This document shows, piece by piece, positions 1-64,000 of a stretch of DNA of 64,000 bases. The stretch spans positions 4,992,001 through 5,056,000 of the forward strand of contig OY761556.1 of NCBI GenBank assembly GCA_963664705.1, written 5' to 3'. The stretch's first letter is position 1. Each line of letters begins with the position of its first letter. The DNA comes from Acidobacteriota bacterium (lineage in GTDB: Bacteria; Acidobacteriota; UBA6911). Below the pieces are notes generated by a model. The model was given only the letters and a program-made list of their open reading frames with translations. It was not told the origin of the DNA and made no database searches. Both the position numbers and the translations under genes were made by a program.

Positions 1-108
1 ATCGACACGGGGCGCAGGTGGCTGCTGGGAAGTGACTGTCTGCGCGCCGAGCAGAGCGCCAGTCAGGACCATGACGGTTATCACACGGTTTGCTGCGCGA
101 ATGATCAT
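1..108 (-). CDS. N-terminus of a secreted protein, runs off the window edge
   Basis: Reads MIIRAANRVITVMVLTGALLGAQTVTSQQPPAPRVD, a signal-peptide pattern; GGGGG precedes the ATG. Confidence 0.6.
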   Translation of the reverse strand, partial: MIIRAANRVITVMVLTGALLGAQTVTSQQPPAPRVD

Positions 109-497
109 TGATAGCCCCCAATGTGTATTGCCGCCCGGATTGCAAGGCGGATATTTCCACCATATTTGATGATAGGAAGAATCAACATATTTTCAGAAGC
201 CTAATCGCCTCTTCCTGGGCCGCTTCTGGACCTTTGAGCGGCTTTACCCCCCGATTGTACTCTGCTCGTTAAAAAGCCCACCTATGGAAATTGCATCTGG
301 CGAAATCCAGCCGGCCCCTCCCTCCTGGCTGTATATGATTTACAAATGCCCGGGTCTTTCTGGGTCATTCCGAGTTTCACAACAAAATTTGACCTTCTTG
401 CATCCATTTGGGAACTGTAAAGACCAATATCTCCCGGGGAGTCGCAAAGATGAGGGTTTGCTTTCCGATTGCAGGAATTCCAACTGAGGGTGCAGTC

Positions 498-860
498 ATG
501 CAGGATGAATTTGACAGGAATTTGCGGCTTCTGTTTGAGGAACAGAGTCGAAAACTGCCTGAAGAGCCATTTCTCAGCAAAATGCTCCTAACAATAAGGA
601 GTCAGCAATCACAGCGAACTTTTATCAAGCAGATGCTTATTCCCTTGCTGGGATTTGCTATTTGCGCTCTTCTGTCCCCCCTTCTTATCAGGAGTTCCCT
701 GCTGTTATCCAACTATCTGAACACGATGATTGATGCCGCAGGAGGTTTAATGGATAAACCCACCGCAATATGGACCGGACTCTTATCCTGCATACTTCTG
801 CTCTGGCTTTTGAAACGAAGGCTGTTTCTGCTTTTGTACAGAGTATCCATGCTTATTTGA
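498..860 (+). CDS. Hypothetical membrane protein
   Basis: MQDEFDRNLR start with GAGGG RBS; two hydrophobic segments. Confidence 0.55.
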   Translation: MQDEFDRNLRLLFEEQSRKLPEEPFLSKMLLTIRSQQSQRTFIKQMLIPLLGFAICALLSPLLIRSSLLLSNYLNTMIDAAGGLMDKPTAIWTGLLSCILLLWLLKRRLFLLLYRVSMLI

Positions 861-1023
861 GACTGAGAATGACGAACCATTAAGCCTCCCCGCAACCAAC
901 CCTATTACAAAACCGAATCAATACTGGCCTGAAGTCATTGGTATCCTGAACCGCGCGGGTGACGCCCCCCCCCTCCTGTGAATTTGTATTGCTAACATGA
1001 CATTGACGTGCTAATTATACATA

Positions 1024-1063
1024 GAATTGTTATCACGACACTGGTTGTTATAAACAACAATTC
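1024..1063. promoter_or_regulatory. Putative operator upstream of the Mop/TOBE gene
   Basis: Nested palindromes GAATTGTT..AACAATTC and GTTGTT-ATA-AACAAC; TTGTTAT directly repeated 18 bp apart. Confidence 0.45.
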
Positions 1064-1100
1064 AACATTAATCTGTATGTTCACACGGAGGGGGCAGAGG

Positions 1101-1310
1101 ATGAAGCTGAGTGCGCGTAATGTCCTCAGATGCAAAGTGAAGAAAGTCAACCCGGGGGCCGTAAATACCGAGGTCATACTGGAATTTTCAAATTCAGCCG
1201 AGATAGTTTCGATAATAACGAAAGAATCTGCGGAAAATTTGGGCTTGGCTCCGGGCAAAGATGCCTATGCCGTCGTAAAAGCCTCCAATGTCATGATTGC
1301 GGTAGACTAG
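1101..1310 (+). CDS. mop: Molybdate/tungstate-binding Mop (TOBE domain) protein
   Basis: MKLSARN...GAVNTEV...SIITKESAENLGL...AVVKASNVMI signature; 69 aa; GGAGG RBS. Confidence 0.93.
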   Translation: MKLSARNVLRCKVKKVNPGAVNTEVILEFSNSAEIVSIITKESAENLGLAPGKDAYAVVKASNVMIAVD

Positions 1311-1476
1311 AAAAGATGATTACCGCCGATCCGGCCTGTGGCTGAAATGCCAAGTGCCCCGCTTTATTTTTGCAGGGCCGTCCTCAGCATCGCCCTACCG
1401 TATACAGTACAGGTTCTTTCCCTTAAGCCGCCTGGGGGGTTTAATGCAATCCTTGTTTCTCAGTGGGAGTAGCGCA

Positions 1477-4400
1477 ATGTCACGTTCAGTTGTTCGATCT
1501 ATTATGATTGCCTTTGCTCTTGGGCTAATAGCTTTGGTGCAAATAGAGCCCGCCTTCGCCCAGGCCGCTCGAGGAAATATAAGCGGCGAGGTGCTCGATC
1601 CATCCGGTTCAGTTATTCCCAATGTCGAGGTCAAGCTGGTCGAGGTCCGCACCAACCAGGAGCATGCGGGAAAAACTGACAATGCGGGGTTTTACACGAT
1701 CTTGAATTTAGTGCCCGGCTCCTACAGTCTGATTATAGAAACGGCCGGCTTCAAAAAGTTCACCAATGAAGGAATAGTACTTGCCACGGGCGAGAAGCTC
1801 CGCGTGGATGCAAAGTTGGCTGTTGGCCCTGTCAGCGAAACAGTCTTGGTTGCAGCAGATGCTCCTTTGCTGAGAACCGAGGACGGAAGTCTCGGTCAAG
1901 TCATCCCCAACCGCACGATAATCGAGTTGCCTCTGAACGGTAGAAACTTTCTGGGTTTGGTGGGTCTGGCTGCGGGAGTTGCAAATCCGCCCAATTCCTT
2001 AACGCCGCGAATCAACGGGGGCCGACCCAGAGTAAACGAATATCTATATGATGGAATTTCAGTGCTGCTGCCTGAGCCTGGCCAAGTCGCTTTATACCCG
2101 ATCATAGAAGCAATCCAGGAATTCAAGCTGGAGACGAACAGCCCATCGGCCGAGTTCGGGAGGTTTAATGGCGGGATTGTGAACCTGACCACAAAATCAG
2201 GAACCAATCAATTCCATGGCTCTGCATTTGAATTCTTCAGGAATGAAGTATTGAATGCTCGAAATCTGTTTGCTCCCGCGACTGCAGTCAACCCTGATAA
2301 ACCGGTATTTCGCCGCAACCAGTTTGGAGGCGTTTTGGGCGGCCCAATCGTCGGCGACAGGACCTTCTTTTTCGTCGATTATCAGGGAACCCGTCAATTG
2401 ATTAACCGTGTTCGGACGTCAACCGTGCCAACGCTGCTGCAGCGGCGGGGAATCTTCACTGAGAAAATCAGCGGGGTTGTTCCGACTATCTACGATCCCG
2501 CAACGACAGCCCCGAAGCCGGGCGGAGGCTTTACGCGAACTCCCTTTAAGGACAATACATTGACTTATATGGACTCCGTGGCGGTCCAGTTGTTGAATCG
2601 CTTTCCACTGCCGACTTCAAGTGGAACGGCAAACAATTATGTGAGAAGTGGCAATGAACCGGACAACCTTGATCAATTCGACCTTCGAATCGACCAGGCA
2701 TTCTCAACCCAGGATCATCTCTTTGGGCGATACTCCTATTCGATGGATAAGTCGAACCCCGTAACTCCTCTTCCTGAAGGCAGCGGGAACCTGACTTCAG
2801 GTTTCACAGGAAACAACAGCACGCTGGGGCAGTCCTTCGCCGCCGGCTTTATGCATTCCTTCAGTACGAGGACGGCAAACGAGTTGAGAATCGGATACAC
2901 GAGGCGTGCGGTTACCCAGGCCGGGACAGAACTCGATTCGCCTCCATCTCAGTCTATTTCGCTCCCGGGTCTTCCCGGTAATGCAGCTTTTTCAAACATC
3001 CTTCCAACATTCACGATCAACGGCATTCAGCAACTGGGATCTCCTTCCAGTGCCTCATTGGAATCCCGCACAGATGTCACCGAGATCATTGATATGCTCT
3101 CATTCTGGCGCGGAAGGCACACGATCAAGGCGGGCCTGGATTTTCGATGGGAGAGATTGGATATCATTCAGCCTCCGCAACCTACGGGAGTCTTCAACTT
3201 CAGCACTCTCTTCACAGACCTTCCCGGGGTTTCAGGTACTGGCAACGCGCTGGCCAGTTTCCTTTTGGGCCAGGTGAATACCTTCTCCATCGACCTGCAA
3301 CAGAAAGTCATCCGTCCCAGGGCTCACATCCAGGAGTACTTCATTCAGGACGACTGGAAAGCCACCCGCAATTTGACGGTCAACGCGGGCCTGCGCTATA
3401 CCCTGAATTTCCCTTCCACGGAAGTGGATAATCAAGGCGCCGTATTCAACCTTTCGACTCAACAGCTGGACTACCTCGGCCAGAACAGCTTTCCTGAATC
3501 CGCCAGAAAGCTCCATAAAGCCAACTTCGGCCCACGGCTCGGATTGGCCTATCGCATCGGCGACAAGACAGTCGTGCGGTCAGGCTATGCGCTGGTCTGG
3601 ATTGAACAGTCCGGCATCACGACTCCTTTTACCAATCCGCAGTTTCCGTACATTCAGACTGCCACAAACCGAACCTTGGACAATGTCAACCCGGCTTTTG
3701 TTTTAGCCAAGGGACCCAGCGTTCCGCCGGCTTCTCTCACACCCGATGCCGCCTTGGGGCAGGGAGCATTCACGGTTGATCGCAGCTTGGGTTCGGGTTA
3801 TGTGCAGCAATGGAACCTGACAATCGAGCGGGAAATCGCAAATAATCTTGTTTTCGGGATAGCTTATTCGGGCAACAAAATAACCCACATCGGAATCCCG
3901 GATACCAATATCAATCAGCTCACCATGGACCAGCTCAAACAGGGAAACGCGCTGCTGGTGAATGTTGCGAATCCTTACTATGGCCAAATCCCACGGCAAT
4001 CATCGCTGGGGAATCCGACGATATCCACGGCTCAGTTGCAAAAACCATATCCTAGGTTTACGACGGTCAGCTTCTTCCGAAACAATGTGGGCAATTCCAA
4101 CTACAACTCGATGCAGGTAAAGCTCGAGCGGCGCGCGGCAAAAGGGCTCGCTTTTCTCGTCAGCTACACTCGCTCAAAACTGCTGGATGATGCATCCTCC
4201 GTGTTCAGCAACACAATCTTCACAGGACCGGTAGCCAATTATCCGGTAGCTGACAGCTACAACCGGCACCTCGAGAGAGATGTCTCCACCGGCGACATTC
4301 CGAATGTCTTCTCCACAAGCGTAACCTACGACCTGCCATTGGGTCCCGGATACAGCCTCGCAAAGGCAGGGCTGGCGGGGAAACTGGTCGGCGGGTGGAA

Positions 4401-4827
4401 GATAAACACGATTATTTCTGTTCAATCAGGCATACCGTTGGCTCTTACCCAGGCCACGAATAACAATGCTTTTGCAGGCTTCGGCGTTCAACGCCCGAAC
4501 CTGGTCGGGAATCCGGTTCTGAATGACCCGGGCACGGCAATGTGGTTTAACACGGCTGCATTTCAGGCAGCGTCGCAGTTCACGATTGGAACCGCTTCAA
4601 GAAATCCGGTTCGCGGGCCGGGAGTTCGCAATATGGATCTGTCGTTGATCAAGATGACGAGATTGCAGGAAAAACTGAATATGGAGTTTCGCGCTGAGTT
4701 CTTCAACTTCACCAACACACCGCCACTGGGCGCTCCGGCTGTTGTGCTTGGCAATGCGGGATTTGGAACAATCACTTCCGCGGGTGATCCCCGAGTAGTC
4801 CAATTCGGTATGAAGCTTACGTTCTAG
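1477..4827 (+). CDS. TonB-dependent receptor with carboxypeptidase regulatory-like N-domain (Oar-like)
   Basis: Signal peptide, G.V.DPSG.VIP, LPLNGRNF, FIQDDWK, C-terminal PRVVQFGMKLTF; start approximate. Confidence 0.92.
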   Translation: MSRSVVRSIMIAFALGLIALVQIEPAFAQAARGNISGEVLDPSGSVIPNVEVKLVEVRTNQEHAGKTDNAGFYTILNLVPGSYSLIIETAGFKKFTNEGIVLATGEKLRVDAKLAVGPVSETVLVAADAPLLRTEDGSLGQVIPNRTIIELPLNGRNFLGLVGLAAGVANPPNSLTPRINGGRPRVNEYLYDGISVLLPEPGQVALYPIIEAIQEFKLETNSPSAEFGRFNGGIVNLTTKSGTNQFHGSAFEFFRNEVLNARNLFAPATAVNPDKPVFRRNQFGGVLGGPIVGDRTFFFVDYQGTRQLINRVRTSTVPTLLQRRGIFTEKISGVVPTIYDPATTAPKPGGGFTRTPFKDNTLTYMDSVAVQLLNRFPLPTSSGTANNYVRSGNEPDNLDQFDLRIDQAFSTQDHLFGRYSYSMDKSNPVTPLPEGSGNLTSGFTGNNSTLGQSFAAGFMHSFSTRTANELRIGYTRRAVTQAGTELDSPPSQSISLPGLPGNAAFSNILPTFTINGIQQLGSPSSASLESRTDVTEIIDMLSFWRGRHTIKAGLDFRWERLDIIQPPQPTGVFNFSTLFTDLPGVSGTGNALASFLLGQVNTFSIDLQQKVIRPRAHIQEYFIQDDWKATRNLTVNAGLRYTLNFPSTEVDNQGAVFNLSTQQLDYLGQNSFPESARKLHKANFGPRLGLAYRIGDKTVVRSGYALVWIEQSGITTPFTNPQFPYIQTATNRTLDNVNPAFVLAKGPSVPPASLTPDAALGQGAFTVDRSLGSGYVQQWNLTIEREIANNLVFGIAYSGNKITHIGIPDTNINQLTMDQLKQGNALLVNVANPYYGQIPRQSSLGNPTISTAQLQKPYPRFTTVSFFRNNVGNSNYNSMQVKLERRAAKGLAFLVSYTRSKLLDDASSVFSNTIFTGPVANYPVADSYNRHLERDVSTGDIPNVFSTSVTYDLPLGPGYSLAKAGLAGKLVGGWKINTIISVQSGIPLALTQATNNNAFAGFGVQRPNLVGNPVLNDPGTAMWFNTAAFQAASQFTIGTASRNPVRGPGVRNMDLSLIKMTRLQEKLNMEFRAEFFNFTNTPPLGAPAVVLGNAGFGTITSAGDPRVVQFGMKLTF

Positions 4828-4846
4828 GCAGGAAGTAAATAGAGCC

Positions 4847-4881
4847 TCTGTACCGGTGGTTTCGCATACCGCCGGTACAGA
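4847..4881. terminator. Strong hairpin between convergent genes
   Basis: TCTGTACCGGTGGT / ACCGCCGGTACAGA stem; no clear U-tract. Confidence 0.5.
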
Positions 4882-5002
4882 TACAGCCGATCTCACCAAA
4901 GCCTATTTCCGATTTGGCATTAATGGCTGAAGCGAGCCATCTCACTCCCGCTTGGTACCCTTTGCATCACAGATCATGAAACCAGCGTCATGAGAAAGAA
5001 CC

Positions 5003-6103
5003 TTATCGCCGTCTATTGGCAAAATGCCTTGAATCGCCCCATTCGCCGTAGGCAATCGTGTCTCCCGCCATAGCTATGCGGGATTCAAGGCACATTTTAC
5101 ATGCGTCGGCTTCTTCATCCAGGCATGGCTTATTTTCATACAGCAGATAATCTCTGCGATATTTCGTTGGCGTCAGATTGGGCATTATGACATTGGCACC
5201 CACCCGTAGCGCCTTTTCCCTTCCTATCGGATCGAGGGTTTGCATGGCCGTGGTTGCCGCAATGTTTATATCCTTCATCATGACGCGAAGGATCGCAATC
5301 ATCCTCAGCGACAACTGAAATCTCTCTGTTCCGGAGAGGAGCTCATTTCGATATTGATATAGCGGCGTGCCCTGGTGCTCGATATAGGGCCCCATCCCGA
5401 CCATATCCACATCCAGATCACGAAAGAAAATCAGATCATCTGCAAGATCGGATATTTTCTGAAAAGGCAAACCGATCATCACTCCAGTGCCCACCTGGTA
5501 ACCGACTTTCTTCAGCGCCGCTAGTGCATCCAGTCGTGATTGGTATCTATGGTTATCGTCGGAGGGATGAAGCCTGCGATACAGCTCCGGATTCGAGACT
5601 TCAATCCGCAAAAGATATCTGTGGGCGCCGGCATCCAGCCAGCGCTGATACGTCTCAAGCGTCTGCTCTCCCAACGAAAGCGTAACGTGCAGCTCATTCC
5701 GAACCATTCGCTGAATGGATCGGATCAGATTCTCGATTCGGGAAATGAATCCAGGGTCCTTGCGTTCGCCTGATTGTATGACAATGGAAGCAAAGCCGTT
5801 CTCCGAGGCATACCTTGCTGCCTGCAGGACTTCCTCATCTGTCATTTCATACCGCGCATTGTCCGGATTCCCGGCGCGGATACCGCAATAAAAACAGTTC
5901 TTTGCGCAATAGCTGGAATATTCAATGAGCCCGCAAAAAAAGACTTTATTGCCTACATAGCGCGCCTTGGTCTCCGAGGCTCTCTGGTAGATTGGGAAGG
6001 CATGATCCTCTCCGGCAGAAAGCAACATAACAATATCTTCTTTGGTAAGAAGATCCTTCTCAAGAATGTCCTTTATTTCCTTAAGCATGGGGAATTGTCG
6101 CAT
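5003..6103 (-). CDS. hydE: HydE-like radical SAM enzyme ([FeFe]-hydrogenase maturase family)
   Basis: CAKNCFYC, LSLGE, RYLLRIE, GTGVMIGLP, GMGPYI, GANVIMPN, YLLYENK and C-terminal Cx7Cx2C; start uncertain (6088-6145). Confidence 0.85.
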   Translation of the reverse strand: MRQFPMLKEIKDILEKDLLTKEDIVMLLSAGEDHAFPIYQRASETKARYVGNKVFFCGLIEYSSYCAKNCFYCGIRAGNPDNARYEMTDEEVLQAARYASENGFASIVIQSGERKDPGFISRIENLIRSIQRMVRNELHVTLSLGEQTLETYQRWLDAGAHRYLLRIEVSNPELYRRLHPSDDNHRYQSRLDALAALKKVGYQVGTGVMIGLPFQKISDLADDLIFFRDLDVDMVGMGPYIEHQGTPLYQYRNELLSGTERFQLSLRMIAILRVMMKDINIAATTAMQTLDPIGREKALRVGANVIMPNLTPTKYRRDYLLYENKPCLDEEADACKMCLESRIAMAGDTIAYGEWGDSRHFANRRR

Positions 6104-6175
6104 GGAAGTGAGTTCGCGTGAAGAGCGGCCGGCAGGAAACTTCAAACTGGATTGACCTGGCGGACCGCGTAAAGG

Positions 6176-6358
6176 CTATGAACGCTTGTCGAATCGAAAG
6201 CGCTCCTTCCGTTCAATCTGCACGACCTTTGAGTCGTGTACTGTAATTTCGACAGACCCATATCGAAGACCCTTTATGGCCTGCAGTATTTTCCGTTCCA
6301 CATTTCGATCGGACTCACCGGGAATCAGCGCCTCCATACGAGTTATTTCATCGGGCAT
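6176..6358 (-). CDS. YezD/DUF2292 (OscA-like) small protein
   Basis: AIKGLRYGSVEITVHDSKVVQIERKERFRF signature; AGGAGG RBS. Confidence 0.9.
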   Translation of the reverse strand: MPDEITRMEALIPGESDRNVERKILQAIKGLRYGSVEITVHDSKVVQIERKERFRFDKRS

Positions 6359-6467
6359 TTTTGCCTCCTATCTGTGATTCGCAAAACTGCAGGCCCAGAC
6401 AGAATGGGAAATCACCTATCTGCCTAGACCCCATATGTATCGAAGAAAACGCTAAGCTCGGTTTACG

Positions 6468-7763
6468 CTATTCCTGAGATACCCGCAGTGCCTGATGGAA
6501 ATCCTCGCGAATGTCCTCAATGTCCTCGATCCCCACGGAAACGCGGATATACTCCGGGGTGACACCGGTTTCGATCTGCTCTTTGTCGGTCAACTGTGAA
6601 TGTGTGGTCGAGGCAGGGTGAATCACGAGAGTTTTGGCATCTCCCACATTGGCCAGGTGGCTTGCCAGGGTGACATTATTAATAAATTTGACACCGGCTT
6701 GCTGTCCGCCACGAATCCCAAATCCCAGAATTGCGCCTGGACCTTGAGGCAGATAATGCTGAGCCAGCGAGTGATGTTTATGGTTTTCAAGACCGGGATA
6801 ATTGACCCAAACAACCGACGGCTGCTTCTGAAGCCATTGCGCTAATGCAAGCGCGTTCTGAGCATGGCGCTCCATTCGCAGAGGCAAGGTCTCGAGTCCA
6901 AGCAGGAAGAGAAATGCGGCAAAAGGACTCATGCAGCTGCCCGTATCGCGAAGCCAGTTAGTTCGAGCGTGAATGATGTAAGCAAGATTTCCAAGAGGCT
7001 TGAGTGCTTCGGTGAAAATGGCACCGTGATAAGCCTCATTCGGCTGGGTAAATTCAGGCCATTTCCTGGGATTGTTCTCCCAGAAGAACTTGCCACTATC
7101 CACGATAGCCCCTCCAATGTGGACACCATGGCCGCCGATAAACTTTGTGGTCGAATAGACGACAATATCGATGCCGTGCTCAATGGGACGAAGCAAGGCC
7201 GGAGTAACCGTGTTGTCCAGAACCACCGGAAGGCCGTGCTTATGCGCAATATCTGAAATCTTTTTAAAATCAGGCACGTCATTTTTCGGATTACCAATGG
7301 ACTCCAGATAGACAAGCCGCGTTTGGTCATCAACAAGTTTGGAGATTTGTTCCGGATGGTCCGGGTCAAAAAAGCGAACCTCAATACCAAGCTTCTTCAA
7401 AGTCTGGGTGAAAAGTGTCCATGTGCCTCCATATAGGCTTGTGGATGAAATATAGTTCTGGCCTGAATGGGTGATCGTCAAGATCGCGGCAGTAATCGCC
7501 GCCTGCCCACTGGAAAAAGCCAATGCCCCGATGCCTCCCTCAAGCGCCGCTAGTCTTTTTTCAAGAACGTCGTTGGTCGGATTCATGAGTCGTGAATAGA
7601 TATTGCCGAACTCACGTAATGCAAATAAATTCGCCGCATGATCCGTGTCTTTGAAAACATAGCTGCTGGTTGCATATATAGGCACGGCACGGGCTGTAGT
7701 CGTGGGATCGGGCTCTTGTCCCGCATGCAACGCGAGGGTACTCAGTCGATAATTAGCGCTCAT
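6468..7763 (-). CDS. metY: O-acetylhomoserine/O-acetylserine sulfhydrylase (PLP)
   Basis: [33 protein letters not shown] lysine, [20 protein letters not shown]. Confidence 0.95.
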
Positions 7764-7825
7764 TATTCGTCCCCTTTCAGTTCGTCTGATTTGAACTTTT
7801 GATAGATAGCTGCTGCGAATTCTCA

Positions 7826-7866
7826 ATAAAAAACAAAAAGCCCGTCGAATTTGTCTCGAAGGGCTT
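7826..7866 (-). terminator. Intrinsic terminator (attenuator) in the metY leader
   Basis: Minus strand AAGCCCTTCGA-GACAAAT-TCGACGGGCTT followed by TTTGTTTTTT, about 60 nt before the metY start. Confidence 0.85.
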
Positions 7867-7897
7867 CGTCCGGCTTTGGGATTATTGAATTCCCTGA

Positions 7898-8005
7898 TTA
7901 TGGGAAAGTGCTGCTATGCGCCCCTCCGCAATATCCTGCCGGCGTTGCCGTTTGGTGTGATAGACAACAACAGGTCAGAGTTATTTGGAAAATTGCCTTC
8001 TGCAT
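7898..8005 (-). CDS. Poly-cysteine leader peptide 2 (35 aa)
   Basis: [35 protein letters not shown]; AAAAGGG RBS-like sequence; ends just upstream of the terminator. Confidence 0.75.
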
Positions 8006-8182
8006 CAGGATCAACCCTTTCAACAGCAATACTTTGCTACGATTGTCGCCAGCGCTCCGGCCGCAATGCGATTCAGTCACTAAGGTGCGTTCAAAACGGT
8101 TTATGTGATTATGTTATCGATGGAGGAGGTTTGGCCGACCGGCGAATTTTATTGGAATAGCGCTGCTTGGTCCACGCCGCTA

Positions 8183-8251
8183 TTACGCCGTCGGCGTGCT
8201 ACAACAGCAGGGAAAAATCAAAGGCAGTTCTTCTAAGCATCCCAAATTCAT
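8183..8251 (-). CDS. Poly-cysteine leader peptide 1 (22 aa), probably leaderless
   Basis: MNLGCLEELPLIFPCCCSTPTA; the ATG A is the 7th nt after the -10 hexamer. Confidence 0.7.
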   Translation of the reverse strand: MNLGCLEELPLIFPCCCSTPTA

Positions 8252-8257
8252 GCATAC

Positions 8258-8293
8258 AAAATACGTACATATATCTACTTTGTCAATAGATTT
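8258..8293 (-). promoter_or_regulatory. Sigma70 promoter of the metY operon overlapped by a putative Rrf2 box
   Basis: TTGACA (8286-8281), 17 nt, TATTTT; palindrome TCTAC-N7-ATAGA at 8274-8290. Confidence 0.75.
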
Positions 8294-8365
8294 TATATAT
8301 TATATTAAAAGACCAGGAATCGCGGCTTTTGGGTAACTTCTTTTCAGAGGAAAGTCGGAGTGCGT

Positions 8366-8827
8366 CTAAATTTGATACATCAATACGCTTTTTCTTTCCT
8401 GCGCGGCCCGATCGGACCGGGCCAGCGCTTCGGCCAACGTTGTCCCGTCCAGAATATTTGAAATGGCATCACGAACATCTTTCATAACAATTCGTATCGC
8501 ACAGCTATGCTCATCCCGACATTCGGGGCATCTGGAATAGGCACTTTGGCTCACGCAGGGAACCGGGGCTAGCGGACCGTCAATTGTCCGCACAATCTGC
8601 CCTATTGTTATTTCCTCCGGTGATCTATTCAGGTAATAGCCTCCGCCCTTCCCTATTTTGCTTTCCAAGATTCCTTGATTCTTCAACTCGCGTAAGATCT
8701 GCTCCAGAAATTTTTTGGGAATGTTTTCTCTTTCGGCCAGTTCAGAAATCAGGACAAGCTTCTTGCTTGATTCACGGGCTAAAGCCAAAACAGCCAAAAG
8801 TCCATACTTCGCTTTCATTGACAACAT
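8366..8827 (-). CDS. Rrf2 family transcriptional regulator (CymR/IscR-like)
   Basis: KAKYGL, IPKKFLEQIL, GKGGGYYL, DGPLAPVPC and Cys cluster CVSQSAYSRCPECRDEHSC. Confidence 0.95.
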   Translation of the reverse strand: MLSMKAKYGLLAVLALARESSKKLVLISELAERENIPKKFLEQILRELKNQGILESKIGKGGGYYLNRSPEEITIGQIVRTIDGPLAPVPCVSQSAYSRCPECRDEHSCAIRIVMKDVRDAISNILDGTTLAEALARSDRAAQERKSVLMYQI

Positions 8828-8840
8828 ATATCCCTCATTC

Positions 8841-8865
8841 TGGATAGGAAAAGTAGATCATTATA
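8841..8865 (-). promoter_or_regulatory. Degenerate Rrf2 box and -10 element of the regulator gene
   Basis: Minus strand TATAAT followed by TCTAC-N7-ATCCA. Confidence 0.45.
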
Positions 8866-8909
8866 AAAGCACATCCCAGCCAAACCATCAATGGCCGTCA
8901 AAATTACTC

Positions 8910-8943
8910 TTGACAACTTATAATCTATTATTTATATAGATAT
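8910..8943 (+). promoter_or_regulatory. Sigma70 promoter with putative Rrf2 box for the tlpA-like/tRNA-Cys unit
   Basis: TTGACA at 8910, 17 nt, TATATA; TCTAT-N7-ATAGA at 8924-8940. Confidence 0.7.
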
Positions 8944-8962
8944 TGTATTTATTTTGTGATTC

Positions 8963-9042
8963 TTCAGATTAAACCAGAAATCTGGGCTGAGAGAATCTCC
9001 TCTTGATTGTGCCGACCGACCGGAATCCCGGAAGTCCGCAAT
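8963..9042 (+). ncRNA. Putative cis-regulatory tandem-hairpin leader RNA, copy A
   Basis: GATTAAACCAGAAATCTGG and GACCGGAATCCCGGAAGTCCGCAAT; matches the copy at 20422-20502 (minus). Confidence 0.6.
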
Positions 9043-9059
9043 TGACAGGGATAGATCCC

Positions 9060-9164
9060 ATGAAGTTATTGCGGCGCATTGAAATGTCACAAACTCTGCT
9101 GTACTTGAATTCCTCATCATATCTTCCTTGTTTAATACCCTGTTGTCGCTGTCCCCAGTTCTAG
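9060..9164 (+). CDS. Cysteine-rich leader peptide 3 (34 aa)
   Basis: MKLLRRIEMSQTLLYLNSSSYLPCLIPCCRCPQF; AGGGA RBS. Confidence 0.7.
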   Translation: MKLLRRIEMSQTLLYLNSSSYLPCLIPCCRCPQF

Positions 9165-9297
9165 ATCCCAATTTTGCGCTGAGCCTCGAGCATTCAAATA
9201 GCTGGCATCCCCAATAAGTAAATTCATCAGGACCCAAATTGGAGCCTGAAAATAAAAGATTCGTTTTGTTCTCAAAACAAAGAGAGGAAGTGTCATT

Positions 9298-10518
9298 GTG
9301 AAGAAAATGTTGATGGTCCTATCGGTTTTATATTTGTTTTCCAGCCTGTCATGGGCGCAGTCTCTGACAGGTGTGTGGGATGCAACGATCAATTTCAACG
9401 GAACCATCATACCGTTCAAGCTTGAATTAGCGGGAGAAGGTTCAAAGGTCACAGGATCGTTTCTCAATGGAACCGAACGTAATACCTCGACAAGTGGCAA
9501 GTTCGAGCAGGAATCTCTGCTGCTTCGGTTCGACGACTACGGAGCGATTCTGGATGCAACGCTGAATGATACCGTCCTGGAAGGACAGTACGGTCCTTTT
9601 CAAAAAAAATTCTATTCGATTCAAGCCAGGAAGCATGCGGACTTCGCTGCGCCAAATTCCGAAGCGCCTGCGATTGGAGGCCTTTGGGAAATAGCCGGCA
9701 TCTCTGGCGCATTTGATGAAAATGCATGGCACTTAATAGTGCGCCAGTCGAATTCCTCCGTGTCTGCTGTCATTGTCCGCGCGGAGGGCGATACCGGTGA
9801 AATTGCCGGTATCTATAAAGATGGGAAGTTTACTCTTGGCCATTTCTCCGGAGCGAGGCCATCCCTTCTTGTTCTTACTCCAAAAAACGATGGGACCTTA
9901 TCTGTGCGGCTTTCTGATTTGCTTGGAAGCAGGCAATTCACAGCCTTCCGAGCGAACGAGGCGCAAGCCAGGAATTGGCCCAACTCCATCTATCCGACAC
10001 AGCCGGTACTCAATGGAAAACCCGAGTCTTTTCAGTTCCGCTTCCCGGACCTGAGCGGACGACTCATTTCCAGCTCGGATCCTCGTTTTCGTAAAAAGGT
10101 GCTCCTTGTAAATGTCTCCGGAAGCTGGAGTCCCAATTGCCATGACCAGGCACCTTTTCTTACTGATCTATACCGACGGTTTCGAAACCAGGGCTTTGAA
10201 ATCGTATCTCTGACATTTGAGGAAGCGGATCAACTTAAAGATGCATCCCGCCTGCGTGCGTTTGTCAAAAAGTTTGGAATCGAATATCCGGTGCTAATTG
10301 CAGGTGCTCCAGAAGAACGAACCGCAAAGTTACAAGCGCAGGCATCCGGCTCATCCTGGCCAACAACGCTCCTGATCGGCCGCGATGGCTTAATCCGTTC
10401 AATTCAAACCGGCTTTCCCAGCCCTGCCAGTGGCGATTTTTATGAGAAGGCAAAGGGCCAGGTCACAGCGCAGGTAGAACAGCTTCTTGCCGAAGGATCT
10501 GAATTGACCAGGAAATAG
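9298..10518 (+). CDS. Exported TlpA-like thioredoxin-fold protein with SxxC active site
   Basis: Signal peptide; C-terminal FPDLSG..KKVLLVNVSGSWSPNCHD..YPVL..WPTTLLIGRDG. Confidence 0.85.
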   Translation: MKKMLMVLSVLYLFSSLSWAQSLTGVWDATINFNGTIIPFKLELAGEGSKVTGSFLNGTERNTSTSGKFEQESLLLRFDDYGAILDATLNDTVLEGQYGPFQKKFYSIQARKHADFAAPNSEAPAIGGLWEIAGISGAFDENAWHLIVRQSNSSVSAVIVRAEGDTGEIAGIYKDGKFTLGHFSGARPSLLVLTPKNDGTLSVRLSDLLGSRQFTAFRANEAQARNWPNSIYPTQPVLNGKPESFQFRFPDLSGRLISSSDPRFRKKVLLVNVSGSWSPNCHDQAPFLTDLYRRFRNQGFEIVSLTFEEADQLKDASRLRAFVKKFGIEYPVLIAGAPEERTAKLQAQASGSSWPTTLLIGRDGLIRSIQTGFPSPASGDFYEKAKGQVTAQVEQLLAEGSELTRK

Positions 10519-10531
10519 GCTGTCAGAACGA

Positions 10532-10608
10532 GGCGCCGTACCCAAAATGGAAAGGGGAGGGTCTGCAAAACCTTAATTTTAGCGGTTCGACTCCGCTCGG
10601 CGCCTCCA
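10532..10608 (+). tRNA. tRNA-Cys (GCA)
   Basis: Acceptor GGCGCCG/CGGCGCC, anticodon loop CTGCAAA, T arm AGCGG-TTCGACT-CCGCT, U discriminator, encoded CCA. Confidence 0.93.
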
Positions 10609-10627
10609 TGCTTTGAAATGAGGACAT

Positions 10628-11050
10628 ATGAAAGTAATACTATCTTTACTGTTGCTCTGTCTATTTAGCGCCTCCTGCGCTCCCAAGCGAATTCAAACCG
10701 GCAAAGTGATCGGTCCATACGCGCCAGCAATCAAAGCCGGAAAAACGCTATATATTTCCGGACAGATTGCTCTTAAACCCGGGACAACGGATTTGGTAAA
10801 CACCAACTTTGAGACAGAAGTAGTCCAGGTGCTGGAGAACCTTGTCGCCTTATTGAGGACAGCAGGGTACAAAACCTCCGACCTTGTCCAATGTACTATC
10901 TACCTTAAAGATATAAATGACTATGCAGAAGTGAATCGGATATACGGCAGCTATTTTGAAAAGGGGCGCACACCAACGCGAACCACCATCGCCGTTTCCA
11001 ATTTGCCGCGCAACGCTCGAATTGAAATTTCAGCAATCGCCTATAAATAA
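10628..11050 (+). CDS. RidA/YjgF family protein with lipoprotein signal
   Basis: IGPYAPA, LYISGQI, P.RT, LPRNARIEISAIA; N-terminal MKVILSLLLLCLFSASC lipobox. Confidence 0.88.
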   Translation: MKVILSLLLLCLFSASCAPKRIQTGKVIGPYAPAIKAGKTLYISGQIALKPGTTDLVNTNFETEVVQVLENLVALLRTAGYKTSDLVQCTIYLKDINDYAEVNRIYGSYFEKGRTPTRTTIAVSNLPRNARIEISAIAYK

Positions 11051-11066
11051 AGTGGGAGAATACGTA

Positions 11067-11414
11067 ATGGCAAGCAATCCGTTACAGACTCAGGAATCGT
11101 ATCCCAGACCCATCAAAATTATTATGGTTGGGGGCCATAAGCGGAGTATGCGCAGACTGGCGGACCGCTGCCGGCAAGAAGGATGGCGAGTGGAAAATCA
11201 CTCTGGAGAAACCTATGGCCGCTGTGGTGAAGAGCTCCGATCTCAAATCGGGCGTTCCGATATTGTGGCAATAACAACGAGAGTGAATAGTCACGGTGGC
11301 ATGTTTATAGCCAAAGCCCTGGCACGCCGCCTTGGTCGAACATTTATAGTCATTCGCCGCGATAATTTTGAGGAACTCAAAGCGGCCGTGGTCGATACCG
11401 AGCGCAGATCTTAG
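11067..11414 (+). CDS. DUF2325-family protein
   Basis: IIMVGG...SDIVAITTRVNSH...AKALARR pattern. Confidence 0.65.
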   Translation: MASNPLQTQESYPRPIKIIMVGGHKRSMRRLADRCRQEGWRVENHSGETYGRCGEELRSQIGRSDIVAITTRVNSHGGMFIAKALARRLGRTFIVIRRDNFEELKAAVVDTERRS

Positions 11415-11464
11415 TCTCAAACACGCGCCGGCTGAAGACCAAACCGCCGTCCGTCAGCGGTTCG

Positions 11465-12157
11465 TTATGCGGTAAGTGCGGCTTTTGTTTGGCGCTCAAT
11501 AAGCGCGCGACGAAGGCGAAGAACGCTGTAAGAGCCAAAAAGTACCACATACATTATTATATTCACGATAACCGTGCCGGAACCGGCAGCAGCAGCCGGA
11601 GCCAAAAACAGGGCCAGATGAACAAAAATGAGAAGGAAGAACAGGTAGGCCAGAGTCTGCACTCGTTTCCAGCGCGCCGGCTCCATTAACCTGCGCACAG
11701 CCCCAAACGAAGTCCCCGTAAGAACGGCAAGTATCAAAGCAGTCACAAACGAAACAGTAATTGAGAGCGCTTTATTTTTATCCAGCCTGCCTTCGCCGGC
11801 CAGAAGCAGCGGGATATAGGTATTCGCATATACAATAATGTGACCAACCGCAAGAAGGGATCCGATTATGGCAAGTTGGCGACGCAAGGGATATAGAACA
11901 GTGCGCGGCCGCGAGCCTTTGGGGAAGACACCCGCAAACATCACCAGGGCAAATAATGATAATGCAATCGCACACCGCTGGATGATAATCATCAGCCAGG
12001 AAAACCTAAAAATGGAATCGTCCACATAGTTCGCAAAGAGATATAGTCCGGTCAGGAAAATCGTCAGCACATAAAACCAAGCCGGCCGCTTCTTAAGGTG
12101 TTTGTGCAGAATAAAAACCATGGCAGTTGTTATAAGCAATGTAAGCGCAAATGTCAT
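11465..12157 (-). CDS. Ferric-reductase-like/MsrQ-type heme b membrane protein
   Basis: About 7 TM segments; LRRQLAI, GH, LTGTS, WKRVQTLAY..L..VH motifs; AAAGGAGG RBS. Confidence 0.8.
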   Translation of the reverse strand: MTFALTLLITTAMVFILHKHLKKRPAWFYVLTIFLTGLYLFANYVDDSIFRFSWLMIIIQRCAIALSLFALVMFAGVFPKGSRPRTVLYPLRRQLAIIGSLLAVGHIIVYANTYIPLLLAGEGRLDKNKALSITVSFVTALILAVLTGTSFGAVRRLMEPARWKRVQTLAYLFFLLIFVHLALFLAPAAAAGSGTVIVNIIMYVVLFGSYSVLRLRRALIERQTKAALTA

Positions 12158-12168
12158 GCAACCTCCTT

Positions 12169-13488
12169 TTACGCACCGGCAGCAGCAGCGCTTGGAGCAG
12201 CCAGTCTGCTCAAGGCACCCAGCAGCCTCGTAATCTCGCCAGGCGTGTTGTAAAAATGCGTCGATACACGCAGTCCTGATACGCCACCCTGATTTGTGGA
12301 ACGGATAATGACCTGTTCTTGCTTTTGCAGCGCCCTGACAAGCTGATCCGGCGGGAGGTTTCCGATACTGAATGTAGTAATCCCGGCACCAAATTGTGGA
12401 TCCTCGGAAGTCCACAGCCGGGTCGCTGGAATCTTCTTTAATCCCCGGCGCAGTTGTGCAGATAACTGCTGCGCCCGCGCTGCAATGCGCTCCTTACCGA
12501 TCATTAGCTGAAGATCTACCGCCGCACTGATGCCACAAAGTGCGGGTATGTTCAGTTGCCCGCTTTTTTCAAATCGAGCCGCGCCTGCTTTTGTTTTTGC
12601 CATAACTCTGTCCTGACCGTTATTCGGATCGTAGTAGCCGAAAAGCGGTTCCACTCTGTCCTGCAGTTCTCTCTTAATGTAGGTAAAACCCGTTCCCGTT
12701 CCCGCAAGCAGCCATTTCTGACCGGGGCTGGCATAATGGTCGACCCCGCTCAAATGAAAATCGAGAGGCACAACTCCGGTCGATTGCGCTCCATCCACGG
12801 AAATCAGAATTCCCTTGCTGTGAGCTAGTTCAGCTAACTCTTTTATCGGCATCAATAACCCGGTTACATACGTGACATGGCTTATAACAATCAACCTGGT
12901 TTTTGATGTGATCTTCTTTTCATACGCAGCGAGGATTTCATCGATCGAATTTGGCAGCGCCGGTTCCTCCGCTCGTATGATTCGTATACCCTTCTGCTTT
13001 TCCAGCGCCTGGTATGCCTCAACAGGTCCAAAGTGTTCCCATGCACCGATAACAACCTCGTCTCCGGGCTGCCAGTGGAGTCCCTTGGCAAAGATATTCA
13101 TTCCTTCCGTCGTGCTGTGTGTTAGGGCGATTTCATCCGCATCCGCTCCCGTGAATTCGGCAATGCGTTTGCGTACGCCTGAGAGTTCCTCTTGTCTGAA
13201 GCTGTTGGTCGGGTCCGCGGCGAGTTCTTCATCATACCGTCTGTGCACTGCCAATACGGTATTGGGCGCAGGTCCCAGCGTTCCATTGTTCAGGAAAACA
13301 AGTTTGCTGTAGAGGCTGAATCCCTCGCGTATCTTCTCCCAATAAGCCTCATCGGGCCTATCAACCGATACTTTTGTCTCGTGCACCGGTTCCGGCGAGG
13401 AAATGGTTTGGGCAACCGCGCTGCCTGCAATCGCAGCGGCGGTGCCGGTAAGAAACAAGCGTCTGGAAAGCTGATATTCAGATCTCAT
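12169..13488 (-). CDS. Tat-exported class V PLP enzyme (cysteine desulfurase/C-S lyase/isopenicillin epimerase-like)
   Basis: SRRLFL Tat motif, FLNNGTLGP, STTEG, VDGAQS, PGQKWL, LRVSTHFYN. Confidence 0.88.
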   Translation of the reverse strand: MRSEYQLSRRLFLTGTAAAIAGSAVAQTISSPEPVHETKVSVDRPDEAYWEKIREGFSLYSKLVFLNNGTLGPAPNTVLAVHRRYDEELAADPTNSFRQEELSGVRKRIAEFTGADADEIALTHSTTEGMNIFAKGLHWQPGDEVVIGAWEHFGPVEAYQALEKQKGIRIIRAEEPALPNSIDEILAAYEKKITSKTRLIVISHVTYVTGLLMPIKELAELAHSKGILISVDGAQSTGVVPLDFHLSGVDHYASPGQKWLLAGTGTGFTYIKRELQDRVEPLFGYYDPNNGQDRVMAKTKAGAARFEKSGQLNIPALCGISAAVDLQLMIGKERIAARAQQLSAQLRRGLKKIPATRLWTSEDPQFGAGITTFSIGNLPPDQLVRALQKQEQVIIRSTNQGGVSGLRVSTHFYNTPGEITRLLGALSRLAAPSAAAAGA

Positions 13489-13513
13489 AATGACCTTTAG
13501 AAAGGGAAAAGGC

Positions 13514-14068
13514 TCAAGGTAAAAACACTTTTATGTACTTATCCACATCGGTATCGGCGAATGACTTGACGAGCACAGCAGATGGCTCAGTCCTGCCATT
13601 CAGTTTCCGATCAGACGACCATTGCTGAGTATCGATAACCTCGATTGCCTCTCCAGGGCATGTGGTTGCACATGCTGGCAATTTGTTTTTGGCAAGACGA
13701 TCAATACACAGATGGCATTTCTGCATTTTCCCGTTTTTGCCGTACTTCGGAATTTCATATGGGCATGCCTTCAGGCAACTCCGGCAACCGATGCATTTGG
13801 CGGCGTCCACCGTGACAATTCCGTTCTCTGCATGTTTTGTTATTGCACCTGCCGGACAGATCCCGGCGCAAGCCGGCTTCGCACAATGCAGACAGGAATG
13901 CGGCAGCGAAATATTGATGACCCGCGTCGGAGTTTCCTCCCAATGGACCAGGACTTTGCGCCACATCACACCGGCTTCCACGGAATTTGCAGCCTTGCAG
14001 GCCACTTCGCAGGCGGAGCATTGTACGCAACGTCCCAAATGAAGCCGAAAACCTAATTGTTTCGCCAT
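13514..14068 (-). CDS. DmsB-like 4x[4Fe-4S] electron-transfer subunit
   Basis: CVQCSACEVAC, CLHCAKPACAGICP, CIGCRSCLKACP, KCHLC..PACATTCP. Confidence 0.93.
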   Translation of the reverse strand: MAKQLGFRLHLGRCVQCSACEVACKAANSVEAGVMWRKVLVHWEETPTRVINISLPHSCLHCAKPACAGICPAGAITKHAENGIVTVDAAKCIGCRSCLKACPYEIPKYGKNGKMQKCHLCIDRLAKNKLPACATTCPGEAIEVIDTQQWSSDRKLNGRTEPSAVLVKSFADTDVDKYIKVFLP

Positions 14069-14102
14069 GTCTTATCCTTTCACCCGTCAAAACATTGCTT
14101 CT

Positions 14103-16538
14103 TCACACCTGCTGCAGTGGCTGTTTCCGCACCTGGACCAGCGTCTGGCTCGACATGGCGGTCACAATCGGATCAAATGCCCTGGCGCTTGTGTCATACA
14201 TGGAGTTTGTATTCGCACCGCCATTGAGTACTGAAAGGTTAGGCTTACCCAGCGCGTCACATCCCTCCCACCATCCGTGCAGTGCCATCACGGTATCTCT
14301 GCGGATGCCAGGATTAACATCCGCTTTCAGGCGAATGGTGCCATGCGGCGACTCGACAACCACCCAGTCCCCATGTCTTATGCCGCGAGCCTGCGCCGTT
14401 TCGGGATGTATCTGCAGGGTTGGATCGGGCGCCACTTCCCGCAGGTGTGGAAGATTGCGCAACCATGAAGCGTTATAAACTTTGGACGTATGGAAATCGG
14501 AAAAAAGCAGAGGGTACTTGTTCAGCAGTTCCGGCGTAGCGGTCAGACTTTCGGGCGGTTCGCGCCATTCCGGCAGCGGGTTGAACCCGGCTTCTTCAAA
14601 TGTCGTGTTATAGATCGCCACCTTTTGCTGCGGCAGATAGGGCGCCTTGGAAAACCTGGAACTGCGCGCAGAAAAAGCCTGCTCGTATTTTTCGTAGACC
14701 GGCTGCCGGGCATTTTGACGAACTATCCCCTCGGGCTTCCTGAGCAGCTCTTCCAGGGTAATGCCATGCCCTTTCAGTTCCTCACGCTTCCACTCTTCAA
14801 CGCTGCCATGCCAGAAATGCTTGCCGTACCCCATCCGCGCTCCCAGCTCAATCCAGAACTCGTAATCGGACTTGGATTCACCTATTGGCTCAATAACCCT
14901 ACGGCGCGGCATGATCCAATTACCGCGCCCTTCGAATGGATGATCCACCTCGTACATGGTGGAAATTGGAATGACGATATCCGCATAATTCATGTCTGCG
15001 GTGCGAGCCACATCGAGGACTACATAGAAATCCACCTTCTTTAGCGCTTCCAAAACGGTCCTCGTGCCACGAGTGCTCGTTACAGGCTGCGTGCCGGGCG
15101 CGATAATTGTGCGAATCGGATAAGGTTTGCCTGTGAGCACGCTTTCGAAAATCCGGTAATATGCGGAAGTGGGACTATTGCTTGTCTGAAAGGGGAGCGG
15201 AAACTCAGGGGCAACAAGTCTGTTGACCTGTTCCTGAGTATACACGAGGCTGTCCCGAGACTCACCCGGGCCCGGTCTCCCACTCTGCTTGGACTTTGGA
15301 GCCGGAGCGCCGGGACCGCCGAGTCCTGCAAAGCGGCGAGGCCCATCGGGAGATCCGGAATTGCCGGACCTCCCGATTCCGGGACTTCCAAGCCCTTCCA
15401 TTCCTCCGGGACCAGCACTTAGGAGATTTCCACCTCGACGATCCAGATTTCCGGTTATTGCAATCAGAATCGCGACAGATCGCACGGCATCATTGCAGCT
15501 CGGAGAGTGTTCAAAACCGTTGCCGGTCTCAATGCAGGCGTGCTTGGTTGTGGCAAAGAGCCGGGCAACTTCGCGCGTCTGCGCTGCCGGCACGCCGGAA
15601 ATCCTCTCCGCCCACTCCGGTGTATATTTCTGAACGTGCGGAACAAGTCGGTCAAACCCATAGGTCCACTTTCCGACGAACTCTCTGTCGTAAAGTTTTT
15701 CGGTGATCACAACATTCAGCAGAGCCAGAGCGAACGCCGCATCGGTTCCCGGGCGAATAGGAACCCAGATATCCGCAAGAGCCGCATCCGGCTCCATAGT
15801 TGGTTTGACTGCAATGATCTTTACACCGCGCGCCTTCGCTGCCAACAATTCACGAACTCCCCCCTTGGCGCTCCCTGCGTAGATTGGCTGCTTCGCCCAG
15901 ATGATCAACAACCTGGTATTCTGAATATCAGCGGTTGGCGAACTCCCAAGCGTATACTGAAAAGAAAAGCCCTTTTGCATGGCGCAAATTCCGCTGTGCG
16001 CATAATTTGGGCTGCCGTGCGCGGCGAGAAATCGTCGAAAATAGGAGCTATACGATCGCGCAGCCGGGGAGAGTATCGCAAGCGACTCCGGCCCAAATTG
16101 CTCCTTCTGTTCCTTCAGTTTTGATGCAATCGTATCGAGCGCTTCATTCCAGGTGATACGCTTGAACTTGCCTTCGCCCCGTTCTCCAACCCTCTTCAGC
16201 GGATAACGCAATCGCTGGGGTGAGTAGACCCACTGCGGTGCAGCATGCGCCTTCCCGCAATTTTTGCCCCGATTCAGCGGAGCATCCTTCAGCGGTTCAA
16301 TCCCAACAAAACGTCCATTGCGCACAACAGCGTTGATGCCGCATCCCTGGCTGGGGCCGCACATCGCACACATGGTCGGGACAAGCTTTTCCGCTGCTGC
16401 GGAAACCAAAGGCGTTGTCTCGGCCGCATGAAGCAGTGCCAACGGTTCAACTGTGCTCCAGAGGGCCGATTGAACACATATCGCGCCTGCCGCTCTCAAA
16501 ACCTCGCGCCGGGTTATTTCACTATCCTTAGATTTCAT
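14103..16538 (-). CDS. Tat-exported Mo/W-bisPGD oxidoreductase catalytic subunit
   Basis: TRREVL Tat motif, CAMCGPSQGC..CGK cluster motif, RLRYPLKRVGERGEGKF, IRPGTDAA, HSGIC likely Cys ligand, C-terminal molydop-binding domain. Confidence 0.92.
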   Translation of the reverse strand: MKSKDSEITRREVLRAAGAICVQSALWSTVEPLALLHAAETTPLVSAAAEKLVPTMCAMCGPSQGCGINAVVRNGRFVGIEPLKDAPLNRGKNCGKAHAAPQWVYSPQRLRYPLKRVGERGEGKFKRITWNEALDTIASKLKEQKEQFGPESLAILSPAARSYSSYFRRFLAAHGSPNYAHSGICAMQKGFSFQYTLGSSPTADIQNTRLLIIWAKQPIYAGSAKGGVRELLAAKARGVKIIAVKPTMEPDAALADIWVPIRPGTDAAFALALLNVVITEKLYDREFVGKWTYGFDRLVPHVQKYTPEWAERISGVPAAQTREVARLFATTKHACIETGNGFEHSPSCNDAVRSVAILIAITGNLDRRGGNLLSAGPGGMEGLGSPGIGRSGNSGSPDGPRRFAGLGGPGAPAPKSKQSGRPGPGESRDSLVYTQEQVNRLVAPEFPLPFQTSNSPTSAYYRIFESVLTGKPYPIRTIIAPGTQPVTSTRGTRTVLEALKKVDFYVVLDVARTADMNYADIVIPISTMYEVDHPFEGRGNWIMPRRRVIEPIGESKSDYEFWIELGARMGYGKHFWHGSVEEWKREELKGHGITLEELLRKPEGIVRQNARQPVYEKYEQAFSARSSRFSKAPYLPQQKVAIYNTTFEEAGFNPLPEWREPPESLTATPELLNKYPLLFSDFHTSKVYNASWLRNLPHLREVAPDPTLQIHPETAQARGIRHGDWVVVESPHGTIRLKADVNPGIRRDTVMALHGWWEGCDALGKPNLSVLNGGANTNSMYDTSARAFDPIVTAMSSQTLVQVRKQPLQQV

Positions 16539-16573
16539 TTTCGAATTTCCTCTGTAGCGACGCACGGATTTTT

Positions 16574-16600
16574 CGGATCATCTCCAATGGAGATGATCCG
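16574..16600. other. Perfect 12-bp intercistronic stem-loop
   Basis: CGGATCATCTCC-AAT-GGAGATGATCCG; no U-tract on the sense strand, so more likely an mRNA-stabilising hairpin. Confidence 0.6.
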
Positions 16601-16622
16601 GGGACATTTCAGAATTCGTCTC

Positions 16623-19600
16623 TTAGAAACTGAGCCGCGCTCCCAACTGAATCTGGCGGGGATTATTGGTTGTCCCACTGATCTTGCCGAAGTTAGAGCT
16701 GGCGCGATCAACATTCGGTTGTGAGAAAATCGGTGTGTTCGTGAAGTTGAAGAACTCGGCGCGGAATTGAGCCTTCACTCGCTCATGGAGGGTCACCGTC
16801 TTGAAGAGGGAGACATCCAGATTAACCTTGCCATGCGTGCGCAGGTCGGCATAAGTACGCGTTCCGTTGCCGAAGGCGTATGCAGCCACGGTGGTGAACG
16901 CATTGGGATTGATCCATCCGTCATACCGTTGAGACGGGCTGCCAGAGGTAGTCAGTGGAACTCCCGCAACAAGATTGGCCCGCTGATAACCGGTGGTATT
17001 GTTTCGGTTGGTCTGTATAACCTCCAATGGATATCCAGACTGCGTCGAGCCAACGATGTTCAGCGACCATCCGCCGGCCAGCAGATCGAGTGCATTGGAG
17101 CTGCTCGCCCAGCGCTTGCCGCGTCCAAAAGGTAAATCGTAGGAGATTGAAGTGCTGATCCGATGCGGCTGATCCTGGGTGGAACGGCTCCATTCATCCG
17201 CAGGATTATAGGCATTCTGCGGTCCGTTCGTTGTTGAATTGACTTGCCGGTTGCCTTGCACCCAGGCAAGTCCGACGATGTTGTCGTAGTTTTGAGACAG
17301 AGTGTAGGAGGCAAGCAATGCCAGTCCGCTCTTGAATCGTTTCTGTCCCCGGAGATAAAAGGCAAGGTAACGTGAACTGGCCGTATCTGAAGCAGACAGA
17401 TTCACGCGAAGATACTGGGGGTACGGCAACAACAACTGATAGTATGGAATATTTGCCTGTCCCAGCGACGAGCTGCGCGGGACAATGCCATAGAATGGAT
17501 TAGACACCTGGCGATCCAAAACCGCTGAGCCTAGAGAGAAGTAGGAAGGGTCAAGCTGGTTGATGTTGCGATTATCCTGTGTCAGATGCAGCGAGTGCGA
17601 ACCGATGAGACCGGCGGCAAATACCATCCCGCCAAAAGCTTCCCGCTGGAAATCGAGTGAATACTGCTGCACATAACCGCCGGACCGCGTTTTAGGATCC
17701 AGGATATTGATATTTTGTCCCCATGCAGCTGTCTGGGATTTGTCCGCCGGTTGAATTAAGCCGTTCGGATATGGATTAGCCAGGGTTGTGACTCCATCGG
17801 GCAAGCCTTTGATGGCGCCTTCAGCGCTTACAGACGTAACCGCGGTGGTGCCTGCGGGCGCCATCGCTGCTATCTCGAGAGACCATGGGGCCCAGAAAAT
17901 GCCGTAGCCTCCGCGAAGGGCTGTCTTGTCGTTAAAGGCATACGCGAAACCGAAGCGAGGCCCCGGTTTGAGTGTATGGGGATTGGAAGTACGTGTTGGA
18001 TTGTTGTTCTCTCCCGCAAACTGCAAGACACCGCGGACCTGGCGTCCGAGCGCGTTGCTGACCGAAGCACTGATCGGGTTTATCGCATTACTGTCCAAAC
18101 CTACATATATATTGTTATGGTCTTCCGACACACCCGTTTCATGCTCGAAACGCAACCCTAAATTCAGGGTCAGTTTTGGGGTAATGCGAAAATCATCCTG
18201 CACAAAGAACCCATAATAATTGACGGAATCGATAACACGCTTGGATGCAGTATACGGGCCGCTATCGGGAAGTCCGAGCAGGAGGCTTGCCAGCCCGCTG
18301 CCGGTATTCGCGTCATTCGTATTGTATGGGTCGGCGTTGGTAAACAGCGTGGAGAAACCCAGGTTCAGAGCTCCGCCGCCAGGAATGCCGCTGATGCCCA
18401 GAACACGGAAGTCGAATCCCCCTTTCAGGCTATGCCTCCCAAAGAGCTTTGATATCGAGGCATTGAAATTGCGCGTGTAATAAACCGCTTCCGAGGTGTT
18501 GCCGCCGCCGAAACCGGTGTAACCGGCAACCGTAATGCCGGGAAATGCGGGCCGGGCCAAACTGCTTGCCAGCGCCTGCGGAAATCCAAGTTGAGTGATG
18601 TCATACCCTTGATTTTTCGCCGGGTATGACAAATCCCAGAGACGGTTGTATCCCCAACGGATGGCGATGACCGTCGATGGGTTGGGCGTGAGCTGCGCAT
18701 TCGCGGAGGTGGCATCGACCTTCCGTTCCGTGCTGGAACCGCGCGTGGCGATGCGGGTAATCGGATTGTCTGCAGTGCTCCAGGGATATGTGTGGTTTTC
18801 CTGCGTCCCTTGATAAACATACGACGCGGCGGCTTTAAGCCAGGGGGTGAACTGGTGATCGAGTTTTCCGGTATATTGCGCACCATGGTGCGGAGTGCCC
18901 GCGAGTCCAACGTAATTGGGAGTAGAGGAATTGTTGTACCCCTTCCGGGTTGCATTTTCATCCGGATAAATGTTGGCTAGCCTTTGTCCGAGCGCACTGA
19001 TGCGATTGGTGGGAATAGTATTGTTGGGAAATGGGTCACGCATAACCTTCCCGGTCACAGGATCGAGGCGCGTGGTCAGCGGATCGTAAATGATATGTAG
19101 CGTGCCATTCGCATTAAACGTCTGCGAAAAATTACCAGCCCGCTCCAACGCAGTCGGTACAAGATCGGCAACGCTTCCGGAATTTCCTTTTGTATAGCGC
19201 TCCGTAGAGAAGAAGAAAAAGGTCCGATTATGGCCATCGTAAATCTTTGGGATAAGAACCGGGCCGCCAAACGATCCGGCATAAGTGCGCTCATCCGTGT
19301 TCGGCTTTGCCGTTCCATTGCGGTTATTTTCAAACCGGTTGGCCGCCCAGCCGGTTTCGCGATCGTAAAAGACAAGACTTCCGTGCACCCTGTTTTCGCC
19401 GGAACGCAACGAGACATTATATGTACCGCCGCCCGTGCGCCCCACTTCAGCATCATAGGTATTGGCCTGCACTTTCAGATCCTGCGTCGTTTCTGGCGAT
19501 GGAAGAATCAAAACGCGATTGGTGAGATCGGCAAACGAAATGCCGTCGACCAGGAAGTTGTTTCGACGCACGGGACCGCCTGCGATCGATACCTGCGAGG

Positions 19601-20132
19601 TGCTATAGTGGTCATGCATTCGGATGGATTGTTCCCCGCCGGTCCACACAACAGTTGCGGCGAGTCTCGCGGTTAAATAGATATTGCGTCCCAGGTTGGG
19701 CAGATCCACGATTTTTTGATTGTCCAACAGCTGACCGATTGAAGCGTCCGCAATCTGAATCTGCTGCGTTTCCGAGCTCACCGTAACTACTTCGCTGATC
19801 TCGCCAATGTCCAACACCAGATCCAGTGTTACGTTCGCCTGGGTAGAAACAATCACGCCGCGGCGTTCCAGGTGTTTGAAACCCGAGGCCTCAACACTAA
19901 CCGTATAGGTAGCGGGGATAACCGCCGAAAAAACATACTCTCCCTGTTCATTGGTGGCTGTGGTACGGCGTACCTGGGTATTCTCATTAACCAGAGTTAT
20001 CTTGGCTCCTTCCGCTACAGCTCCTGCCGGATCCACCACTCTGCCTCTCAACGATCCTTGAAATGACTGAGACCAGGCAAATGTTGATAATAGGAAAAAT
20101 GAAATTATGATCCTTACAAAGATGCTTCTCAT
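16623..20132 (-). CDS. TonB-dependent receptor with carboxypeptidase regulatory-like N-domain
   Basis: Signal peptide MRSIFVR, LPNLGRN, FFVQDDFR, C-terminal PRQIQLGARLSF; AAGGGGA RBS. Confidence 0.92.
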   Translation of the reverse strand: MRSIFVRIIISFFLLSTFAWSQSFQGSLRGRVVDPAGAVAEGAKITLVNENTQVRRTTATNEQGEYVFSAVIPATYTVSVEASGFKHLERRGVIVSTQANVTLDLVLDIGEISEVVTVSSETQQIQIADASIGQLLDNQKIVDLPNLGRNIYLTARLAATVVWTGGEQSIRMHDHYSTSQVSIAGGPVRRNNFLVDGISFADLTNRVLILPSPETTQDLKVQANTYDAEVGRTGGGTYNVSLRSGENRVHGSLVFYDRETGWAANRFENNRNGTAKPNTDERTYAGSFGGPVLIPKIYDGHNRTFFFFSTERYTKGNSGSVADLVPTALERAGNFSQTFNANGTLHIIYDPLTTRLDPVTGKVMRDPFPNNTIPTNRISALGQRLANIYPDENATRKGYNNSSTPNYVGLAGTPHHGAQYTGKLDHQFTPWLKAAASYVYQGTQENHTYPWSTADNPITRIATRGSSTERKVDATSANAQLTPNPSTVIAIRWGYNRLWDLSYPAKNQGYDITQLGFPQALASSLARPAFPGITVAGYTGFGGGNTSEAVYYTRNFNASISKLFGRHSLKGGFDFRVLGISGIPGGGALNLGFSTLFTNADPYNTNDANTGSGLASLLLGLPDSGPYTASKRVIDSVNYYGFFVQDDFRITPKLTLNLGLRFEHETGVSEDHNNIYVGLDSNAINPISASVSNALGRQVRGVLQFAGENNNPTRTSNPHTLKPGPRFGFAYAFNDKTALRGGYGIFWAPWSLEIAAMAPAGTTAVTSVSAEGAIKGLPDGVTTLANPYPNGLIQPADKSQTAAWGQNINILDPKTRSGGYVQQYSLDFQREAFGGMVFAAGLIGSHSLHLTQDNRNINQLDPSYFSLGSAVLDRQVSNPFYGIVPRSSSLGQANIPYYQLLLPYPQYLRVNLSASDTASSRYLAFYLRGQKRFKSGLALLASYTLSQNYDNIVGLAWVQGNRQVNSTTNGPQNAYNPADEWSRSTQDQPHRISTSISYDLPFGRGKRWASSSNALDLLAGGWSLNIVGSTQSGYPLEVIQTNRNNTTGYQRANLVAGVPLTTSGSPSQRYDGWINPNAFTTVAAYAFGNGTRTYADLRTHGKVNLDVSLFKTVTLHERVKAQFRAEFFNFTNTPIFSQPNVDRASSNFGKISGTTNNPRQIQLGARLSF

Positions 20133-20323
20133 GCTTAATCCCCTTTGCGCGAAATGCTCGTGTCCGCTTTTCAGGACAGGAGTGATCGATAACCCGGCCC
20201 GCAATCATTCATGGAGAGACAATCTTGAATGAAGGACCGGCACCAATCACAAACTGCCGTCGGCGCGAATTTTGATGTTTTGTTCCAAACGCATGCGAAA
20301 AACGAATGTGGAATCGCTTAGGA

Positions 20324-20407
20324 TCAACAACAACAGCGCTGGGATTTCAAATCTTTGGGGAACTGAAAGAAGAATTGGTGAGTCTTGTAAATTCTGAGGG
20401 TTCTCAT
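20324..20407 (-). CDS. Poly-cysteine leader peptide 4 (27 aa)
   Basis: MRTLRIYKTHQFFFQFPKDLKSQRCCC-stop (TGT TGT TGT TGA); GGA RBS. Confidence 0.72.
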   Translation of the reverse strand: MRTLRIYKTHQFFFQFPKDLKSQRCCC

Positions 20408-20421
20408 GTCAATCGTCCGTG

Positions 20422-20502
20422 ATTGCTGACTTCCGGAGTTCCGGTCAGCCCGCGGATTTATTCACAGCAAGCTCCTGGGACCAGATATCTGGTTAATCCC
20501 CA
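20422..20502 (-). ncRNA. Putative cis-regulatory tandem-hairpin leader RNA, copy B
   Basis: Minus strand GATTAACCAGATATCTGG and GACCGGAACTCCGGAAGTCAGCAAT. Confidence 0.6.
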
Positions 20503-20519
20503 ACAGAACTAATATAATT

Positions 20520-20556
20520 TCTATGGATATAATATACATTTATCGGAGGCTTTCAA
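20520..20556 (-). promoter_or_regulatory. Sigma70 promoter with putative Rrf2 box for the TonB receptor operon
   Basis: Minus strand TTGAAA, 16 nt, TATTAT; TCTAT-N7-ATATA at 20520-20536 (one mismatch to the box). Confidence 0.6.
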
Positions 20557-20838
20557 GAAAAATATTCATAAAAATGTGGCTAAAACGAAAAAGGAAATAG
20601 AAAGACAGGTTTGAGCGGCAGTTCCAGGGCGCAGTTTGCAATAAGGTTGCAGGCTAGAAACCAGTACATCAGGACATTCATGATTCCAAGCGCGATCCAT
20701 CCTGCCGCCGGCGCATAATGCGCAAGCCGACATAGCTGAGTGCTATTTCCGGTAGATCGGATTACTGGCGGAAAGGGCTGTTTTCAACAGCCATCCACAA
20801 ACGCAAAATGCCAGACTCGGGGCGGCACAGCCATGGAC

Positions 20839-23460
20839 TTATCTTTCAGGTGAATCCGCCAGCGACTGAAGCCACCTCTTCAGGTTGCTCTGTTGCTGGT
20901 TGCGGAATTCGATGCACCCGTTGATGCGGTCGGCCGAGTGCTTCACGGCCTGGTCCGCCGAAGCAACCGGATGTGTGGCGAAGAATTGCTGCACGTCGTC
21001 GCGCGCCTGCTCTGAGCAGAAACTCCCCGTTGAATACACCAGGGCGCTTCCTATCTCCGGTGTGAGCAGGGCGTGGATGGAATCCCAATGCTCCTTGACG
21101 AACTTCCACGCCTGGTCGCGCGTTGACGGCGCGCTCAGCTCGAGTGCGAACTGAATAGCCGCATCCTGATTCCGCACCTTGCCTGAAATGGCATATTCCA
21201 TCGCACGGTTTGCCAACTGCCGATCCTCGAAAGACGCGAGCAGGCTCAGCGCCGTATCCTGCAGTTCCGGGGAGTTCGATGTCTCGTAGACATGCTGCAT
21301 CGTGTCGAACAATTCCGCATCGCCGTTCCGAGCTGCCACAGAAAGCGCGGTCTGACCAAGCGTGGGGTCAACCGACGCCTGATTTTCCAGGTATTTCCGT
21401 GCCATCTCTCTTGCCTGGGCAAGCACATCAGGATCCTTGCCGTAATATCCAAGTATGCGGAACAGGGTCGCGCGCAGCTCGCGCTTATTCGGCGGATCCT
21501 GCGGCGTGGGTGCGCCAAGCCTTTCATACTCAGGCCGGAAGTTCTTCGTCAGCCACGCCGAGATGTCTTGACGCTCCTGGCTACTATTGGCCAGCCGCTG
21601 ATATATCGCATCCACATTGGCGAGGGCTGAGGAAATGACCTCAGCATTCTGGTCAGCCTTGACTGCCTTTACAAGGGCAAGATAGTCGCCAACGGACGCC
21701 TTGTTCGCACGAAGCTGCGCCCACTGGTCGCCCACCAGAGCTATGCGCTCAACCGGCTCGAGACCGGTTTCGACATTCTTCAAAACTTCGGCATAGATTT
21801 CAGCCGGATATGCGCTGCGATAAAAACCGCGCCCGCCGGCGTTGCTAAAGAACAGTGAACCCGCCGGTACTGCTACGCTCGTCGTGTCCGGCCCGACCAG
21901 CGTGCAATCCTGTCCCGCGTTGCTTTTGAAACAAACGGGGATGGTCCATTTCTGTGACGAATCCGGCTTGATGCCGGAACTCAGGAAAAACCGATGTTGC
22001 GAAAGGTCCACCCTGCGGCCCGCCCGTTTGCCGAAACTGATGATGGGCTCGCCCGGCTGCGCTATCAGGCTGTCCATGATCCTGTCTATTGGCTTGTGGC
22101 TGACTGAAGTCTGTACGTTCCAGAAATCCTCAGCGGTCGCGTTGGAATACTGGTGGGCATCGAGATACTTGTGTACGCCCTGGCGGAATGTCTCCTTGCC
22201 CAAATAGTTCTCCACCATGTTCAGAACTGCGCCGGCCTTGCCATAGGAAATCCCGTCGAACATTTGCTCGATTTGCTCCCGCGTATCGGCATGTGCGCGG
22301 ATGGCCCTTGTCGTTGCCTGCGCATCCAGGTTGAGTATGTTTTGTAATCGCGCGGCTTCACGCTGGTCAATGTTCCACTCGGGATGCATAGCCGCCAGGG
22401 GCTTGGTCTCCATCCACGTGGCAAAGCCCTCGTTGAGCCAAACGTTGTCCCACCACTGCATTGTGACAAGGTCTCCAAACCACTGGTGCGCCATCTCGTG
22501 CGCAATCGCCTCGGAGACATTGATTTTCGAGTCCACGGAGGCAGTCTTCGGGTCGATCAGTAATAAGGCTTCGCGATAGGTAATAGCTCCGAAGTTCTCC
22601 ATTGCACCGGCTTCGAAATCCGGAATGCCTATCAAATCGAGCTTGGGCAGTGGGTAACGGATGCCGAAATAATCATTGTAGTAGTGGAGCACATGCCTGG
22701 TCACATCGAGCCCGTAGTGCGTCAAATCCAGTTTTTCGGGCGTGGCGCACACGCCAATCTTCACGCCATCCTGCTCGCCATGCGTGCATTGGAAATCGCC
22801 CACAAGAAATGCCAGCAGGTAAGTGGACATTTTGGGCGTGGTCTCAAATTTCACGCTGTGCTTGTCCGCACCCGGGCCCGGCGTATCGCTTGCCGCGGGC
22901 ATGTTGGAAATTGCGGTATCTCCCTTATCGATCACAAGAGTCACGCTGAAGGTGGCTTTGAATGCCGGTTCATCGAAGCTGGGAAAGGCGCGCCGCGCGT
23001 CCGTCGACTCAAACTGCGTGACTGCATAGTTGTGTCTGGACGTTTTCGATACGTAGAAACCGCGCAGCTCATTGTTCAGGATGCCGCTGTAACATATCGA
23101 AAGCCTGACAGTGCCCGCGGGGATTTTTTCTGGAACCGTGAACGTCGCCTGCTCCTTCTCCTTGTCAGTGGAAACCACGCCGATCTGCTGCTTGCCGCCT
23201 GCGCTGATTGTGACCGACTGGTACTCGATTTCCAACGAGTTCACAGTAATCGACTTTGCCGATTCCTTCAGATCCACATCGATATGTTCCACGCCTTTAA
23301 ATTTCGCTGCTCTCAGGTCAGGCGTGAGCTCAAGCGAATAGTGCTTCGGCCTGACTGTCTGAGGAAGGCGTTCTGCATCGGAGCGCGCAGCCGGCAGCAG
23401 GAAGAGGAGGGCGATTGCGGCCACAGCCCTGCGTGAAACGAATGAAAGCGCTATCATCAT
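20839..23460 (-). CDS. M1 family aminopeptidase with ERAP1-like C-terminal domain
   Basis: GAMEN and HEMAH-x18-E motifs; signal peptide. Confidence 0.95.
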   Translation of the reverse strand: MMIALSFVSRRAVAAIALLFLLPAARSDAERLPQTVRPKHYSLELTPDLRAAKFKGVEHIDVDLKESAKSITVNSLEIEYQSVTISAGGKQQIGVVSTDKEKEQATFTVPEKIPAGTVRLSICYSGILNNELRGFYVSKTSRHNYAVTQFESTDARRAFPSFDEPAFKATFSVTLVIDKGDTAISNMPAASDTPGPGADKHSVKFETTPKMSTYLLAFLVGDFQCTHGEQDGVKIGVCATPEKLDLTHYGLDVTRHVLHYYNDYFGIRYPLPKLDLIGIPDFEAGAMENFGAITYREALLLIDPKTASVDSKINVSEAIAHEMAHQWFGDLVTMQWWDNVWLNEGFATWMETKPLAAMHPEWNIDQREAARLQNILNLDAQATTRAIRAHADTREQIEQMFDGISYGKAGAVLNMVENYLGKETFRQGVHKYLDAHQYSNATAEDFWNVQTSVSHKPIDRIMDSLIAQPGEPIISFGKRAGRRVDLSQHRFFLSSGIKPDSSQKWTIPVCFKSNAGQDCTLVGPDTTSVAVPAGSLFFSNAGGRGFYRSAYPAEIYAEVLKNVETGLEPVERIALVGDQWAQLRANKASVGDYLALVKAVKADQNAEVISSALANVDAIYQRLANSSQERQDISAWLTKNFRPEYERLGAPTPQDPPNKRELRATLFRILGYYGKDPDVLAQAREMARKYLENQASVDPTLGQTALSVAARNGDAELFDTMQHVYETSNSPELQDTALSLLASFEDRQLANRAMEYAISGKVRNQDAAIQFALELSAPSTRDQAWKFVKEHWDSIHALLTPEIGSALVYSTGSFCSEQARDDVQQFFATHPVASADQAVKHSADRINGCIEFRNQQQSNLKRWLQSLADSPER

Positions 23461-23666
23461 CGGGACCTCGTCGGAGCAATCGTGTTTTCGAGCTGCACTG
23501 CGAACGGAGCCGAGTCAATCGGTCCGGGACACTCACATCTTGCATACAAATGCTTAACACGGGAATTAACCTGGCGCTGTACCCGGAACTCTACCGGGGC
23601 GGTTTCGGAGGCGGATATGGAGCAGGTCCAACCCCGTTTAATCTTCGCAGATTGGCCCCTTTAACC

Positions 23667-24200
23667 TCATTTCAATTTGTGTAGATCCAGCGTTTGGATT
23701 TCAAGCGCATGATGCTTGTGCCAATTTAGTATAACTCTCGATGCGAGAAGCCCTAGTATTCCAGAAATGAGGAGCAGCACGAGAAATGCCGGAATGCCAA
23801 CACCAAAAATGAAAACTGTCCCCAAGACAAAAAGAAGGCCAGGCACACCGCTTCCCACCGATATGTGGTGCATTGAAATGCCGGGGTGGTACGTAACCGC
23901 ATCGTGCACTGATTTATACATGTGAGTTCCTCCTTTCCAGAGCTGCAGTGCAGCTTGAGGATTCTTTCGAAATCTGAAGAAGAGGCGCATCGAACAGACG
24001 ACCTGTCGCCAGTACCAGAGCCTGGCTCCAAAGATCCCGTAGCTGGGGACAATGACGACACTGAAAATTTCCGATAAATCGCCGGAGACGTTATCGCGAA
24101 CCTGCTCAGGGAGGAGGCATAGAAGAAGCCGTTCCGCTGCTACCGGTGGCCTTGCGGCCAAATCTTTCTGCGTCCTGGCATTGTGAGTTCTCTCGCTCAT
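23667..24200 (-). CDS. Permease-prefix-domain membrane protein coupled to PadR
   Basis: PPVAAERLL..GDLSE..ARLWYWRQV prefix domain; ATGA overlap with padR; C-terminal TM helices. Confidence 0.75.
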   Translation of the reverse strand: MSERTHNARTQKDLAARPPVAAERLLLCLLPEQVRDNVSGDLSEIFSVVIVPSYGIFGARLWYWRQVVCSMRLFFRFRKNPQAALQLWKGGTHMYKSVHDAVTYHPGISMHHISVGSGVPGLLFVLGTVFIFGVGIPAFLVLLLISGILGLLASRVILNWHKHHALEIQTLDLHKLK

Positions 24201-24529
24201 GGTTCGCCCAGTACTGGATCCAATCCAGCCCACATATTGGCTAGTATCTCCCGGGATCGCTTCAATGCCAGCGATCCTTGAGCCGTGATCTTGAAAAAGC
24301 GCTTTGCCCTTCCACCCCGCTCCGGTGTCGGGTCGCCTACCTTTGAGGTGATGTAGCGTTTTGCCTCCAAACGATCCAGCGTCGCATAGACAGCGCCGAG
24401 CATGACCGGTCTTCCGGTACGTTTTTCAATTTCTTCCCATATGGTCACGCCGTAGGCATTCCTGGCCAGGCGCAGCACCGCTAACAGGACTATTTGTTCG
24501 AATTCACCAAGATACTCGCCCTTTGCCAT
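24197..24529 (-). CDS. PadR family transcriptional regulator
   Basis: LGEFEQIVLLAVLRL, AYGV, GAVYATLDRLE, PERGGRAKRFF. Confidence 0.95.
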   Translation of the reverse strand: MAKGEYLGEFEQIVLLAVLRLARNAYGVTIWEEIEKRTGRPVMLGAVYATLDRLEAKRYITSKVGDPTPERGGRAKRFFKITAQGSLALKRSREILANMWAGLDPVLGEP

Positions 24530-24790
24530 AATCCATCCTTATCTTCTACATTATTGAGGATATATACTAAAAGTCAATGGCCTTTATTATCGGTCGAACA
24601 TGATTGCCTCTCTATGGTGAGACCCGTCTTTGTAAAATGTTACAAAGAGACGGAAGGTTCAGGAAATATTGCCGCGTGTCCTTGTCATAGGGCCCGAGCC
24701 CTAATCAAATCGCTACCACAGGATAATTACAGGTCCGGGAGGATACTCTCTTAGATGTAATATATGGATTATTACTTCAGGAGCGTGCAC

Positions 24791-25228
24791 ATGACGGATC
24801 GATCATTCGTTGAAGATAATCACATTTCGTCTGCGCGTATGCGCACTTTATCATTGAGTTTGACCGAGGAGCAATTGCGCCTGCCGATTGGAAATATGTG
24901 GACAGTCTACTCTGTTTTTGCGCACATTGCCTTCTGGGATTTACGGGTAATGCAGATCCTTGAGAAAACCAAACAAAAAGGAGAACTAGTAGCGCCGGAG
25001 ATTGATGTAGCGGCAAATGACATACTAAATACCCTTTTTCTGGCCATCCCACCTCGCCTTGCTTCCCAAATCGCTTTTCAAACGGCGGAAGCTCTTGATG
25101 GAATGCTTGATATTTTTCCTGAAGATTTGCTTGAACAGGTTCATTCGCGTCAAAAACGTTGGGTATTTCGAGCATTGCACCGCAATGCACATCTGGACCG
25201 TATCGAAACAGCACTGAAAGCCAGGTAG
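24791..25228 (+). CDS. DinB/MDMPI-like protein
   Basis: WTVYSVFAHIAFWD and HRNAHLDRI metal-binding pattern; AGGAG RBS. Confidence 0.75.
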   Translation: MTDRSFVEDNHISSARMRTLSLSLTEEQLRLPIGNMWTVYSVFAHIAFWDLRVMQILEKTKQKGELVAPEIDVAANDILNTLFLAIPPRLASQIAFQTAEALDGMLDIFPEDLLEQVHSRQKRWVFRALHRNAHLDRIETALKAR

Positions 25229-25341
25229 CAAATGGCAAATTTGACGATTGTCCCCTCGGGGACCACATCAGTCAGAGTGAGGTCACAAAGATCATTGACC
25301 AATACCAGTCTCTTGCACCGCGCGCTGCAGACGAACTTGCT

Positions 25342-25851
25342 TCATTTCTTCTTCTCGGTTTTTGCGGCGTCGTTCTCGTAGATCGTTACATTAATTCCCG
25401 TAAGTCTTCCAACTACAGCTCCTGCTAAACCAAGTGGAAGCATAAAGATCGCTGCACCCTCCGACCGCTTCATTCCTGTATCCGAACTACCGGCAAATGC
25501 CACGCCGCTGGCTCCAATGCCTGCGCCCACGCCGGCACCGATCCCCAAACCAATCAAGGCCGCCCTACCCCCAGAGCGTCGGCTGATTCGTAGGATTTCT
25601 TCCCTGCTGATATTCATGCTTTTATCGGATTTGATCCGCAGCAGGATCCCGCTTGCATTGGCTTCAACAAACTCGCCTTTGAGCTTTTGCCCCGTTTGGA
25701 GTTGCACGTCGATCTTCTGATGCGTACGGATGCGGCTGACTTGATCCCAGGCTAAGTCCTGGTTTTGGATTGCGGTTGACCTTTGCGCCTGAGCCCACAA
25801 ACCCTGCGCCAATCCAATCAGAAGAACAATCATAACTATTTTGCTTCTCAT
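25342..25851 (-). CDS. Secreted hypothetical protein with glycine-zipper region
   Basis: Signal peptide; GLGIGAGVGAGIG stretch; GGAG RBS. Confidence 0.75.
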   Translation of the reverse strand: MRSKIVMIVLLIGLAQGLWAQAQRSTAIQNQDLAWDQVSRIRTHQKIDVQLQTGQKLKGEFVEANASGILLRIKSDKSMNISREEILRISRRSGGRAALIGLGIGAGVGAGIGASGVAFAGSSDTGMKRSEGAAIFMLPLGLAGAVVGRLTGINVTIYENDAAKTEKKK

Positions 25852-25957
25852 GGTGTTTTCTCCGTCGATACTTGATACCTGGTAACCTTCTACTCATCCC
25901 ATCTGTTAATGCGACAGTTGTTGCTACAATGGCTCATTTTCCGTTCTCATCATCTAC

Positions 25958-26221
25958 TTAGGTAGTTTGGTTGAGCACGATTACTCGAAGCTTAAAGGGA
26001 AATTTTGCGGCACATGGCAGGTTCGATCCGATTCTGGAAGGTGGAGGATCCACGGATAGTAACTTGATTGCCGGGTCATAGGATGAGGGATGAATAATAA
26101 TTTTCGAGCCCGGCCGATCCGGCGATTTCTGGTGGCAGGCGGCGAACTGTTTTAGTGCAAGAATGTAAGCGGTTTCGGTACTCTGAGCATAGTTACGATG
26201 CTGGAGTTCCTCCAGCATCAT
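25958..26221 (-). pseudogene. Truncated phage-integrase N-terminal (SAM-like) domain
   Basis: MLEELQHRNYAQSTETAYILALKQFA..KSPD resembles integrases paired with IS91-type transposases; similarity is lost after about 36 aa and there is no catalytic domain. Confidence 0.75.
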
Positions 26222-26326
26222 TTTTCGTAAATGGGTCCTAGAGATCTCCTTTCTCTGTGACCCAACACTATCTCAGCCCGGCGGCAAGCACGCGGAGCGT
26301 CCGCCGCGCTAGCGGCTTCGTTCAAA
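26100..26326 (-). mobile_element. Remnant end of an integrase/IS91-like element
   Basis: Integrase stub plus a GC-rich hairpin end CCGCCGCGCTAGCGGCTTCGTTCAA. Confidence 0.5.
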
Positions 26327-26346
26327 CGGCGATCGGGGAAGCTTCG

Positions 26347-27231
26347 TTAATACGCAGGTTCGCCTTGTATTGACTGGACTAGTTTGAGGGTGTTCGACAC
26401 CTGCTCCCTAGTCCCCCTGAAAACAATCCATACTCCGCCTTCCGCACCGCTGACCCCTCCTGCACTCGACTGAAAGGCCGTTGCCCCGGTCAATATCTTG
26501 ATGGCCTCCAGCTCCGTCACGATTTCTCCCGTGACGAGCCACATGGAGGGAATTGTTGAACCGGGAAACGGCGACGACCCGCTGCCTGAGGGAAGGTCCA
26601 GTGATTCCACCGGCTCACGCATCTTCAATGTGGTATCCACGAGGTCCCCCGCAACCAGCTTCTCAAGTCCCACAGGGATGACGAGGTGCACCTTACGCGC
26701 GATAATGTATGGCATGGTGATTCCGGTTGTGCCCCCGGAAGTATCAAGGATATTGATTGCCGCCATTTTGTTCCTGTAGTCCAGGGCGTTCGCCCCCTTC
26801 ATGACGACATCCCCTGCTGTCAGCCGCTTCACCGCATCGGCAAGCGGTATATCGACAACCTTGCCCTTCTCTAGAATCAGGTGGTTCATCGGTTTCGCCT
26901 GAGATAGTCTTTTGGTTGCCTTCTCGGGCTCGATCCTTCCTGTCACAAACGCTGCATGATCGATTTTTTGTCCGGTGATCTCCTCTGCCACGTAAGCATT
27001 GGTTGTTCCTTTGATGACGATAACCATGCCGTGTGTGAGGGCGTTCTTGACAATAGGCATCTGGGCTACCGCTTTGGCTATCAGTCTCTTCGATTCTGCG
27101 ACGGTCAGGATCGCTCCGCTCTGGACAATCTTCGCCTGTTCCTCCGCCATTAGCACTCCAACAAAAATGCCCAGAAAGAGCAGAACCGCTATAAGCGCAA
27201 AATGTCTTTTCCCTGCCTTTGGATTGACCAT
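26347..27231 (-). CDS. Conserved hypothetical exported protein
   Basis: 294 aa; signal/TM segment; LTVAESKRLIAKA, KGTTNAYVAEEI, KGANALD, IPVGLEK, AGGVSGAEG motifs; function unknown. Confidence 0.8.
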   Translation of the reverse strand: MVNPKAGKRHFALIAVLLFLGIFVGVLMAEEQAKIVQSGAILTVAESKRLIAKAVAQMPIVKNALTHGMVIVIKGTTNAYVAEEITGQKIDHAAFVTGRIEPEKATKRLSQAKPMNHLILEKGKVVDIPLADAVKRLTAGDVVMKGANALDYRNKMAAINILDTSGGTTGITMPYIIARKVHLVIPVGLEKLVAGDLVDTTLKMREPVESLDLPSGSGSSPFPGSTIPSMWLVTGEIVTELEAIKILTGATAFQSSAGGVSGAEGGVWIVFRGTREQVSNTLKLVQSIQGEPAY

Positions 27232-27563
27232 GATTTTTTCCCAGTTATTTGACTGCTGCCTAACCAGACTTATCCCATTCTTACGGGATCTCGTTCAGCG
27301 TTCAACCTTCGATATTGCCGAGCGCATTTCAGTGCAGTTTGGCGGAAGTTGCGCTTTATTACAATGCCATCAGGATTTAGATTTGCAGGAAGGAACGATA
27401 ACGGCCGCAGGGGAGAAGGCATCATTGCGGCGAGAACCAGTATGACCGGGAACAACTGACATTATTGGCGCTATCTCCCGCAATGCATCACGGGAGTTGC
27501 CCATAATCGATATCACAATGCAGCAGCAACACACAGTGAATACGTCGGTGTCTTCCCCAATTG

Positions 27564-28559
27564 TTACCACCACCCATGTGCTTGTTCGTGCTGAGGTTTC
27601 GCAAGCAACCAACCAAGCACGATTCCGCCCAGCAAATACGGCAGTGCCACAGCTAGGAACTCCCACACTGGTAGTTGTAAGAACGTCTTTGCGTAAGACA
27701 GCCCTCGCCCCTGGAGAAATGGAATGCCCATCAAGGGAATTGGAAATAGGATCGCGCCGGTCAACGCAATCGGTAAACGATAACGAATGACGCGACGAAC
27801 GGCCAGGAGAGCGGGCAAGTAGAGGATCGAAGACACTGCCGCGAAGAACAAGATCGAGAATGCGGCCCAACTCAATGCAGAAAACAGATTCGTGCTTTCA
27901 CCCCGCAGTAGCACGATCAAAATGTCAGCCCCAGCAAAGACTGTGCAGCCTGTCAGAATCTGGATGCACCTAACACGAAATATCGGTTGCGTTTCAACCG
28001 GTGGGTTCCAAATGACCGCAGCGGCAAGCGCGCTTCCCAAACCGACGCACGCGGTCAAGAAGCTCAGCACCAAGGGGTACCCATACCAAGGCAAGTGCGT
28101 CGTATCATTCCTGATGATCGCCCAGCCGAAAAAAGTGAGGACCATGATGAGTCCAATACTCATACAGTTGAAAAACGCCTGCGTGTAGCTCAGGTTGAGC
28201 CTCATGAACAGCAAGACTGCGACACTCGTCACAGCGGTCGCCAAGAAGGCGATCATCGGTGCTGGTCCAATTCTCGTTGACAAGTCAATGGTGATTGCCA
28301 ATGCACCACCAGCAGAGCCAAGCAGGAGCACCGAAAGCAATCTTCGCATAGACAACCTCCTGATCAAGCAGTATCCCACCAGACATACAACTGCAAAGTA
28401 ACCACGGCACAGCGCCACCAAGCGCCTGCCATGATGAGAGCCCGCCTCAAACACTTCATACTGCAGGTCAGCTACTGTCGGTTCAACTAAGGCTTGGATT
28501 GTGAACGGGTCGAGATTTCGCCTGGCAACTCGGTAGAGCCAATTCCCGGGCAACGTCAT
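27564..28559 (-). CDS. Multi-pass membrane protein coupled to PadR
   Basis: N-terminal PG.WL.R.A..VEPTVADLQYE prefix; about 8 TM segments; ATGA overlap with padR. Confidence 0.75.
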   Translation of the reverse strand: MTLPGNWLYRVARRNLDPFTIQALVEPTVADLQYEVFEAGSHHGRRLVALCRGYFAVVCLVGYCLIRRLSMRRLLSVLLLGSAGGALAITIDLSTRIGPAPMIAFLATAVTSVAVLLFMRLNLSYTQAFFNCMSIGLIMVLTFFGWAIIRNDTTHLPWYGYPLVLSFLTACVGLGSALAAAVIWNPPVETQPIFRVRCIQILTGCTVFAGADILIVLLRGESTNLFSALSWAAFSILFFAAVSSILYLPALLAVRRVIRYRLPIALTGAILFPIPLMGIPFLQGRGLSYAKTFLQLPVWEFLAVALPYLLGGIVLGWLLAKPQHEQAHGWW

Positions 28560-28864
28560 GATCCCACCTCCCACGCCAGTTCTTTCACAAGAACCGTCCA
28601 TGCCTTCAGCACCCGCATGCCCAAAGCAGTCGGTCGATAAATTCGACGTGGCAGTCCTATGGCCCCGGGCGGCCGGAGTTCCTGTTCTGATTCGATGAAG
28701 CCCTTCTGCTCCAGCCGTCCCAAGGTAACGTAAACGGTGCCACGTTTCAGTTGCCCGCCGGATGCCTCAACGAGCTGAAGGCCGAACATCGAACCCGAGG
28801 ACACCAATAATTGGAGGATCAGCCGTTCTTTGGCCGGCAGTGTTGGAGCAGATTTGGATTTCAT
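28556..28864 (-). CDS. PadR family transcriptional regulator
   Basis: MFGLQLVE, LKRGTVYVTLGRLEQKGFI, PRRIYRPTALG. Confidence 0.92.
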   Translation of the reverse strand: MKSKSAPTLPAKERLILQLLVSSGSMFGLQLVEASGGQLKRGTVYVTLGRLEQKGFIESEQELRPPGAIGLPRRIYRPTALGMRVLKAWTVLVKELAWEVGS

Positions 28865-28871
28865 GAGAAAT

Positions 28872-28899
28872 ATCTTACTATATGTAAGATCGATGTCAA
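28872..28899 (-). promoter_or_regulatory. padR promoter with perfect palindromic operator
   Basis: TTGACA, 16 nt, TAAGAT; ATCTTAC-TATAT-GTAAGAT at 28872-28890. Confidence 0.75.
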
Positions 28900-29350
28900 C
28901 TGGCCATTGATGATTATGTCCTGCAAAATGCTACAGGGCGAAATGATTGAACTCTCGATGCCGATTTCTATTAAGTACGCACAAATAGTCTTCCGTGACA
29001 GGATAGGATCTTGCCGGGAAGGAGTACACCGGTGGCGGGCACGCTTCTCAGAATCCGACTTCCAAGAGGTCGATCGGATTATCGAGCCTATGCTTTTATA
29101 ACATTGTGCTAATTTGCTGGATACTGATGGCGAAGAGTTGCTGAGCTGCCTTCGGTTGCAGGCTCTAGGTAACTAACAGGATCGCGTATCAGCGCGGCGC
29201 TGTCAACAGCTGACACAGAACCAACGAGAGTTTTGGCAAGATTCTTTTTGTCAGTCACCGAAATACAAATAGGAAACACTGTTTGATTTTGTAATGGCAG
29301 AATATAATCCGATCCGCGGCAAGAATTAAGTTGTTTTTCAGGGGATTGTC

Positions 29351-29950
29351 ATGAGCGAAATCGAGGAGCAGATTCAGGAAGCAGTCGAAAACGGGAAAGA
29401 ATCCAGGTTTAACGCCTTTATTGCTCTTTTCGTGGCCGTTATGGCTACATTCATGGCGTTGTGCAATGTTAAGGACGGCAACGTGGTGCAAGCAATGCAG
29501 CAAGCACAGGCCAAGTCTATCGATCAATGGTCCTATTATCAGGCTAAGGGCACGAAAGAGCACATAGCCGAGAACACAGCCGAGCTCTTACAGGCTCAGC
29601 TTGATATAGCCAACGGTTTAAAAACCCAGCAGATGGAAATGCTTGAATCGAAGATATACAAGCAGAAAGCACTTGTAAAAAAATATGAAGAGGAAAAAAA
29701 CCAGATCAGGAAGGAAGCTGAACAGGCATCCAGAGACTATGACGCACTCAATGTCCACGATGATCAATTTGATCTTGCTGAAGCTTGCCTCAGCACGGCC
29801 ATAGCTTTGGCGGGGATCACAGTTCTAACCAAAAAGCGCTGGCTCTTTGCCCTGGCGGGAGGCTTAGGAGCATTGGGTTTTCTTTTTGGCCTTGCAGGGT
29901 TTCTTCATTGGCAATTGCATTCGGATTTGATGTCTAAATTGCTGGGTTGA
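29351..29950 (+). CDS. DUF4337-family membrane protein
   Basis: IALFVAVMATFMA, DQWSYYQAK..KEH, HDDQFDLAE..AIALAGITVLT. Confidence 0.85.
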   Translation: MSEIEEQIQEAVENGKESRFNAFIALFVAVMATFMALCNVKDGNVVQAMQQAQAKSIDQWSYYQAKGTKEHIAENTAELLQAQLDIANGLKTQQMEMLESKIYKQKALVKKYEEEKNQIRKEAEQASRDYDALNVHDDQFDLAEACLSTAIALAGITVLTKKRWLFALAGGLGALGFLFGLAGFLHWQLHSDLMSKLLG

Positions 29951-30326
29951 AGCATTCGCCGACAGATCCGCAGGTAAGAAAATTTACTAATCCATGAAGA
30001 GTTCCTCCGGATTAATGGGAGTTATTGCTATTTCACGGGCCTGATACCAATTGGCGCAATTTACCACAATGGGACTTCGCAGGATCATCCCCAAATGGCA
30101 CTTTCCCGGCTAGCGTAATTAGTCTATCTGGATCAAATCCTTATTCCTCGAAAAACTAATCTTTTGGTGTAAGAAACTTCTGTCTGGGAGGACTATCTTT
30201 TGTGTTTTGAAATAAGGACAGGTCGCGCAGTTGCTGGTGACGGCGCTATCGATTAAATGAGTACGTAGGAAAATGGAATAGCCGATTGGTGGATTGCTCA
30301 TCGCCGTCACTTCATTTGGGGGAGCC

Positions 30327-30851
30327 TTGAAACCCGGTGATAAGGAAAGACGCACCAAATATGAAGACATTCTGCAGCGTTATCAGTCTGCGTTGCTACG
30401 ATTGGCATGGTCCTATGCGCGCGATTCGGCTGAAGACCTATTCCAGGAGATTGCGATGGCCTTGTGGACGGCGCTGCCTCAATTCCGAGGGGATAGTTCT
30501 GAACGAACCTGGGCCTACCGGGTGGCGCATAATACGGCAATAAGCTTCATGTCGAGTTATAGGCGGCACGAAATTCGCGAGCAAACGTGCGGAGACTTGC
30601 CGGACTTTGTCGCCCATGCAAATCCTGAAGTCCTTGCAATTGACCGCGAGCGGCGGGATCGCCTTTGGACGTCCATTCAGCAATTGCCCCTCAATGAACG
30701 GCAACTCATGACCTTGTATCTGGAAGGCTTTACCGCTTCCGAAATCGAGGCAATCACTGGGATTAGCGCGGGAGCGGTGGCAACGCGATTGACGCGTCTG
30801 CGAAAAAAGCTGACTGCGCAAGTTTGCGGAGAGAAGGAGGAACTGCAGTGA
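30327..30851 (+). CDS. ECF RNA polymerase sigma factor
   Basis: AEDLFQEI, FRGDSSERTWAYRVAHN, LYLEG..EI..ITG..VATRLTR; TTG start with GGGAG RBS. Confidence 0.92.
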   Translation: MKPGDKERRTKYEDILQRYQSALLRLAWSYARDSAEDLFQEIAMALWTALPQFRGDSSERTWAYRVAHNTAISFMSSYRRHEIREQTCGDLPDFVAHANPEVLAIDRERRDRLWTSIQQLPLNERQLMTLYLEGFTASEIEAITGISAGAVATRLTRLRKKLTAQVCGEKEELQ

Positions 30852-31447
30852 GTGATCTTCGCGATAGAGAACATGAAGACAAATTAAGACGTTATTGGCA
30901 GGAGAACACCATAAATGTTCGGGGTATACGCAATGACCAGGCGCTGGCGCTTGAACTTGCGTCGAGAGTGACTCAGTTCGACCGAAAAATTTTCTGGAGG
31001 AATTTTCGTGAATACGCTGCTGGTCTGGTGCTTTTGATCGGGGCAGGCTACATGGCCTTCAGAGGCAACAAGCCTGCGCTTGGGATGGTTCTCGGCGTCA
31101 CCTTCGTTATGGCGTACTTATACTGGCAGCACCGAAAAGTGAAGCAGCTTGATCCGTCGACGAATATCCTGGTTTATGAAAAGGCGCTGGTGGAACGCTT
31201 CGATAGTCAGATTTGCCTTCTGAGCCGTGTAAGATATTGGTACCTATTACCTTTGTATATTCCGTGCATATGGATGACTATGGAGTCACACTTTAAATTG
31301 GGCGCAATAATTTCCTTAGTAATCGTCACCATAGCATTTGTGTTCATCGGATGGCTGAACGAAAAATTAGCCGTCGCATATTTGAAAGAGGCCCGCTCAA
31401 GGGTTCAGGCAATGATCGAAGAGCAGGAAAGCGCTGGAAATACATAG
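30848..31447 (+). CDS. Putative membrane anti-sigma partner
   Basis: GTGA overlap with the sigma gene; L..YWQ, RNFREY, WYLLP, four TM segments. Confidence 0.75.
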   Translation: MSDLRDREHEDKLRRYWQENTINVRGIRNDQALALELASRVTQFDRKIFWRNFREYAAGLVLLIGAGYMAFRGNKPALGMVLGVTFVMAYLYWQHRKVKQLDPSTNILVYEKALVERFDSQICLLSRVRYWYLLPLYIPCIWMTMESHFKLGAIISLVIVTIAFVFIGWLNEKLAVAYLKEARSRVQAMIEEQESAGNT

Positions 31448-31712
31448 TGGACAGAACTGCCGCTTATCAACTTAAAAGTCCTGATTCAATGACATATGGT
31501 GAATTGTCGGGCATGGTCCCAAGAAACGGGAAGCGTCATATCGGCGGCAAAAACCTGATTTGAGGCCGGGCTTAACGATTTGGCGCAATTGACTCGAATC
31601 CGACTTTTGGGGACCTTGAAGTATAATTAGCAAATATTCCAGCCGATTGTGTGATCTGGATACAGCCTCAAATGCAGTTGATTCAGTAAAGTCATTGTTG
31701 AACCGGAGACAA

Positions 31713-32171
31713 ATGAAACCCGCATTAAGAGTAATTGCATCTTTCATTGTGGGATTGGCTATAGGCTGGGCGTATTTCTCGTTGATACATCCCGCAATAG
31801 GGGGGATGGAAGGCGGCAAAGCTGCTTTAGAAAGAGGAGATGCTATTGGACTATTCTTCATGGGAAGCCCTATCATTTGTTTTCTAGTCATTATAGCTAC
31901 CACATTGATGCGCCCTCAATCCGTAATAGAGATATTTCGCCTCGCGTTCATCAGCGCTTTGTTTTGCCTTCTGCCGATTCCATTTATAAATTACTTCGCT
32001 GAAGCACCTAGTCAATATAAAAGGCCGCTATTCTCATTTTTCATCATGGGAAATGGAATCATAGGAATGGTCTATTTTACTTTTGCGGCATTCATGATTG
32101 CAGGCATAAGCTGTCTCGTCATCTCTCTTTGTATTAACCCCCTTTTTAGGAAATTTCTGCATCGATCCTGA
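31713..32171 (+). CDS. Hypothetical membrane protein
   Basis: GGAG RBS; four hydrophobic segments; AT-rich. Confidence 0.65.
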   Translation: MKPALRVIASFIVGLAIGWAYFSLIHPAIGGMEGGKAALERGDAIGLFFMGSPIICFLVIIATTLMRPQSVIEIFRLAFISALFCLLPIPFINYFAEAPSQYKRPLFSFFIMGNGIIGMVYFTFAAFMIAGISCLVISLCINPLFRKFLHRS

Positions 32172-32324
32172 TATTGCAGGACTGAGAGACCGTGCCACAT
32201 TCAAATCGACCGAAAGGCACTGTGAGATAGGGTTATAGGCTTAGAATGCAGTACTGAAGGCGGTAATTACCATTTTGGCGTTATCTCCCACAATGGGACA
32301 TAACCGGCCAATCTCTGCCCGTTT

Positions 32325-33461
32325 TTAGGCTCTGCGGAGTTTGCCCGCCTCTATGATTATTTTGGTAAGGCGATTGGAGAGCCGGTTGAGGCATTTGCGT
32401 TCAGCACTAATCGGCAGCCCTCGCCGAAACATCTCCATTGCACGTTGAGTTGCGTGCAATGAATCGATTACCCCATCTAAACCAGTTCGAATCGGATCCG
32501 ACGTTCTCGGCTGAGGGACTAAATGTCGAGGTTTTGAATGAGCCAGTTGAAACTCTCTCTGAAGATCCTTCAAGGCCACTTCGATATAGAGCATTGTCAT
32601 ATTCGGAGAAGTGTGGCCGAGTAATTTCATCAGCACAGGAAAACTGACGCCGGAGCGAAGCATCTCCGTGGCATAGGTATGGCGAAACTGGTGTGGAACG
32701 ATGCGAGTGGAGATTTCGAGAGAATAACAAACTTCATGCAGATAATCGCGAAGGCCACGAACGAGCGCGTACTTGGTGCTGGGCCGCGCCAGAAGTCGAC
32801 CATCAGGAGGACACGGATCTAGGAAACGAAAGAATCGCAAGCGTTGGATAATCGCGACTATCGACGAATCCACCGGGACCATCCGTTCCGTTTTGAGTTT
32901 GCCAAGTGGTACGTGAATGGCCCACTGGCGGAGACCAGTCGAGCGGAGGCAATCGACGGGCAAATCGGCGCACTCGCCAATACGCATGCCGGTATGGCGG
33001 AGGAGCAGAAAGACATTCGATCCTAGATCGTTGCGCTTGACGAACTCCTTCTGCAGAAGCTGATCCTGTTCGGCGGTGAGCGGACGTGCAAGTCTATGCG
33101 GGCGGCGCGGAATATCTTCACGACGAATCAGGTGGGCAACTTGAGGAAGCTGTTTGGTCCACGCCAGTTCTATGAACAGAGGGCGCAAAGCAATGAGCTT
33201 ACCAATATAGGTAGATGTGGCGAGCGGAGGCGTCTGGGCGCGCAAGTGGGACATCCAGCCGAGGAGGTGTGGCTCCCGCCGCAGTTGATCTAGGGCGTTT
33301 ACCTCCGGGTAGTTGGTGCCGAGATAACTAAGGAAGTTACGTACGGTCCCGCGATATTGGACATGGCTTGCAGAGCCGAGTGCAGTGCAGAGCGAATCGA
33401 CCGCGCGATCAAAGAGATCCACCAGTGGATGTGAGAGGGGAGGACGCCAGGAGCGTTTCAT
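32325..33461 (-). CDS. Tyrosine recombinase/integrase
   Basis: TGMRIGE, GKLK, PHQFRHTYAT, LLGH, MTMLY catalytic residues. Confidence 0.95.
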   Translation of the reverse strand: MKRSWRPPLSHPLVDLFDRAVDSLCTALGSASHVQYRGTVRNFLSYLGTNYPEVNALDQLRREPHLLGWMSHLRAQTPPLATSTYIGKLIALRPLFIELAWTKQLPQVAHLIRREDIPRRPHRLARPLTAEQDQLLQKEFVKRNDLGSNVFLLLRHTGMRIGECADLPVDCLRSTGLRQWAIHVPLGKLKTERMVPVDSSIVAIIQRLRFFRFLDPCPPDGRLLARPSTKYALVRGLRDYLHEVCYSLEISTRIVPHQFRHTYATEMLRSGVSFPVLMKLLGHTSPNMTMLYIEVALKDLQREFQLAHSKPRHLVPQPRTSDPIRTGLDGVIDSLHATQRAMEMFRRGLPISAERKCLNRLSNRLTKIIIEAGKLRRA

Positions 33462-34504
33462 GAAGGAAGCCTCGGAAGGGGGCGGACTTGCAGCGCTACT
33501 GCGCGCGTATACTGCTGGTAAACGTCTTGTGGTGTGATCTGCACATAATGCAGGGTCGTCTGGATATCGGAATGCCCCATCAACTGCATAAGTGCCGGCA
33601 GGCTGATTCCGGCGCGTATCATATCGGAAGCGAATGTGTGCCGGAAGCGATGTGGGTGAGCAAGCGGAATGCCAGTGTGCTTGCGATGGTAACGGAACAA
33701 TGACCGCAGTCCGGCCAGAGTCATACGGAACCCGCGGGCCGGTCCCTTGAGCGAGACGAAAAGCGCAGCGGTGGCAACCTGGGGTCGTTCCCTCCGCCGA
33801 TAGTGGTCGAGGAGTTGCACTGTCTCCGGCGCCAGTGGCAGTAAGCGTATTTTGTTACCCTTGCCGCGTACGCGCAGCTGCGCTTCGGAGAGCAACAAGT
33901 CGTCCTCATTCAGCCCCAACACTTCGGCCGAGCGAAGCCCTTGAAGAAGCATTACTCCTACGAGAGCCAAATCGCGAGCCGTACGGAAACTGGACCAAAA
34001 ACGCGCCACCTCGTCCACCGAAAGCGGAACAAGTTGGCGTTTGGGCACTTTCACTCGCAGCCGGCTTATGGCTAGGCGCCGACGGCCTAGGCCCAGCGGT
34101 CCACGCCGCAAATAAACATGTTGGAAGCCCTGTGCCATGGACGATGGGGAGTCGGGGAACTGGTTGCGAAGAGCACGATCGGCAACGCCAACACGGTGAT
34201 TGATTGTGTAACTGGAAATCGGGGGTTGGTGGTTACACTGGAACTTCAGATAATCCTGGAGAGTCGATTCGGTCAGGTCGGCTGTGCAAACCTCAGCGGT
34301 GTGATGAAGACTCTCCCACCAGCGAACAAAATGTAGCAGGTAGTAAGCCCATGCTCGCAGAGTAGTATCCGCCAACCGACGGACATACTCGTGATCAAGG
34401 TAGCGATTGATCCAGCCAACCTCCTGACCGGTTTCTTGCTCGACCACACGAACCGGGCTTTGTGCTGTGTTGCGAATCTGCGGGCGAATCACACAAAATT
34501 TCAT
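33458..34504 (-). CDS. Tyrosine recombinase/integrase
   Basis: GLRSAE, GKGNK, PHRFRHTFA, LMGH, TTLHY; ATGA overlap with the downstream recombinase. Confidence 0.95.
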   Translation of the reverse strand: MKFCVIRPQIRNTAQSPVRVVEQETGQEVGWINRYLDHEYVRRLADTTLRAWAYYLLHFVRWWESLHHTAEVCTADLTESTLQDYLKFQCNHQPPISSYTINHRVGVADRALRNQFPDSPSSMAQGFQHVYLRRGPLGLGRRRLAISRLRVKVPKRQLVPLSVDEVARFWSSFRTARDLALVGVMLLQGLRSAEVLGLNEDDLLLSEAQLRVRGKGNKIRLLPLAPETVQLLDHYRRRERPQVATAALFVSLKGPARGFRMTLAGLRSLFRYHRKHTGIPLAHPHRFRHTFASDMIRAGISLPALMQLMGHSDIQTTLHYVQITPQDVYQQYTRAVALQVRPLPRLPS

Positions 34505-34541
34505 AGCTGAGCCAAGCTCCAGAAAAGAATGTGTATCAGAG

Positions 34542-34859
34542 TCAGGCAGCAGGAAGTTCAAGTACCTGGTAGACTCCATCTTTGAATGCGATCAGATCTC
34601 GCGTCAGGAGTTCATCACGGGCGCCGGTAAGTTCGTGGCGGTGATGAATCTCGAGGAGTTCCGCCATACGTTCGTCGGAATAAAAACTCACACCATCCCG
34701 ATTAGCAACAGCGACCAAGATTAAGTAGAGAAGCTTTTCCAATCGGGTTAGTCCCTGATCGAAACCCTGCCGAAAAAAACGATGGTCAATCCAACTGAAA
34801 GAACCGCGGATGGTGCGGATTCGATCCGGCTGTAGTGGTTGAGGTCGTTTGTTCATCAT
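34542..34859 (-). CDS. Small wHTH-like mobile-element protein
   Basis: SFSWIDHR..LLYLILVAVANRDGVSFYSD motif, of a type seen beside IS21/recombinase elements. Confidence 0.7.
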   Translation of the reverse strand: MMNKRPQPLQPDRIRTIRGSFSWIDHRFFRQGFDQGLTRLEKLLYLILVAVANRDGVSFYSDERMAELLEIHHRHELTGARDELLTRDLIAFKDGVYQVLELPAA

Positions 34860-34938
34860 GCTTTCCCCATTTTGTACATGCCGAAATTAACGAAGCTATA
34901 TGGAATGAATCAATATGTCGGGACTAAATCTAAAAAGC

Positions 34939-35441
34939 TCATGGGCGGCTGGGGCAACGATCCGACCAACGTCTCTCTCGTTCCAGAACTCGTTCGAGAG
35001 CGCGGCGACATGCATAGGAACAGAAGCGTTGCAGGGGCGACCGCCGGCTGCGGTGGAATTCTTGGTATCAACCAGGGCGATCGCAGGAACACGAAAATAA
35101 ATTTCTTATAATGACCCTCGCGTCGCCGGCCGGGCCCTTGTTTTGTTGCGTGCGCTCCTTTTGCCGCACTCTGTATCTGTGGCTTTGACGCGGCGAACCT
35201 GCTTTCCACCATCAGTTTTGCGGTACTTTTGCCGGGCTTTCCACTCTCTCCATTTTCCCGCCTCATTGCGGCAATGCTCGCTACAATAGCGTGCTCGGGG
35301 GTGTTCCGGCCGGAATATGCGACCGCAGCCTTTCAGCAAACACGCACGGGCGCGCGGCCATCTGGCTTTTCGCTTGGTATGGGGTCTTGTTCCTTTTGCT
35401 TGATTTTGAAGGAGAATTATCGGATGTTCACGAGGGCCCAT
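34939..35441 (-). pseudogene. Disrupted double zinc-finger accessory gene
   Basis: CLLKGC..YCSEHC, then a frameshift near 35190 into RQSHRYR..CSCDRPG-stop-YQEF..RFCSYACRRALERV; in-frame TGA at 35068-35070. Confidence 0.65.
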
Positions 35442-35850
35442 GGGAGTTGCCTCTCCCAGAAGCTCAAGCCTCGAGGGGGACCCATTCCCCTTCGGGGCGC
35501 ACTGAGCACAATTGGATGCAATATCCTTAACCCTGCTCTTAGATTAGGATCGGAATTAAAACTGGCGGGATTACTCGTAAATCAAATTCAATTTTCCGAG
35601 CAGTCATAGTCCTTTGGGGTTGTAATTGCGGAGCACCCGAAAAAAGGCGGAGAAGAATAAGGGAAAAGCTATTTATCTCACTTCATAATTTGAAGATTCA
35701 CGGAAATTCTTTATAGACCATTTTTGATTATTGGCCGGTTATTTTGGACTTTTGGGGACTAATGGAAAATCGAGGAGAAACGTAATAGCATCCTATCAGC
35801 TACAGGATTGCATCAATTGTTGGGAGAACAGAGAATAATTACCAGAGCCT

Positions 35851-36255
35851 ATGCGAAAGTTGCTAAAGAATCCGGCACTTTGGGTATTTCTGATTACAAT
35901 CGTGCTTCTTTCAATACACCCACTCGCGGAATGCTTCGATTGCGAAGGCCCTAATCCTTGGGGCCGCAACGATCTCTTTTACTATCGCGCAATTTACGTT
36001 TTCGATGCTTGGTTCCTAATCACTTCGATTGCATCAGGCTTCTGTTCGATCCGAAAATATTGGATTGTGCCATTCTCTCTAACCTTCGCTTATCTGGTGA
36101 CGCAACCTTTAGGCGGCGTGCCAATGTGGTCTCTCCGGGCCAATGAGGGTCCAGTAATTGTGATAGCGGGAGTATTGGTGGGAGTAGCGAGTTTGCTGGC
36201 TGGAGTTGTAATTCGAGTTGTATTCAACCTATTCCGGCCTCTTGCTCATCCTTAG
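35851..36255 (+). CDS. Hypothetical membrane protein
   Basis: 134 aa with four hydrophobic segments. Confidence 0.65.
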   Translation: MRKLLKNPALWVFLITIVLLSIHPLAECFDCEGPNPWGRNDLFYYRAIYVFDAWFLITSIASGFCSIRKYWIVPFSLTFAYLVTQPLGGVPMWSLRANEGPVIVIAGVLVGVASLLAGVVIRVVFNLFRPLAHP

Positions 36256-36291
36256 TCAGAGTAGTATGCAACCTGTTAGCAAAATTTTTCC

Positions 36292-36353
36292 GCCGCAATG
36301 CGTATGACGGCCATCCTGGAAAGTTAAACCGGCGTAGAACTATGCGTTGCGGC
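36292..36353. other. Long stem-loop between convergent genes
   Basis: GCCGCAATGCGTA / TATGCGTTGCGGC, 13 bp including G-U pairs. Confidence 0.45.
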
Positions 36354-36434
36354 AACAATTTACATTCTGGCGTTATCTCCCAGATCGCGACTTTCGGGAG
36401 TCTCATCGCCTGACGGCACAGAATTAACGTTGCA

Positions 36435-37022
36435 TTACTCGGTTTGGCATGGACTATTTTCCTGGCGAGTTTCGGATAAGCGTATGACCTTTCCTGCAGT
36501 GCTGATGCTATAGCAAACGGCGAACTCATTGCCCCCAGGAACGTACCGGTCGAAATGGCCGTTTCGCCTGACAATGATTTCGTCTTTGTTAATCCAACGC
36601 AAGCCATTGATGTAGTGATGGCTATTCTTTTCAAAGTGACGGTCTTTAGGAAATTTCTTATCTAGCAGTGCCCCAATATCCAAATGTCGATTTTGCGCAG
36701 GAAAGTATAAGTACGCCGATGCTTCATTGCTGGCGAAGTCGTCATTCAGGAAAAACGCACTACCGGCTGGTGCCCAGCCGATTCGAACTGTGCGCACTAC
36801 ATCCATAAGCAGCTTCTGTTGACGCGTGCTGTTGTTCACCAGCCAGAGCCTTCGGTCGCATTCTGAGTTAGGCTGACAATCATTCATATTGAGCCGAAAG
36901 GATTTGTCAGGTGATACACGGCTGCCATCTCCAATTGGGAAATCGGCAAATGGCGATTGACCGAAAACCCAAGGACAAGAAAGGAACAAAACAATTAGCG
37001 TATAACGAATCAGCTTTAGCAT
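36435..37022 (-). CDS. Secreted hypothetical protein
   Basis: Signal peptide; SPD and WAP beta-propeller-like motifs; GAGGGA RBS. Confidence 0.7.
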   Translation of the reverse strand: MLKLIRYTLIVLFLSCPWVFGQSPFADFPIGDGSRVSPDKSFRLNMNDCQPNSECDRRLWLVNNSTRQQKLLMDVVRTVRIGWAPAGSAFFLNDDFASNEASAYLYFPAQNRHLDIGALLDKKFPKDRHFEKNSHHYINGLRWINKDEIIVRRNGHFDRYVPGGNEFAVCYSISTAGKVIRLSETRQENSPCQTE

Positions 37023-37048
37023 AACGCGTTAATTATCGTCCCTCAATT

Positions 37049-37459
37049 CTACAGCTTCAATGCCAAGGTATCTGAGTAAAGACCGAAAAACGGCACTCGA
37101 TTCAATAGCGGAATTATGCCGCATCTATTGTGATATGAAAAGGATAGACCAATTCGGGCCATAAACGGCATTCCAGGAAATAGCAGTGTCGATACCCCTA
37201 CAAAATGGCATTCATCTCTGGGCCGAATAGTAAATAACTCGAGATGGTGACAAGCGGCGCACTCCAGCCCATAGGCATAATATGGATCTCGGTGGAATCC
37301 ATGACTCCTCATGATGTCATACCTCTTGAATGCCTTGCCTCCGCAATGTGAACAGGTGACTGTTTTGTCCGCCGCCTTGAACGGTTTCGGCTCATCCTTT
37401 TGAGCCCAACTACTAATTGCAGCGCGAACCCCTCGACCAAGAGCTTTGATTGTGCTCAT
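37049..37459 (-). CDS. Zinc-ribbon hypothetical protein
   Basis: CSHCGG and CAACHH pairs; GGGAGGG RBS; C-terminal tail may be a read-through extension. Confidence 0.6.
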   Translation of the reverse strand: MSTIKALGRGVRAAISSWAQKDEPKPFKAADKTVTCSHCGGKAFKRYDIMRSHGFHRDPYYAYGLECAACHHLELFTIRPRDECHFVGVSTLLFPGMPFMARIGLSFSYHNRCGIIPLLNRVPFFGLYSDTLALKL

Positions 37460-37745
37460 CGAGGCAACCCTCCCATGATAACTGCGCCAATCAAACTGAA
37501 AAATATATTCTACATTCTAGAAAGAGAGTTCAGAGGTTATTCCCCTGATACGGCCTTCGAGGAGATCTGACGTGCAGGTAAGCTCATGACGCTTCGCAAC
37601 AATGCAGATCGAGAAGGATGAGCGGCCGATAGCGGGCTGTTTCGAACAGTGCTTTCTGCTCTCCCCTCAGTTGATTGGCACATCCGAGGGTTGTTTTGCA
37701 GAATCCAATTCCTGATCTGTTGTTTGCAGTTTACCTATTGGGGAG

Positions 37746-39098
37746 TTATTTCTCCCATTCAATCGGAAAGAGTTTGGCTGCCTTTTCAGCGCTTATTTCG
37801 AACCCAGCCAGCTGTGCCGCTCTGGAGAGAACGCGATCATTATTAGTAGCAAGATCTTTAGGAGTGGGCAGGAGAACCTCATCGGGAATCACTCCAACAT
37901 GCTCGAGACTCTTGCCGTCGCTCATGGCGATATCCGCATTGGTAATGCTGGCGCCATAAGGAATCACCTTATCTTCAGTGCCCATTTCATGCGTATAAAT
38001 GCTGCTTTGCATGACTGCACCCGAGGATCGATCCCCAAGGACAATGGCTTTCTGGCTCAATTGAAGAATTCTTGCCATCAACTCAGCCGCTGAGCCGGAT
38101 TTGCTGTTGATGAGCACCACAATTTTCCCAGTAAAGAGGCGATCATTATGAGGCTTGATCTTTGCAGTTTCGTTCCCCTTACGCTTGGTCAGATTGAAAG
38201 CAATGGTCTCATTCTCAAAGAAATAGCCTGCTATATCCAGGAGGCAGTCCACTGTGCCGCCGGGATTATCCCTAAGATCGAGTATAAGGGCTTTTTTATC
38301 CTTGGCCTTTTTCATTATGGTGCTGACTTGGCTGCTCTCCAGATCAAAATCCGGCAGTTTCCAAACCATGAATTCTCTAGCTTCTCCTGTTTCCACCCAA
38401 CGATGCCGCTGCAACTGAGCCTCGTTTTCGGCTTTGTGAACTTCGGACCAATAATCACCGTCGCGCGTCAGGTCGAGCACGCGCTTTTCTGTTTGTATAT
38501 CGGACTTAACAATTAACTCTCTGGTTTGACCATCGGGGCTCTTAAGGAGGAACTGAACCTGAGGACGTGGATTGAGCTGATAATTGGAATAGGTCATTTT
38601 CCACAGATTGTCTCGCGTGGGGCGGAATCCGTCAATTTTCAGAACCTCATCACCGGGCCCGACTCCCTGCTTTTCGGCGTCGCCGCCTGGCTTAACGGCG
38701 GTCACATAGCATTTATCACCCACCATGGCTACCTTCCATCCATATTTCACAGTAAGTGGACGGGAAGGGGGCAGGAAAAAGGTATGCGAATCGTCAAATT
38801 CCAGCAGACACTGCGCGACAATTGCCAGAATCTGGCTCAAGCTTGCCGCCTGAGCAATTTTATCTTCCGCTTTCTTGAACTGAGACTCCAGGTCCCGGCC
38901 GCCAAAACCAGGATCGTAGTAATATTTTTTTAGATCACTTTTGATCGTCTTTAGCATCGCGGTGCCGTAGGACCGATTAAATCTGGCATCTTGCGTATAG
39001 GCAGGCTTCAACCCGCCCACCAATACTGAGCTGGTTACCAGTGTCAACAGTAGAAGCTTGCCTGCGTTGCCGATCTGCATGCTATGCGTGTTGCGCAT
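37746..39098 (-). CDS. S41 family peptidase with PDZ domain
   Basis: DSHT, PDZ-like region, LILDLRDNPGG, SGSAAE, LEHVGVIPD. Confidence 0.92.
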   Translation of the reverse strand: MRNTHSMQIGNAGKLLLLTLVTSSVLVGGLKPAYTQDARFNRSYGTAMLKTIKSDLKKYYYDPGFGGRDLESQFKKAEDKIAQAASLSQILAIVAQCLLEFDDSHTFFLPPSRPLTVKYGWKVAMVGDKCYVTAVKPGGDAEKQGVGPGDEVLKIDGFRPTRDNLWKMTYSNYQLNPRPQVQFLLKSPDGQTRELIVKSDIQTEKRVLDLTRDGDYWSEVHKAENEAQLQRHRWVETGEAREFMVWKLPDFDLESSQVSTIMKKAKDKKALILDLRDNPGGTVDCLLDIAGYFFENETIAFNLTKRKGNETAKIKPHNDRLFTGKIVVLINSKSGSAAELMARILQLSQKAIVLGDRSSGAVMQSSIYTHEMGTEDKVIPYGASITNADIAMSDGKSLEHVGVIPDEVLLPTPKDLATNNDRVLSRAAQLAGFEISAEKAAKLFPIEWEK

Positions 39099-39329
39099 AA
39101 GAACGTTCTCTCAAGATTGTATATTCTTAGTTAGGGCAGCTCATTAATGAATTCAGCCGGACGGCTCAGTATTCCATGATTGGGAACATAGCACAACATC
39201 CTCCTATCGGGTTCGCCGGTGAGGAGTCAATCCAGAGATTCTCAAAAAGGGACAGTGTATGTGTAGAGGATACCAACTGCGTACGAGCCATTTGTCGGGC
39301 AGCTTGATCGCAGGCGGACAGCGTGATGC

Positions 39330-39368
39330 AAAAAGGGCTCCTGCACGATTGATCCATACAGGAGCCCC
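39330..39368 (-). terminator. Intrinsic terminator after the TonB receptor
   Basis: Minus strand GGGCTCCTG..CAGGAGCCC followed by TTTTT. Confidence 0.7.
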
Positions 39369-39405
39369 GATGCGCTAATGCGGGAACTGAGCTTGGAACC
39401 TGGAC

Positions 39406-42400
39406 TTAAAAGTCAAATCGTAGCTTGGCCTGGAAGGTTCGAGATCCGACCTTGGAACTTAGATATCCCAGCGGCCGGTATGTGTACGAACCATCCGTGT
39501 AATCATAATAACTTCCCATGGTCGCGGCGGGCGCGCCCGGAACCCGGGTCCGAACCACTCCGGACTGGTATGCACCGGCTGTGGGCTGGGCATGGTTGAA
39601 AATGTTGGCGGCATCGATGCGGATCTGAATGCTTTTGCCTTCGGTCAGCTTGATGGCTTTCGATATTGCCATGTCTGCGCTCCAGATGGGCGGCTGCCTT
39701 AGACTATTCTGAGCGAAGTTGCCGCGTTCTCCAGGGTACGGGTTTATGAAAATGAGTTTGGCGGTATCGCTGGCCAAAGCCACTGCGCGCAAGGTGCACT
39801 GATCCCGCAGTCCCTGAGCAGCCGTCACATTACTGCACTGAGGATCGGCCACGAGAGTATATTTTGGAGCATTTGTCGAGTTATCCCAGAAGTAGCTGCC
39901 GGTAGATGCCCCATTCGGCCATATGACCTCGCCGGAGCTCCGGTCGAAATCTCCAACCTGGTTTGGAACGCCGACAGCATACAACGATGTGTTGGTCGAG
40001 GTAAGGCTGAAGGGCCTGCCGCTTGCGATGTTGCCGATCCAGCTCATCTGCCACCCGCCCAGAATCCTTGAAAGAACGCGGCTGTTGTTGCCAAAAAGCA
40101 TTCGTCCAGGGCCGAATGGCAGCTCAAAAGATCCATTAACTGCCAGCTGATGCGTCCGGTCCATTCCGTTCGGGCCGTAATCCAAGGCTCTTTCCCGGGG
40201 ATCGGTATAAGCCAGGGCGCCGAGGTTTTTGCTCCAGGTGTATGTTGTCTGGATGCTAAATCCGTGCGTCGGCCGAACAGTCAGTTGAGCCTGCATCGAA
40301 TGATAGTTGGAATTGTTCAGGTTGCCAACCCAGGTCGCAGACCCGAACTGAGGGCTGGTATAGATGAAATTCTCGGGAAAGTTGTTATACCGCAGGACGG
40401 TGCCTCTCACATCCGTCCCGACCGGCGGCAATCCATAATTATCCGGATTTGTCGTTACGTAGTTCATGGTTGCCAGCTTACCGGCAAGCGAGACGTAGTT
40501 GCCGTTGGCAAGATCGGCATACGTGCTGCTGTAGGCGCGAAGGTGCATGGCTCCCGTCTGGAGAACGCCATTGTAGGTTGTACCCACCGCACCGTAACCC
40601 CAACCGGCAATATTGATCCCCTTGAACATTTTATCCAGCAGCGCCGATTCTCCGCCGGATCTTGCCGCATCGAAAGCTTCCTTCAATCCGTTATTCCAAA
40701 TATTGGCGGAGTTGATGTTGAAAGAACTCTGCTGCTTTCTTTGCAGAGTCCCGATATAGCGAACGTCCAGGATAATGTTGGACGAAATGTTCCGCGTGAT
40801 TGACAGGTTGAGATTTTGAACGTATGGCGTGCGCAGATTCGGGTCGTAGACCGTGACGGATTGCGACCGCTCGGCCACAGGCAGCACCGAGTTTGCCGCC
40901 GGGGTTTGGATATAGGACGGAATCGGCACGATTGGCAGAAGCTGATTCAGGTTTGAGAGATTGATATACGGCAGTGACGAATTCGGAGTGTAATCTGTCG
41001 TATAGGTGATCATCGGCATCATGAATCCCGCGGTATCGGCTCTTCCTGCGGGAAGATAGCTAAGCTGATATCCGCCACGGAGGACGGTTTTGCCTTTTCC
41101 AAACCAGGGGAGCTGCCAGGCAAATCCGAACACGGGACCGAAGTTGTTGTAGTCATCATTGTAAAGCTGCTGGCCGGGATTCGGAGAATCGGGCCCGATA
41201 AAAGCCAGTTCCGCATCCCTGCCGGCATAGGTGACGGAGCCGTCCGCATTCATAGTTCCGGGCTTCATCCAATTATCGAAACTATTTCCGGACCGTCCGA
41301 ATACCGAGAGCGCTCCTCCTTTTAAACCCGCCGTCAACCCTCCTTTGAGATAGGGAACTCCATACCAGTCATACCGCATCCCCATATTCAGAGTGAAACT
41401 GTCGGTCAATCTCCAGTCGTCCTGCATGAAGAAGCTGATCTGATTTTGCCGATAGTCGGTGACTCTTGTTGCTTCACCTTTGGTAATGTCATTGTAGGAA
41501 GTGGCTGTAGGCGAGTTGATGAAACGGAATTGATCGACATCCGTCACATTTCCAGCCAGAATATTCAGCAGACTGTAGGCGCCTGCAACGACGTTGCCGG
41601 AATAAAGACCGCCGGCTGCACCAGGAAGCGAAGCGGCGAAGGTGTAAGGGCTATGAAACCCGGTATTCGCCGAGTAGCCGCTGAAAACAACTCCCCCTCC
41701 GCGCACGGCCGGGAAGCTGGTCGTTCCATTGGTGAATGCGAGAACTCCGTTGATTTCCTGATAAGATTGAGTTCTCTGCGTCTCCCCGCCCAGCCGTATC
41801 GAGTGTTTACCTTTCGTCCATGTCATGGTGTCAGCATAAGACCAACGCGGATCATGACCGCCCCAGGTTGAACCGAAGTTTCCGCGGCCGCTTCCATAGA
41901 CATTAACGCCGCCGGCAACGGCAAATCCCGGGCTGATCGTGGGATAAGCATAGGATCCGGCTCCCAACCCAATCACGACCGGAATGCCGGAACTCTGGGG
42001 ATAGAGATCCAGCAGGGCATTCTTCAGGGTACCGCCCGTCTCCGGGTTGTTCAAAGGATCCAGGACAAAGGACTGGGTACGCATGAGCCCGATGCGAGCC
42101 TCGTTCAACAAAGTCGGCCCAAGGGTCGAAACGAAATTGAGTGCAAAGCTTTGAGGCTTTCTCTGGATGACGCCGCCGTAGCTATTCCGTTCCATAGTCG
42201 GAAAGGCATCTTCCCCATGGTTTGTCTCATAGCTGTAAGTTCCACTGAGTCGGTGCATGGCATTGAAGTTGTGATCGATGCGGAAGTTGATCTGCTTTCG
42301 GTTCGGCCCTTCTCCAATTCCATAGATGTTGTCACCGCCGTTTAAATGGCGGACCCATCGGTACCCGCCCCAGTTCAGACCATCACCGACCTGGTAATTA

Positions 42401-43689
42401 TTCGCATCCGGGATTAGGTTCATGAACTTCTTCACATAGCCGCTCGCGTCCGGAGTGCGAATCGGATCATAGGCGGTGGAATAGTCCACCCAATCGGATG
42501 TGGGCAGGTTGGTTTTCGAATCAATGGTCACATCCGAGCAGTCGTTGGTCTTCGGCATTTTCAGCAGCTGGCCAAAAACGCTGATCTGGTGAAGGTCCCC
42601 AAGCTCTGTTTTGGGAGACCCGTCCGCATTGACCGTTGCAGCCACTTTGGGATCCCAAACAGATCCTGAGCCGGCGGCGTTGGTCAGAAGGTTGCCGCCC
42701 GAATACCCGTCAAGATAGCGGAAGATTCCTTTGCGCGCGCACTTGGTCGGCACCTGGTAATTAACGTTGTTCTGTCTGATCCGGGAAAACTGATGATCCC
42801 ATGAGGCAAAGAAGAAAGTCTTGTTCCTGATAATCGGTCCACCCAGGCTGAGTGTGTATTCATTTTGGTTTCGCCAGTCCCTGGGATTTCCGGTCTTGTT
42901 GTCGTACCATTCGTTGGAATCCAATTTGGTATTCTGGTTGTTCCATACGATTCCACCATGGTAGGCATTTCCACCCGACCGAGTAACGACCTGTACCTGG
43001 CCGTTGCCTCGCCCCATTTCGGCGTCGACCGGCGCAAGCACCATTTTGAACTCGCCAACCATTTCGGGATTCAGGTAAACGGGGGAATTCAGCCCCGTGG
43101 CATAGCGTGCATCATTGGCAGTAACGCCATCGCGCGTCAGGTTGATCTGCGATGCGTTGACGCCCGCGAACTGTGTATCATCCGCACCGAAGATCGGGTT
43201 CTCAGTCAAAGTGACGCCACCCAAAGTCTTGACGAGGCTCAGCACATTACTGTTGACGATGGGCAGCTCGGATACCTTCTTCTCATTCAGGATCGATCCT
43301 GAAGATGAACTCGTATCCAGCATCAGGTTATCGACCTGAACCGAGACCTCCACCGACTGTTCGAGTTTGCGTATGTCCAGATTGAAGTTCAATCTTACCT
43401 GGGCGTCGTTGCCAAGCTTGACAGTAAAGGACCTTGACTGGAATCCCTTCATCTCCGCAGTCACTTTGTACAGGCCGACCTGCAAACCTGCAAAGGCGTA
43501 AACGCCGGCAGCATTGGTCGTCGCCGTTTTGGAAATACCTGTCTCGGTATTGGTTGCGCTTACAGTAGCGCCGGGCAGCACAGATTGCGATGCATCCATG
43601 ACAGCCCCGGCTAAACTGGCATTCGACTGCCCGTATGCATTGGAAAACAAAAACAGCAATGCCACGGCCAGCACGGTCTTTTTGATCAT
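39406..43689 (-). CDS. Large TonB-dependent receptor with carboxypeptidase regulatory-like domain
   Basis: Signal peptide MIKKTVL, DAEMGRG, FFMQDDWR, C-terminal RTFQAKLRFDF. Confidence 0.92.
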   Translation of the reverse strand: MIKKTVLAVALLFLFSNAYGQSNASLAGAVMDASQSVLPGATVSATNTETGISKTATTNAAGVYAFAGLQVGLYKVTAEMKGFQSRSFTVKLGNDAQVRLNFNLDIRKLEQSVEVSVQVDNLMLDTSSSSGSILNEKKVSELPIVNSNVLSLVKTLGGVTLTENPIFGADDTQFAGVNASQINLTRDGVTANDARYATGLNSPVYLNPEMVGEFKMVLAPVDAEMGRGNGQVQVVTRSGGNAYHGGIVWNNQNTKLDSNEWYDNKTGNPRDWRNQNEYTLSLGGPIIRNKTFFFASWDHQFSRIRQNNVNYQVPTKCARKGIFRYLDGYSGGNLLTNAAGSGSVWDPKVAATVNADGSPKTELGDLHQISVFGQLLKMPKTNDCSDVTIDSKTNLPTSDWVDYSTAYDPIRTPDASGYVKKFMNLIPDANNYQVGDGLNWGGYRWVRHLNGGDNIYGIGEGPNRKQINFRIDHNFNAMHRLSGTYSYETNHGEDAFPTMERNSYGGVIQRKPQSFALNFVSTLGPTLLNEARIGLMRTQSFVLDPLNNPETGGTLKNALLDLYPQSSGIPVVIGLGAGSYAYPTISPGFAVAGGVNVYGSGRGNFGSTWGGHDPRWSYADTMTWTKGKHSIRLGGETQRTQSYQEINGVLAFTNGTTSFPAVRGGGVVFSGYSANTGFHSPYTFAASLPGAAGGLYSGNVVAGAYSLLNILAGNVTDVDQFRFINSPTATSYNDITKGEATRVTDYRQNQISFFMQDDWRLTDSFTLNMGMRYDWYGVPYLKGGLTAGLKGGALSVFGRSGNSFDNWMKPGTMNADGSVTYAGRDAELAFIGPDSPNPGQQLYNDDYNNFGPVFGFAWQLPWFGKGKTVLRGGYQLSYLPAGRADTAGFMMPMITYTTDYTPNSSLPYINLSNLNQLLPIVPIPSYIQTPAANSVLPVAERSQSVTVYDPNLRTPYVQNLNLSITRNISSNIILDVRYIGTLQRKQQSSFNINSANIWNNGLKEAFDAARSGGESALLDKMFKGINIAGWGYGAVGTTYNGVLQTGAMHLRAYSSTYADLANGNYVSLAGKLATMNYVTTNPDNYGLPPVGTDVRGTVLRYNNFPENFIYTSPQFGSATWVGNLNNSNYHSMQAQLTVRPTHGFSIQTTYTWSKNLGALAYTDPRERALDYGPNGMDRTHQLAVNGSFELPFGPGRMLFGNNSRVLSRILGGWQMSWIGNIASGRPFSLTSTNTSLYAVGVPNQVGDFDRSSGEVIWPNGASTGSYFWDNSTNAPKYTLVADPQCSNVTAAQGLRDQCTLRAVALASDTAKLIFINPYPGERGNFAQNSLRQPPIWSADMAISKAIKLTEGKSIQIRIDAANIFNHAQPTAGAYQSGVVRTRVPGAPAATMGSYYDYTDGSYTYRPLGYLSSKVGSRTFQAKLRFDF

Positions 43690-43966
43690 TTGAATCCTCA
43701 CCCTTTTGAACATGGTTGCATTCAGGGAAAAAAACGAACTGCGGGAATTTCCTCTGAGCAAAACACATGTAGGCTAGTTACGGCATGTATTCAATCTTCA
43801 GTGTGGCACCTCGAAAACAGCGGCTTATACAAGCGTGTAATCAGGATGCAAAAAAGGACCATGGCTTTCCGGCATCCAATGGATCCATCACCCCATGCTT
43901 ACCCCGGAGGTCAATGGCGGAACCAAAATGACGGTGTAACCACGATCCATAGGAGCGGGTTCCCCA

Positions 43967-44329
43967 TTATTCAAACACGATTTTTACCGTTTTCCCGTGC
44001 AACAAAATCGCCTTCACAACATCGTTGCCGGAAGCGTCTTTTTTGGAAAAATACGTGTCGTGCTCCGCTTTCTTTTCAAGGGTTTCGATTTTGCCGAGCA
44101 CCTTTGCCGCGATTTGTCCGTTTTTTGTGAATGTAATGGCGGTGGCATTCGCTTCAGATTGCCACTGAATAGTGTAGCTGCCGGCTTTGAGTTCGGTTCC
44201 GCTCACCAGGGCTTTTGTTGTCAGGTTAATTTCCGCCGAACCGCTGTTCAGACCTGCCGCGAAAACAGGTATGGCAAGGGCAAACAAAGCAATTAACATC
44301 AGAAACTTTCGATTCTTTCCTATAAACAT
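43967..44329 (-). CDS. Secreted hypothetical protein
   Basis: GGAGGA RBS; signal peptide; VSGTELKAGSYTIQW motif. Confidence 0.75.
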   Translation of the reverse strand: MFIGKNRKFLMLIALFALAIPVFAAGLNSGSAEINLTTKALVSGTELKAGSYTIQWQSEANATAITFTKNGQIAAKVLGKIETLEKKAEHDTYFSKKDASGNDVVKAILLHGKTVKIVFE

Positions 44330-44481
44330 AAAAGCACTTCCTCCAAAAAAACATCCCAAATTCCCAGTTCACAATCAGTTAGATCTATTCCGAGCTTTCT
44401 CGTTGGTCTTGATTCTTATTCTTCTCAAAGCCCCAAGCAGGCGATGAGAATCGATATCCCAACTGCTCTAAAAACTGGCCC

Positions 44482-44571
44482 GCACCCAGGCTCGGTTGCC
44501 GGAAAACACAGAAGAAGATCGCGCAAGGCTTCGGGGTCCTCTCCAAACAGCCGGCAACCGAGCCTGGGTGC
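44482..44571. repeat. Perfect 21-bp inverted repeat (REP/MITE-like)
   Basis: GCACCCAGGCTCGGTTGCCGG / CCGGCAACCGAGCCTGGGTGC with a 48-nt spacer. Confidence 0.75.
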
Positions 44572-44811
44572 AGCCAACTTGGTTTATGCAGAATTCGTGC
44601 CGAAAATGGCGTCTTCATCTTGATGCCGGTGAATTGATTGATTCCAAACAACCTAAAGTGAGTCTCGATCCGGGAGCTGCGGCCGACAGTTGCACTCTCT
44701 TTCGTCAGGTGCCAATGGCAACTGCCAATTTGGGCAGATTTATGGGCAGTTCCGGGCGGCAATCGCTCGGGAAGAATGCGAAATCATCCGATTACTGCAG
44801 TGCAAGCCGGC

Positions 44812-44827
44812 TGGCATATGGATTGCA
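44812..44827 (+). promoter_or_regulatory. Sigma54 -24/-12 promoter
   Basis: TGGCATATGGATTGCA with exact GG-N10-GC spacing. Confidence 0.75.
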
Positions 44828-44853
44828 GATGGATTAGAGCGAGAGGATCGATA

Positions 44854-45129
44854 GTGCTCCGTCTGGACAAAATAAGAAAGCGCCACCGTCTTTACATTAT
44901 GATCGAAGGGGAGCTTAGGTCGGAAAGTGTGGGGACGGTGGAATCGGCTTGCCTGAGCGCGCTTGCAGGGGATGTTCCGGTCACAGTACTCGTCAAGAAT
45001 GTGACCGAAATCGATGCCGATGGCTATGCTTTCCTGAGACGCCTGGTTGCGACAAAGGCAACAGTCCGCGCCCGGGGCATCTATTCGCAATACGTTTTAA
45101 AACATATCAAGTTGGGTGTTGTTGATTAG
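44854..45129 (+). CDS. Small STAS-like protein
   Basis: GTG start with GAGAGGA RBS; IEGEL..V..IDADG..FLRRL..GIYS pattern. Confidence 0.65.
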   Translation: MLRLDKIRKRHRLYIMIEGELRSESVGTVESACLSALAGDVPVTVLVKNVTEIDADGYAFLRRLVATKATVRARGIYSQYVLKHIKLGVVD

Positions 45130-45151
45130 CTCCTGTAGTATGATGCTCTCC

Positions 45152-47191
45152 ATGAGCGCCGATAAAACAAGGCTGTATGAGGCTTTGTTCGATCTGTTCC
45201 ACTCGAGTTCCGGGCATTCTGATTTACCGAACCTATACCAAGCGCTTTCCGAGTCTCTCAAAAAGGTTGTGGATTACGACCTATTGGCGCTATTTCTATA
45301 TCATAGTCCATCCGACACATTTCAGGTCTATGGTCTGAATCGGCCGGATGGGTCCGCGGGAATGAACTCCTATCAACGCACTGTGGCTGCTGCGGGTCAT
45401 CCCGCAGGCTGGGTTTATACCAACCAGCAGCCCATGTTGATGAGCCATCTGGATCAGGAAAGCCAGTGGCCCGAGCTGCTGACTCCCATTCGCCAGTTTG
45501 GTATTGGTTCTCTATTGCTGGTCCCCCTGACAACGGGCGATCGCCGTCTTGGAGTCTTGGGAATGGGATTCATAAGCCCTGCCGAAATATCCAAAGATCA
45601 GATAGATTTCATCCACCGAGCCGGGCTGGAGTTTTCGGTAACCATCGATGCCTATTTGTCCAGGCAGCAGTATCTTCGCGAACGCGATCGGCTGCAGCTT
45701 CTGTTTGATTTGACCAATGCCCTGGTTTCCAAACTGTCTCCCGATGACTTTTTCTCGACAATTGCCGACCAGCTCCACAAGACTGTTTCTCACGATGTCT
45801 TGGCCGTCACCATCGTGGACCAGATTACCGGGGAGCTTCTGCTCAGAGACATCCGCACTGAAAGCAACACTCGTTTGGACCTTGATCGCAACGTGAAAGA
45901 GATTGCGGGGACTCCGACCGCGGAAGCCATCGCGACCCGACAACCGGTGCTATTGGAGAGCGCGGATTTTCAGCGATTTCCTTCCCATCTATACCGGCGT
46001 TTTGTGGAGGCCGGATTCTGCAGTTCTTGCTCAATCCCGCTGATCTCGCCCAATTCAGTCCTGGGCACGCTCGAGTTGGCGCGAACCAGCCCCCGGAAAT
46101 TCAGTGAAGAGGATGTAGAACTGCTCGTACAGGTAGCCCGCCAAATCGCTATTGCCGTTGAGAATGTTCTGGCTTATCGCGAACTTGCCGCCATCAAGGA
46201 AAAGCTCGCCAACGAGAAGCTCTATCTCGAGGATCAAATCCGCATCGATCAGAACCTGGGGGAAATGCTGGGCGTATCTCCCGCACTTGAGACGGTTCGG
46301 AAAAATATCCAGATCGTCGGGCCGACGGAGGCGACCGTCCTGATACTCGGCGAAACCGGGACTGGCAAGGAAATGGCCGCACGAGCCATTCATCAGCAAA
46401 GTAGCCGAAGCAGCAATGGTTTCATCAAAGTGAATTGCGCCGCAATCCCCTCGAGCCTGCTCGAGAGCGAGCTCTTCGGCCACGAGAAAGGTGCCTTTAC
46501 CGGCGCTCTCACTCAAAGGATCGGGCGTTTTGAACTGGCGGATAAGGGCACTCTGTTTCTCGATGAAATTGGCGAGATCCCGCTTGAGCTACAATCGAAG
46601 CTTCTCCGGGCCATCCAGGAACAGGAGTTTGAAAGATTGGGGGGGAACCGCACGATACGGGTCAATATCCGGTTTATCGCCGCCAGCAACCGGAATCTCA
46701 AAAGCATGGTTGATTCGGGAAGCTTCAGAAGCGACCTCTATTATCGCCTTCACGTTTTTCCTCTCCTGATGCCGCCGCTACGGGACCGGCGCGAAGACAT
46801 TTCCCTCCTGGCCCGCTACTTCATTCAAAAGTATGCGCAGCGCCTTGGCCGGAGGATAGAGTCGATCCCCACGAGCGCCATGAGCATCCTCAACTCCTAT
46901 AACTGGCCGGGGAACATACGGGAGCTGCAAAACGTGATTGAGCGCTCCGTTATTCTTTCCCGAGGACATACACTCGAATTGGCCATGCCGGAAACCGACA
47001 CCGGTCCAGCCAGCTTGAGAGCCACATCTACAAATGCAACGGAAATGGCTAAAGAAAAGATTCTGAAGGCTCTTCGTGAAGCGCGCGGAGTGGTGTCGGG
47101 CCCGCAGGGCGCTGCCCAAAAACTGGGGGTCAAGAGAACCACTCTCCAGGCCCGCATGAAAAAACTCGGAATTACCCGGGATTATCAATAG
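45152..47191 (+). CDS. FhlA-like sigma54 enhancer-binding protein (two GAF domains, AAA+, HTH)
   Basis: GETGTGKE, ESELFGHEKGAFTGA, FLDEIGE, WPGNIRELQN, AAQKLGVKRTTL. Confidence 0.95.
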   Translation: MSADKTRLYEALFDLFHSSSGHSDLPNLYQALSESLKKVVDYDLLALFLYHSPSDTFQVYGLNRPDGSAGMNSYQRTVAAAGHPAGWVYTNQQPMLMSHLDQESQWPELLTPIRQFGIGSLLLVPLTTGDRRLGVLGMGFISPAEISKDQIDFIHRAGLEFSVTIDAYLSRQQYLRERDRLQLLFDLTNALVSKLSPDDFFSTIADQLHKTVSHDVLAVTIVDQITGELLLRDIRTESNTRLDLDRNVKEIAGTPTAEAIATRQPVLLESADFQRFPSHLYRRFVEAGFCSSCSIPLISPNSVLGTLELARTSPRKFSEEDVELLVQVARQIAIAVENVLAYRELAAIKEKLANEKLYLEDQIRIDQNLGEMLGVSPALETVRKNIQIVGPTEATVLILGETGTGKEMAARAIHQQSSRSSNGFIKVNCAAIPSSLLESELFGHEKGAFTGALTQRIGRFELADKGTLFLDEIGEIPLELQSKLLRAIQEQEFERLGGNRTIRVNIRFIAASNRNLKSMVDSGSFRSDLYYRLHVFPLLMPPLRDRREDISLLARYFIQKYAQRLGRRIESIPTSAMSILNSYNWPGNIRELQNVIERSVILSRGHTLELAMPETDTGPASLRATSTNATEMAKEKILKALREARGVVSGPQGAAQKLGVKRTTLQARMKKLGITRDYQ

Positions 47192-47269
47192 CGCTGCATA
47201 CAAACAGCGGGGATGCGACGATATACTGCACTCCCGAACCGTCAACCAATAGAAGAAGGAGAATCGAAA

Positions 47270-47860
47270 ATGATGAAAACCAATCTTGACCGCTACACCA
47301 GAAAATTACCCTTCGGCCTAATCGCTATTATAGCCACTCTTGGGCTTTTGGCCGCCTGTTCCAGCGCGCCGACCACAACACCGCCTGAAGTAACGAAGTT
47401 GGTGGAGCGCACCGCTATCGAAGAATTTTTCTATGATTACTATGCTCAGTTCAGGCCGGACAGCAAGCATGATTTTGTGTCCTTTTTCGCTGCTGACGGC
47501 AGACTCGAGGTCAACGGAATGGTTGCTAACGGCATAGAGGAGATCAAGGCAATGTATGGCAGGGTCGTTGGCGGCGGAGCGGAAAAGGAGCCGAAAGCTA
47601 AAGAGGCCGTGCCAAAGGGTGTATCCGAAATGATGCTGACAAACATGAAGATTGATATACAGGGTGACAAGGCTATTGCAACATTTCTCTGGCACAGCAT
47701 CAAATCGGACCTGTTGACCACAGAGGGAAAAATTACGGAGTACGGGCGTGAACGAACGGAACTGGTCAAGCAGAACGGACACTGGCTTATAAAAAACCGT
47801 GTTGTCCTCACTGAGGGCGGCATGCCCGAGTCGCTGCTGAAAAACTATCCGAAACAATAA
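47270..47860 (+). CDS. NTF2/SnoaL-like lipoprotein
   Basis: LLAAC lipobox; ERTAIEE, F..DG, ELVKQNGHWLIKNR. Confidence 0.8.
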   Translation: MMKTNLDRYTRKLPFGLIAIIATLGLLAACSSAPTTTPPEVTKLVERTAIEEFFYDYYAQFRPDSKHDFVSFFAADGRLEVNGMVANGIEEIKAMYGRVVGGGAEKEPKAKEAVPKGVSEMMLTNMKIDIQGDKAIATFLWHSIKSDLLTTEGKITEYGRERTELVKQNGHWLIKNRVVLTEGGMPESLLKNYPKQ

Positions 47861-48525
47861 ACGTGTCAAACCGAGTTTTCGACTCTGTTCCTGGCTCGGA
47901 TTTTGGCGCCCTCAAAGAGACGCAAAAGGGGATCAGCCATTATGAATTATGTTCAATGTCAAGCGCTGATCCCGATGCGTTGCATTTGCCGATAGGATAA
48001 ATCGAAATCAGCTATAACTATCCCTATTCTTAATCCATATTTGCGTTTGTTCTCGCGAGCCGTTTTTCCCGCAGCTGTACCCGGCCATTCACTCTATCGA
48101 TGAACCATTAATCTTCGATGATGTCCTGGATGGCCTTAATCTCGCGGATGCTTCCCCAGGCCAAACCATGGAATGATGATGCGGTGCGTTGCATGATGCC
48201 GAGGCTTGACGGCTCGCATGATAGTGTCCAAAGTGTGACCGCCAGTGATTGTGACTCGAGTGTTTATGCTCTTTCGAGTACCGCATCCAAGTCTCCGAGC
48301 CGGCGAAGACCGGCCCTTCCGACAAGCAAATTGAGAAAAAGTGGAACAGCTCCAGGCAAGCGCGTATTTTCCCTATGCCTGAAATCGGCTTGTTGCCGGA
48401 ATCGCCCAGTCGTTCATGATAAACTGGGGGATCAAACAATGTCTGGATAGGTGAGTTTCAGAGGTCTTATGTGTTCCGCTACCCCTCTGTCACCAATAAG
48501 TAATGACCTCGAAGGTTTGCGAGGT

Positions 48526-49134
48526 ATGGCTTTGCCGGCAATGAGCGATTCTGCTGATAGCATTTTAGTTCAGGCGTCTATGGATGGGGATCAGGCTGCC
48601 TTCGCCGAATTGGTGACAAGGTATCGCCCGGCAGTTTTTCGAATTGTCCTCCGAACTCTCGGGAACACAGCAGATAATGAAGATGCCATTCAAGAGATCT
48701 TCATACGCACAATGATATCTCTGGGAAAATATGATCGGAGATATCCATTCGCACCCTGGATTCTCAAGATCGCCAGCAATTACTGCATCGACCAGATTCG
48801 GCGAAGGAAAGCCCGAAAATACAAACTATGGAGCGATCTTTCCGACGCAGAAGAGCGGAAAGCCATACGGAACATGTCATCCCATCCGCATGCTGATGAT
48901 TCACCTCAGGCCAACCCACATGCATATCTCGAGGTGGCCCAGTTGCTGCTTGACCAGCTGAAGCCAAGGCGGCGTATGGCGTTTGTTCTGAGAGAAATAG
49001 AAGGCCGGCCCTACGAAGAAGTTGCCGCAATACTGGGAGTTCCGGAAACCACTGTACGTGTGCGCGTCTGGCGGGCCAGAAACGATCTTAATAAAGCATT
49101 TCTGAAACACCTGAAAAAAGAGGAGCGGCAATGA
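48526..49134 (+). CDS. ECF RNA polymerase sigma factor
   Basis: GDQAAFAELV, EDAIQEIF, WILKIASNYCID, FVLREIEG..YEEVA..TVRVRVWRAR. Confidence 0.93.
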   Translation: MALPAMSDSADSILVQASMDGDQAAFAELVTRYRPAVFRIVLRTLGNTADNEDAIQEIFIRTMISLGKYDRRYPFAPWILKIASNYCIDQIRRRKARKYKLWSDLSDAEERKAIRNMSSHPHADDSPQANPHAYLEVAQLLLDQLKPRRRMAFVLREIEGRPYEEVAAILGVPETTVRVRVWRARNDLNKAFLKHLKKEERQ

Positions 49135-49577
49135 GCATGCTCTGTGACCTTTTCAATCAATACCGGGACGGAATGTTGGACCCCGAACAGATGATTCAGT
49201 TTGAATCGCACATTGGGCGATGCAGCCGATGCCGGCCCCGCCTGATGCTGCTGGACAATCTGGTGGGCGTAATTAAAAACCAGGATCTGCGCGCACTGAA
49301 CGATTCACCGCGCAACATTGCAGCCCGCGCATATGAACAAGGCAAATCATGGGATGTTTTGTTGCTATCCTGGCTGAAGCCATTGCCCGCTTGGTCCATG
49401 GCAGCGCTGCTGGTCGTTGTCGCGTTTTTGTGGATTGCACCATTAATCCAGCAACCGGCAACCAGCGGCAATTATGAAGATCTGATGACTTCCGTTGATC
49501 AGGCTGGAAGCAACGTTGCCGGAATTACCGATGCGGACTTGGAAAACTGGCTGGAGCAGGGAGGGGCTATTCAATGA
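49131..49577 (+). CDS. Zinc-finger (zf-HC2) anti-sigma factor
   Basis: HIGRCSRC motif, one TM segment, ATGA overlap. Confidence 0.85.
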   Translation: MSMLCDLFNQYRDGMLDPEQMIQFESHIGRCSRCRPRLMLLDNLVGVIKNQDLRALNDSPRNIAARAYEQGKSWDVLLLSWLKPLPAWSMAALLVVVAFLWIAPLIQQPATSGNYEDLMTSVDQAGSNVAGITDADLENWLEQGGAIQ

Positions 49578-49978
49578 AAAATCGCACAAGCGCCCTGGCG
49601 GTAATATTTGCCGTTTTGTTGATCGGATGTGCCCTAGGCATCGCGGGCTACCGCTTCTTTGAAAGAAAATCCCATGAGGGGCCGGGTATATCCTCCGCAC
49701 GCACGATCCCCGGACATGCGGGAAGACTTGCAGACCAGCTTGAATTGACTACCGAACAGGAAAAGCAGCTCAGCGTAATTCTGCAGGATTCGAGAAGTCA
49801 AATCGAGAGCGGCAGAAAGGAATGGGATTCAAAACTGCAGGGGATTCGCACAAAAACCAACGAAAGGATTGCCCAAATTCTAACCGATCAACAGAAACAG
49901 AAATTTCAGGCTATTTTGAGCACGGCCGACTCCCATGGACGGTTGAGCAACGAAGGCCACGGCCGCGGCCATAGATAA
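49574..49978 (+). CDS. Spy/CpxP-like periplasmic accessory protein
   Basis: N-terminal TM segment; LELTTEQ and ILTDQQ (LTxxQ) motifs. Confidence 0.75.
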   Translation: MKNRTSALAVIFAVLLIGCALGIAGYRFFERKSHEGPGISSARTIPGHAGRLADQLELTTEQEKQLSVILQDSRSQIESGRKEWDSKLQGIRTKTNERIAQILTDQQKQKFQAILSTADSHGRLSNEGHGRGHR

Positions 49979-50269
49979 GGGTATTATTGACTTTTCCTTC
50001 GCTGCCGCACCGCTGCTCACTGCAAAGACCGTGTGTCCCTTTACCCTGGTGTCCCAGCGGAGTCCATATCAAAAAGGCATAACCATAAGGTTCACCGGAA
50101 ACAGTGATCCGTGGTGAGTGTGCCCGGAAAATTGCAGGTCTATGCGCGTTTTACTGACGTTCTCAAGATCCGTAGTGCCATCCCGCCCAATCTGTCTACC
50201 CTCCGAGATCACCTGTTTCACAGGATGCAAACCTGCACTATATGCGATTCGGTGATTAGCGAATCGGCT

Positions 50270-52453
50270 TCAGAACCTAAAGGTATATTGCATCTTAATT
50301 GTGCCCCGGTCGAACGTTGAAACGTAGGTTCGTTCGTAGGTGCGTAACCAGCCGCGATTCAAGACCAGGAACAGGTCATTGCCGGGTTTCAGAATCCAAC
50401 GGAACCGCGTCTGGAATCCAAGCATTCGTGATTCATTATCATATTGAACAAGATTGGCCCACGAAACATTGGGAGAGAAATTGTAATCTGCCTGAAACCC
50501 GAAGAGCTGCTTGTAGAACTTGCCCTGTTGCAGCTCCACATCCGCCCGCTCGGCCCTCAATCCAAGCAAAAGATGCTGCCCCGGCTTCACTGTCAGTTCA
50601 AACTCGACATCTCTGCTTGTACCGTTGTAGAACGTTCCAAAATTAACATCCAGATTAAGAACCACTCTCCTTTTGGTGGCCGATTCGATGCTTGCGCCGA
50701 ATCGATTCCACTGATACGTTCCGGCGGGAATGGTCACTCCCGGGCTGATTGTGAAAGGAAACGGCAATCTCTCGAATTGGGGCGCCGTCTGGATTTCGAA
50801 TTTATCTCCAGAATTGAATTCCACTTCGAAGGGTGAAATGTCGAATCGCCAATTGTCTATTCGATTGTTCAGATCCGTGATTAGTTCCGGAAATACATGG
50901 AAGGTAATTTGCCGCATCCCAGCCTTCTCCGTTCGAGGCCGGAACATAAACATGGCGTTCGCTTTGCGCACACCGGTCCTGGGCACAAATCCCATCGCGG
51001 GATTGAAGTTTTCGCCAATTTGTTTCCAGCTGAGTTGGCCAAACCAGCGGTCGTTCGGATAGTCGAGGGAGAAACCCGCTGCATAGTCGGACCTACCGGT
51101 AAAATCATCATCCGTGCGCAAAGCAAAAAGGCTCAGGCTCAGGTTTTTGTTGTCCTGGAAATTTGAGGTGGCAAAACGAGCATCGACTCCTATCAGGGTA
51201 TTCGGTCCTTCCCCGGAGGGATTCCCGTGTGTGAAGATTCCGCCAACGTAGGACTGCTTACCGAAATCCCGGCTTATCCTTCCGGCCATCAAGTTCTGGC
51301 GGCCCAGACCCGCTTCGTCAACTTTGTCTGTTTCGACATCCAGGAAGCCGATGTTGAATCGCGATTGCCTCCCCGTAATTTTGCCGCCTGCCAGGATAGG
51401 CACTTCGCGTGACAATCCATCTTTTTCCAAAAGTCCGATACGCCTGCTGAAAAAAGGGATCAGATCAGGCATCATCGGATTCCCTGTCACCACATCAAAT
51501 ACGCCGGCTCCTTCAAGAAAGAAGGCCCTTTTCTCAGGATAAAACAGATCGAAGCGGGTCAGATTTACCTGCCGCGCATCCACCTCTGTTTCTGCAAAAT
51601 CCGTATTGACCGTCAGGGAGGCATTGAGATTGGGAGCAAGGTTTTTTGAAACGTCAAATCCGCCATCCAGTTTCCAATGGTTTTTATCTTCCCTGACCAG
51701 ACCATATGGGCGGATATCAAGTCCCATCCCTTGTTTGACATCAGGAATGCCTTCCAGCTGTCCGGCCTCAGCCAGATTTGTAACCCATATATCGCGTCGG
51801 GCGCCAGACCACCTGTTTGTTTCGTTATTTCTTTTGATTACCCTCTGGATGTTCAGTCCCCACGTGGATTGGCCGGGTTTGAAGCGCAGTGTTTTGAATG
51901 GAATGACTATTTCGGCAACCCATCCGTCACTGATAATGCGTGCGTGCGCATTCCAGATACCATCCCAATCCAGACTGACAAATTCAGCGTTATTGGAAAT
52001 CTGACCATCCGCCCGTGCCCCTGCAGGATTCACCTTGAAGAAGAATCCGTTGCGATGATCAAAGAATGGATCAATTACGACCGATATGTTGTCATCCACA
52101 TCCAGGTCGGCATCGCGCGTGAGTTGAGTTGAAACAATGGCTGAAGGCGAGCGGTCATAGCAATGGATTCCAAAATATAGCGCATCCCCATCCACCAGTA
52201 CCCGCACCTCGGTCCTTTCGCCGGGCGCATCCCCCTCCTTCGGCAAAACCTGAATGAGCGGTCCGATAGGAACTGCGGAATTCCACACCGGTTCGTCCAT
52301 CCTGCCGTCGATACGAATCCGCTCTTTTGTCCTGGAGGCTTGTGCAGTGCTTGATTGGGCTGCAAACAAATGGAGTCCAACTGAATTGATAATAGCAACA
52401 ACGCTCAATAATCCTGCAAACCTTACGACCGACACCCAAAGAACGGAATGCAT
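50270..52453 (-). CDS. CBM9-like plus DUF5916 outer-membrane protein
   Basis: IDGRMDE..W, WDGIW, IPFKTLRF, NTDFAETEVD, LFYPEKRAFFLEG, FFSRRIG. Confidence 0.88.
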   Translation of the reverse strand: MHSVLWVSVVRFAGLLSVVAIINSVGLHLFAAQSSTAQASRTKERIRIDGRMDEPVWNSAVPIGPLIQVLPKEGDAPGERTEVRVLVDGDALYFGIHCYDRSPSAIVSTQLTRDADLDVDDNISVVIDPFFDHRNGFFFKVNPAGARADGQISNNAEFVSLDWDGIWNAHARIISDGWVAEIVIPFKTLRFKPGQSTWGLNIQRVIKRNNETNRWSGARRDIWVTNLAEAGQLEGIPDVKQGMGLDIRPYGLVREDKNHWKLDGGFDVSKNLAPNLNASLTVNTDFAETEVDARQVNLTRFDLFYPEKRAFFLEGAGVFDVVTGNPMMPDLIPFFSRRIGLLEKDGLSREVPILAGGKITGRQSRFNIGFLDVETDKVDEAGLGRQNLMAGRISRDFGKQSYVGGIFTHGNPSGEGPNTLIGVDARFATSNFQDNKNLSLSLFALRTDDDFTGRSDYAAGFSLDYPNDRWFGQLSWKQIGENFNPAMGFVPRTGVRKANAMFMFRPRTEKAGMRQITFHVFPELITDLNNRIDNWRFDISPFEVEFNSGDKFEIQTAPQFERLPFPFTISPGVTIPAGTYQWNRFGASIESATKRRVVLNLDVNFGTFYNGTSRDVEFELTVKPGQHLLLGLRAERADVELQQGKFYKQLFGFQADYNFSPNVSWANLVQYDNESRMLGFQTRFRWILKPGNDLFLVLNRGWLRTYERTYVSTFDRGTIKMQYTFRF

Positions 52454-52685
52454 AAAAAGTCTCCCGCTGAATTTGAATACTGAACTGCGCGCCTTTTGAT
52501 TACGCGGTCTCAAGGAAATGTTCCAAAAATATCCGAGAGTGATTTGGGCAGATCCTTGAGAAATAAAATGAAACGGGGCCGTTCAAATCCGTATTAGCGA
52601 TCTGCTGACTGCGGGAGAAAATTCTATTTATGATGCGGCGTCATTGGAACCGATCAACTTTTGCCATGAAAGGAACGGTGACTTT

Positions 52686-52982
52686 ATGAAATGTCCCGTA
52701 TGCAAAGAACCCGACCTGGTGATGTCCGAACGCCAGGGAGTTGAAATTGACTATTGCCCCACCTGTCGCGGAATCTGGCTGGACCGCGGTGAACTCGATA
52801 AAATCATTGAGAAGTCAACTCTACCAGAAAACAGCCGTCCTGTTCCTGGTGAGCTACCGCCCCCGCCAGTCGACCCTTGCTATACGGGTCATTATGAGGG
52901 TCATGGCCATCATGATGATCACCATGGATATGGAGGTCGTCACTGGAAAAGAAAATCCTGGCTGGGAGACCTTTTTGACTGA
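52686..52982 (+). CDS. zf-TFIIB domain protein
   Basis: CPVC, EIDYCPTCRGIWLDRGELDKII, His-rich linker, KSWLGDLFD. Confidence 0.9.
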   Translation: MKCPVCKEPDLVMSERQGVEIDYCPTCRGIWLDRGELDKIIEKSTLPENSRPVPGELPPPPVDPCYTGHYEGHGHHDDHHGYGGRHWKRKSWLGDLFD

Positions 52983-53111
52983 ACGGCGTACCGCATGAAA
53001 TGCGGTGGCTTCCGGATATTGGATCATCATGCTTGGAAATTGCTTCTCGGTGTTTATTCGTCCCGGTAGTAACGAGGGGTCTCAGTGATTGAAGATGACA
53101 AATACATGTGC

Positions 53112-53786
53112 ATGGCGCTGAATCCAATCAATGCCAATCAGACAGATCATAGGCACAAGTTGGTTGATACTCTAAAACAGAACAGCAATGGCCTGAGCCG
53201 CCGGCTGATTGCGCTTCTGGAAACAGCCGATGGAAAAAACATTGAATTTGGAACGATAGTTTCAGCGTTATCCGGCGGCAGCCATGCGGTCCTTATCGTC
53301 TTTTTAAGCTTTCCTCTATGTCTACCCGTGGGGATTCCGGTGCTTTCGACAACGCTAGGTTTAGCACTGGGTTTTATTGGACTGCTGCTTGCCACGGGAC
53401 GCCCGGTTTGGATTCCGCGATCACTTTCGGCGAAGATTGTACCCTATGAGCGATTGCACCATGTTGTCGAACGGCTCCTTCGTTTCTCATCCCGCATAGA
53501 CAAATGGTTTCATCCCCGCTTTTCCTTTTTCATCTTAAACACCACCCTTATCCGAATTCATGGCCTGTTCATCATGTTTCTTGGTTTGGTTGGTGCCATT
53601 CCTCTGCCTCTTCCCTTCAACAATTTCGTTGCAGCTTTTCCTCTAGTATTGTTGGGATTTTCGCTCATTGAGAAGGATGGATTGCTGGCGATCGCCTCCT
53701 ATTTATCGGCTATCCCCTTTTTCCTCTATTACGGCGCGCTTCTGTATCTTGGCAACGCAGGATTTCAGCGCCTGATGGGCTTTTAA
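53112..53786 (+). CDS. exoD: ExoD family membrane protein
   Basis: LP..IPVLST, GR..WIP, PLP..N..A..L..LG..EKDG pattern; start uncertain. Confidence 0.8.
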   Translation: MALNPINANQTDHRHKLVDTLKQNSNGLSRRLIALLETADGKNIEFGTIVSALSGGSHAVLIVFLSFPLCLPVGIPVLSTTLGLALGFIGLLLATGRPVWIPRSLSAKIVPYERLHHVVERLLRFSSRIDKWFHPRFSFFILNTTLIRIHGLFIMFLGLVGAIPLPLPFNNFVAAFPLVLLGFSLIEKDGLLAIASYLSAIPFFLYYGALLYLGNAGFQRLMGF

Positions 53787-53806
53787 CTATTCATGGATGC
53801 TCCCTC

Positions 53807-56365
53807 ATGCTGGCCATAAATGATTCGCTCAGATCTGCTGTCAAGAACCCCAACCTGACGGGCCTATCAGACACGGAGGCTTCCCAGCGCCTAGTCAAAG
53901 AAGGCCCCAATGAACTGCCCTCAGCAAAGAAGCGCGGCATGCTTCGTATTGGGCTTGAGGTCATCCGGGAACCGATGTTCATCCTCCTTCTTGCCTGCGG
54001 ATCGCTATATCTCCTCCTTGGTGATGTAAAAGAAGCTCTGCTTCTTCTGGGATTTGTTTTTGTCGTGGCGGGAATCACCTTTTTTCAGGAACGAAAAACC
54101 GAACGGGCATTAGAGGCTTTGCGCGACTTATCCAGCCCGCGGGCATTGGTCATCCGGTCAGGCGATCAGAAACGCATTGCCGGACGCGAAGTTGTGCGTG
54201 GAGATCTTTTGGTCCTTTCTGAGGGCGATCGAGTGCCGGCTGACGCTATTGTTCTGTCCGGCACAAGTATGTCGGTTGATGAATCGCTGCTGACCGGGGA
54301 GTCTGTGCCCGTTTCAAAGGAAGCTTCGAACGGGTCCATTGCCCTGGGGCGACCGGGCGGCGATAGCACTCCCTTCCTTTTTTCCGGCACCCTCGTGGTC
54401 CAGGGTCAAGGCATTGCAGAAGTTTGTGCAACGGGACCGCACACGGAGATAGGCAAGATCGGCAAAGCGCTTCAGACCCTGGAGATTGAGAATACACCGC
54501 TGCAGCGTCAAACCGGCAAACTGGTAAAACTATTTGCCCTGATCGGGTCAGGCATGTGTTCAGCCATCGTCATCATGTTAGGAATTACGCGCGGAGACTG
54601 GCTCAAGGGGCTTCTCGCCGGCCTTACACTCGGGATGGCCATGCTTCCGGAAGAATTCCCTGTCGTGTTGACCATATTTCTTGCACTGGGCGCGTGGCGG
54701 CTTTCCAAACATAATGTTCTGACCCGTCGCATCCCAGCGGTGGAAACTCTTGGAGCAACCACAGCTCTGTGCGTAGACAAGACCGGCACCCTTACTCTCA
54801 ATCAGATGTCTGTCGCAGATCTCTGCGTAGATGGAGAGGTTCTGGAGATCGAGGCAAGCAGGATAAGCCTGCCGGAGAAATTTCATTCTGTCGTTGAGTA
54901 TGCGATTTTGGCCAGTCCTTCGGATCCGTTTGATCCCATGGAAAAGGCTATGAAAGATCTCGGACACAGAACACTCAGAAACACCGAGCACCTTCACAGC
55001 GGGTGGGAACTCCATCGTGAGTATCCGCTCTCGCGTGAGCTCCTTTCCATGTCCAGAGTATGGCAATCCCCCGACCAATCGGAATTCGTAATCGCTACCA
55101 AAGGAGCTCCTGAAGCAATATTCGAGCTGTGCCATTATTCAGAGGCCGATCGGGCATCATTGGCCAGGCAGATCGAATCCCTGGCGTCAAAAGGACGCAG
55201 GGTACTCGGCGTCGCGAAAGCTCAATTCGCAAAAGATGGCAAACTTCCGATAGGGCAGCATGACTTTGATTTTGAGTTCCTTGGCCTCCTGGGACTGGCC
55301 GATCCGGTGCGGCCGGGAGTGCCCCAAGCCATTACTGAATGCAGTAAGGCTGGGATTCGCGTGATCATGATCACCGGGGATTACCCCGGAACAGCTCAAA
55401 GCATTGCCAGGGAGATTGGAATTATTAATCCCTCCGAGGTGATAACTGGACCCGAACTTGAAATGATGAGCGAGAAGGATTTGGCGGTTCGCATAAAAAC
55501 CGTGAACCTGTTTGCCCGAATGGTTCCGGAACAGAAGCTGCGCTTGGTCCAGACGCTCAAAGCAAACGGGGATGTCGTGGCGATGACGGGAGATGGAGTC
55601 AACGATGCGCCGGCTCTCAAAGCCGCACACATAGGCGTCGCAATGGGAAGCCGCGGTACCGATGTCGCAAGGGAAGCCGGATCGATTGTTCTGCTCGACG
55701 ATGCGTTTGAATCCATTGTCCAAGGGGTCAGGACGGGTCGTCGGATTTTCAACAATCTGAAGAAGGCGATGCTCTATATCTTCGTGGTCCACGTCCCTAT
55801 CGCGGGGCTTTCACTTGTTCCAGTGCTCTTTGGATGGCCACTCCTGTTGCTACCCATCCACATCGTTTTTCTGGAGCTGATCATTGACCCTGCGTGCACC
55901 GTTGTTTTTGAAGCCGAGCGTGAAGAAGCAGGTATCATGAATCGTCCTCCGCGCAGTCTTGGCGATTCTCTATTCGGGAGGCGAAGCCTTTTTGTCGGCC
56001 TGGCGCAGGGCTTGAGCCAGCTTGTAATAGCAATTGCCTTTATCTTTTGGGCCCTTCCTATTTACGGCGAACAGGTGACACGCGCCGCGGTATTCACTGG
56101 CATGGTTCTCTGCAATCTGGGCCTGATTTTGCTAAGCCGTGCGGGAAAAAGATCTCTCATTGAAACCCTATTGATTCCGAACCGCCCTCAAGTCTGGGTC
56201 ACGGTTGGATCGCTAGGGCTTCTGGCGCTCTCACTGTTCATACCCTGGGTTCACAGGCTATTTCTGTTTGCCCCAGTTCCCCCTGAGGTCTTGGGTATTA
56301 CATTTATCGCAGCTTTCACCACCATCATGATTTCCAATGTCGCCCGAAAGCGGGGTGTCGCATAG
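53807..56365 (+). CDS. Cation-translocating P-type ATPase (type II-like)
   Basis: LTGES, PEEFP, DKTGTLT, KGAPE, MITGD, TGDGVNDAPALK. Confidence 0.96.
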   Translation: MLAINDSLRSAVKNPNLTGLSDTEASQRLVKEGPNELPSAKKRGMLRIGLEVIREPMFILLLACGSLYLLLGDVKEALLLLGFVFVVAGITFFQERKTERALEALRDLSSPRALVIRSGDQKRIAGREVVRGDLLVLSEGDRVPADAIVLSGTSMSVDESLLTGESVPVSKEASNGSIALGRPGGDSTPFLFSGTLVVQGQGIAEVCATGPHTEIGKIGKALQTLEIENTPLQRQTGKLVKLFALIGSGMCSAIVIMLGITRGDWLKGLLAGLTLGMAMLPEEFPVVLTIFLALGAWRLSKHNVLTRRIPAVETLGATTALCVDKTGTLTLNQMSVADLCVDGEVLEIEASRISLPEKFHSVVEYAILASPSDPFDPMEKAMKDLGHRTLRNTEHLHSGWELHREYPLSRELLSMSRVWQSPDQSEFVIATKGAPEAIFELCHYSEADRASLARQIESLASKGRRVLGVAKAQFAKDGKLPIGQHDFDFEFLGLLGLADPVRPGVPQAITECSKAGIRVIMITGDYPGTAQSIAREIGIINPSEVITGPELEMMSEKDLAVRIKTVNLFARMVPEQKLRLVQTLKANGDVVAMTGDGVNDAPALKAAHIGVAMGSRGTDVAREAGSIVLLDDAFESIVQGVRTGRRIFNNLKKAMLYIFVVHVPIAGLSLVPVLFGWPLLLLPIHIVFLELIIDPACTVVFEAEREEAGIMNRPPRSLGDSLFGRRSLFVGLAQGLSQLVIAIAFIFWALPIYGEQVTRAAVFTGMVLCNLGLILLSRAGKRSLIETLLIPNRPQVWVTVGSLGLLALSLFIPWVHRLFLFAPVPPEVLGITFIAAFTTIMISNVARKRGVA

Positions 56366-56470
56366 GCGGCGCGGGCAGGTCATTATGCTTTGCCGCGAAA
56401 GATACTAACCATACCGTAATCGCCACAGAAGTTCCTTTTCCAGTCTCCTCAGATTTATGCATGGAACCGT

Positions 56471-57115
56471 TTACTTTGCGGCTGCTCCTGCCGCCTCGGC
56501 AGGGGCCATCTTCATTACGGCAATGATGATCCGGGCAGTTGCCTCAAGCTGGTTTTTGGGGTCGATCATAAAATCGTAAAGATAAGGATCCAGCCGATTC
56601 CGTTCATAATAAAGCCGAACGTATTCCATGCGCTCCGAGTCCGTCGCGCGAATCAAAGCTTCCACATCGGTACCCGATTCAACGCGCTGCTTGACTCGGC
56701 GCACTCTATCTTCCCATCGGGCATAGATGAAAGCATGGAATACGTCTTCTTTATCCTGCAGGATGCAGGGAGAACCGCGGCCAACAATCACGCAATGGCC
56801 GATCCTGTAAGCTTCTTCGATTACCGCTTTCGCCACGAACGCAGCTTCTTCCGCATCAAACAGCTTCACCGGAGCAACAACAGATACGCCATCCACACCC
56901 GTGCCCCAGATTGATCGCGTGATACGGTGAAGCCACGGATCAACCCGTCCGTCAACCGCGGCAACATCGGCCGGATCCACCTGCTCTCTCCTGCTGATTT
57001 CAGCAATTACTTCCTTATCAACAAGTTTCCACCCCAGCTCGCGTGCAATAATGCCCGCTATTTCCGTACCGCCGCTTCCAAATTCTCTTGAGATTGTCAA
57101 AGCCCGGTATCTCAT
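56471..57115 (-). CDS. Cytidylate kinase-like family protein
   Basis: TISREFGSGG, CVIVGRG, D.ER..Y, DPYLYD; GGGAGG RBS. Confidence 0.88.
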   Translation of the reverse strand: MRYRALTISREFGSGGTEIAGIIARELGWKLVDKEVIAEISRREQVDPADVAAVDGRVDPWLHRITRSIWGTGVDGVSVVAPVKLFDAEEAAFVAKAVIEEAYRIGHCVIVGRGSPCILQDKEDVFHAFIYARWEDRVRRVKQRVESGTDVEALIRATDSERMEYVRLYYERNRLDPYLYDFMIDPKNQLEATARIIIAVMKMAPAEAAGAAAK

Positions 57116-57210
57116 GTTTGCCTCCCGATGGATAAGACTTGCTATTCGCCGGCAACGGATATCGAAAACGTCATTGTTCCGCTGCATTCAATTCTGACGA
57201 TCTGTTCAGA

Positions 57211-57624
57211 CTATGCAAACTGCCCGGCTGCTTCCGGCTGATAGATTATTTCCTTTATCTTCAAGCGCCTGATTCCCGCCGGCACTTCCCATTCCACTGT
57301 ATCCCCAGCTCCATAGCCAATCAGCGCCGTCCCAATGGGAGCCATTACTGAGATCTTGCCCTCCTCATAGTCAGCCTCGCTTGGAAACACCAGTTGAATC
57401 GTCATCTCCTTGCCGGAATCGAGATCTTTCACCAGCATTCGCGTGTTCATTGTAACAATATCGGGGGGCACTTTGCGGGATGAGACCACAGCCGCCCGGT
57501 CCAGTTCAGCCTCCAAATCCTCCAGATATTCCCGGTCTTTCTGATTCCAGTTGTGGCTTCCTTCGAGCAGCTTTCGAAGCCGGCCCATGTCTGAATCAGT
57601 AATGTAAAGTTTTCTCTCTTTCAT
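57211..57624 (-). CDS. rnk: Nucleoside diphosphate kinase regulator (GreA/B-like)
   Basis: IT..D..RL, ELDRA, DIVTMN, LVFP, ISVMAPIGTALIG, YQPEAAG. Confidence 0.92.
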   Translation of the reverse strand: MKERKLYITDSDMGRLRKLLEGSHNWNQKDREYLEDLEAELDRAAVVSSRKVPPDIVTMNTRMLVKDLDSGKEMTIQLVFPSEADYEEGKISVMAPIGTALIGYGAGDTVEWEVPAGIRRLKIKEIIYQPEAAGQFA

Positions 57625-57698
57625 ATGAGCTCCTTTATCTCCACTGAGGCCATTCCGAGATCGCCCGCACCCAAACAATGTTTTTCAAGCTTATTGAA

Positions 57699-57890
57699 TC
57701 AGCGGCTGGATGCCCGACCATTCCTGCCGAATGGATGGTTGCGCGGGGGCACAGCCTGTCCGCACGAGATGCAGTCGATGACCCGATCTCTTGAGCGACG
57801 AGGCGCAGATTGCACTTTTCCGCAATGAGGACACTTCCTCTTCCGCCCGGCAATGCCACTACAGATACCCGCAAGAAATAATGGATTCAT
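57699..57890 (-). CDS. Small zinc-ribbon protein
   Basis: MNPLFLAG..RKCPHCGK..DCISCG; two CxxC pairs in 63 aa. Confidence 0.55.
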   Translation of the reverse strand: MNPLFLAGICSGIAGRKRKCPHCGKVQSAPRRSRDRVIDCISCGQAVPPRNHPFGRNGRASSR

Positions 57891-58282
57891 CGGATCACCA
57901 CTTTCGATACAAATCATCTCGCGGTCAGTTATCCGCTACAATCAGGCAGATACTGGAAATCCACATCCGGAGAATCTGAAAACAGCCTCATCCTATGGAT
58001 TGATTTCACGTAATCCATCGGATGAGATGGCTCTCAATACAAATTTTGATTATTTGGGGCATGCATTGACTTCGCCGAAATTGCAGTTGAGTTCAGACAG
58101 CGCGCATGTTAATCGTAAGTTCAATCAACAGGAAGGACCCCAAGGATCGAATCGGGGTTGCGGTATTTCCTGACCCAGATCCCCTTTCTGCTGTCGCTTG
58201 GGGCACAGGAAAGATTCCTGGAAATTCCAGGCTTATGGCTGGAATGACTGCTCCGGGTTTTTCACAGACGCGCGGGTGTGAA

Positions 58283-59425
58283 ATGGCAAATAAGACGGGC
58301 GGATCAAAGAAGAACATTCCCCAAGGGTTACGGCAAAAGAGGGAGCAATCTCTCATCCTTGCTGAACGCGTGAAGGAGCTGAACTGCCTTTATGCTATTT
58401 CCAAAATATCTGAGAAAAGGGGCCTGGACCTCGATGGCATTATACGCCAGACGATCGAGGTAATTCCGATGGCGTGGCAGTATCCCGAAATGGCGGGCGC
58501 GCAGGTGGCTCTGGAGCGTAAAAGCTTCAAGACAAAAAAATTCGCACATACGGCATGGATCCAGGAGTGTCCAATCATTGTGAGGGGGATTTCGGTCGGA
58601 ACTCTTTCAGTGAGTTACAGGCAAGAGAGGCCGCGGCAGGATGAGGGGCCCTTCCTCAAAGAAGAGAGAAACCTACTGAACATAGCCGCCCAGAAACTCG
58701 GAGATGTTATCGAGCGGAAATGGTCGGAGGAGAAACTTCTGCACTATCAGGAAGAGCTTCGATCTCTGGCAGCGGAACTTGCGCTCAGCGAAGAACGCGA
58801 GCGTCGAAGGATTGCACAGGCGCTTCACGACAGGATCGGCCAGGTATTGGCGCTGATCAATATTAAAATCGGGGCTATCCTTGCCCCGTCTAACAATGCA
58901 CTTTCAAAAAGCGACTTGCGTGAAATCCGGCGACTTGTATCAGACTGTATCGCCGAGACTCGCTCCTTGACCTTTGATCTGAGCCCTCCGATTCTCTACG
59001 AACTCGGATTTGGAGCCGCATTGGAATGGCTGGCAGAACGCATACAACAGCAGTATGGGATTCGTGTGGAGATCGCCGGAAACCAAAAGGAAATCCCTCT
59101 GAGCACAGAATGGCAGGCCATGCTATTCAATGCGATCCGGGAGCTCCTGGTCAACGTCGGCAAACATGCAAAAACAAAAAGCGCCAGGGTATCACTGCAG
59201 AAAACGAAAAATGAGATCGTAGCGGTAATAGCAGACAGAGGGATCGGGATGAACCCGGAAAAATCCAGGAGAGGAAAACCAAGCGGCGACGGGTTCGGTC
59301 TGTTCAGCATTCGAGAACGTGTCGGTGCCATGGGAGGCCGGTTTGAGTTGTCCTCCCAACGCGGGCGAGGAACGAGTGTTTCTCTTTGCATTCCTTTCAG
59401 GTATGGAACTCCGAAAAGGAGGTAA
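58283..59425 (+). CDS. Cytoplasmic sensor histidine kinase (HisKA_3)
   Basis: EERERRRIAQALHD, ELLVNVGKHA, DRGIG, GFGLFSIRER. Confidence 0.93.
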   Translation: MANKTGGSKKNIPQGLRQKREQSLILAERVKELNCLYAISKISEKRGLDLDGIIRQTIEVIPMAWQYPEMAGAQVALERKSFKTKKFAHTAWIQECPIIVRGISVGTLSVSYRQERPRQDEGPFLKEERNLLNIAAQKLGDVIERKWSEEKLLHYQEELRSLAAELALSEERERRRIAQALHDRIGQVLALINIKIGAILAPSNNALSKSDLREIRRLVSDCIAETRSLTFDLSPPILYELGFGAALEWLAERIQQQYGIRVEIAGNQKEIPLSTEWQAMLFNAIRELLVNVGKHAKTKSARVSLQKTKNEIVAVIADRGIGMNPEKSRRGKPSGDGFGLFSIRERVGAMGGRFELSSQRGRGTSVSLCIPFRYGTPKRR

Positions 59426-59429
59426 CGTT

Positions 59430-60092
59430 TTGAGCATACGCATTTTGATTGCCGATGATCACAAAATCATGCTGGACGGCCTTAAGGCACTGATTGAAGC
59501 ACAGCAGGACATGAAGGTTGTGGGACAGGCGCTAAACGGAAGAGAAGCCGTCAAGCTTGCTCACAAGGAAAAGCCGGACATGGTTATAATAGATGTGGCA
59601 ATGCCGGACCTCAACGGATTGGAAGCCATGCGGCAGATTCTCTCGGAGAATCCTAAGACGAAGGTTATCGCGCTATCAATGCACTCAGATAGGCGCTATG
59701 TGACAGGGATGCTGTCCGCCGGAGCTTCAGGATACATCCTGAAACATTGCGCATTCGAGGAGCTGGCTCACGCCATCCGCACAGTCCTTTCCAATCAGGT
59801 TTATCTGAGTCCGACCATAGCCGGAATTGTGGTTAAAGAGCTGTCCCAACCCAAAAACACGCGTTCCCGGGCGCAGGCCGCATCATTATCATCTTTAACA
59901 TCGAGAGAGCGGGAGGTTCTGCAGCTCATAGCCGAAGGGCACAGCGCCCGCGAAATCGCGCAATGCCTCCATTTGAGTGTGAAAACTATTGAGACTCACC
60001 GCAGGCAGATCATGGACAAACTGGGGATCCGCAGCGTGGCAGAGCTGACCAAATTCGCAATCCGCGAAGGCTTAACTTCCCTGGAAAAGTAG
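59430..60092 (+). CDS. NarL/LuxR family response regulator
   Basis: IADDH, DVAMPDLNG, LTSREREVLQLIAEG, KTIETHR; TTG start after AGGAGG. Confidence 0.95.
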   Translation: MSIRILIADDHKIMLDGLKALIEAQQDMKVVGQALNGREAVKLAHKEKPDMVIIDVAMPDLNGLEAMRQILSENPKTKVIALSMHSDRRYVTGMLSAGASGYILKHCAFEELAHAIRTVLSNQVYLSPTIAGIVVKELSQPKNTRSRAQAASLSSLTSREREVLQLIAEGHSAREIAQCLHLSVKTIETHRRQIMDKLGIRSVAELTKFAIREGLTSLEK

Positions 60093-60250
60093 AGCGGCCG
60101 CATACTCATCCTTTGGATGATACAATACGGGCAAAAAGATTAAGTAATTCCAGCTATTGGTGTCAGGCATTCTAGTCCATCGCCGATTGTGCTCCTTCCT
60201 ATATCCGGACATCATAGACATCGACAACAGAACTCTCGCAAGAGGATAGT

Positions 60251-60730
60251 ATGCAACCTGACATCTTCGGCGACTTAACCCAACAGAATGGAGTTCTTGC
60301 CAGATTGCGCGAGATCGCATCCCGCGGCTCTCTTGATGAGTACCAGGTCGGGCTTGCCAGGATCCTGAGGTTCAAGCAGAACCCCGGCATCATCAACGCA
60401 GCTCTGGAATACTCCGGCAAAATTGAGCAAGCTTCGGAAATACTCATCGCTGAGGCGCTCAATGTTCTCGTTTCGCAGGATCTTCCAATCCATACCAGGG
60501 CACTGGCTGCGAAGGTTCTTGGTCACTTGATCAGTCGTTACCCCGTCGAAACGGTTTCAGATTTCGATGTCGAGAGGGTAATCGAGTCCATGGTTCACAT
60601 GCTGTCCAGATCGCAGGCACCCATGATCAAACAGGCGCTCTTCAGATCTGTTTCTGCCACCCGCAGATCCATGGAGCGGCGGAAGGTCGTTTCACCATTC
60701 ACAAAGATCAATCCTGATACGCCTGCTTGA
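60251..60730 (+). CDS. Hypothetical helical-repeat protein
   Basis: GAGGA RBS; 159 aa; HEAT-like RALAAKVLGHL. Confidence 0.65.
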   Translation: MQPDIFGDLTQQNGVLARLREIASRGSLDEYQVGLARILRFKQNPGIINAALEYSGKIEQASEILIAEALNVLVSQDLPIHTRALAAKVLGHLISRYPVETVSDFDVERVIESMVHMLSRSQAPMIKQALFRSVSATRRSMERRKVVSPFTKINPDTPA

Positions 60731-60873
60731 ATCCGGCAGCAGCCTGGCTAGGAATTCAGTTTTTTTGCTCGACTTGTTGCGCAATGCCGAGTGAATAGGC
60801 TCTGCGTGGCAATGAGAAGAGACCCTTATCGATCACACAAAAGAAAAATCGTCCGGGAAAAAGGGGCGCTCTC

Positions 60874-61866
60874 CTATTTGGGGGATGAATTCAGCATGGA
60901 TGCCTTGAGGAGCGAGAAGCCTTGCTCCATTGTGACAGAGGGGTGGTAATTCAGATCACGGCGGGCTGCGCTGATATTGAACCAGTGCGCCGTCGATAAC
61001 TCCTCAACGAGGAATCGTGTGACTCGAGGTTCGCGACGGATGCGGAGCAATTTGTGCAACAGTTCAAGCGCTCCGCCGGCCGCATAGGCCAGGCGCGGTT
61101 GAATAGAGGATGAAATCCGCGGCAGTCCGCCAATCACAAGCACGCGATTGACAAATTCCCAGAGATCCATCGGTTCACCCTGGGAAATAAAATAGGCTTT
61201 GCCCGCTGCGGACGATCCCGGTTGGAGAACATCTGCCGCCAGCAAATGCGACTCCGCCGCATCTTCAATAAAGGTGAAATCCACCAGCTTCGCCCCTGCA
61301 CCAATCCGTTTGAAACTCCGGCCGCGCGCCAGAATGCCCGGTACGAGATGCGTGTCCCCTGGGCCCCAGACCAGATGAGGACGGAGAGCGACTGTCGCGA
61401 GACTTTGGGAGTTTGCCTCCAACACAAGCTTTTCCGACTTTGCTTTTGTCTCGGGGTAGGGCGATTTGAAATGCGCCGGATATGGAACGGATTCGTCTAC
61501 TCCTTCCATATCGCGGCCGTTGAAAACGACGCTGGGAGAACTGGTAAATACAATCCGTGAAATACCGTTCCGGCGCGCGGCTTCGAGTATGTTTTCCGTA
61601 CCGATGACATTCGTCTGATAGAAATCGACATACGGGCCCCACAGATCGGCCTTGGCTGCGACGTGGAAAATAATGTCACACCCGTGGCAGGCTCTCTCGA
61701 CATCCTCCCGCCGGCCCAGATCTCCACGAAAGGTCTCAACGCCGATTGCCTCAAGAGTCGGATACGCTCCGCGTGAGAAGCTGCGCACATCCCAACCCCG
61801 CCCCCGGAGTTTGCGCACAATCGCCCCGCCAAGCGAACCTCCGCCCCCGGTTACAAGAGCTTTCAT
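60874..61866 (-). CDS. oleD: OleD-like NAD(P)-dependent reductase (3-beta-HSD family)
   Basis: TGGGGSLG, HVAAKA, TSSPSV, YPETK, LRPHLVWGPGD; follows oleC. Confidence 0.85.
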   Translation of the reverse strand: MKALVTGGGGSLGGAIVRKLRGRGWDVRSFSRGAYPTLEAIGVETFRGDLGRREDVERACHGCDIIFHVAAKADLWGPYVDFYQTNVIGTENILEAARRNGISRIVFTSSPSVVFNGRDMEGVDESVPYPAHFKSPYPETKAKSEKLVLEANSQSLATVALRPHLVWGPGDTHLVPGILARGRSFKRIGAGAKLVDFTFIEDAAESHLLAADVLQPGSSAAGKAYFISQGEPMDLWEFVNRVLVIGGLPRISSSIQPRLAYAAGGALELLHKLLRIRREPRVTRFLVEELSTAHWFNISAARRDLNYHPSVTMEQGFSLLKASMLNSSPK

Positions 61867-63503
61867 CGCAGTTCCCCTTCCGCCCAGGTGGCCAGCTTCT
61901 CGCGATATATCTTGGCATTGTGCCTGACATCGACGGGAAACGAGCGATGGAACAGGAATGTCCGGATATCCTTCGTCACGGTGTGCGCCGATCCAAGTGC
62001 GACGAGTTCATCGCGGATCCGGGCATGGCTCATCCCCCTTGCCGAAGGCTCCAATTCAACGCAGAGGACAGGTTCCTTCGCCCCCTCCGGCCCCGTCCCT
62101 ACAAGCGCCGACCGATAAACCGCCGGGTGTCGATTGAAAACTCCCTCACATGCAACCGGGAACAGCGTGCCACGGGACGTGACAATCCGGTGAAATTTTC
62201 GCCCGCAAAACCAAAGCCGGTCGTCGGAATCGTAATACCCGACATCTCCCATCCGATGAAAAATCGTACCGTCCTTGCCGTGAATCTTTGCCAGCCGCGT
62301 CCCCTGCGGATCGCTGTCATAATGAGGGGAAACATTCGTCCCTGAAACAACGATCTCACCGATTTGTCCGGGCGGGAGTAACATGTCCTCCTCCCACTGA
62401 GAAATCGGCTCATCGGTGACCGCGATTATCCCAACAAATAATTCGGGAAGAGGTTTCCCTACACATACACCGGCGCCCTGTGCTGTTTGTTCCTCGGTCC
62501 CTCCCAGGATTTCCTCATGGGAAATTGTAGTTACAGGCAGCGCTTCCGTGGCGCCGTAAGGAGTGTAAATAACCGCGCCTTCGGGAAGGTGCTCGAGAAA
62601 TGAGCGCAGGATCTTCGGCGAAATCGGGGCTCCCGCGGACAGGACGCGCTTGAGCGAATTCAAATTTCCTTCTCTGAAATTATCAGATGAGGATACGCGT
62701 TTTAGCAGTGCCGGCGACCCGAACATGTGCGTTACGCGATGCTCCCGGATCGGGCGTAGAATTTGATCCGGATCCACGCTCCCAGGTCTCGTAAAATCCA
62801 TTTGGGGAATGACGGAGGTGACGCCCATCGCCGGATCGAAAAGCGCAAATAGCGGGAAGGTTGCGAGGCTGACCTCACCTTCCTTGATTCCGTGGTGTTT
62901 CTGCAGCAGTTCTACCTGGGCGCTCAAAATCCGCCGCGTATACACAGCTCCCTTGGAAGGCCCGGTGCTCCCGGAAGTGAACGCCACTGCTGCGGGTTCG
63001 TCCGGATCGAACGCCACGGGATTGAGCTTCGGTGCCGACAGGCCCGCTGCTCTGACCCTTCGATAAGTCGTTCCACCCCACAGGCCCGGTCCCCCGACGT
63101 TAATGTTGAGTTTGACGGTGCGTCTCCCCCAACCCAAAAGCAGCCGGCCCAGATGCGCGCGTGGGATTCCGATGAAGACCTCGGGTGAGGCCTTATCAAG
63201 GCATCGCCCGATCTGCCGTCTCCCGATCCCCGGATCAATCAAAATCGGTATCGAACCCAGTTGCAGCAATGCAAAGGCAAGGGGAAAAAACTCAAGCGAT
63301 GGAGGGACGAGGAATGCCACCTTAGTTCCCTTCCGTATCCCATGCTGAAACAGCCCTCGCGCCAGAATCTCGCTTTCCTGCGCAAGCTCGCGAAACGACA
63401 GATTCCCACCGGGCAGGATATATGCGATGCGGTCCGGCGACTGTTCGGCACGCTGCCGGAGACAGGTCACAAAATCAATGGCGTAGGAATCGGTCATATT
63501 CAT
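61863..63503 (-). CDS. oleC: OleC-like beta-lactone synthetase (ANL family)
   Basis: LIDPGIG, FTSGSTGPSKG, TFPLFALF, TPYGATEALP, HRMGDVG, FPVDVRHNAKI. Confidence 0.9.
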   Translation of the reverse strand: MNMTDSYAIDFVTCLRQRAEQSPDRIAYILPGGNLSFRELAQESEILARGLFQHGIRKGTKVAFLVPPSLEFFPLAFALLQLGSIPILIDPGIGRRQIGRCLDKASPEVFIGIPRAHLGRLLLGWGRRTVKLNINVGGPGLWGGTTYRRVRAAGLSAPKLNPVAFDPDEPAAVAFTSGSTGPSKGAVYTRRILSAQVELLQKHHGIKEGEVSLATFPLFALFDPAMGVTSVIPQMDFTRPGSVDPDQILRPIREHRVTHMFGSPALLKRVSSSDNFREGNLNSLKRVLSAGAPISPKILRSFLEHLPEGAVIYTPYGATEALPVTTISHEEILGGTEEQTAQGAGVCVGKPLPELFVGIIAVTDEPISQWEEDMLLPPGQIGEIVVSGTNVSPHYDSDPQGTRLAKIHGKDGTIFHRMGDVGYYDSDDRLWFCGRKFHRIVTSRGTLFPVACEGVFNRHPAVYRSALVGTGPEGAKEPVLCVELEPSARGMSHARIRDELVALGSAHTVTKDIRTFLFHRSFPVDVRHNAKIYREKLATWAEGELR

Positions 63504-64000
63504 TCCGTCGACAAAAAGTCAAGCAGCAGCGGCAGGATTGCATCCTTCTCGTCTTCAAGGACATTGTGGCCCGCATCCGGAAACATGTGCAGCCGGGCTT
63601 GCGGGAAATAGCGCGCCCACTCGGCACAAATCTCCCGATCGAAAATGAAGTCCCGTGCACCCCAGAAGATAGCCACCGGAATGTGCCGAAGTAACTGAAG
63701 TTTATCCTGCACTCCTTTGAGCACGGAGTAGGAAATATGCTCCGGTCCGAAGGGAATATCCTGAACGAAGCGCAAGATCGCGAGGCGGTCGTCCGATGTG
63801 CGGTAGGGAGCCAGGTACCCGGCGCGGATCGAGGCGCTGAGTCGCTGCTTGGTACACATCAGGCGGGATGCCGGATAGGCAAAGGCATTCCAATGCTGAA
63901 TGAGGTATCCAACCGCCCGTGATTGGCCTCCAATACGCAGAACTAAAGGTAATTTTTTTCGCTCCGGCCAGAGAAATGCGGCCGTGTTGAAAATTGCAAT
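63500..64000 (-). CDS. oleB: OleB-like alpha/beta hydrolase, partial at the window edge
   Basis: Frame open to 64000: IFNTAAF..RFVQDIP..WGARDFIFD..FPDAGHNVLED. Confidence 0.85.
   Translation of the reverse strand: MAIFNTAAFLWPERKKLPLVLRIGGQSRAVGYLIQHWNAFAYPASRLMCTKQRLSASIRAGYLAPYRTSDDRLAILRFVQDIPFGPEHISYSVLKGVQDKLQLLRHIPVAIFWGARDFIFDREICAEWARYFPQARLHMFPDAGHNVLEDEKDAILPLLLDFLSTE

Follow-up and report, generated by a model that had tools for sequence, protein, structure and literature searches.

In mycobacteria, polycysteine, leaderless short-ORF attenuators make up the 'Cys ribulon' (Canestrari et al., bioRxiv 10.1101/834739), and further cys leader peptides, possibly Rho-dependent, have been predicted in Actinobacteria (PMC1262725); in Rhodobacterales, uORFC-8-2 lies ahead of cysS (PMC8632094). 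The Bacillus subtilis regulator CymR senses cysteine via a complex with CysK (cited in PMC9218516), and OscA of Pseudomonas corrugata, which is co-transcribed with a sulfate-binding protein gene, has been linked to sulfur starvation (Viti et al. 2009, in PMC3596284). Here we analyse an island of three transcription units, A, B and C, in a 64,000-nucleotide stretch of Acidobacteriota DNA (the window), with the following features.

5003..6145, minus strand: HydE-type radical SAM protein, start uncertain (TIGR03956, 338 bits, cut-off 254.6)
6176..6358, minus: yezD/oscA (DUF2292), 60 aa, putative hairpin binder (PF10055, E 1e-18)
6468..7763, minus: metY, OAH/OAS sulfhydrylase (TIGR01326, above cut-off)
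7828..7866, minus: terminator-like hairpin and U tract of the metY leader (sequence; P about 1 in folding)
7898..8005, minus (8005-7898): leader ORF A2, MQKA..TCCCLSH.., 35 aa, Cys codons 7964-7972
8122..8195, minus: conserved stem 8187-8195/8134-8143, directly 3' of the A1 Cys codons (window, G002, G013)
8183..8251, minus (8251-8183): leader ORF A1, MNLG..FPCCCSTPTA, 22 aa, Cys codons 8201-8209
8258..8290, minus: promoter A, TTGACA-17-TATTTT, overlapped by Rrf2 box 8274-8290 (matrix rank 2 genome-wide)
8366..8827, minus: Rrf2-family regulator with four invariant cysteines (profile matches, alignment)
8910..8940, plus: promoter B, TTGACA-17-TATATA, overlapped by box 8924-8940 (matrix rank 1)
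8973..8985, plus: degenerate upstream hairpin of leader B (5.4 bits)
9009..9042, plus: DUF2292-linked hairpin B, core 9018-9034, 25 nt 5' of the ORF B start codon (25.4 bits)
9060..9164, plus: leader ORF B, MKLL..CLIPCCRCPQF, 34 aa, C-rich (C/G 2.0)
9298..11414, plus: operon B, encoding an exported TlpA-like protein, tRNA-Cys(GCA) (10532-10608), a RidA-family protein and DUF2325
11465..16538, minus: distal operon C, encoding a Mo-bisPGD enzyme, a DmsB-like Fe-S subunit, a class V PLP enzyme and a ferric-reductase-like membrane protein
16623..20132, minus: TonB-dependent-type outer-membrane receptor, operon C gene 1 (PF25183, PF13620)
20324..20407, minus (20407-20324): leader ORF C, MRTL..QRCCC-stop, 27 aa, CCC-stop 20327-20335, C-rich (C/G 1.8)
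20422..20455, minus: DUF2292-linked hairpin C, core 20430-20446, 22 nt 5' of the ORF C start codon (29.1 bits)
20481..20493, minus: degenerate upstream hairpin of leader C (sequence; not among the model matches reported)
20520..20556, minus: promoter C, TTGAAA-16-TATTAT, overlapped by box 20520-20536 with one mismatch (matrix rank 3)

Profile matches bore out the gene calls of the initial annotation (metY, hydE, Rrf2, TlpA-like, RidA, Mo enzyme, TonB-type receptor, DUF2292/yezD and tRNA-Cys). The metY gene of the window is the island copy, a second copy lying at G000:2471845 in a genus-typical context. The TlpA-like protein carries SPNC in place of CxxC, and the Mo-bisPGD enzyme matches PhsA best, with a score under the cut-off. 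The same annotation had proposed three regulatory layers, with a repressor box and a Cys-codon leader ORF in all three units and an RNA motif shared by two leaders. These three conserved element types are real in the island; the complete set is present in two of the three units, B and C, because nothing in the metY leader scores credibly as the hairpin (4.1 bits at best, where leader B reaches 25.4). Each layer has independent comparative support. In the literature covered, which took in few subscription papers, we found neither the hairpin nor the box described, nor their combination or a coupling of the hairpin to Cys ORFs.

The island regulator has an Rrf2 domain (PF02082, 130 bits; TIGR00738, 120 bits) and had been annotated as Rrf2/CymR-type. 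CymR identity was ruled out by a score of 89.8 bits against the NCBIfam CymR equivalog cut-off of 195 and by a four-cysteine linker cluster, C91, C100, C103 and C109, which is invariant across 25 sequences. IscR identity was ruled out by 78.4 bits against a cut-off of 207.55 and by the neighbouring genes, which serve sulfur uptake and assimilation, with no isc or suf context. The protein is like CymR and IscR, as far as the accessible parts of PMC11672702 and PMC9218516 describe them, in its Rrf2 fold, its palindrome over the promoter, its apparent autoregulation and its sulfur targets; it is unlike them in falling under both cut-offs, in its four-Cys loop, which is absent from B. subtilis CymR (2y75), and in its box, for which we found no description. 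The four invariant cysteines suggest that this Rrf2 protein may serve as a sensor of the Fe-S or thiol type.

Box B is common to promoter B and the divergent rrf2 start region, and by sequence the palindromic site lies over the regulator's own and its target promoters, as for a repressor of the Rrf2 superfamily. The strict box pattern occurs six times in the genome, twice in the window (8274 and 8924); the leader C box departs from it by one mismatch, a level at which 241 sites exist genome-wide. With a matrix built from Rrf2-homologue loci, the window's three boxes took ranks 1-3 in the 6.9-Mb genome, a ranking that is partly circular, as the sites were chosen using the window's consensus. 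A strict box at G000:4927610 reached matrix rank 17 and was left out of the regulon. Within 200 nt of rrf2 homologues there were 65 box matches, against 3.0 ± 1.5 in 200 local shuffles, and a box lay near the homologue in 46 of 80 loci, with a density of 2.19 per kb compared with 0.036 per kb farther off. Among the genes downstream of these boxes are some that we take from their motifs to encode Sbp, TauE, YezD, MetY and porins. The island's DNA boxes very probably act as operators of its Rrf2. As to the sigma70 promoters that had been proposed for each unit, promoter matches overall showed no excess over chance (12 vs 14.8 expected); promoters A and C are two of only three matches at 10/12, and promoter B fails the scan rule.

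Leaders B and C share the near-identical RNA motif noted at the outset, with the exact motif occurring twice in the genome, both times in the window, and in none of 29 genus genomes. From its conservation and base-pair changes, the motif is an uncatalogued, covarying hairpin. A model trained without the window ranked hairpin C best and hairpin B second genome-wide. Of the tandem hairpins described at the outset, the upstream copies of leaders B and C are degenerate. Among Rfam 15 families, the tRNA alone reached the gathering score in the window. With the limit relaxed to E up to 5, the leaders were without a match, one chance match lying outside them, and eight yezD loci gave none either. Of 80 yezD/oscA loci, drawn from several phyla, 71 have the hairpin, with its four-base loop and 3x2 internal loop, behind the gene, against a background of 0.02 per 270 nt; 7-9 of the 80 are without it. 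Two-sided changes occurred in seven of eight pairs (covariation 0.396 vs 0.205; 0/500 shuffles) in a set for which inner-stem pairing had served as a selection criterion, and outer-stem pairs, which lay outside the selection, were formed in 81 of 98 cases against 52.5 expected and in 74 of 98 against 54.9. A held-out copy on a Bacillota plasmid, where it overlaps a terminator-like stem, scored 25 bits.

A start codon lies 20-36 nt 3' of the hairpin in 46 selected loci, and in folding a helix masking the SD or AUG beat the hairpin in 46/46, cross-locus duplexes (-11.9 kcal/mol) coming close in strength to own-locus duplexes (-13.3 kcal/mol). Hairpins B and C of the window are already the stable fold (P 0.998), and the default-off logic of the other loci is therefore not reproduced there. 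As a single-hairpin model at E 0.01, the motif matched in 42 of 151 phylum genomes; the 24 model matches inspected, 15 of them from this search, mostly overlap long reading frames. The model was dropped as a co-occurrence test for being unspecific, and we therefore make no claim that genomes without yezD lack the hairpin.

Protein-bound RNA switches include ANTAR dual hairpins, BglG/LicT RAT sites and HutP, the ANTAR system combining two hairpins that have six-base loops with an ANTAR-domain protein. Like these, the present element is a small, often tandem hairpin set against a terminator or an SD-masking helix and located beside a candidate regulator gene; unlike them, it has its own loop geometry, and YezD contains no ANTAR, PRD or HutP domain. 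Identity with an ANTAR-type dual hairpin is out, given the four-base loops and an adjacent protein with DUF2292 only.

The initial annotation missed a partner for the RNA motif, which is likely to be YezD/OscA, encoded in the metY operon. This protein of 60 residues comprises a helix and a β-hairpin. Its gene is carried by eight of 301 phylum genomes and two of 30 genus genomes, and DUF2292 is also present in B. subtilis (the control genome) and pseudomonads. The hairpin lies directly 3' of yezD in five of seven other carriers, and the window's yezD is itself without one. We consider it unlikely that the hairpin is instead a small-ligand aptamer, like the paired hairpins of guanidine-II, or the site of another protein, with yezD accompanying it only as a translated leader or a gene under the same control. 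The association with yezD is a genomic one, fold searches with YezD gave no match at E 0.001 (best Z 3.4) and detected no known RNA-binding fold, and the hairpin often comes in tandem, with a spacing of 44-62 nt at 21 of 26 double loci, all of which would fit this reading. Against it, credible copies distant from yezD were seen only in yezD-carrying genomes (the window and G013), most inspected matches in other phylum genomes look like chance in overlapping long reading frames, and the element seems very small for an aptamer. P. corrugata OscA, like the island YezD, belongs to the DUF2292 family and is sulfur-linked; the accessible part of that account (PMC3596284) gives it no molecular function and leaves the oscA-sbp hairpin unmentioned.

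The four Cys ORFs, A1, A2, B and C, translate as annotated. Like the Cys ribulon in its available description, they are 5' short ORFs with at least two to three consecutive Cys codons ahead of sulfur operons, and A1 is likely to be leaderless, as its AUG lies only 7 nt after the -10 hexamer; unlike that ribulon, described as an alternative to transcription factors, the island ORFs lie under an Rrf2 box, and B and C have a led start behind a conserved hairpin. As in the actinobacterial and Rhodobacterales leaders, the Cys run is close to the stop, with a pyrimidine-rich tract and a terminator either absent (B, C) or present (A). Those leaders come from other phyla and are single-layered, and the accessible parts of the two reports mention no upstream protein-type RNA element; the supplement of PMC8632094 contains no DUF2292, yezD or oscA.

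Among genome leaders of at least 150 nt, as counted with a rough home-made gene caller, 42 of 2,536 (1.7%) contain such a Cys ORF, compared with three of three island leaders. In yezD spacers, Cys ORFs number 17 of 72, against 4 antisense and 2.1 ± 1.4 shuffled, and fall into two clades. There is a slim chance that the leader ORFs are accidental or by-products of UG-rich RNA structure, with only box and hairpin functional. This would accord with the filter returning about as many leaders for Asn, Glu or Gln (36-38) as for Cys, with the Pseudomonas Cys ORFs, which overlap another conserved stem and have lost their cysteines in several relatives, and with folding that computed no switch: under ribosome masking, the metY terminator showed no stall-dependent change (P about 1 in all four states), and leaders A, B, C, G002 and G013 gave no clean stall-dependent opening of the SD, in tests of equilibrium folding, which leave room for kinetic or Rho-based control. 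A classical 2:3 antiterminator in the metY leader was accordingly unsupported. Speaking against by-products are the Cys ORFs of all the island leaders, a start codon, frame and Cys run that are kept while the remainder diverges, synonymous changes between the L039 and L041 leader ORFs, and sulfur or envelope genes downstream of all homologues. That the ORFs encode CutF/CruR-like arrest peptides, which sense metals or redox state ahead of TonB receptors, rather than Cys-tRNA sensors is highly improbable: TonB-type receptors do lie downstream of several, but metY and cysK do so too, the kept part is the Cys run, and the ORFs, at 22-38 aa, read as lacking an export helix as well as a proline arrest ending.

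Two further structures occupy leader A. A simple scan that allowed loops of at most 8 nt did not list the terminator-like hairpin. The A1 stem is followed by a CCUCC anti-SD-like tract (8122-8129); its conservation is across three sequences only, the core stem being without compensatory change.

Conservation of the leaders differs by type. ORF A1 has homologues ahead of cysK (G002) and of a DUF2325-yezD-Mo operon (G013), the only true ones among 30 loci inspected in a pattern search, and ORF A2 has none in 50 family genomes. ORF B-like ORFs occur in L039, L041 and G013:C27, and Cys ORFs adjoin rrf2 ahead of receptors in L039, L041, L043 and L063. G013:C27 repeats the order of promoter, hairpin, 22 nt, AUG, CCRCRRNRRC ORF and receptor, with a receptor only 27% identical and the cassette on another contig than the G013 yezD, behind which, and behind twin hairpins, the four distal operon C genes recur. 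In G139, box, CC ORF, yezD and hairpins stand together. A comparison of orthologous leaders, proposed earlier as a check that a lack of Cys runs would fail, came out divided and in part against the metY unit. Cys runs are kept among relatives of the A1, B and C types, whereas in the genus metY loci (L284-L306, n=23), among those listed, the leaders are short, having a box-like site and, inside the transcript, no Cys ORF; the closest Rrf2 relative fetched (L037, 75%) has only 56 nt to metY and no Cys leader, and of 17 phylum Rrf2 loci just one places a convincing Cys ORF between the box and the operon. No informative variant appeared in the leaders across three runs.

The layers are modular, with no obligate triad, as most copies of the hairpin have no Cys ORF beside them, and most relatives use one or two of them. 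It is rather unlikely, in our estimate, that box, hairpin and Cys ORFs act in parallel or under different conditions, the hairpin having no control over leader-ORF translation. Such independence would agree with the 55 of 72 yezD hairpins that have no Cys ORF, the Nitrospiraceae arrangement with a CC ORF upstream of the hairpins, a unit A without hairpin, and window hairpins that face no strong competing helix; it is opposed by the hairpin-AUG spacing of 22-25 nt, typical of main genes, at three leader ORFs in two species. This spacing in B, C and G013 supports the serial wiring proposed in the initial annotation, a reading that stands in part, with the modular layers and a metY unit without the RNA motif as corrections to it.

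On balance, we give an even chance to the island being a serial sulfur-shortage gate made of a predicted Rrf2 operator over each promoter, a predicted YezD-bound hairpin through which the following start codon would be licensed for translation, and Cys-codon leader ORFs on which ribosomes would pause at low Cys-tRNA. Rrf2 would let go under sulfur shortage, probably via loss of an Fe-S cluster at its four cysteines. In unit A, with two Cys ORFs and a terminator, Cys shortage would lead to readthrough and hence to MetY and YezD. YezD would then act in trans on hairpins B and C; because the AUG behind these hairpins is the leader ORF's own, it would switch on the Cys sensor. The position of the hairpins at this AUG is plain, and we lean slightly towards YezD acting there through binding. 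The output would be an AND gate, feed-forward from unit A to units B and C. More doubtful is the generalisation that DUF2292 (YezD/OscA) may be an RNA-binding regulator of sulfur uptake in at least five phyla, whose site in this lineage licenses a Cys-sensing leader ORF under an Fe-S-type Rrf2, as a portable three-input AND gate. If true, the widespread and uncharacterised DUF2292 protein would gain a specific RNA target, open to tests in laboratory strains, and the serial wiring would have an unusual logic, in which a protein-bound RNA element decides whether a leader ORF is translated and the attenuator has first to be turned on. For a four-cysteine Rrf2 subfamily that is linked to sulfur uptake and has so far gone uncharacterised, a likely operator is defined, and Cys-codon sensing would reach past actinobacteria and Rhodobacterales.

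Finally, a ribosome halted at the Cys run would cover the C-rich tract and prevent premature termination, of which we tentatively take Rho to be the most plausible agent. A C/G ratio of at least 2 is found in 1.4% of upstream windows, and the genome carries two genes with a Rho N-terminal domain.

Three transcription units, arranged divergently or convergently, surround an Rrf2 gene in the window:

Unit A: metY, yezD (oscA; DUF2292, PF10055), hydE (5003-6145)
Unit B: TlpA-like protein (9298-10518), tRNA-Cys, RidA, DUF2325 (11067-11414)
Unit C: TonB-type receptor, Mo enzyme, Fe-S subunit, PLP enzyme, membrane subunit

The island system is real, conserved and partly new, with each of its layers resembling a known kind. 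The initial annotation had proposed a three-layer regulon, with an Rrf2 box over the promoter (TCTAY-N7-RTAGA-like) and a poly-Cys leader ORF in all three units and a hairpin RNA motif shared by two of the leaders. This triad stands for two of the three units; the repressor is of a different class from the one named, and a fourth player had been missed. The four Cys-codon ORFs (A1, A2, B and C) are present as described when checked against the sequence. By a leader count that rests on a rough gene caller, an ORF with CCC, CCxC or CxCC occurs in 42 of the genome's 2,536 leaders, all three island leaders included. Because the same test returns 20-111 leaders for each of the other two-codon residues, a Cys cluster alone is insufficiently rare; what is rare is the co-location of such ORFs in the island. 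A promoter scan gave no overall enrichment of consensus matches. In the TlpA-like protein SPNC replaces CxxC, and its sequence contains just one cysteine; hydE is part of the metY operon. In G013, a genome of the same genus, DUF2325 likewise accompanies the sulfur module (L313:9639-10136), and a [FeFe]-hydrogenase-like gene (L313:129-3614) adjoins the orthologous Mo operon; together with hydE, this makes it possible that cluster maturation is linked to the supply of cysteine.

The Rrf2 protein, previously taken to be of CymR type, falls below the CymR cut-off and also fails that for IscR. It has four invariant cysteines and a loop absent from CymR, and we infer that it senses through Fe-S; close homologues occur in 17 of 401 phylum genomes. 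Among 80 metagenome loci carrying this Rrf2 subfamily, 46 have the box (≤1 mismatch) no farther than 200 nt from rrf2, with 65 matches in all versus 3.0 ± 1.5 in 200 local shuffles, and the density of the box farther away is 0.036 per kb. Boxes lie immediately upstream and immediately downstream of rrf2, and the genes that follow them we take, by motif, to be mostly sulfate-binding proteins, TauE exporters, yezD, metY, porins and receptors. When the genome is scored with a matrix built on 58 sites, which come from 45 of these 80 loci, the three boxes of the window take the first, second and third ranks, a result that is partly circular since the sites were picked with the window's consensus. 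Elsewhere in this genome, a strict box (L001:10340-10703, at G000:4927610; matrix rank 17) is flanked by a LysR gene and by a divergent operon with genes for a molybdate-type binding protein, a radical SAM protein, a YeeE/YedE sulfur transporter and a cysteine desulfurase-like protein; it may be the site of another regulator.

A hairpin variant behind yezD in locus L060 was the starting point of a phylum scan, where yezD was found in 8 of 301 genomes and the motif ~50-200 nt behind it in five of the seven other carriers; a model scan gave no scoring copy in G099, and none was seen for G320. The hairpin occurs in 71 of 80 named GTDB yezD loci (Nitrospiraceae, Binatia, uncultured deltaproteobacteria, Gammaproteobacteria including Pseudomonas, Acidobacteria and one Truepera) against a background of 0.02; under a looser rule it occurs in 73, with two copies in 26. 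The alignment holds 93 of 98 unique instances, five having been dropped (four within the next gene, one doubtful), and defines two four-pair stems, outer and inner, with a 3x2 internal loop between them and a four-base loop at the end. Two-sided changes occur in seven of eight pairs and all slid controls are lower, though kinship inflates such counts; inner-stem pairing, and not outer-stem pairing, was a selection rule for the set. With a model trained without the window, hairpin C is the best match in the genome and hairpin B the next. The model also detects the hairpin downstream of yezD on a Niallia plasmid, and none at two other plasmid yezD loci (Paenibacillus, Novosphingobium). The 3' strand of the Niallia copy overlaps a terminator-like stem (L238:2680-2760), so that this hairpin would serve as a platform for control of transcription, not of translation; yezD there is preceded by an rrf2-like reading frame that appears broken. 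Two separate hairpin units in G455:C3 (L354 and L359, ~1 kb apart) each lie 27 nt before an exported-protein gene, and upstream of each is a variant hairpin whose loop has five bases.

Hairpins B and C lie 2.8 and 14 kb from yezD, 25 and 22 nt before the AUG of their Cys ORFs; the DNA downstream of the window's yezD lacks a copy. Of the 30 genus genomes two carry yezD, and in one of them, G013, contig C27 shows the order promoter, hairpin, 22 nt, AUG, ORF with the terminal residues CCRCRRNRRC, receptor; this leader aligns element by element with leaders B and C. The stem there is changed yet paired, and this receptor and that of the window share 27% identity. Half-sites 9 nt apart make the box layer doubtful in this leader; the best Rrf2 of G013 is only 40% identical. 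A second G013 copy (C3) lacks a clustered Cys ORF; a hairpin on that contig (L414, G013:C3:10854) sits right behind a promoter, away from yezD, ahead of an apparent 4Fe-4S membrane protein gene. No Rfam 15 family matches the hairpin, and the literature searched described neither it nor its proposed gating of a Cys ORF.

At 46 loci selected for a main gene after the hairpin (Pseudomonas left out), the start codon follows at 20-36 nt. The duplex that the first codons form with the hairpin has -13.3 kcal/mol, versus -8.4 for shuffled, -9.0 for farther downstream and -11.9 for cross-locus sequences, and in folding an SD-masking helix outcompetes the hairpin in 46/46. Modelled thus, the hairpin at these loci reads as a default-off switch that a hairpin-stabilising factor would open. 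YezD, with a predicted helix and beta-hairpin fold for which structure searches gave no clear relative, is a candidate binder. Hairpins B and C fold stably by default, which counts against a simple switch.

Cys ORFs follow or face rrf2, ahead of receptors, in 4 of the 80 loci (L039, L041, L043, L063), and G139 combines box, CC ORF, yezD and hairpins in a single unit. CC or CxC ORFs occupy 17 of 72 yezD spacers (8 loci skipped), compared with 4 on the antisense strand, 2.1 ± 1.4 in shuffled sequence and 0-7 when other residues are counted. The 17 fall in two clades; the Pseudomonas ORF overlaps a second stem, and its cysteines are lost in some species. ORF A1 has homologues ahead of cysK in G002 and, in G013, ahead of DUF2325, yezD, twin hairpins and the same Mo operon; a stem directly after the Cys codons is common to them and A1, in a comparison of only three sequences. 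Locus L037, which has no leader, counts against the Cys-ORF layer. So do the short leaders of the genus metY orthologues, with the reservation that metY of the island is a second copy.

A strong terminator lies in the leader of unit A, where ribosome-masked folding showed no switch. Leaders B and C are C-rich and terminator-free, and two genes with a Rho N-terminal domain are present in the genome. Our best guess for B and C, modelled on the Rho-linked mechanism proposed for actinobacterial cys leaders (PMC1262725), is that a paused ribosome would shield the RNA from Rho. The chance that repressor, hairpin and Cys ORFs act in series we consider evenly balanced.

Five loci of genus g199 (L307, L308, L309, L311, L312) have a short Met-clustered ORF with a MAMPM core upstream of metY, for example MSNMAMPMRGPSGLGGTLM, followed in 5/5 by a terminator-like stem and U tract, a candidate methionine-codon attenuator. 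Within the window, two neighbouring tyrosine-recombinase-like ORFs (32325-34579), recognised by eye, suggest a mobile element.
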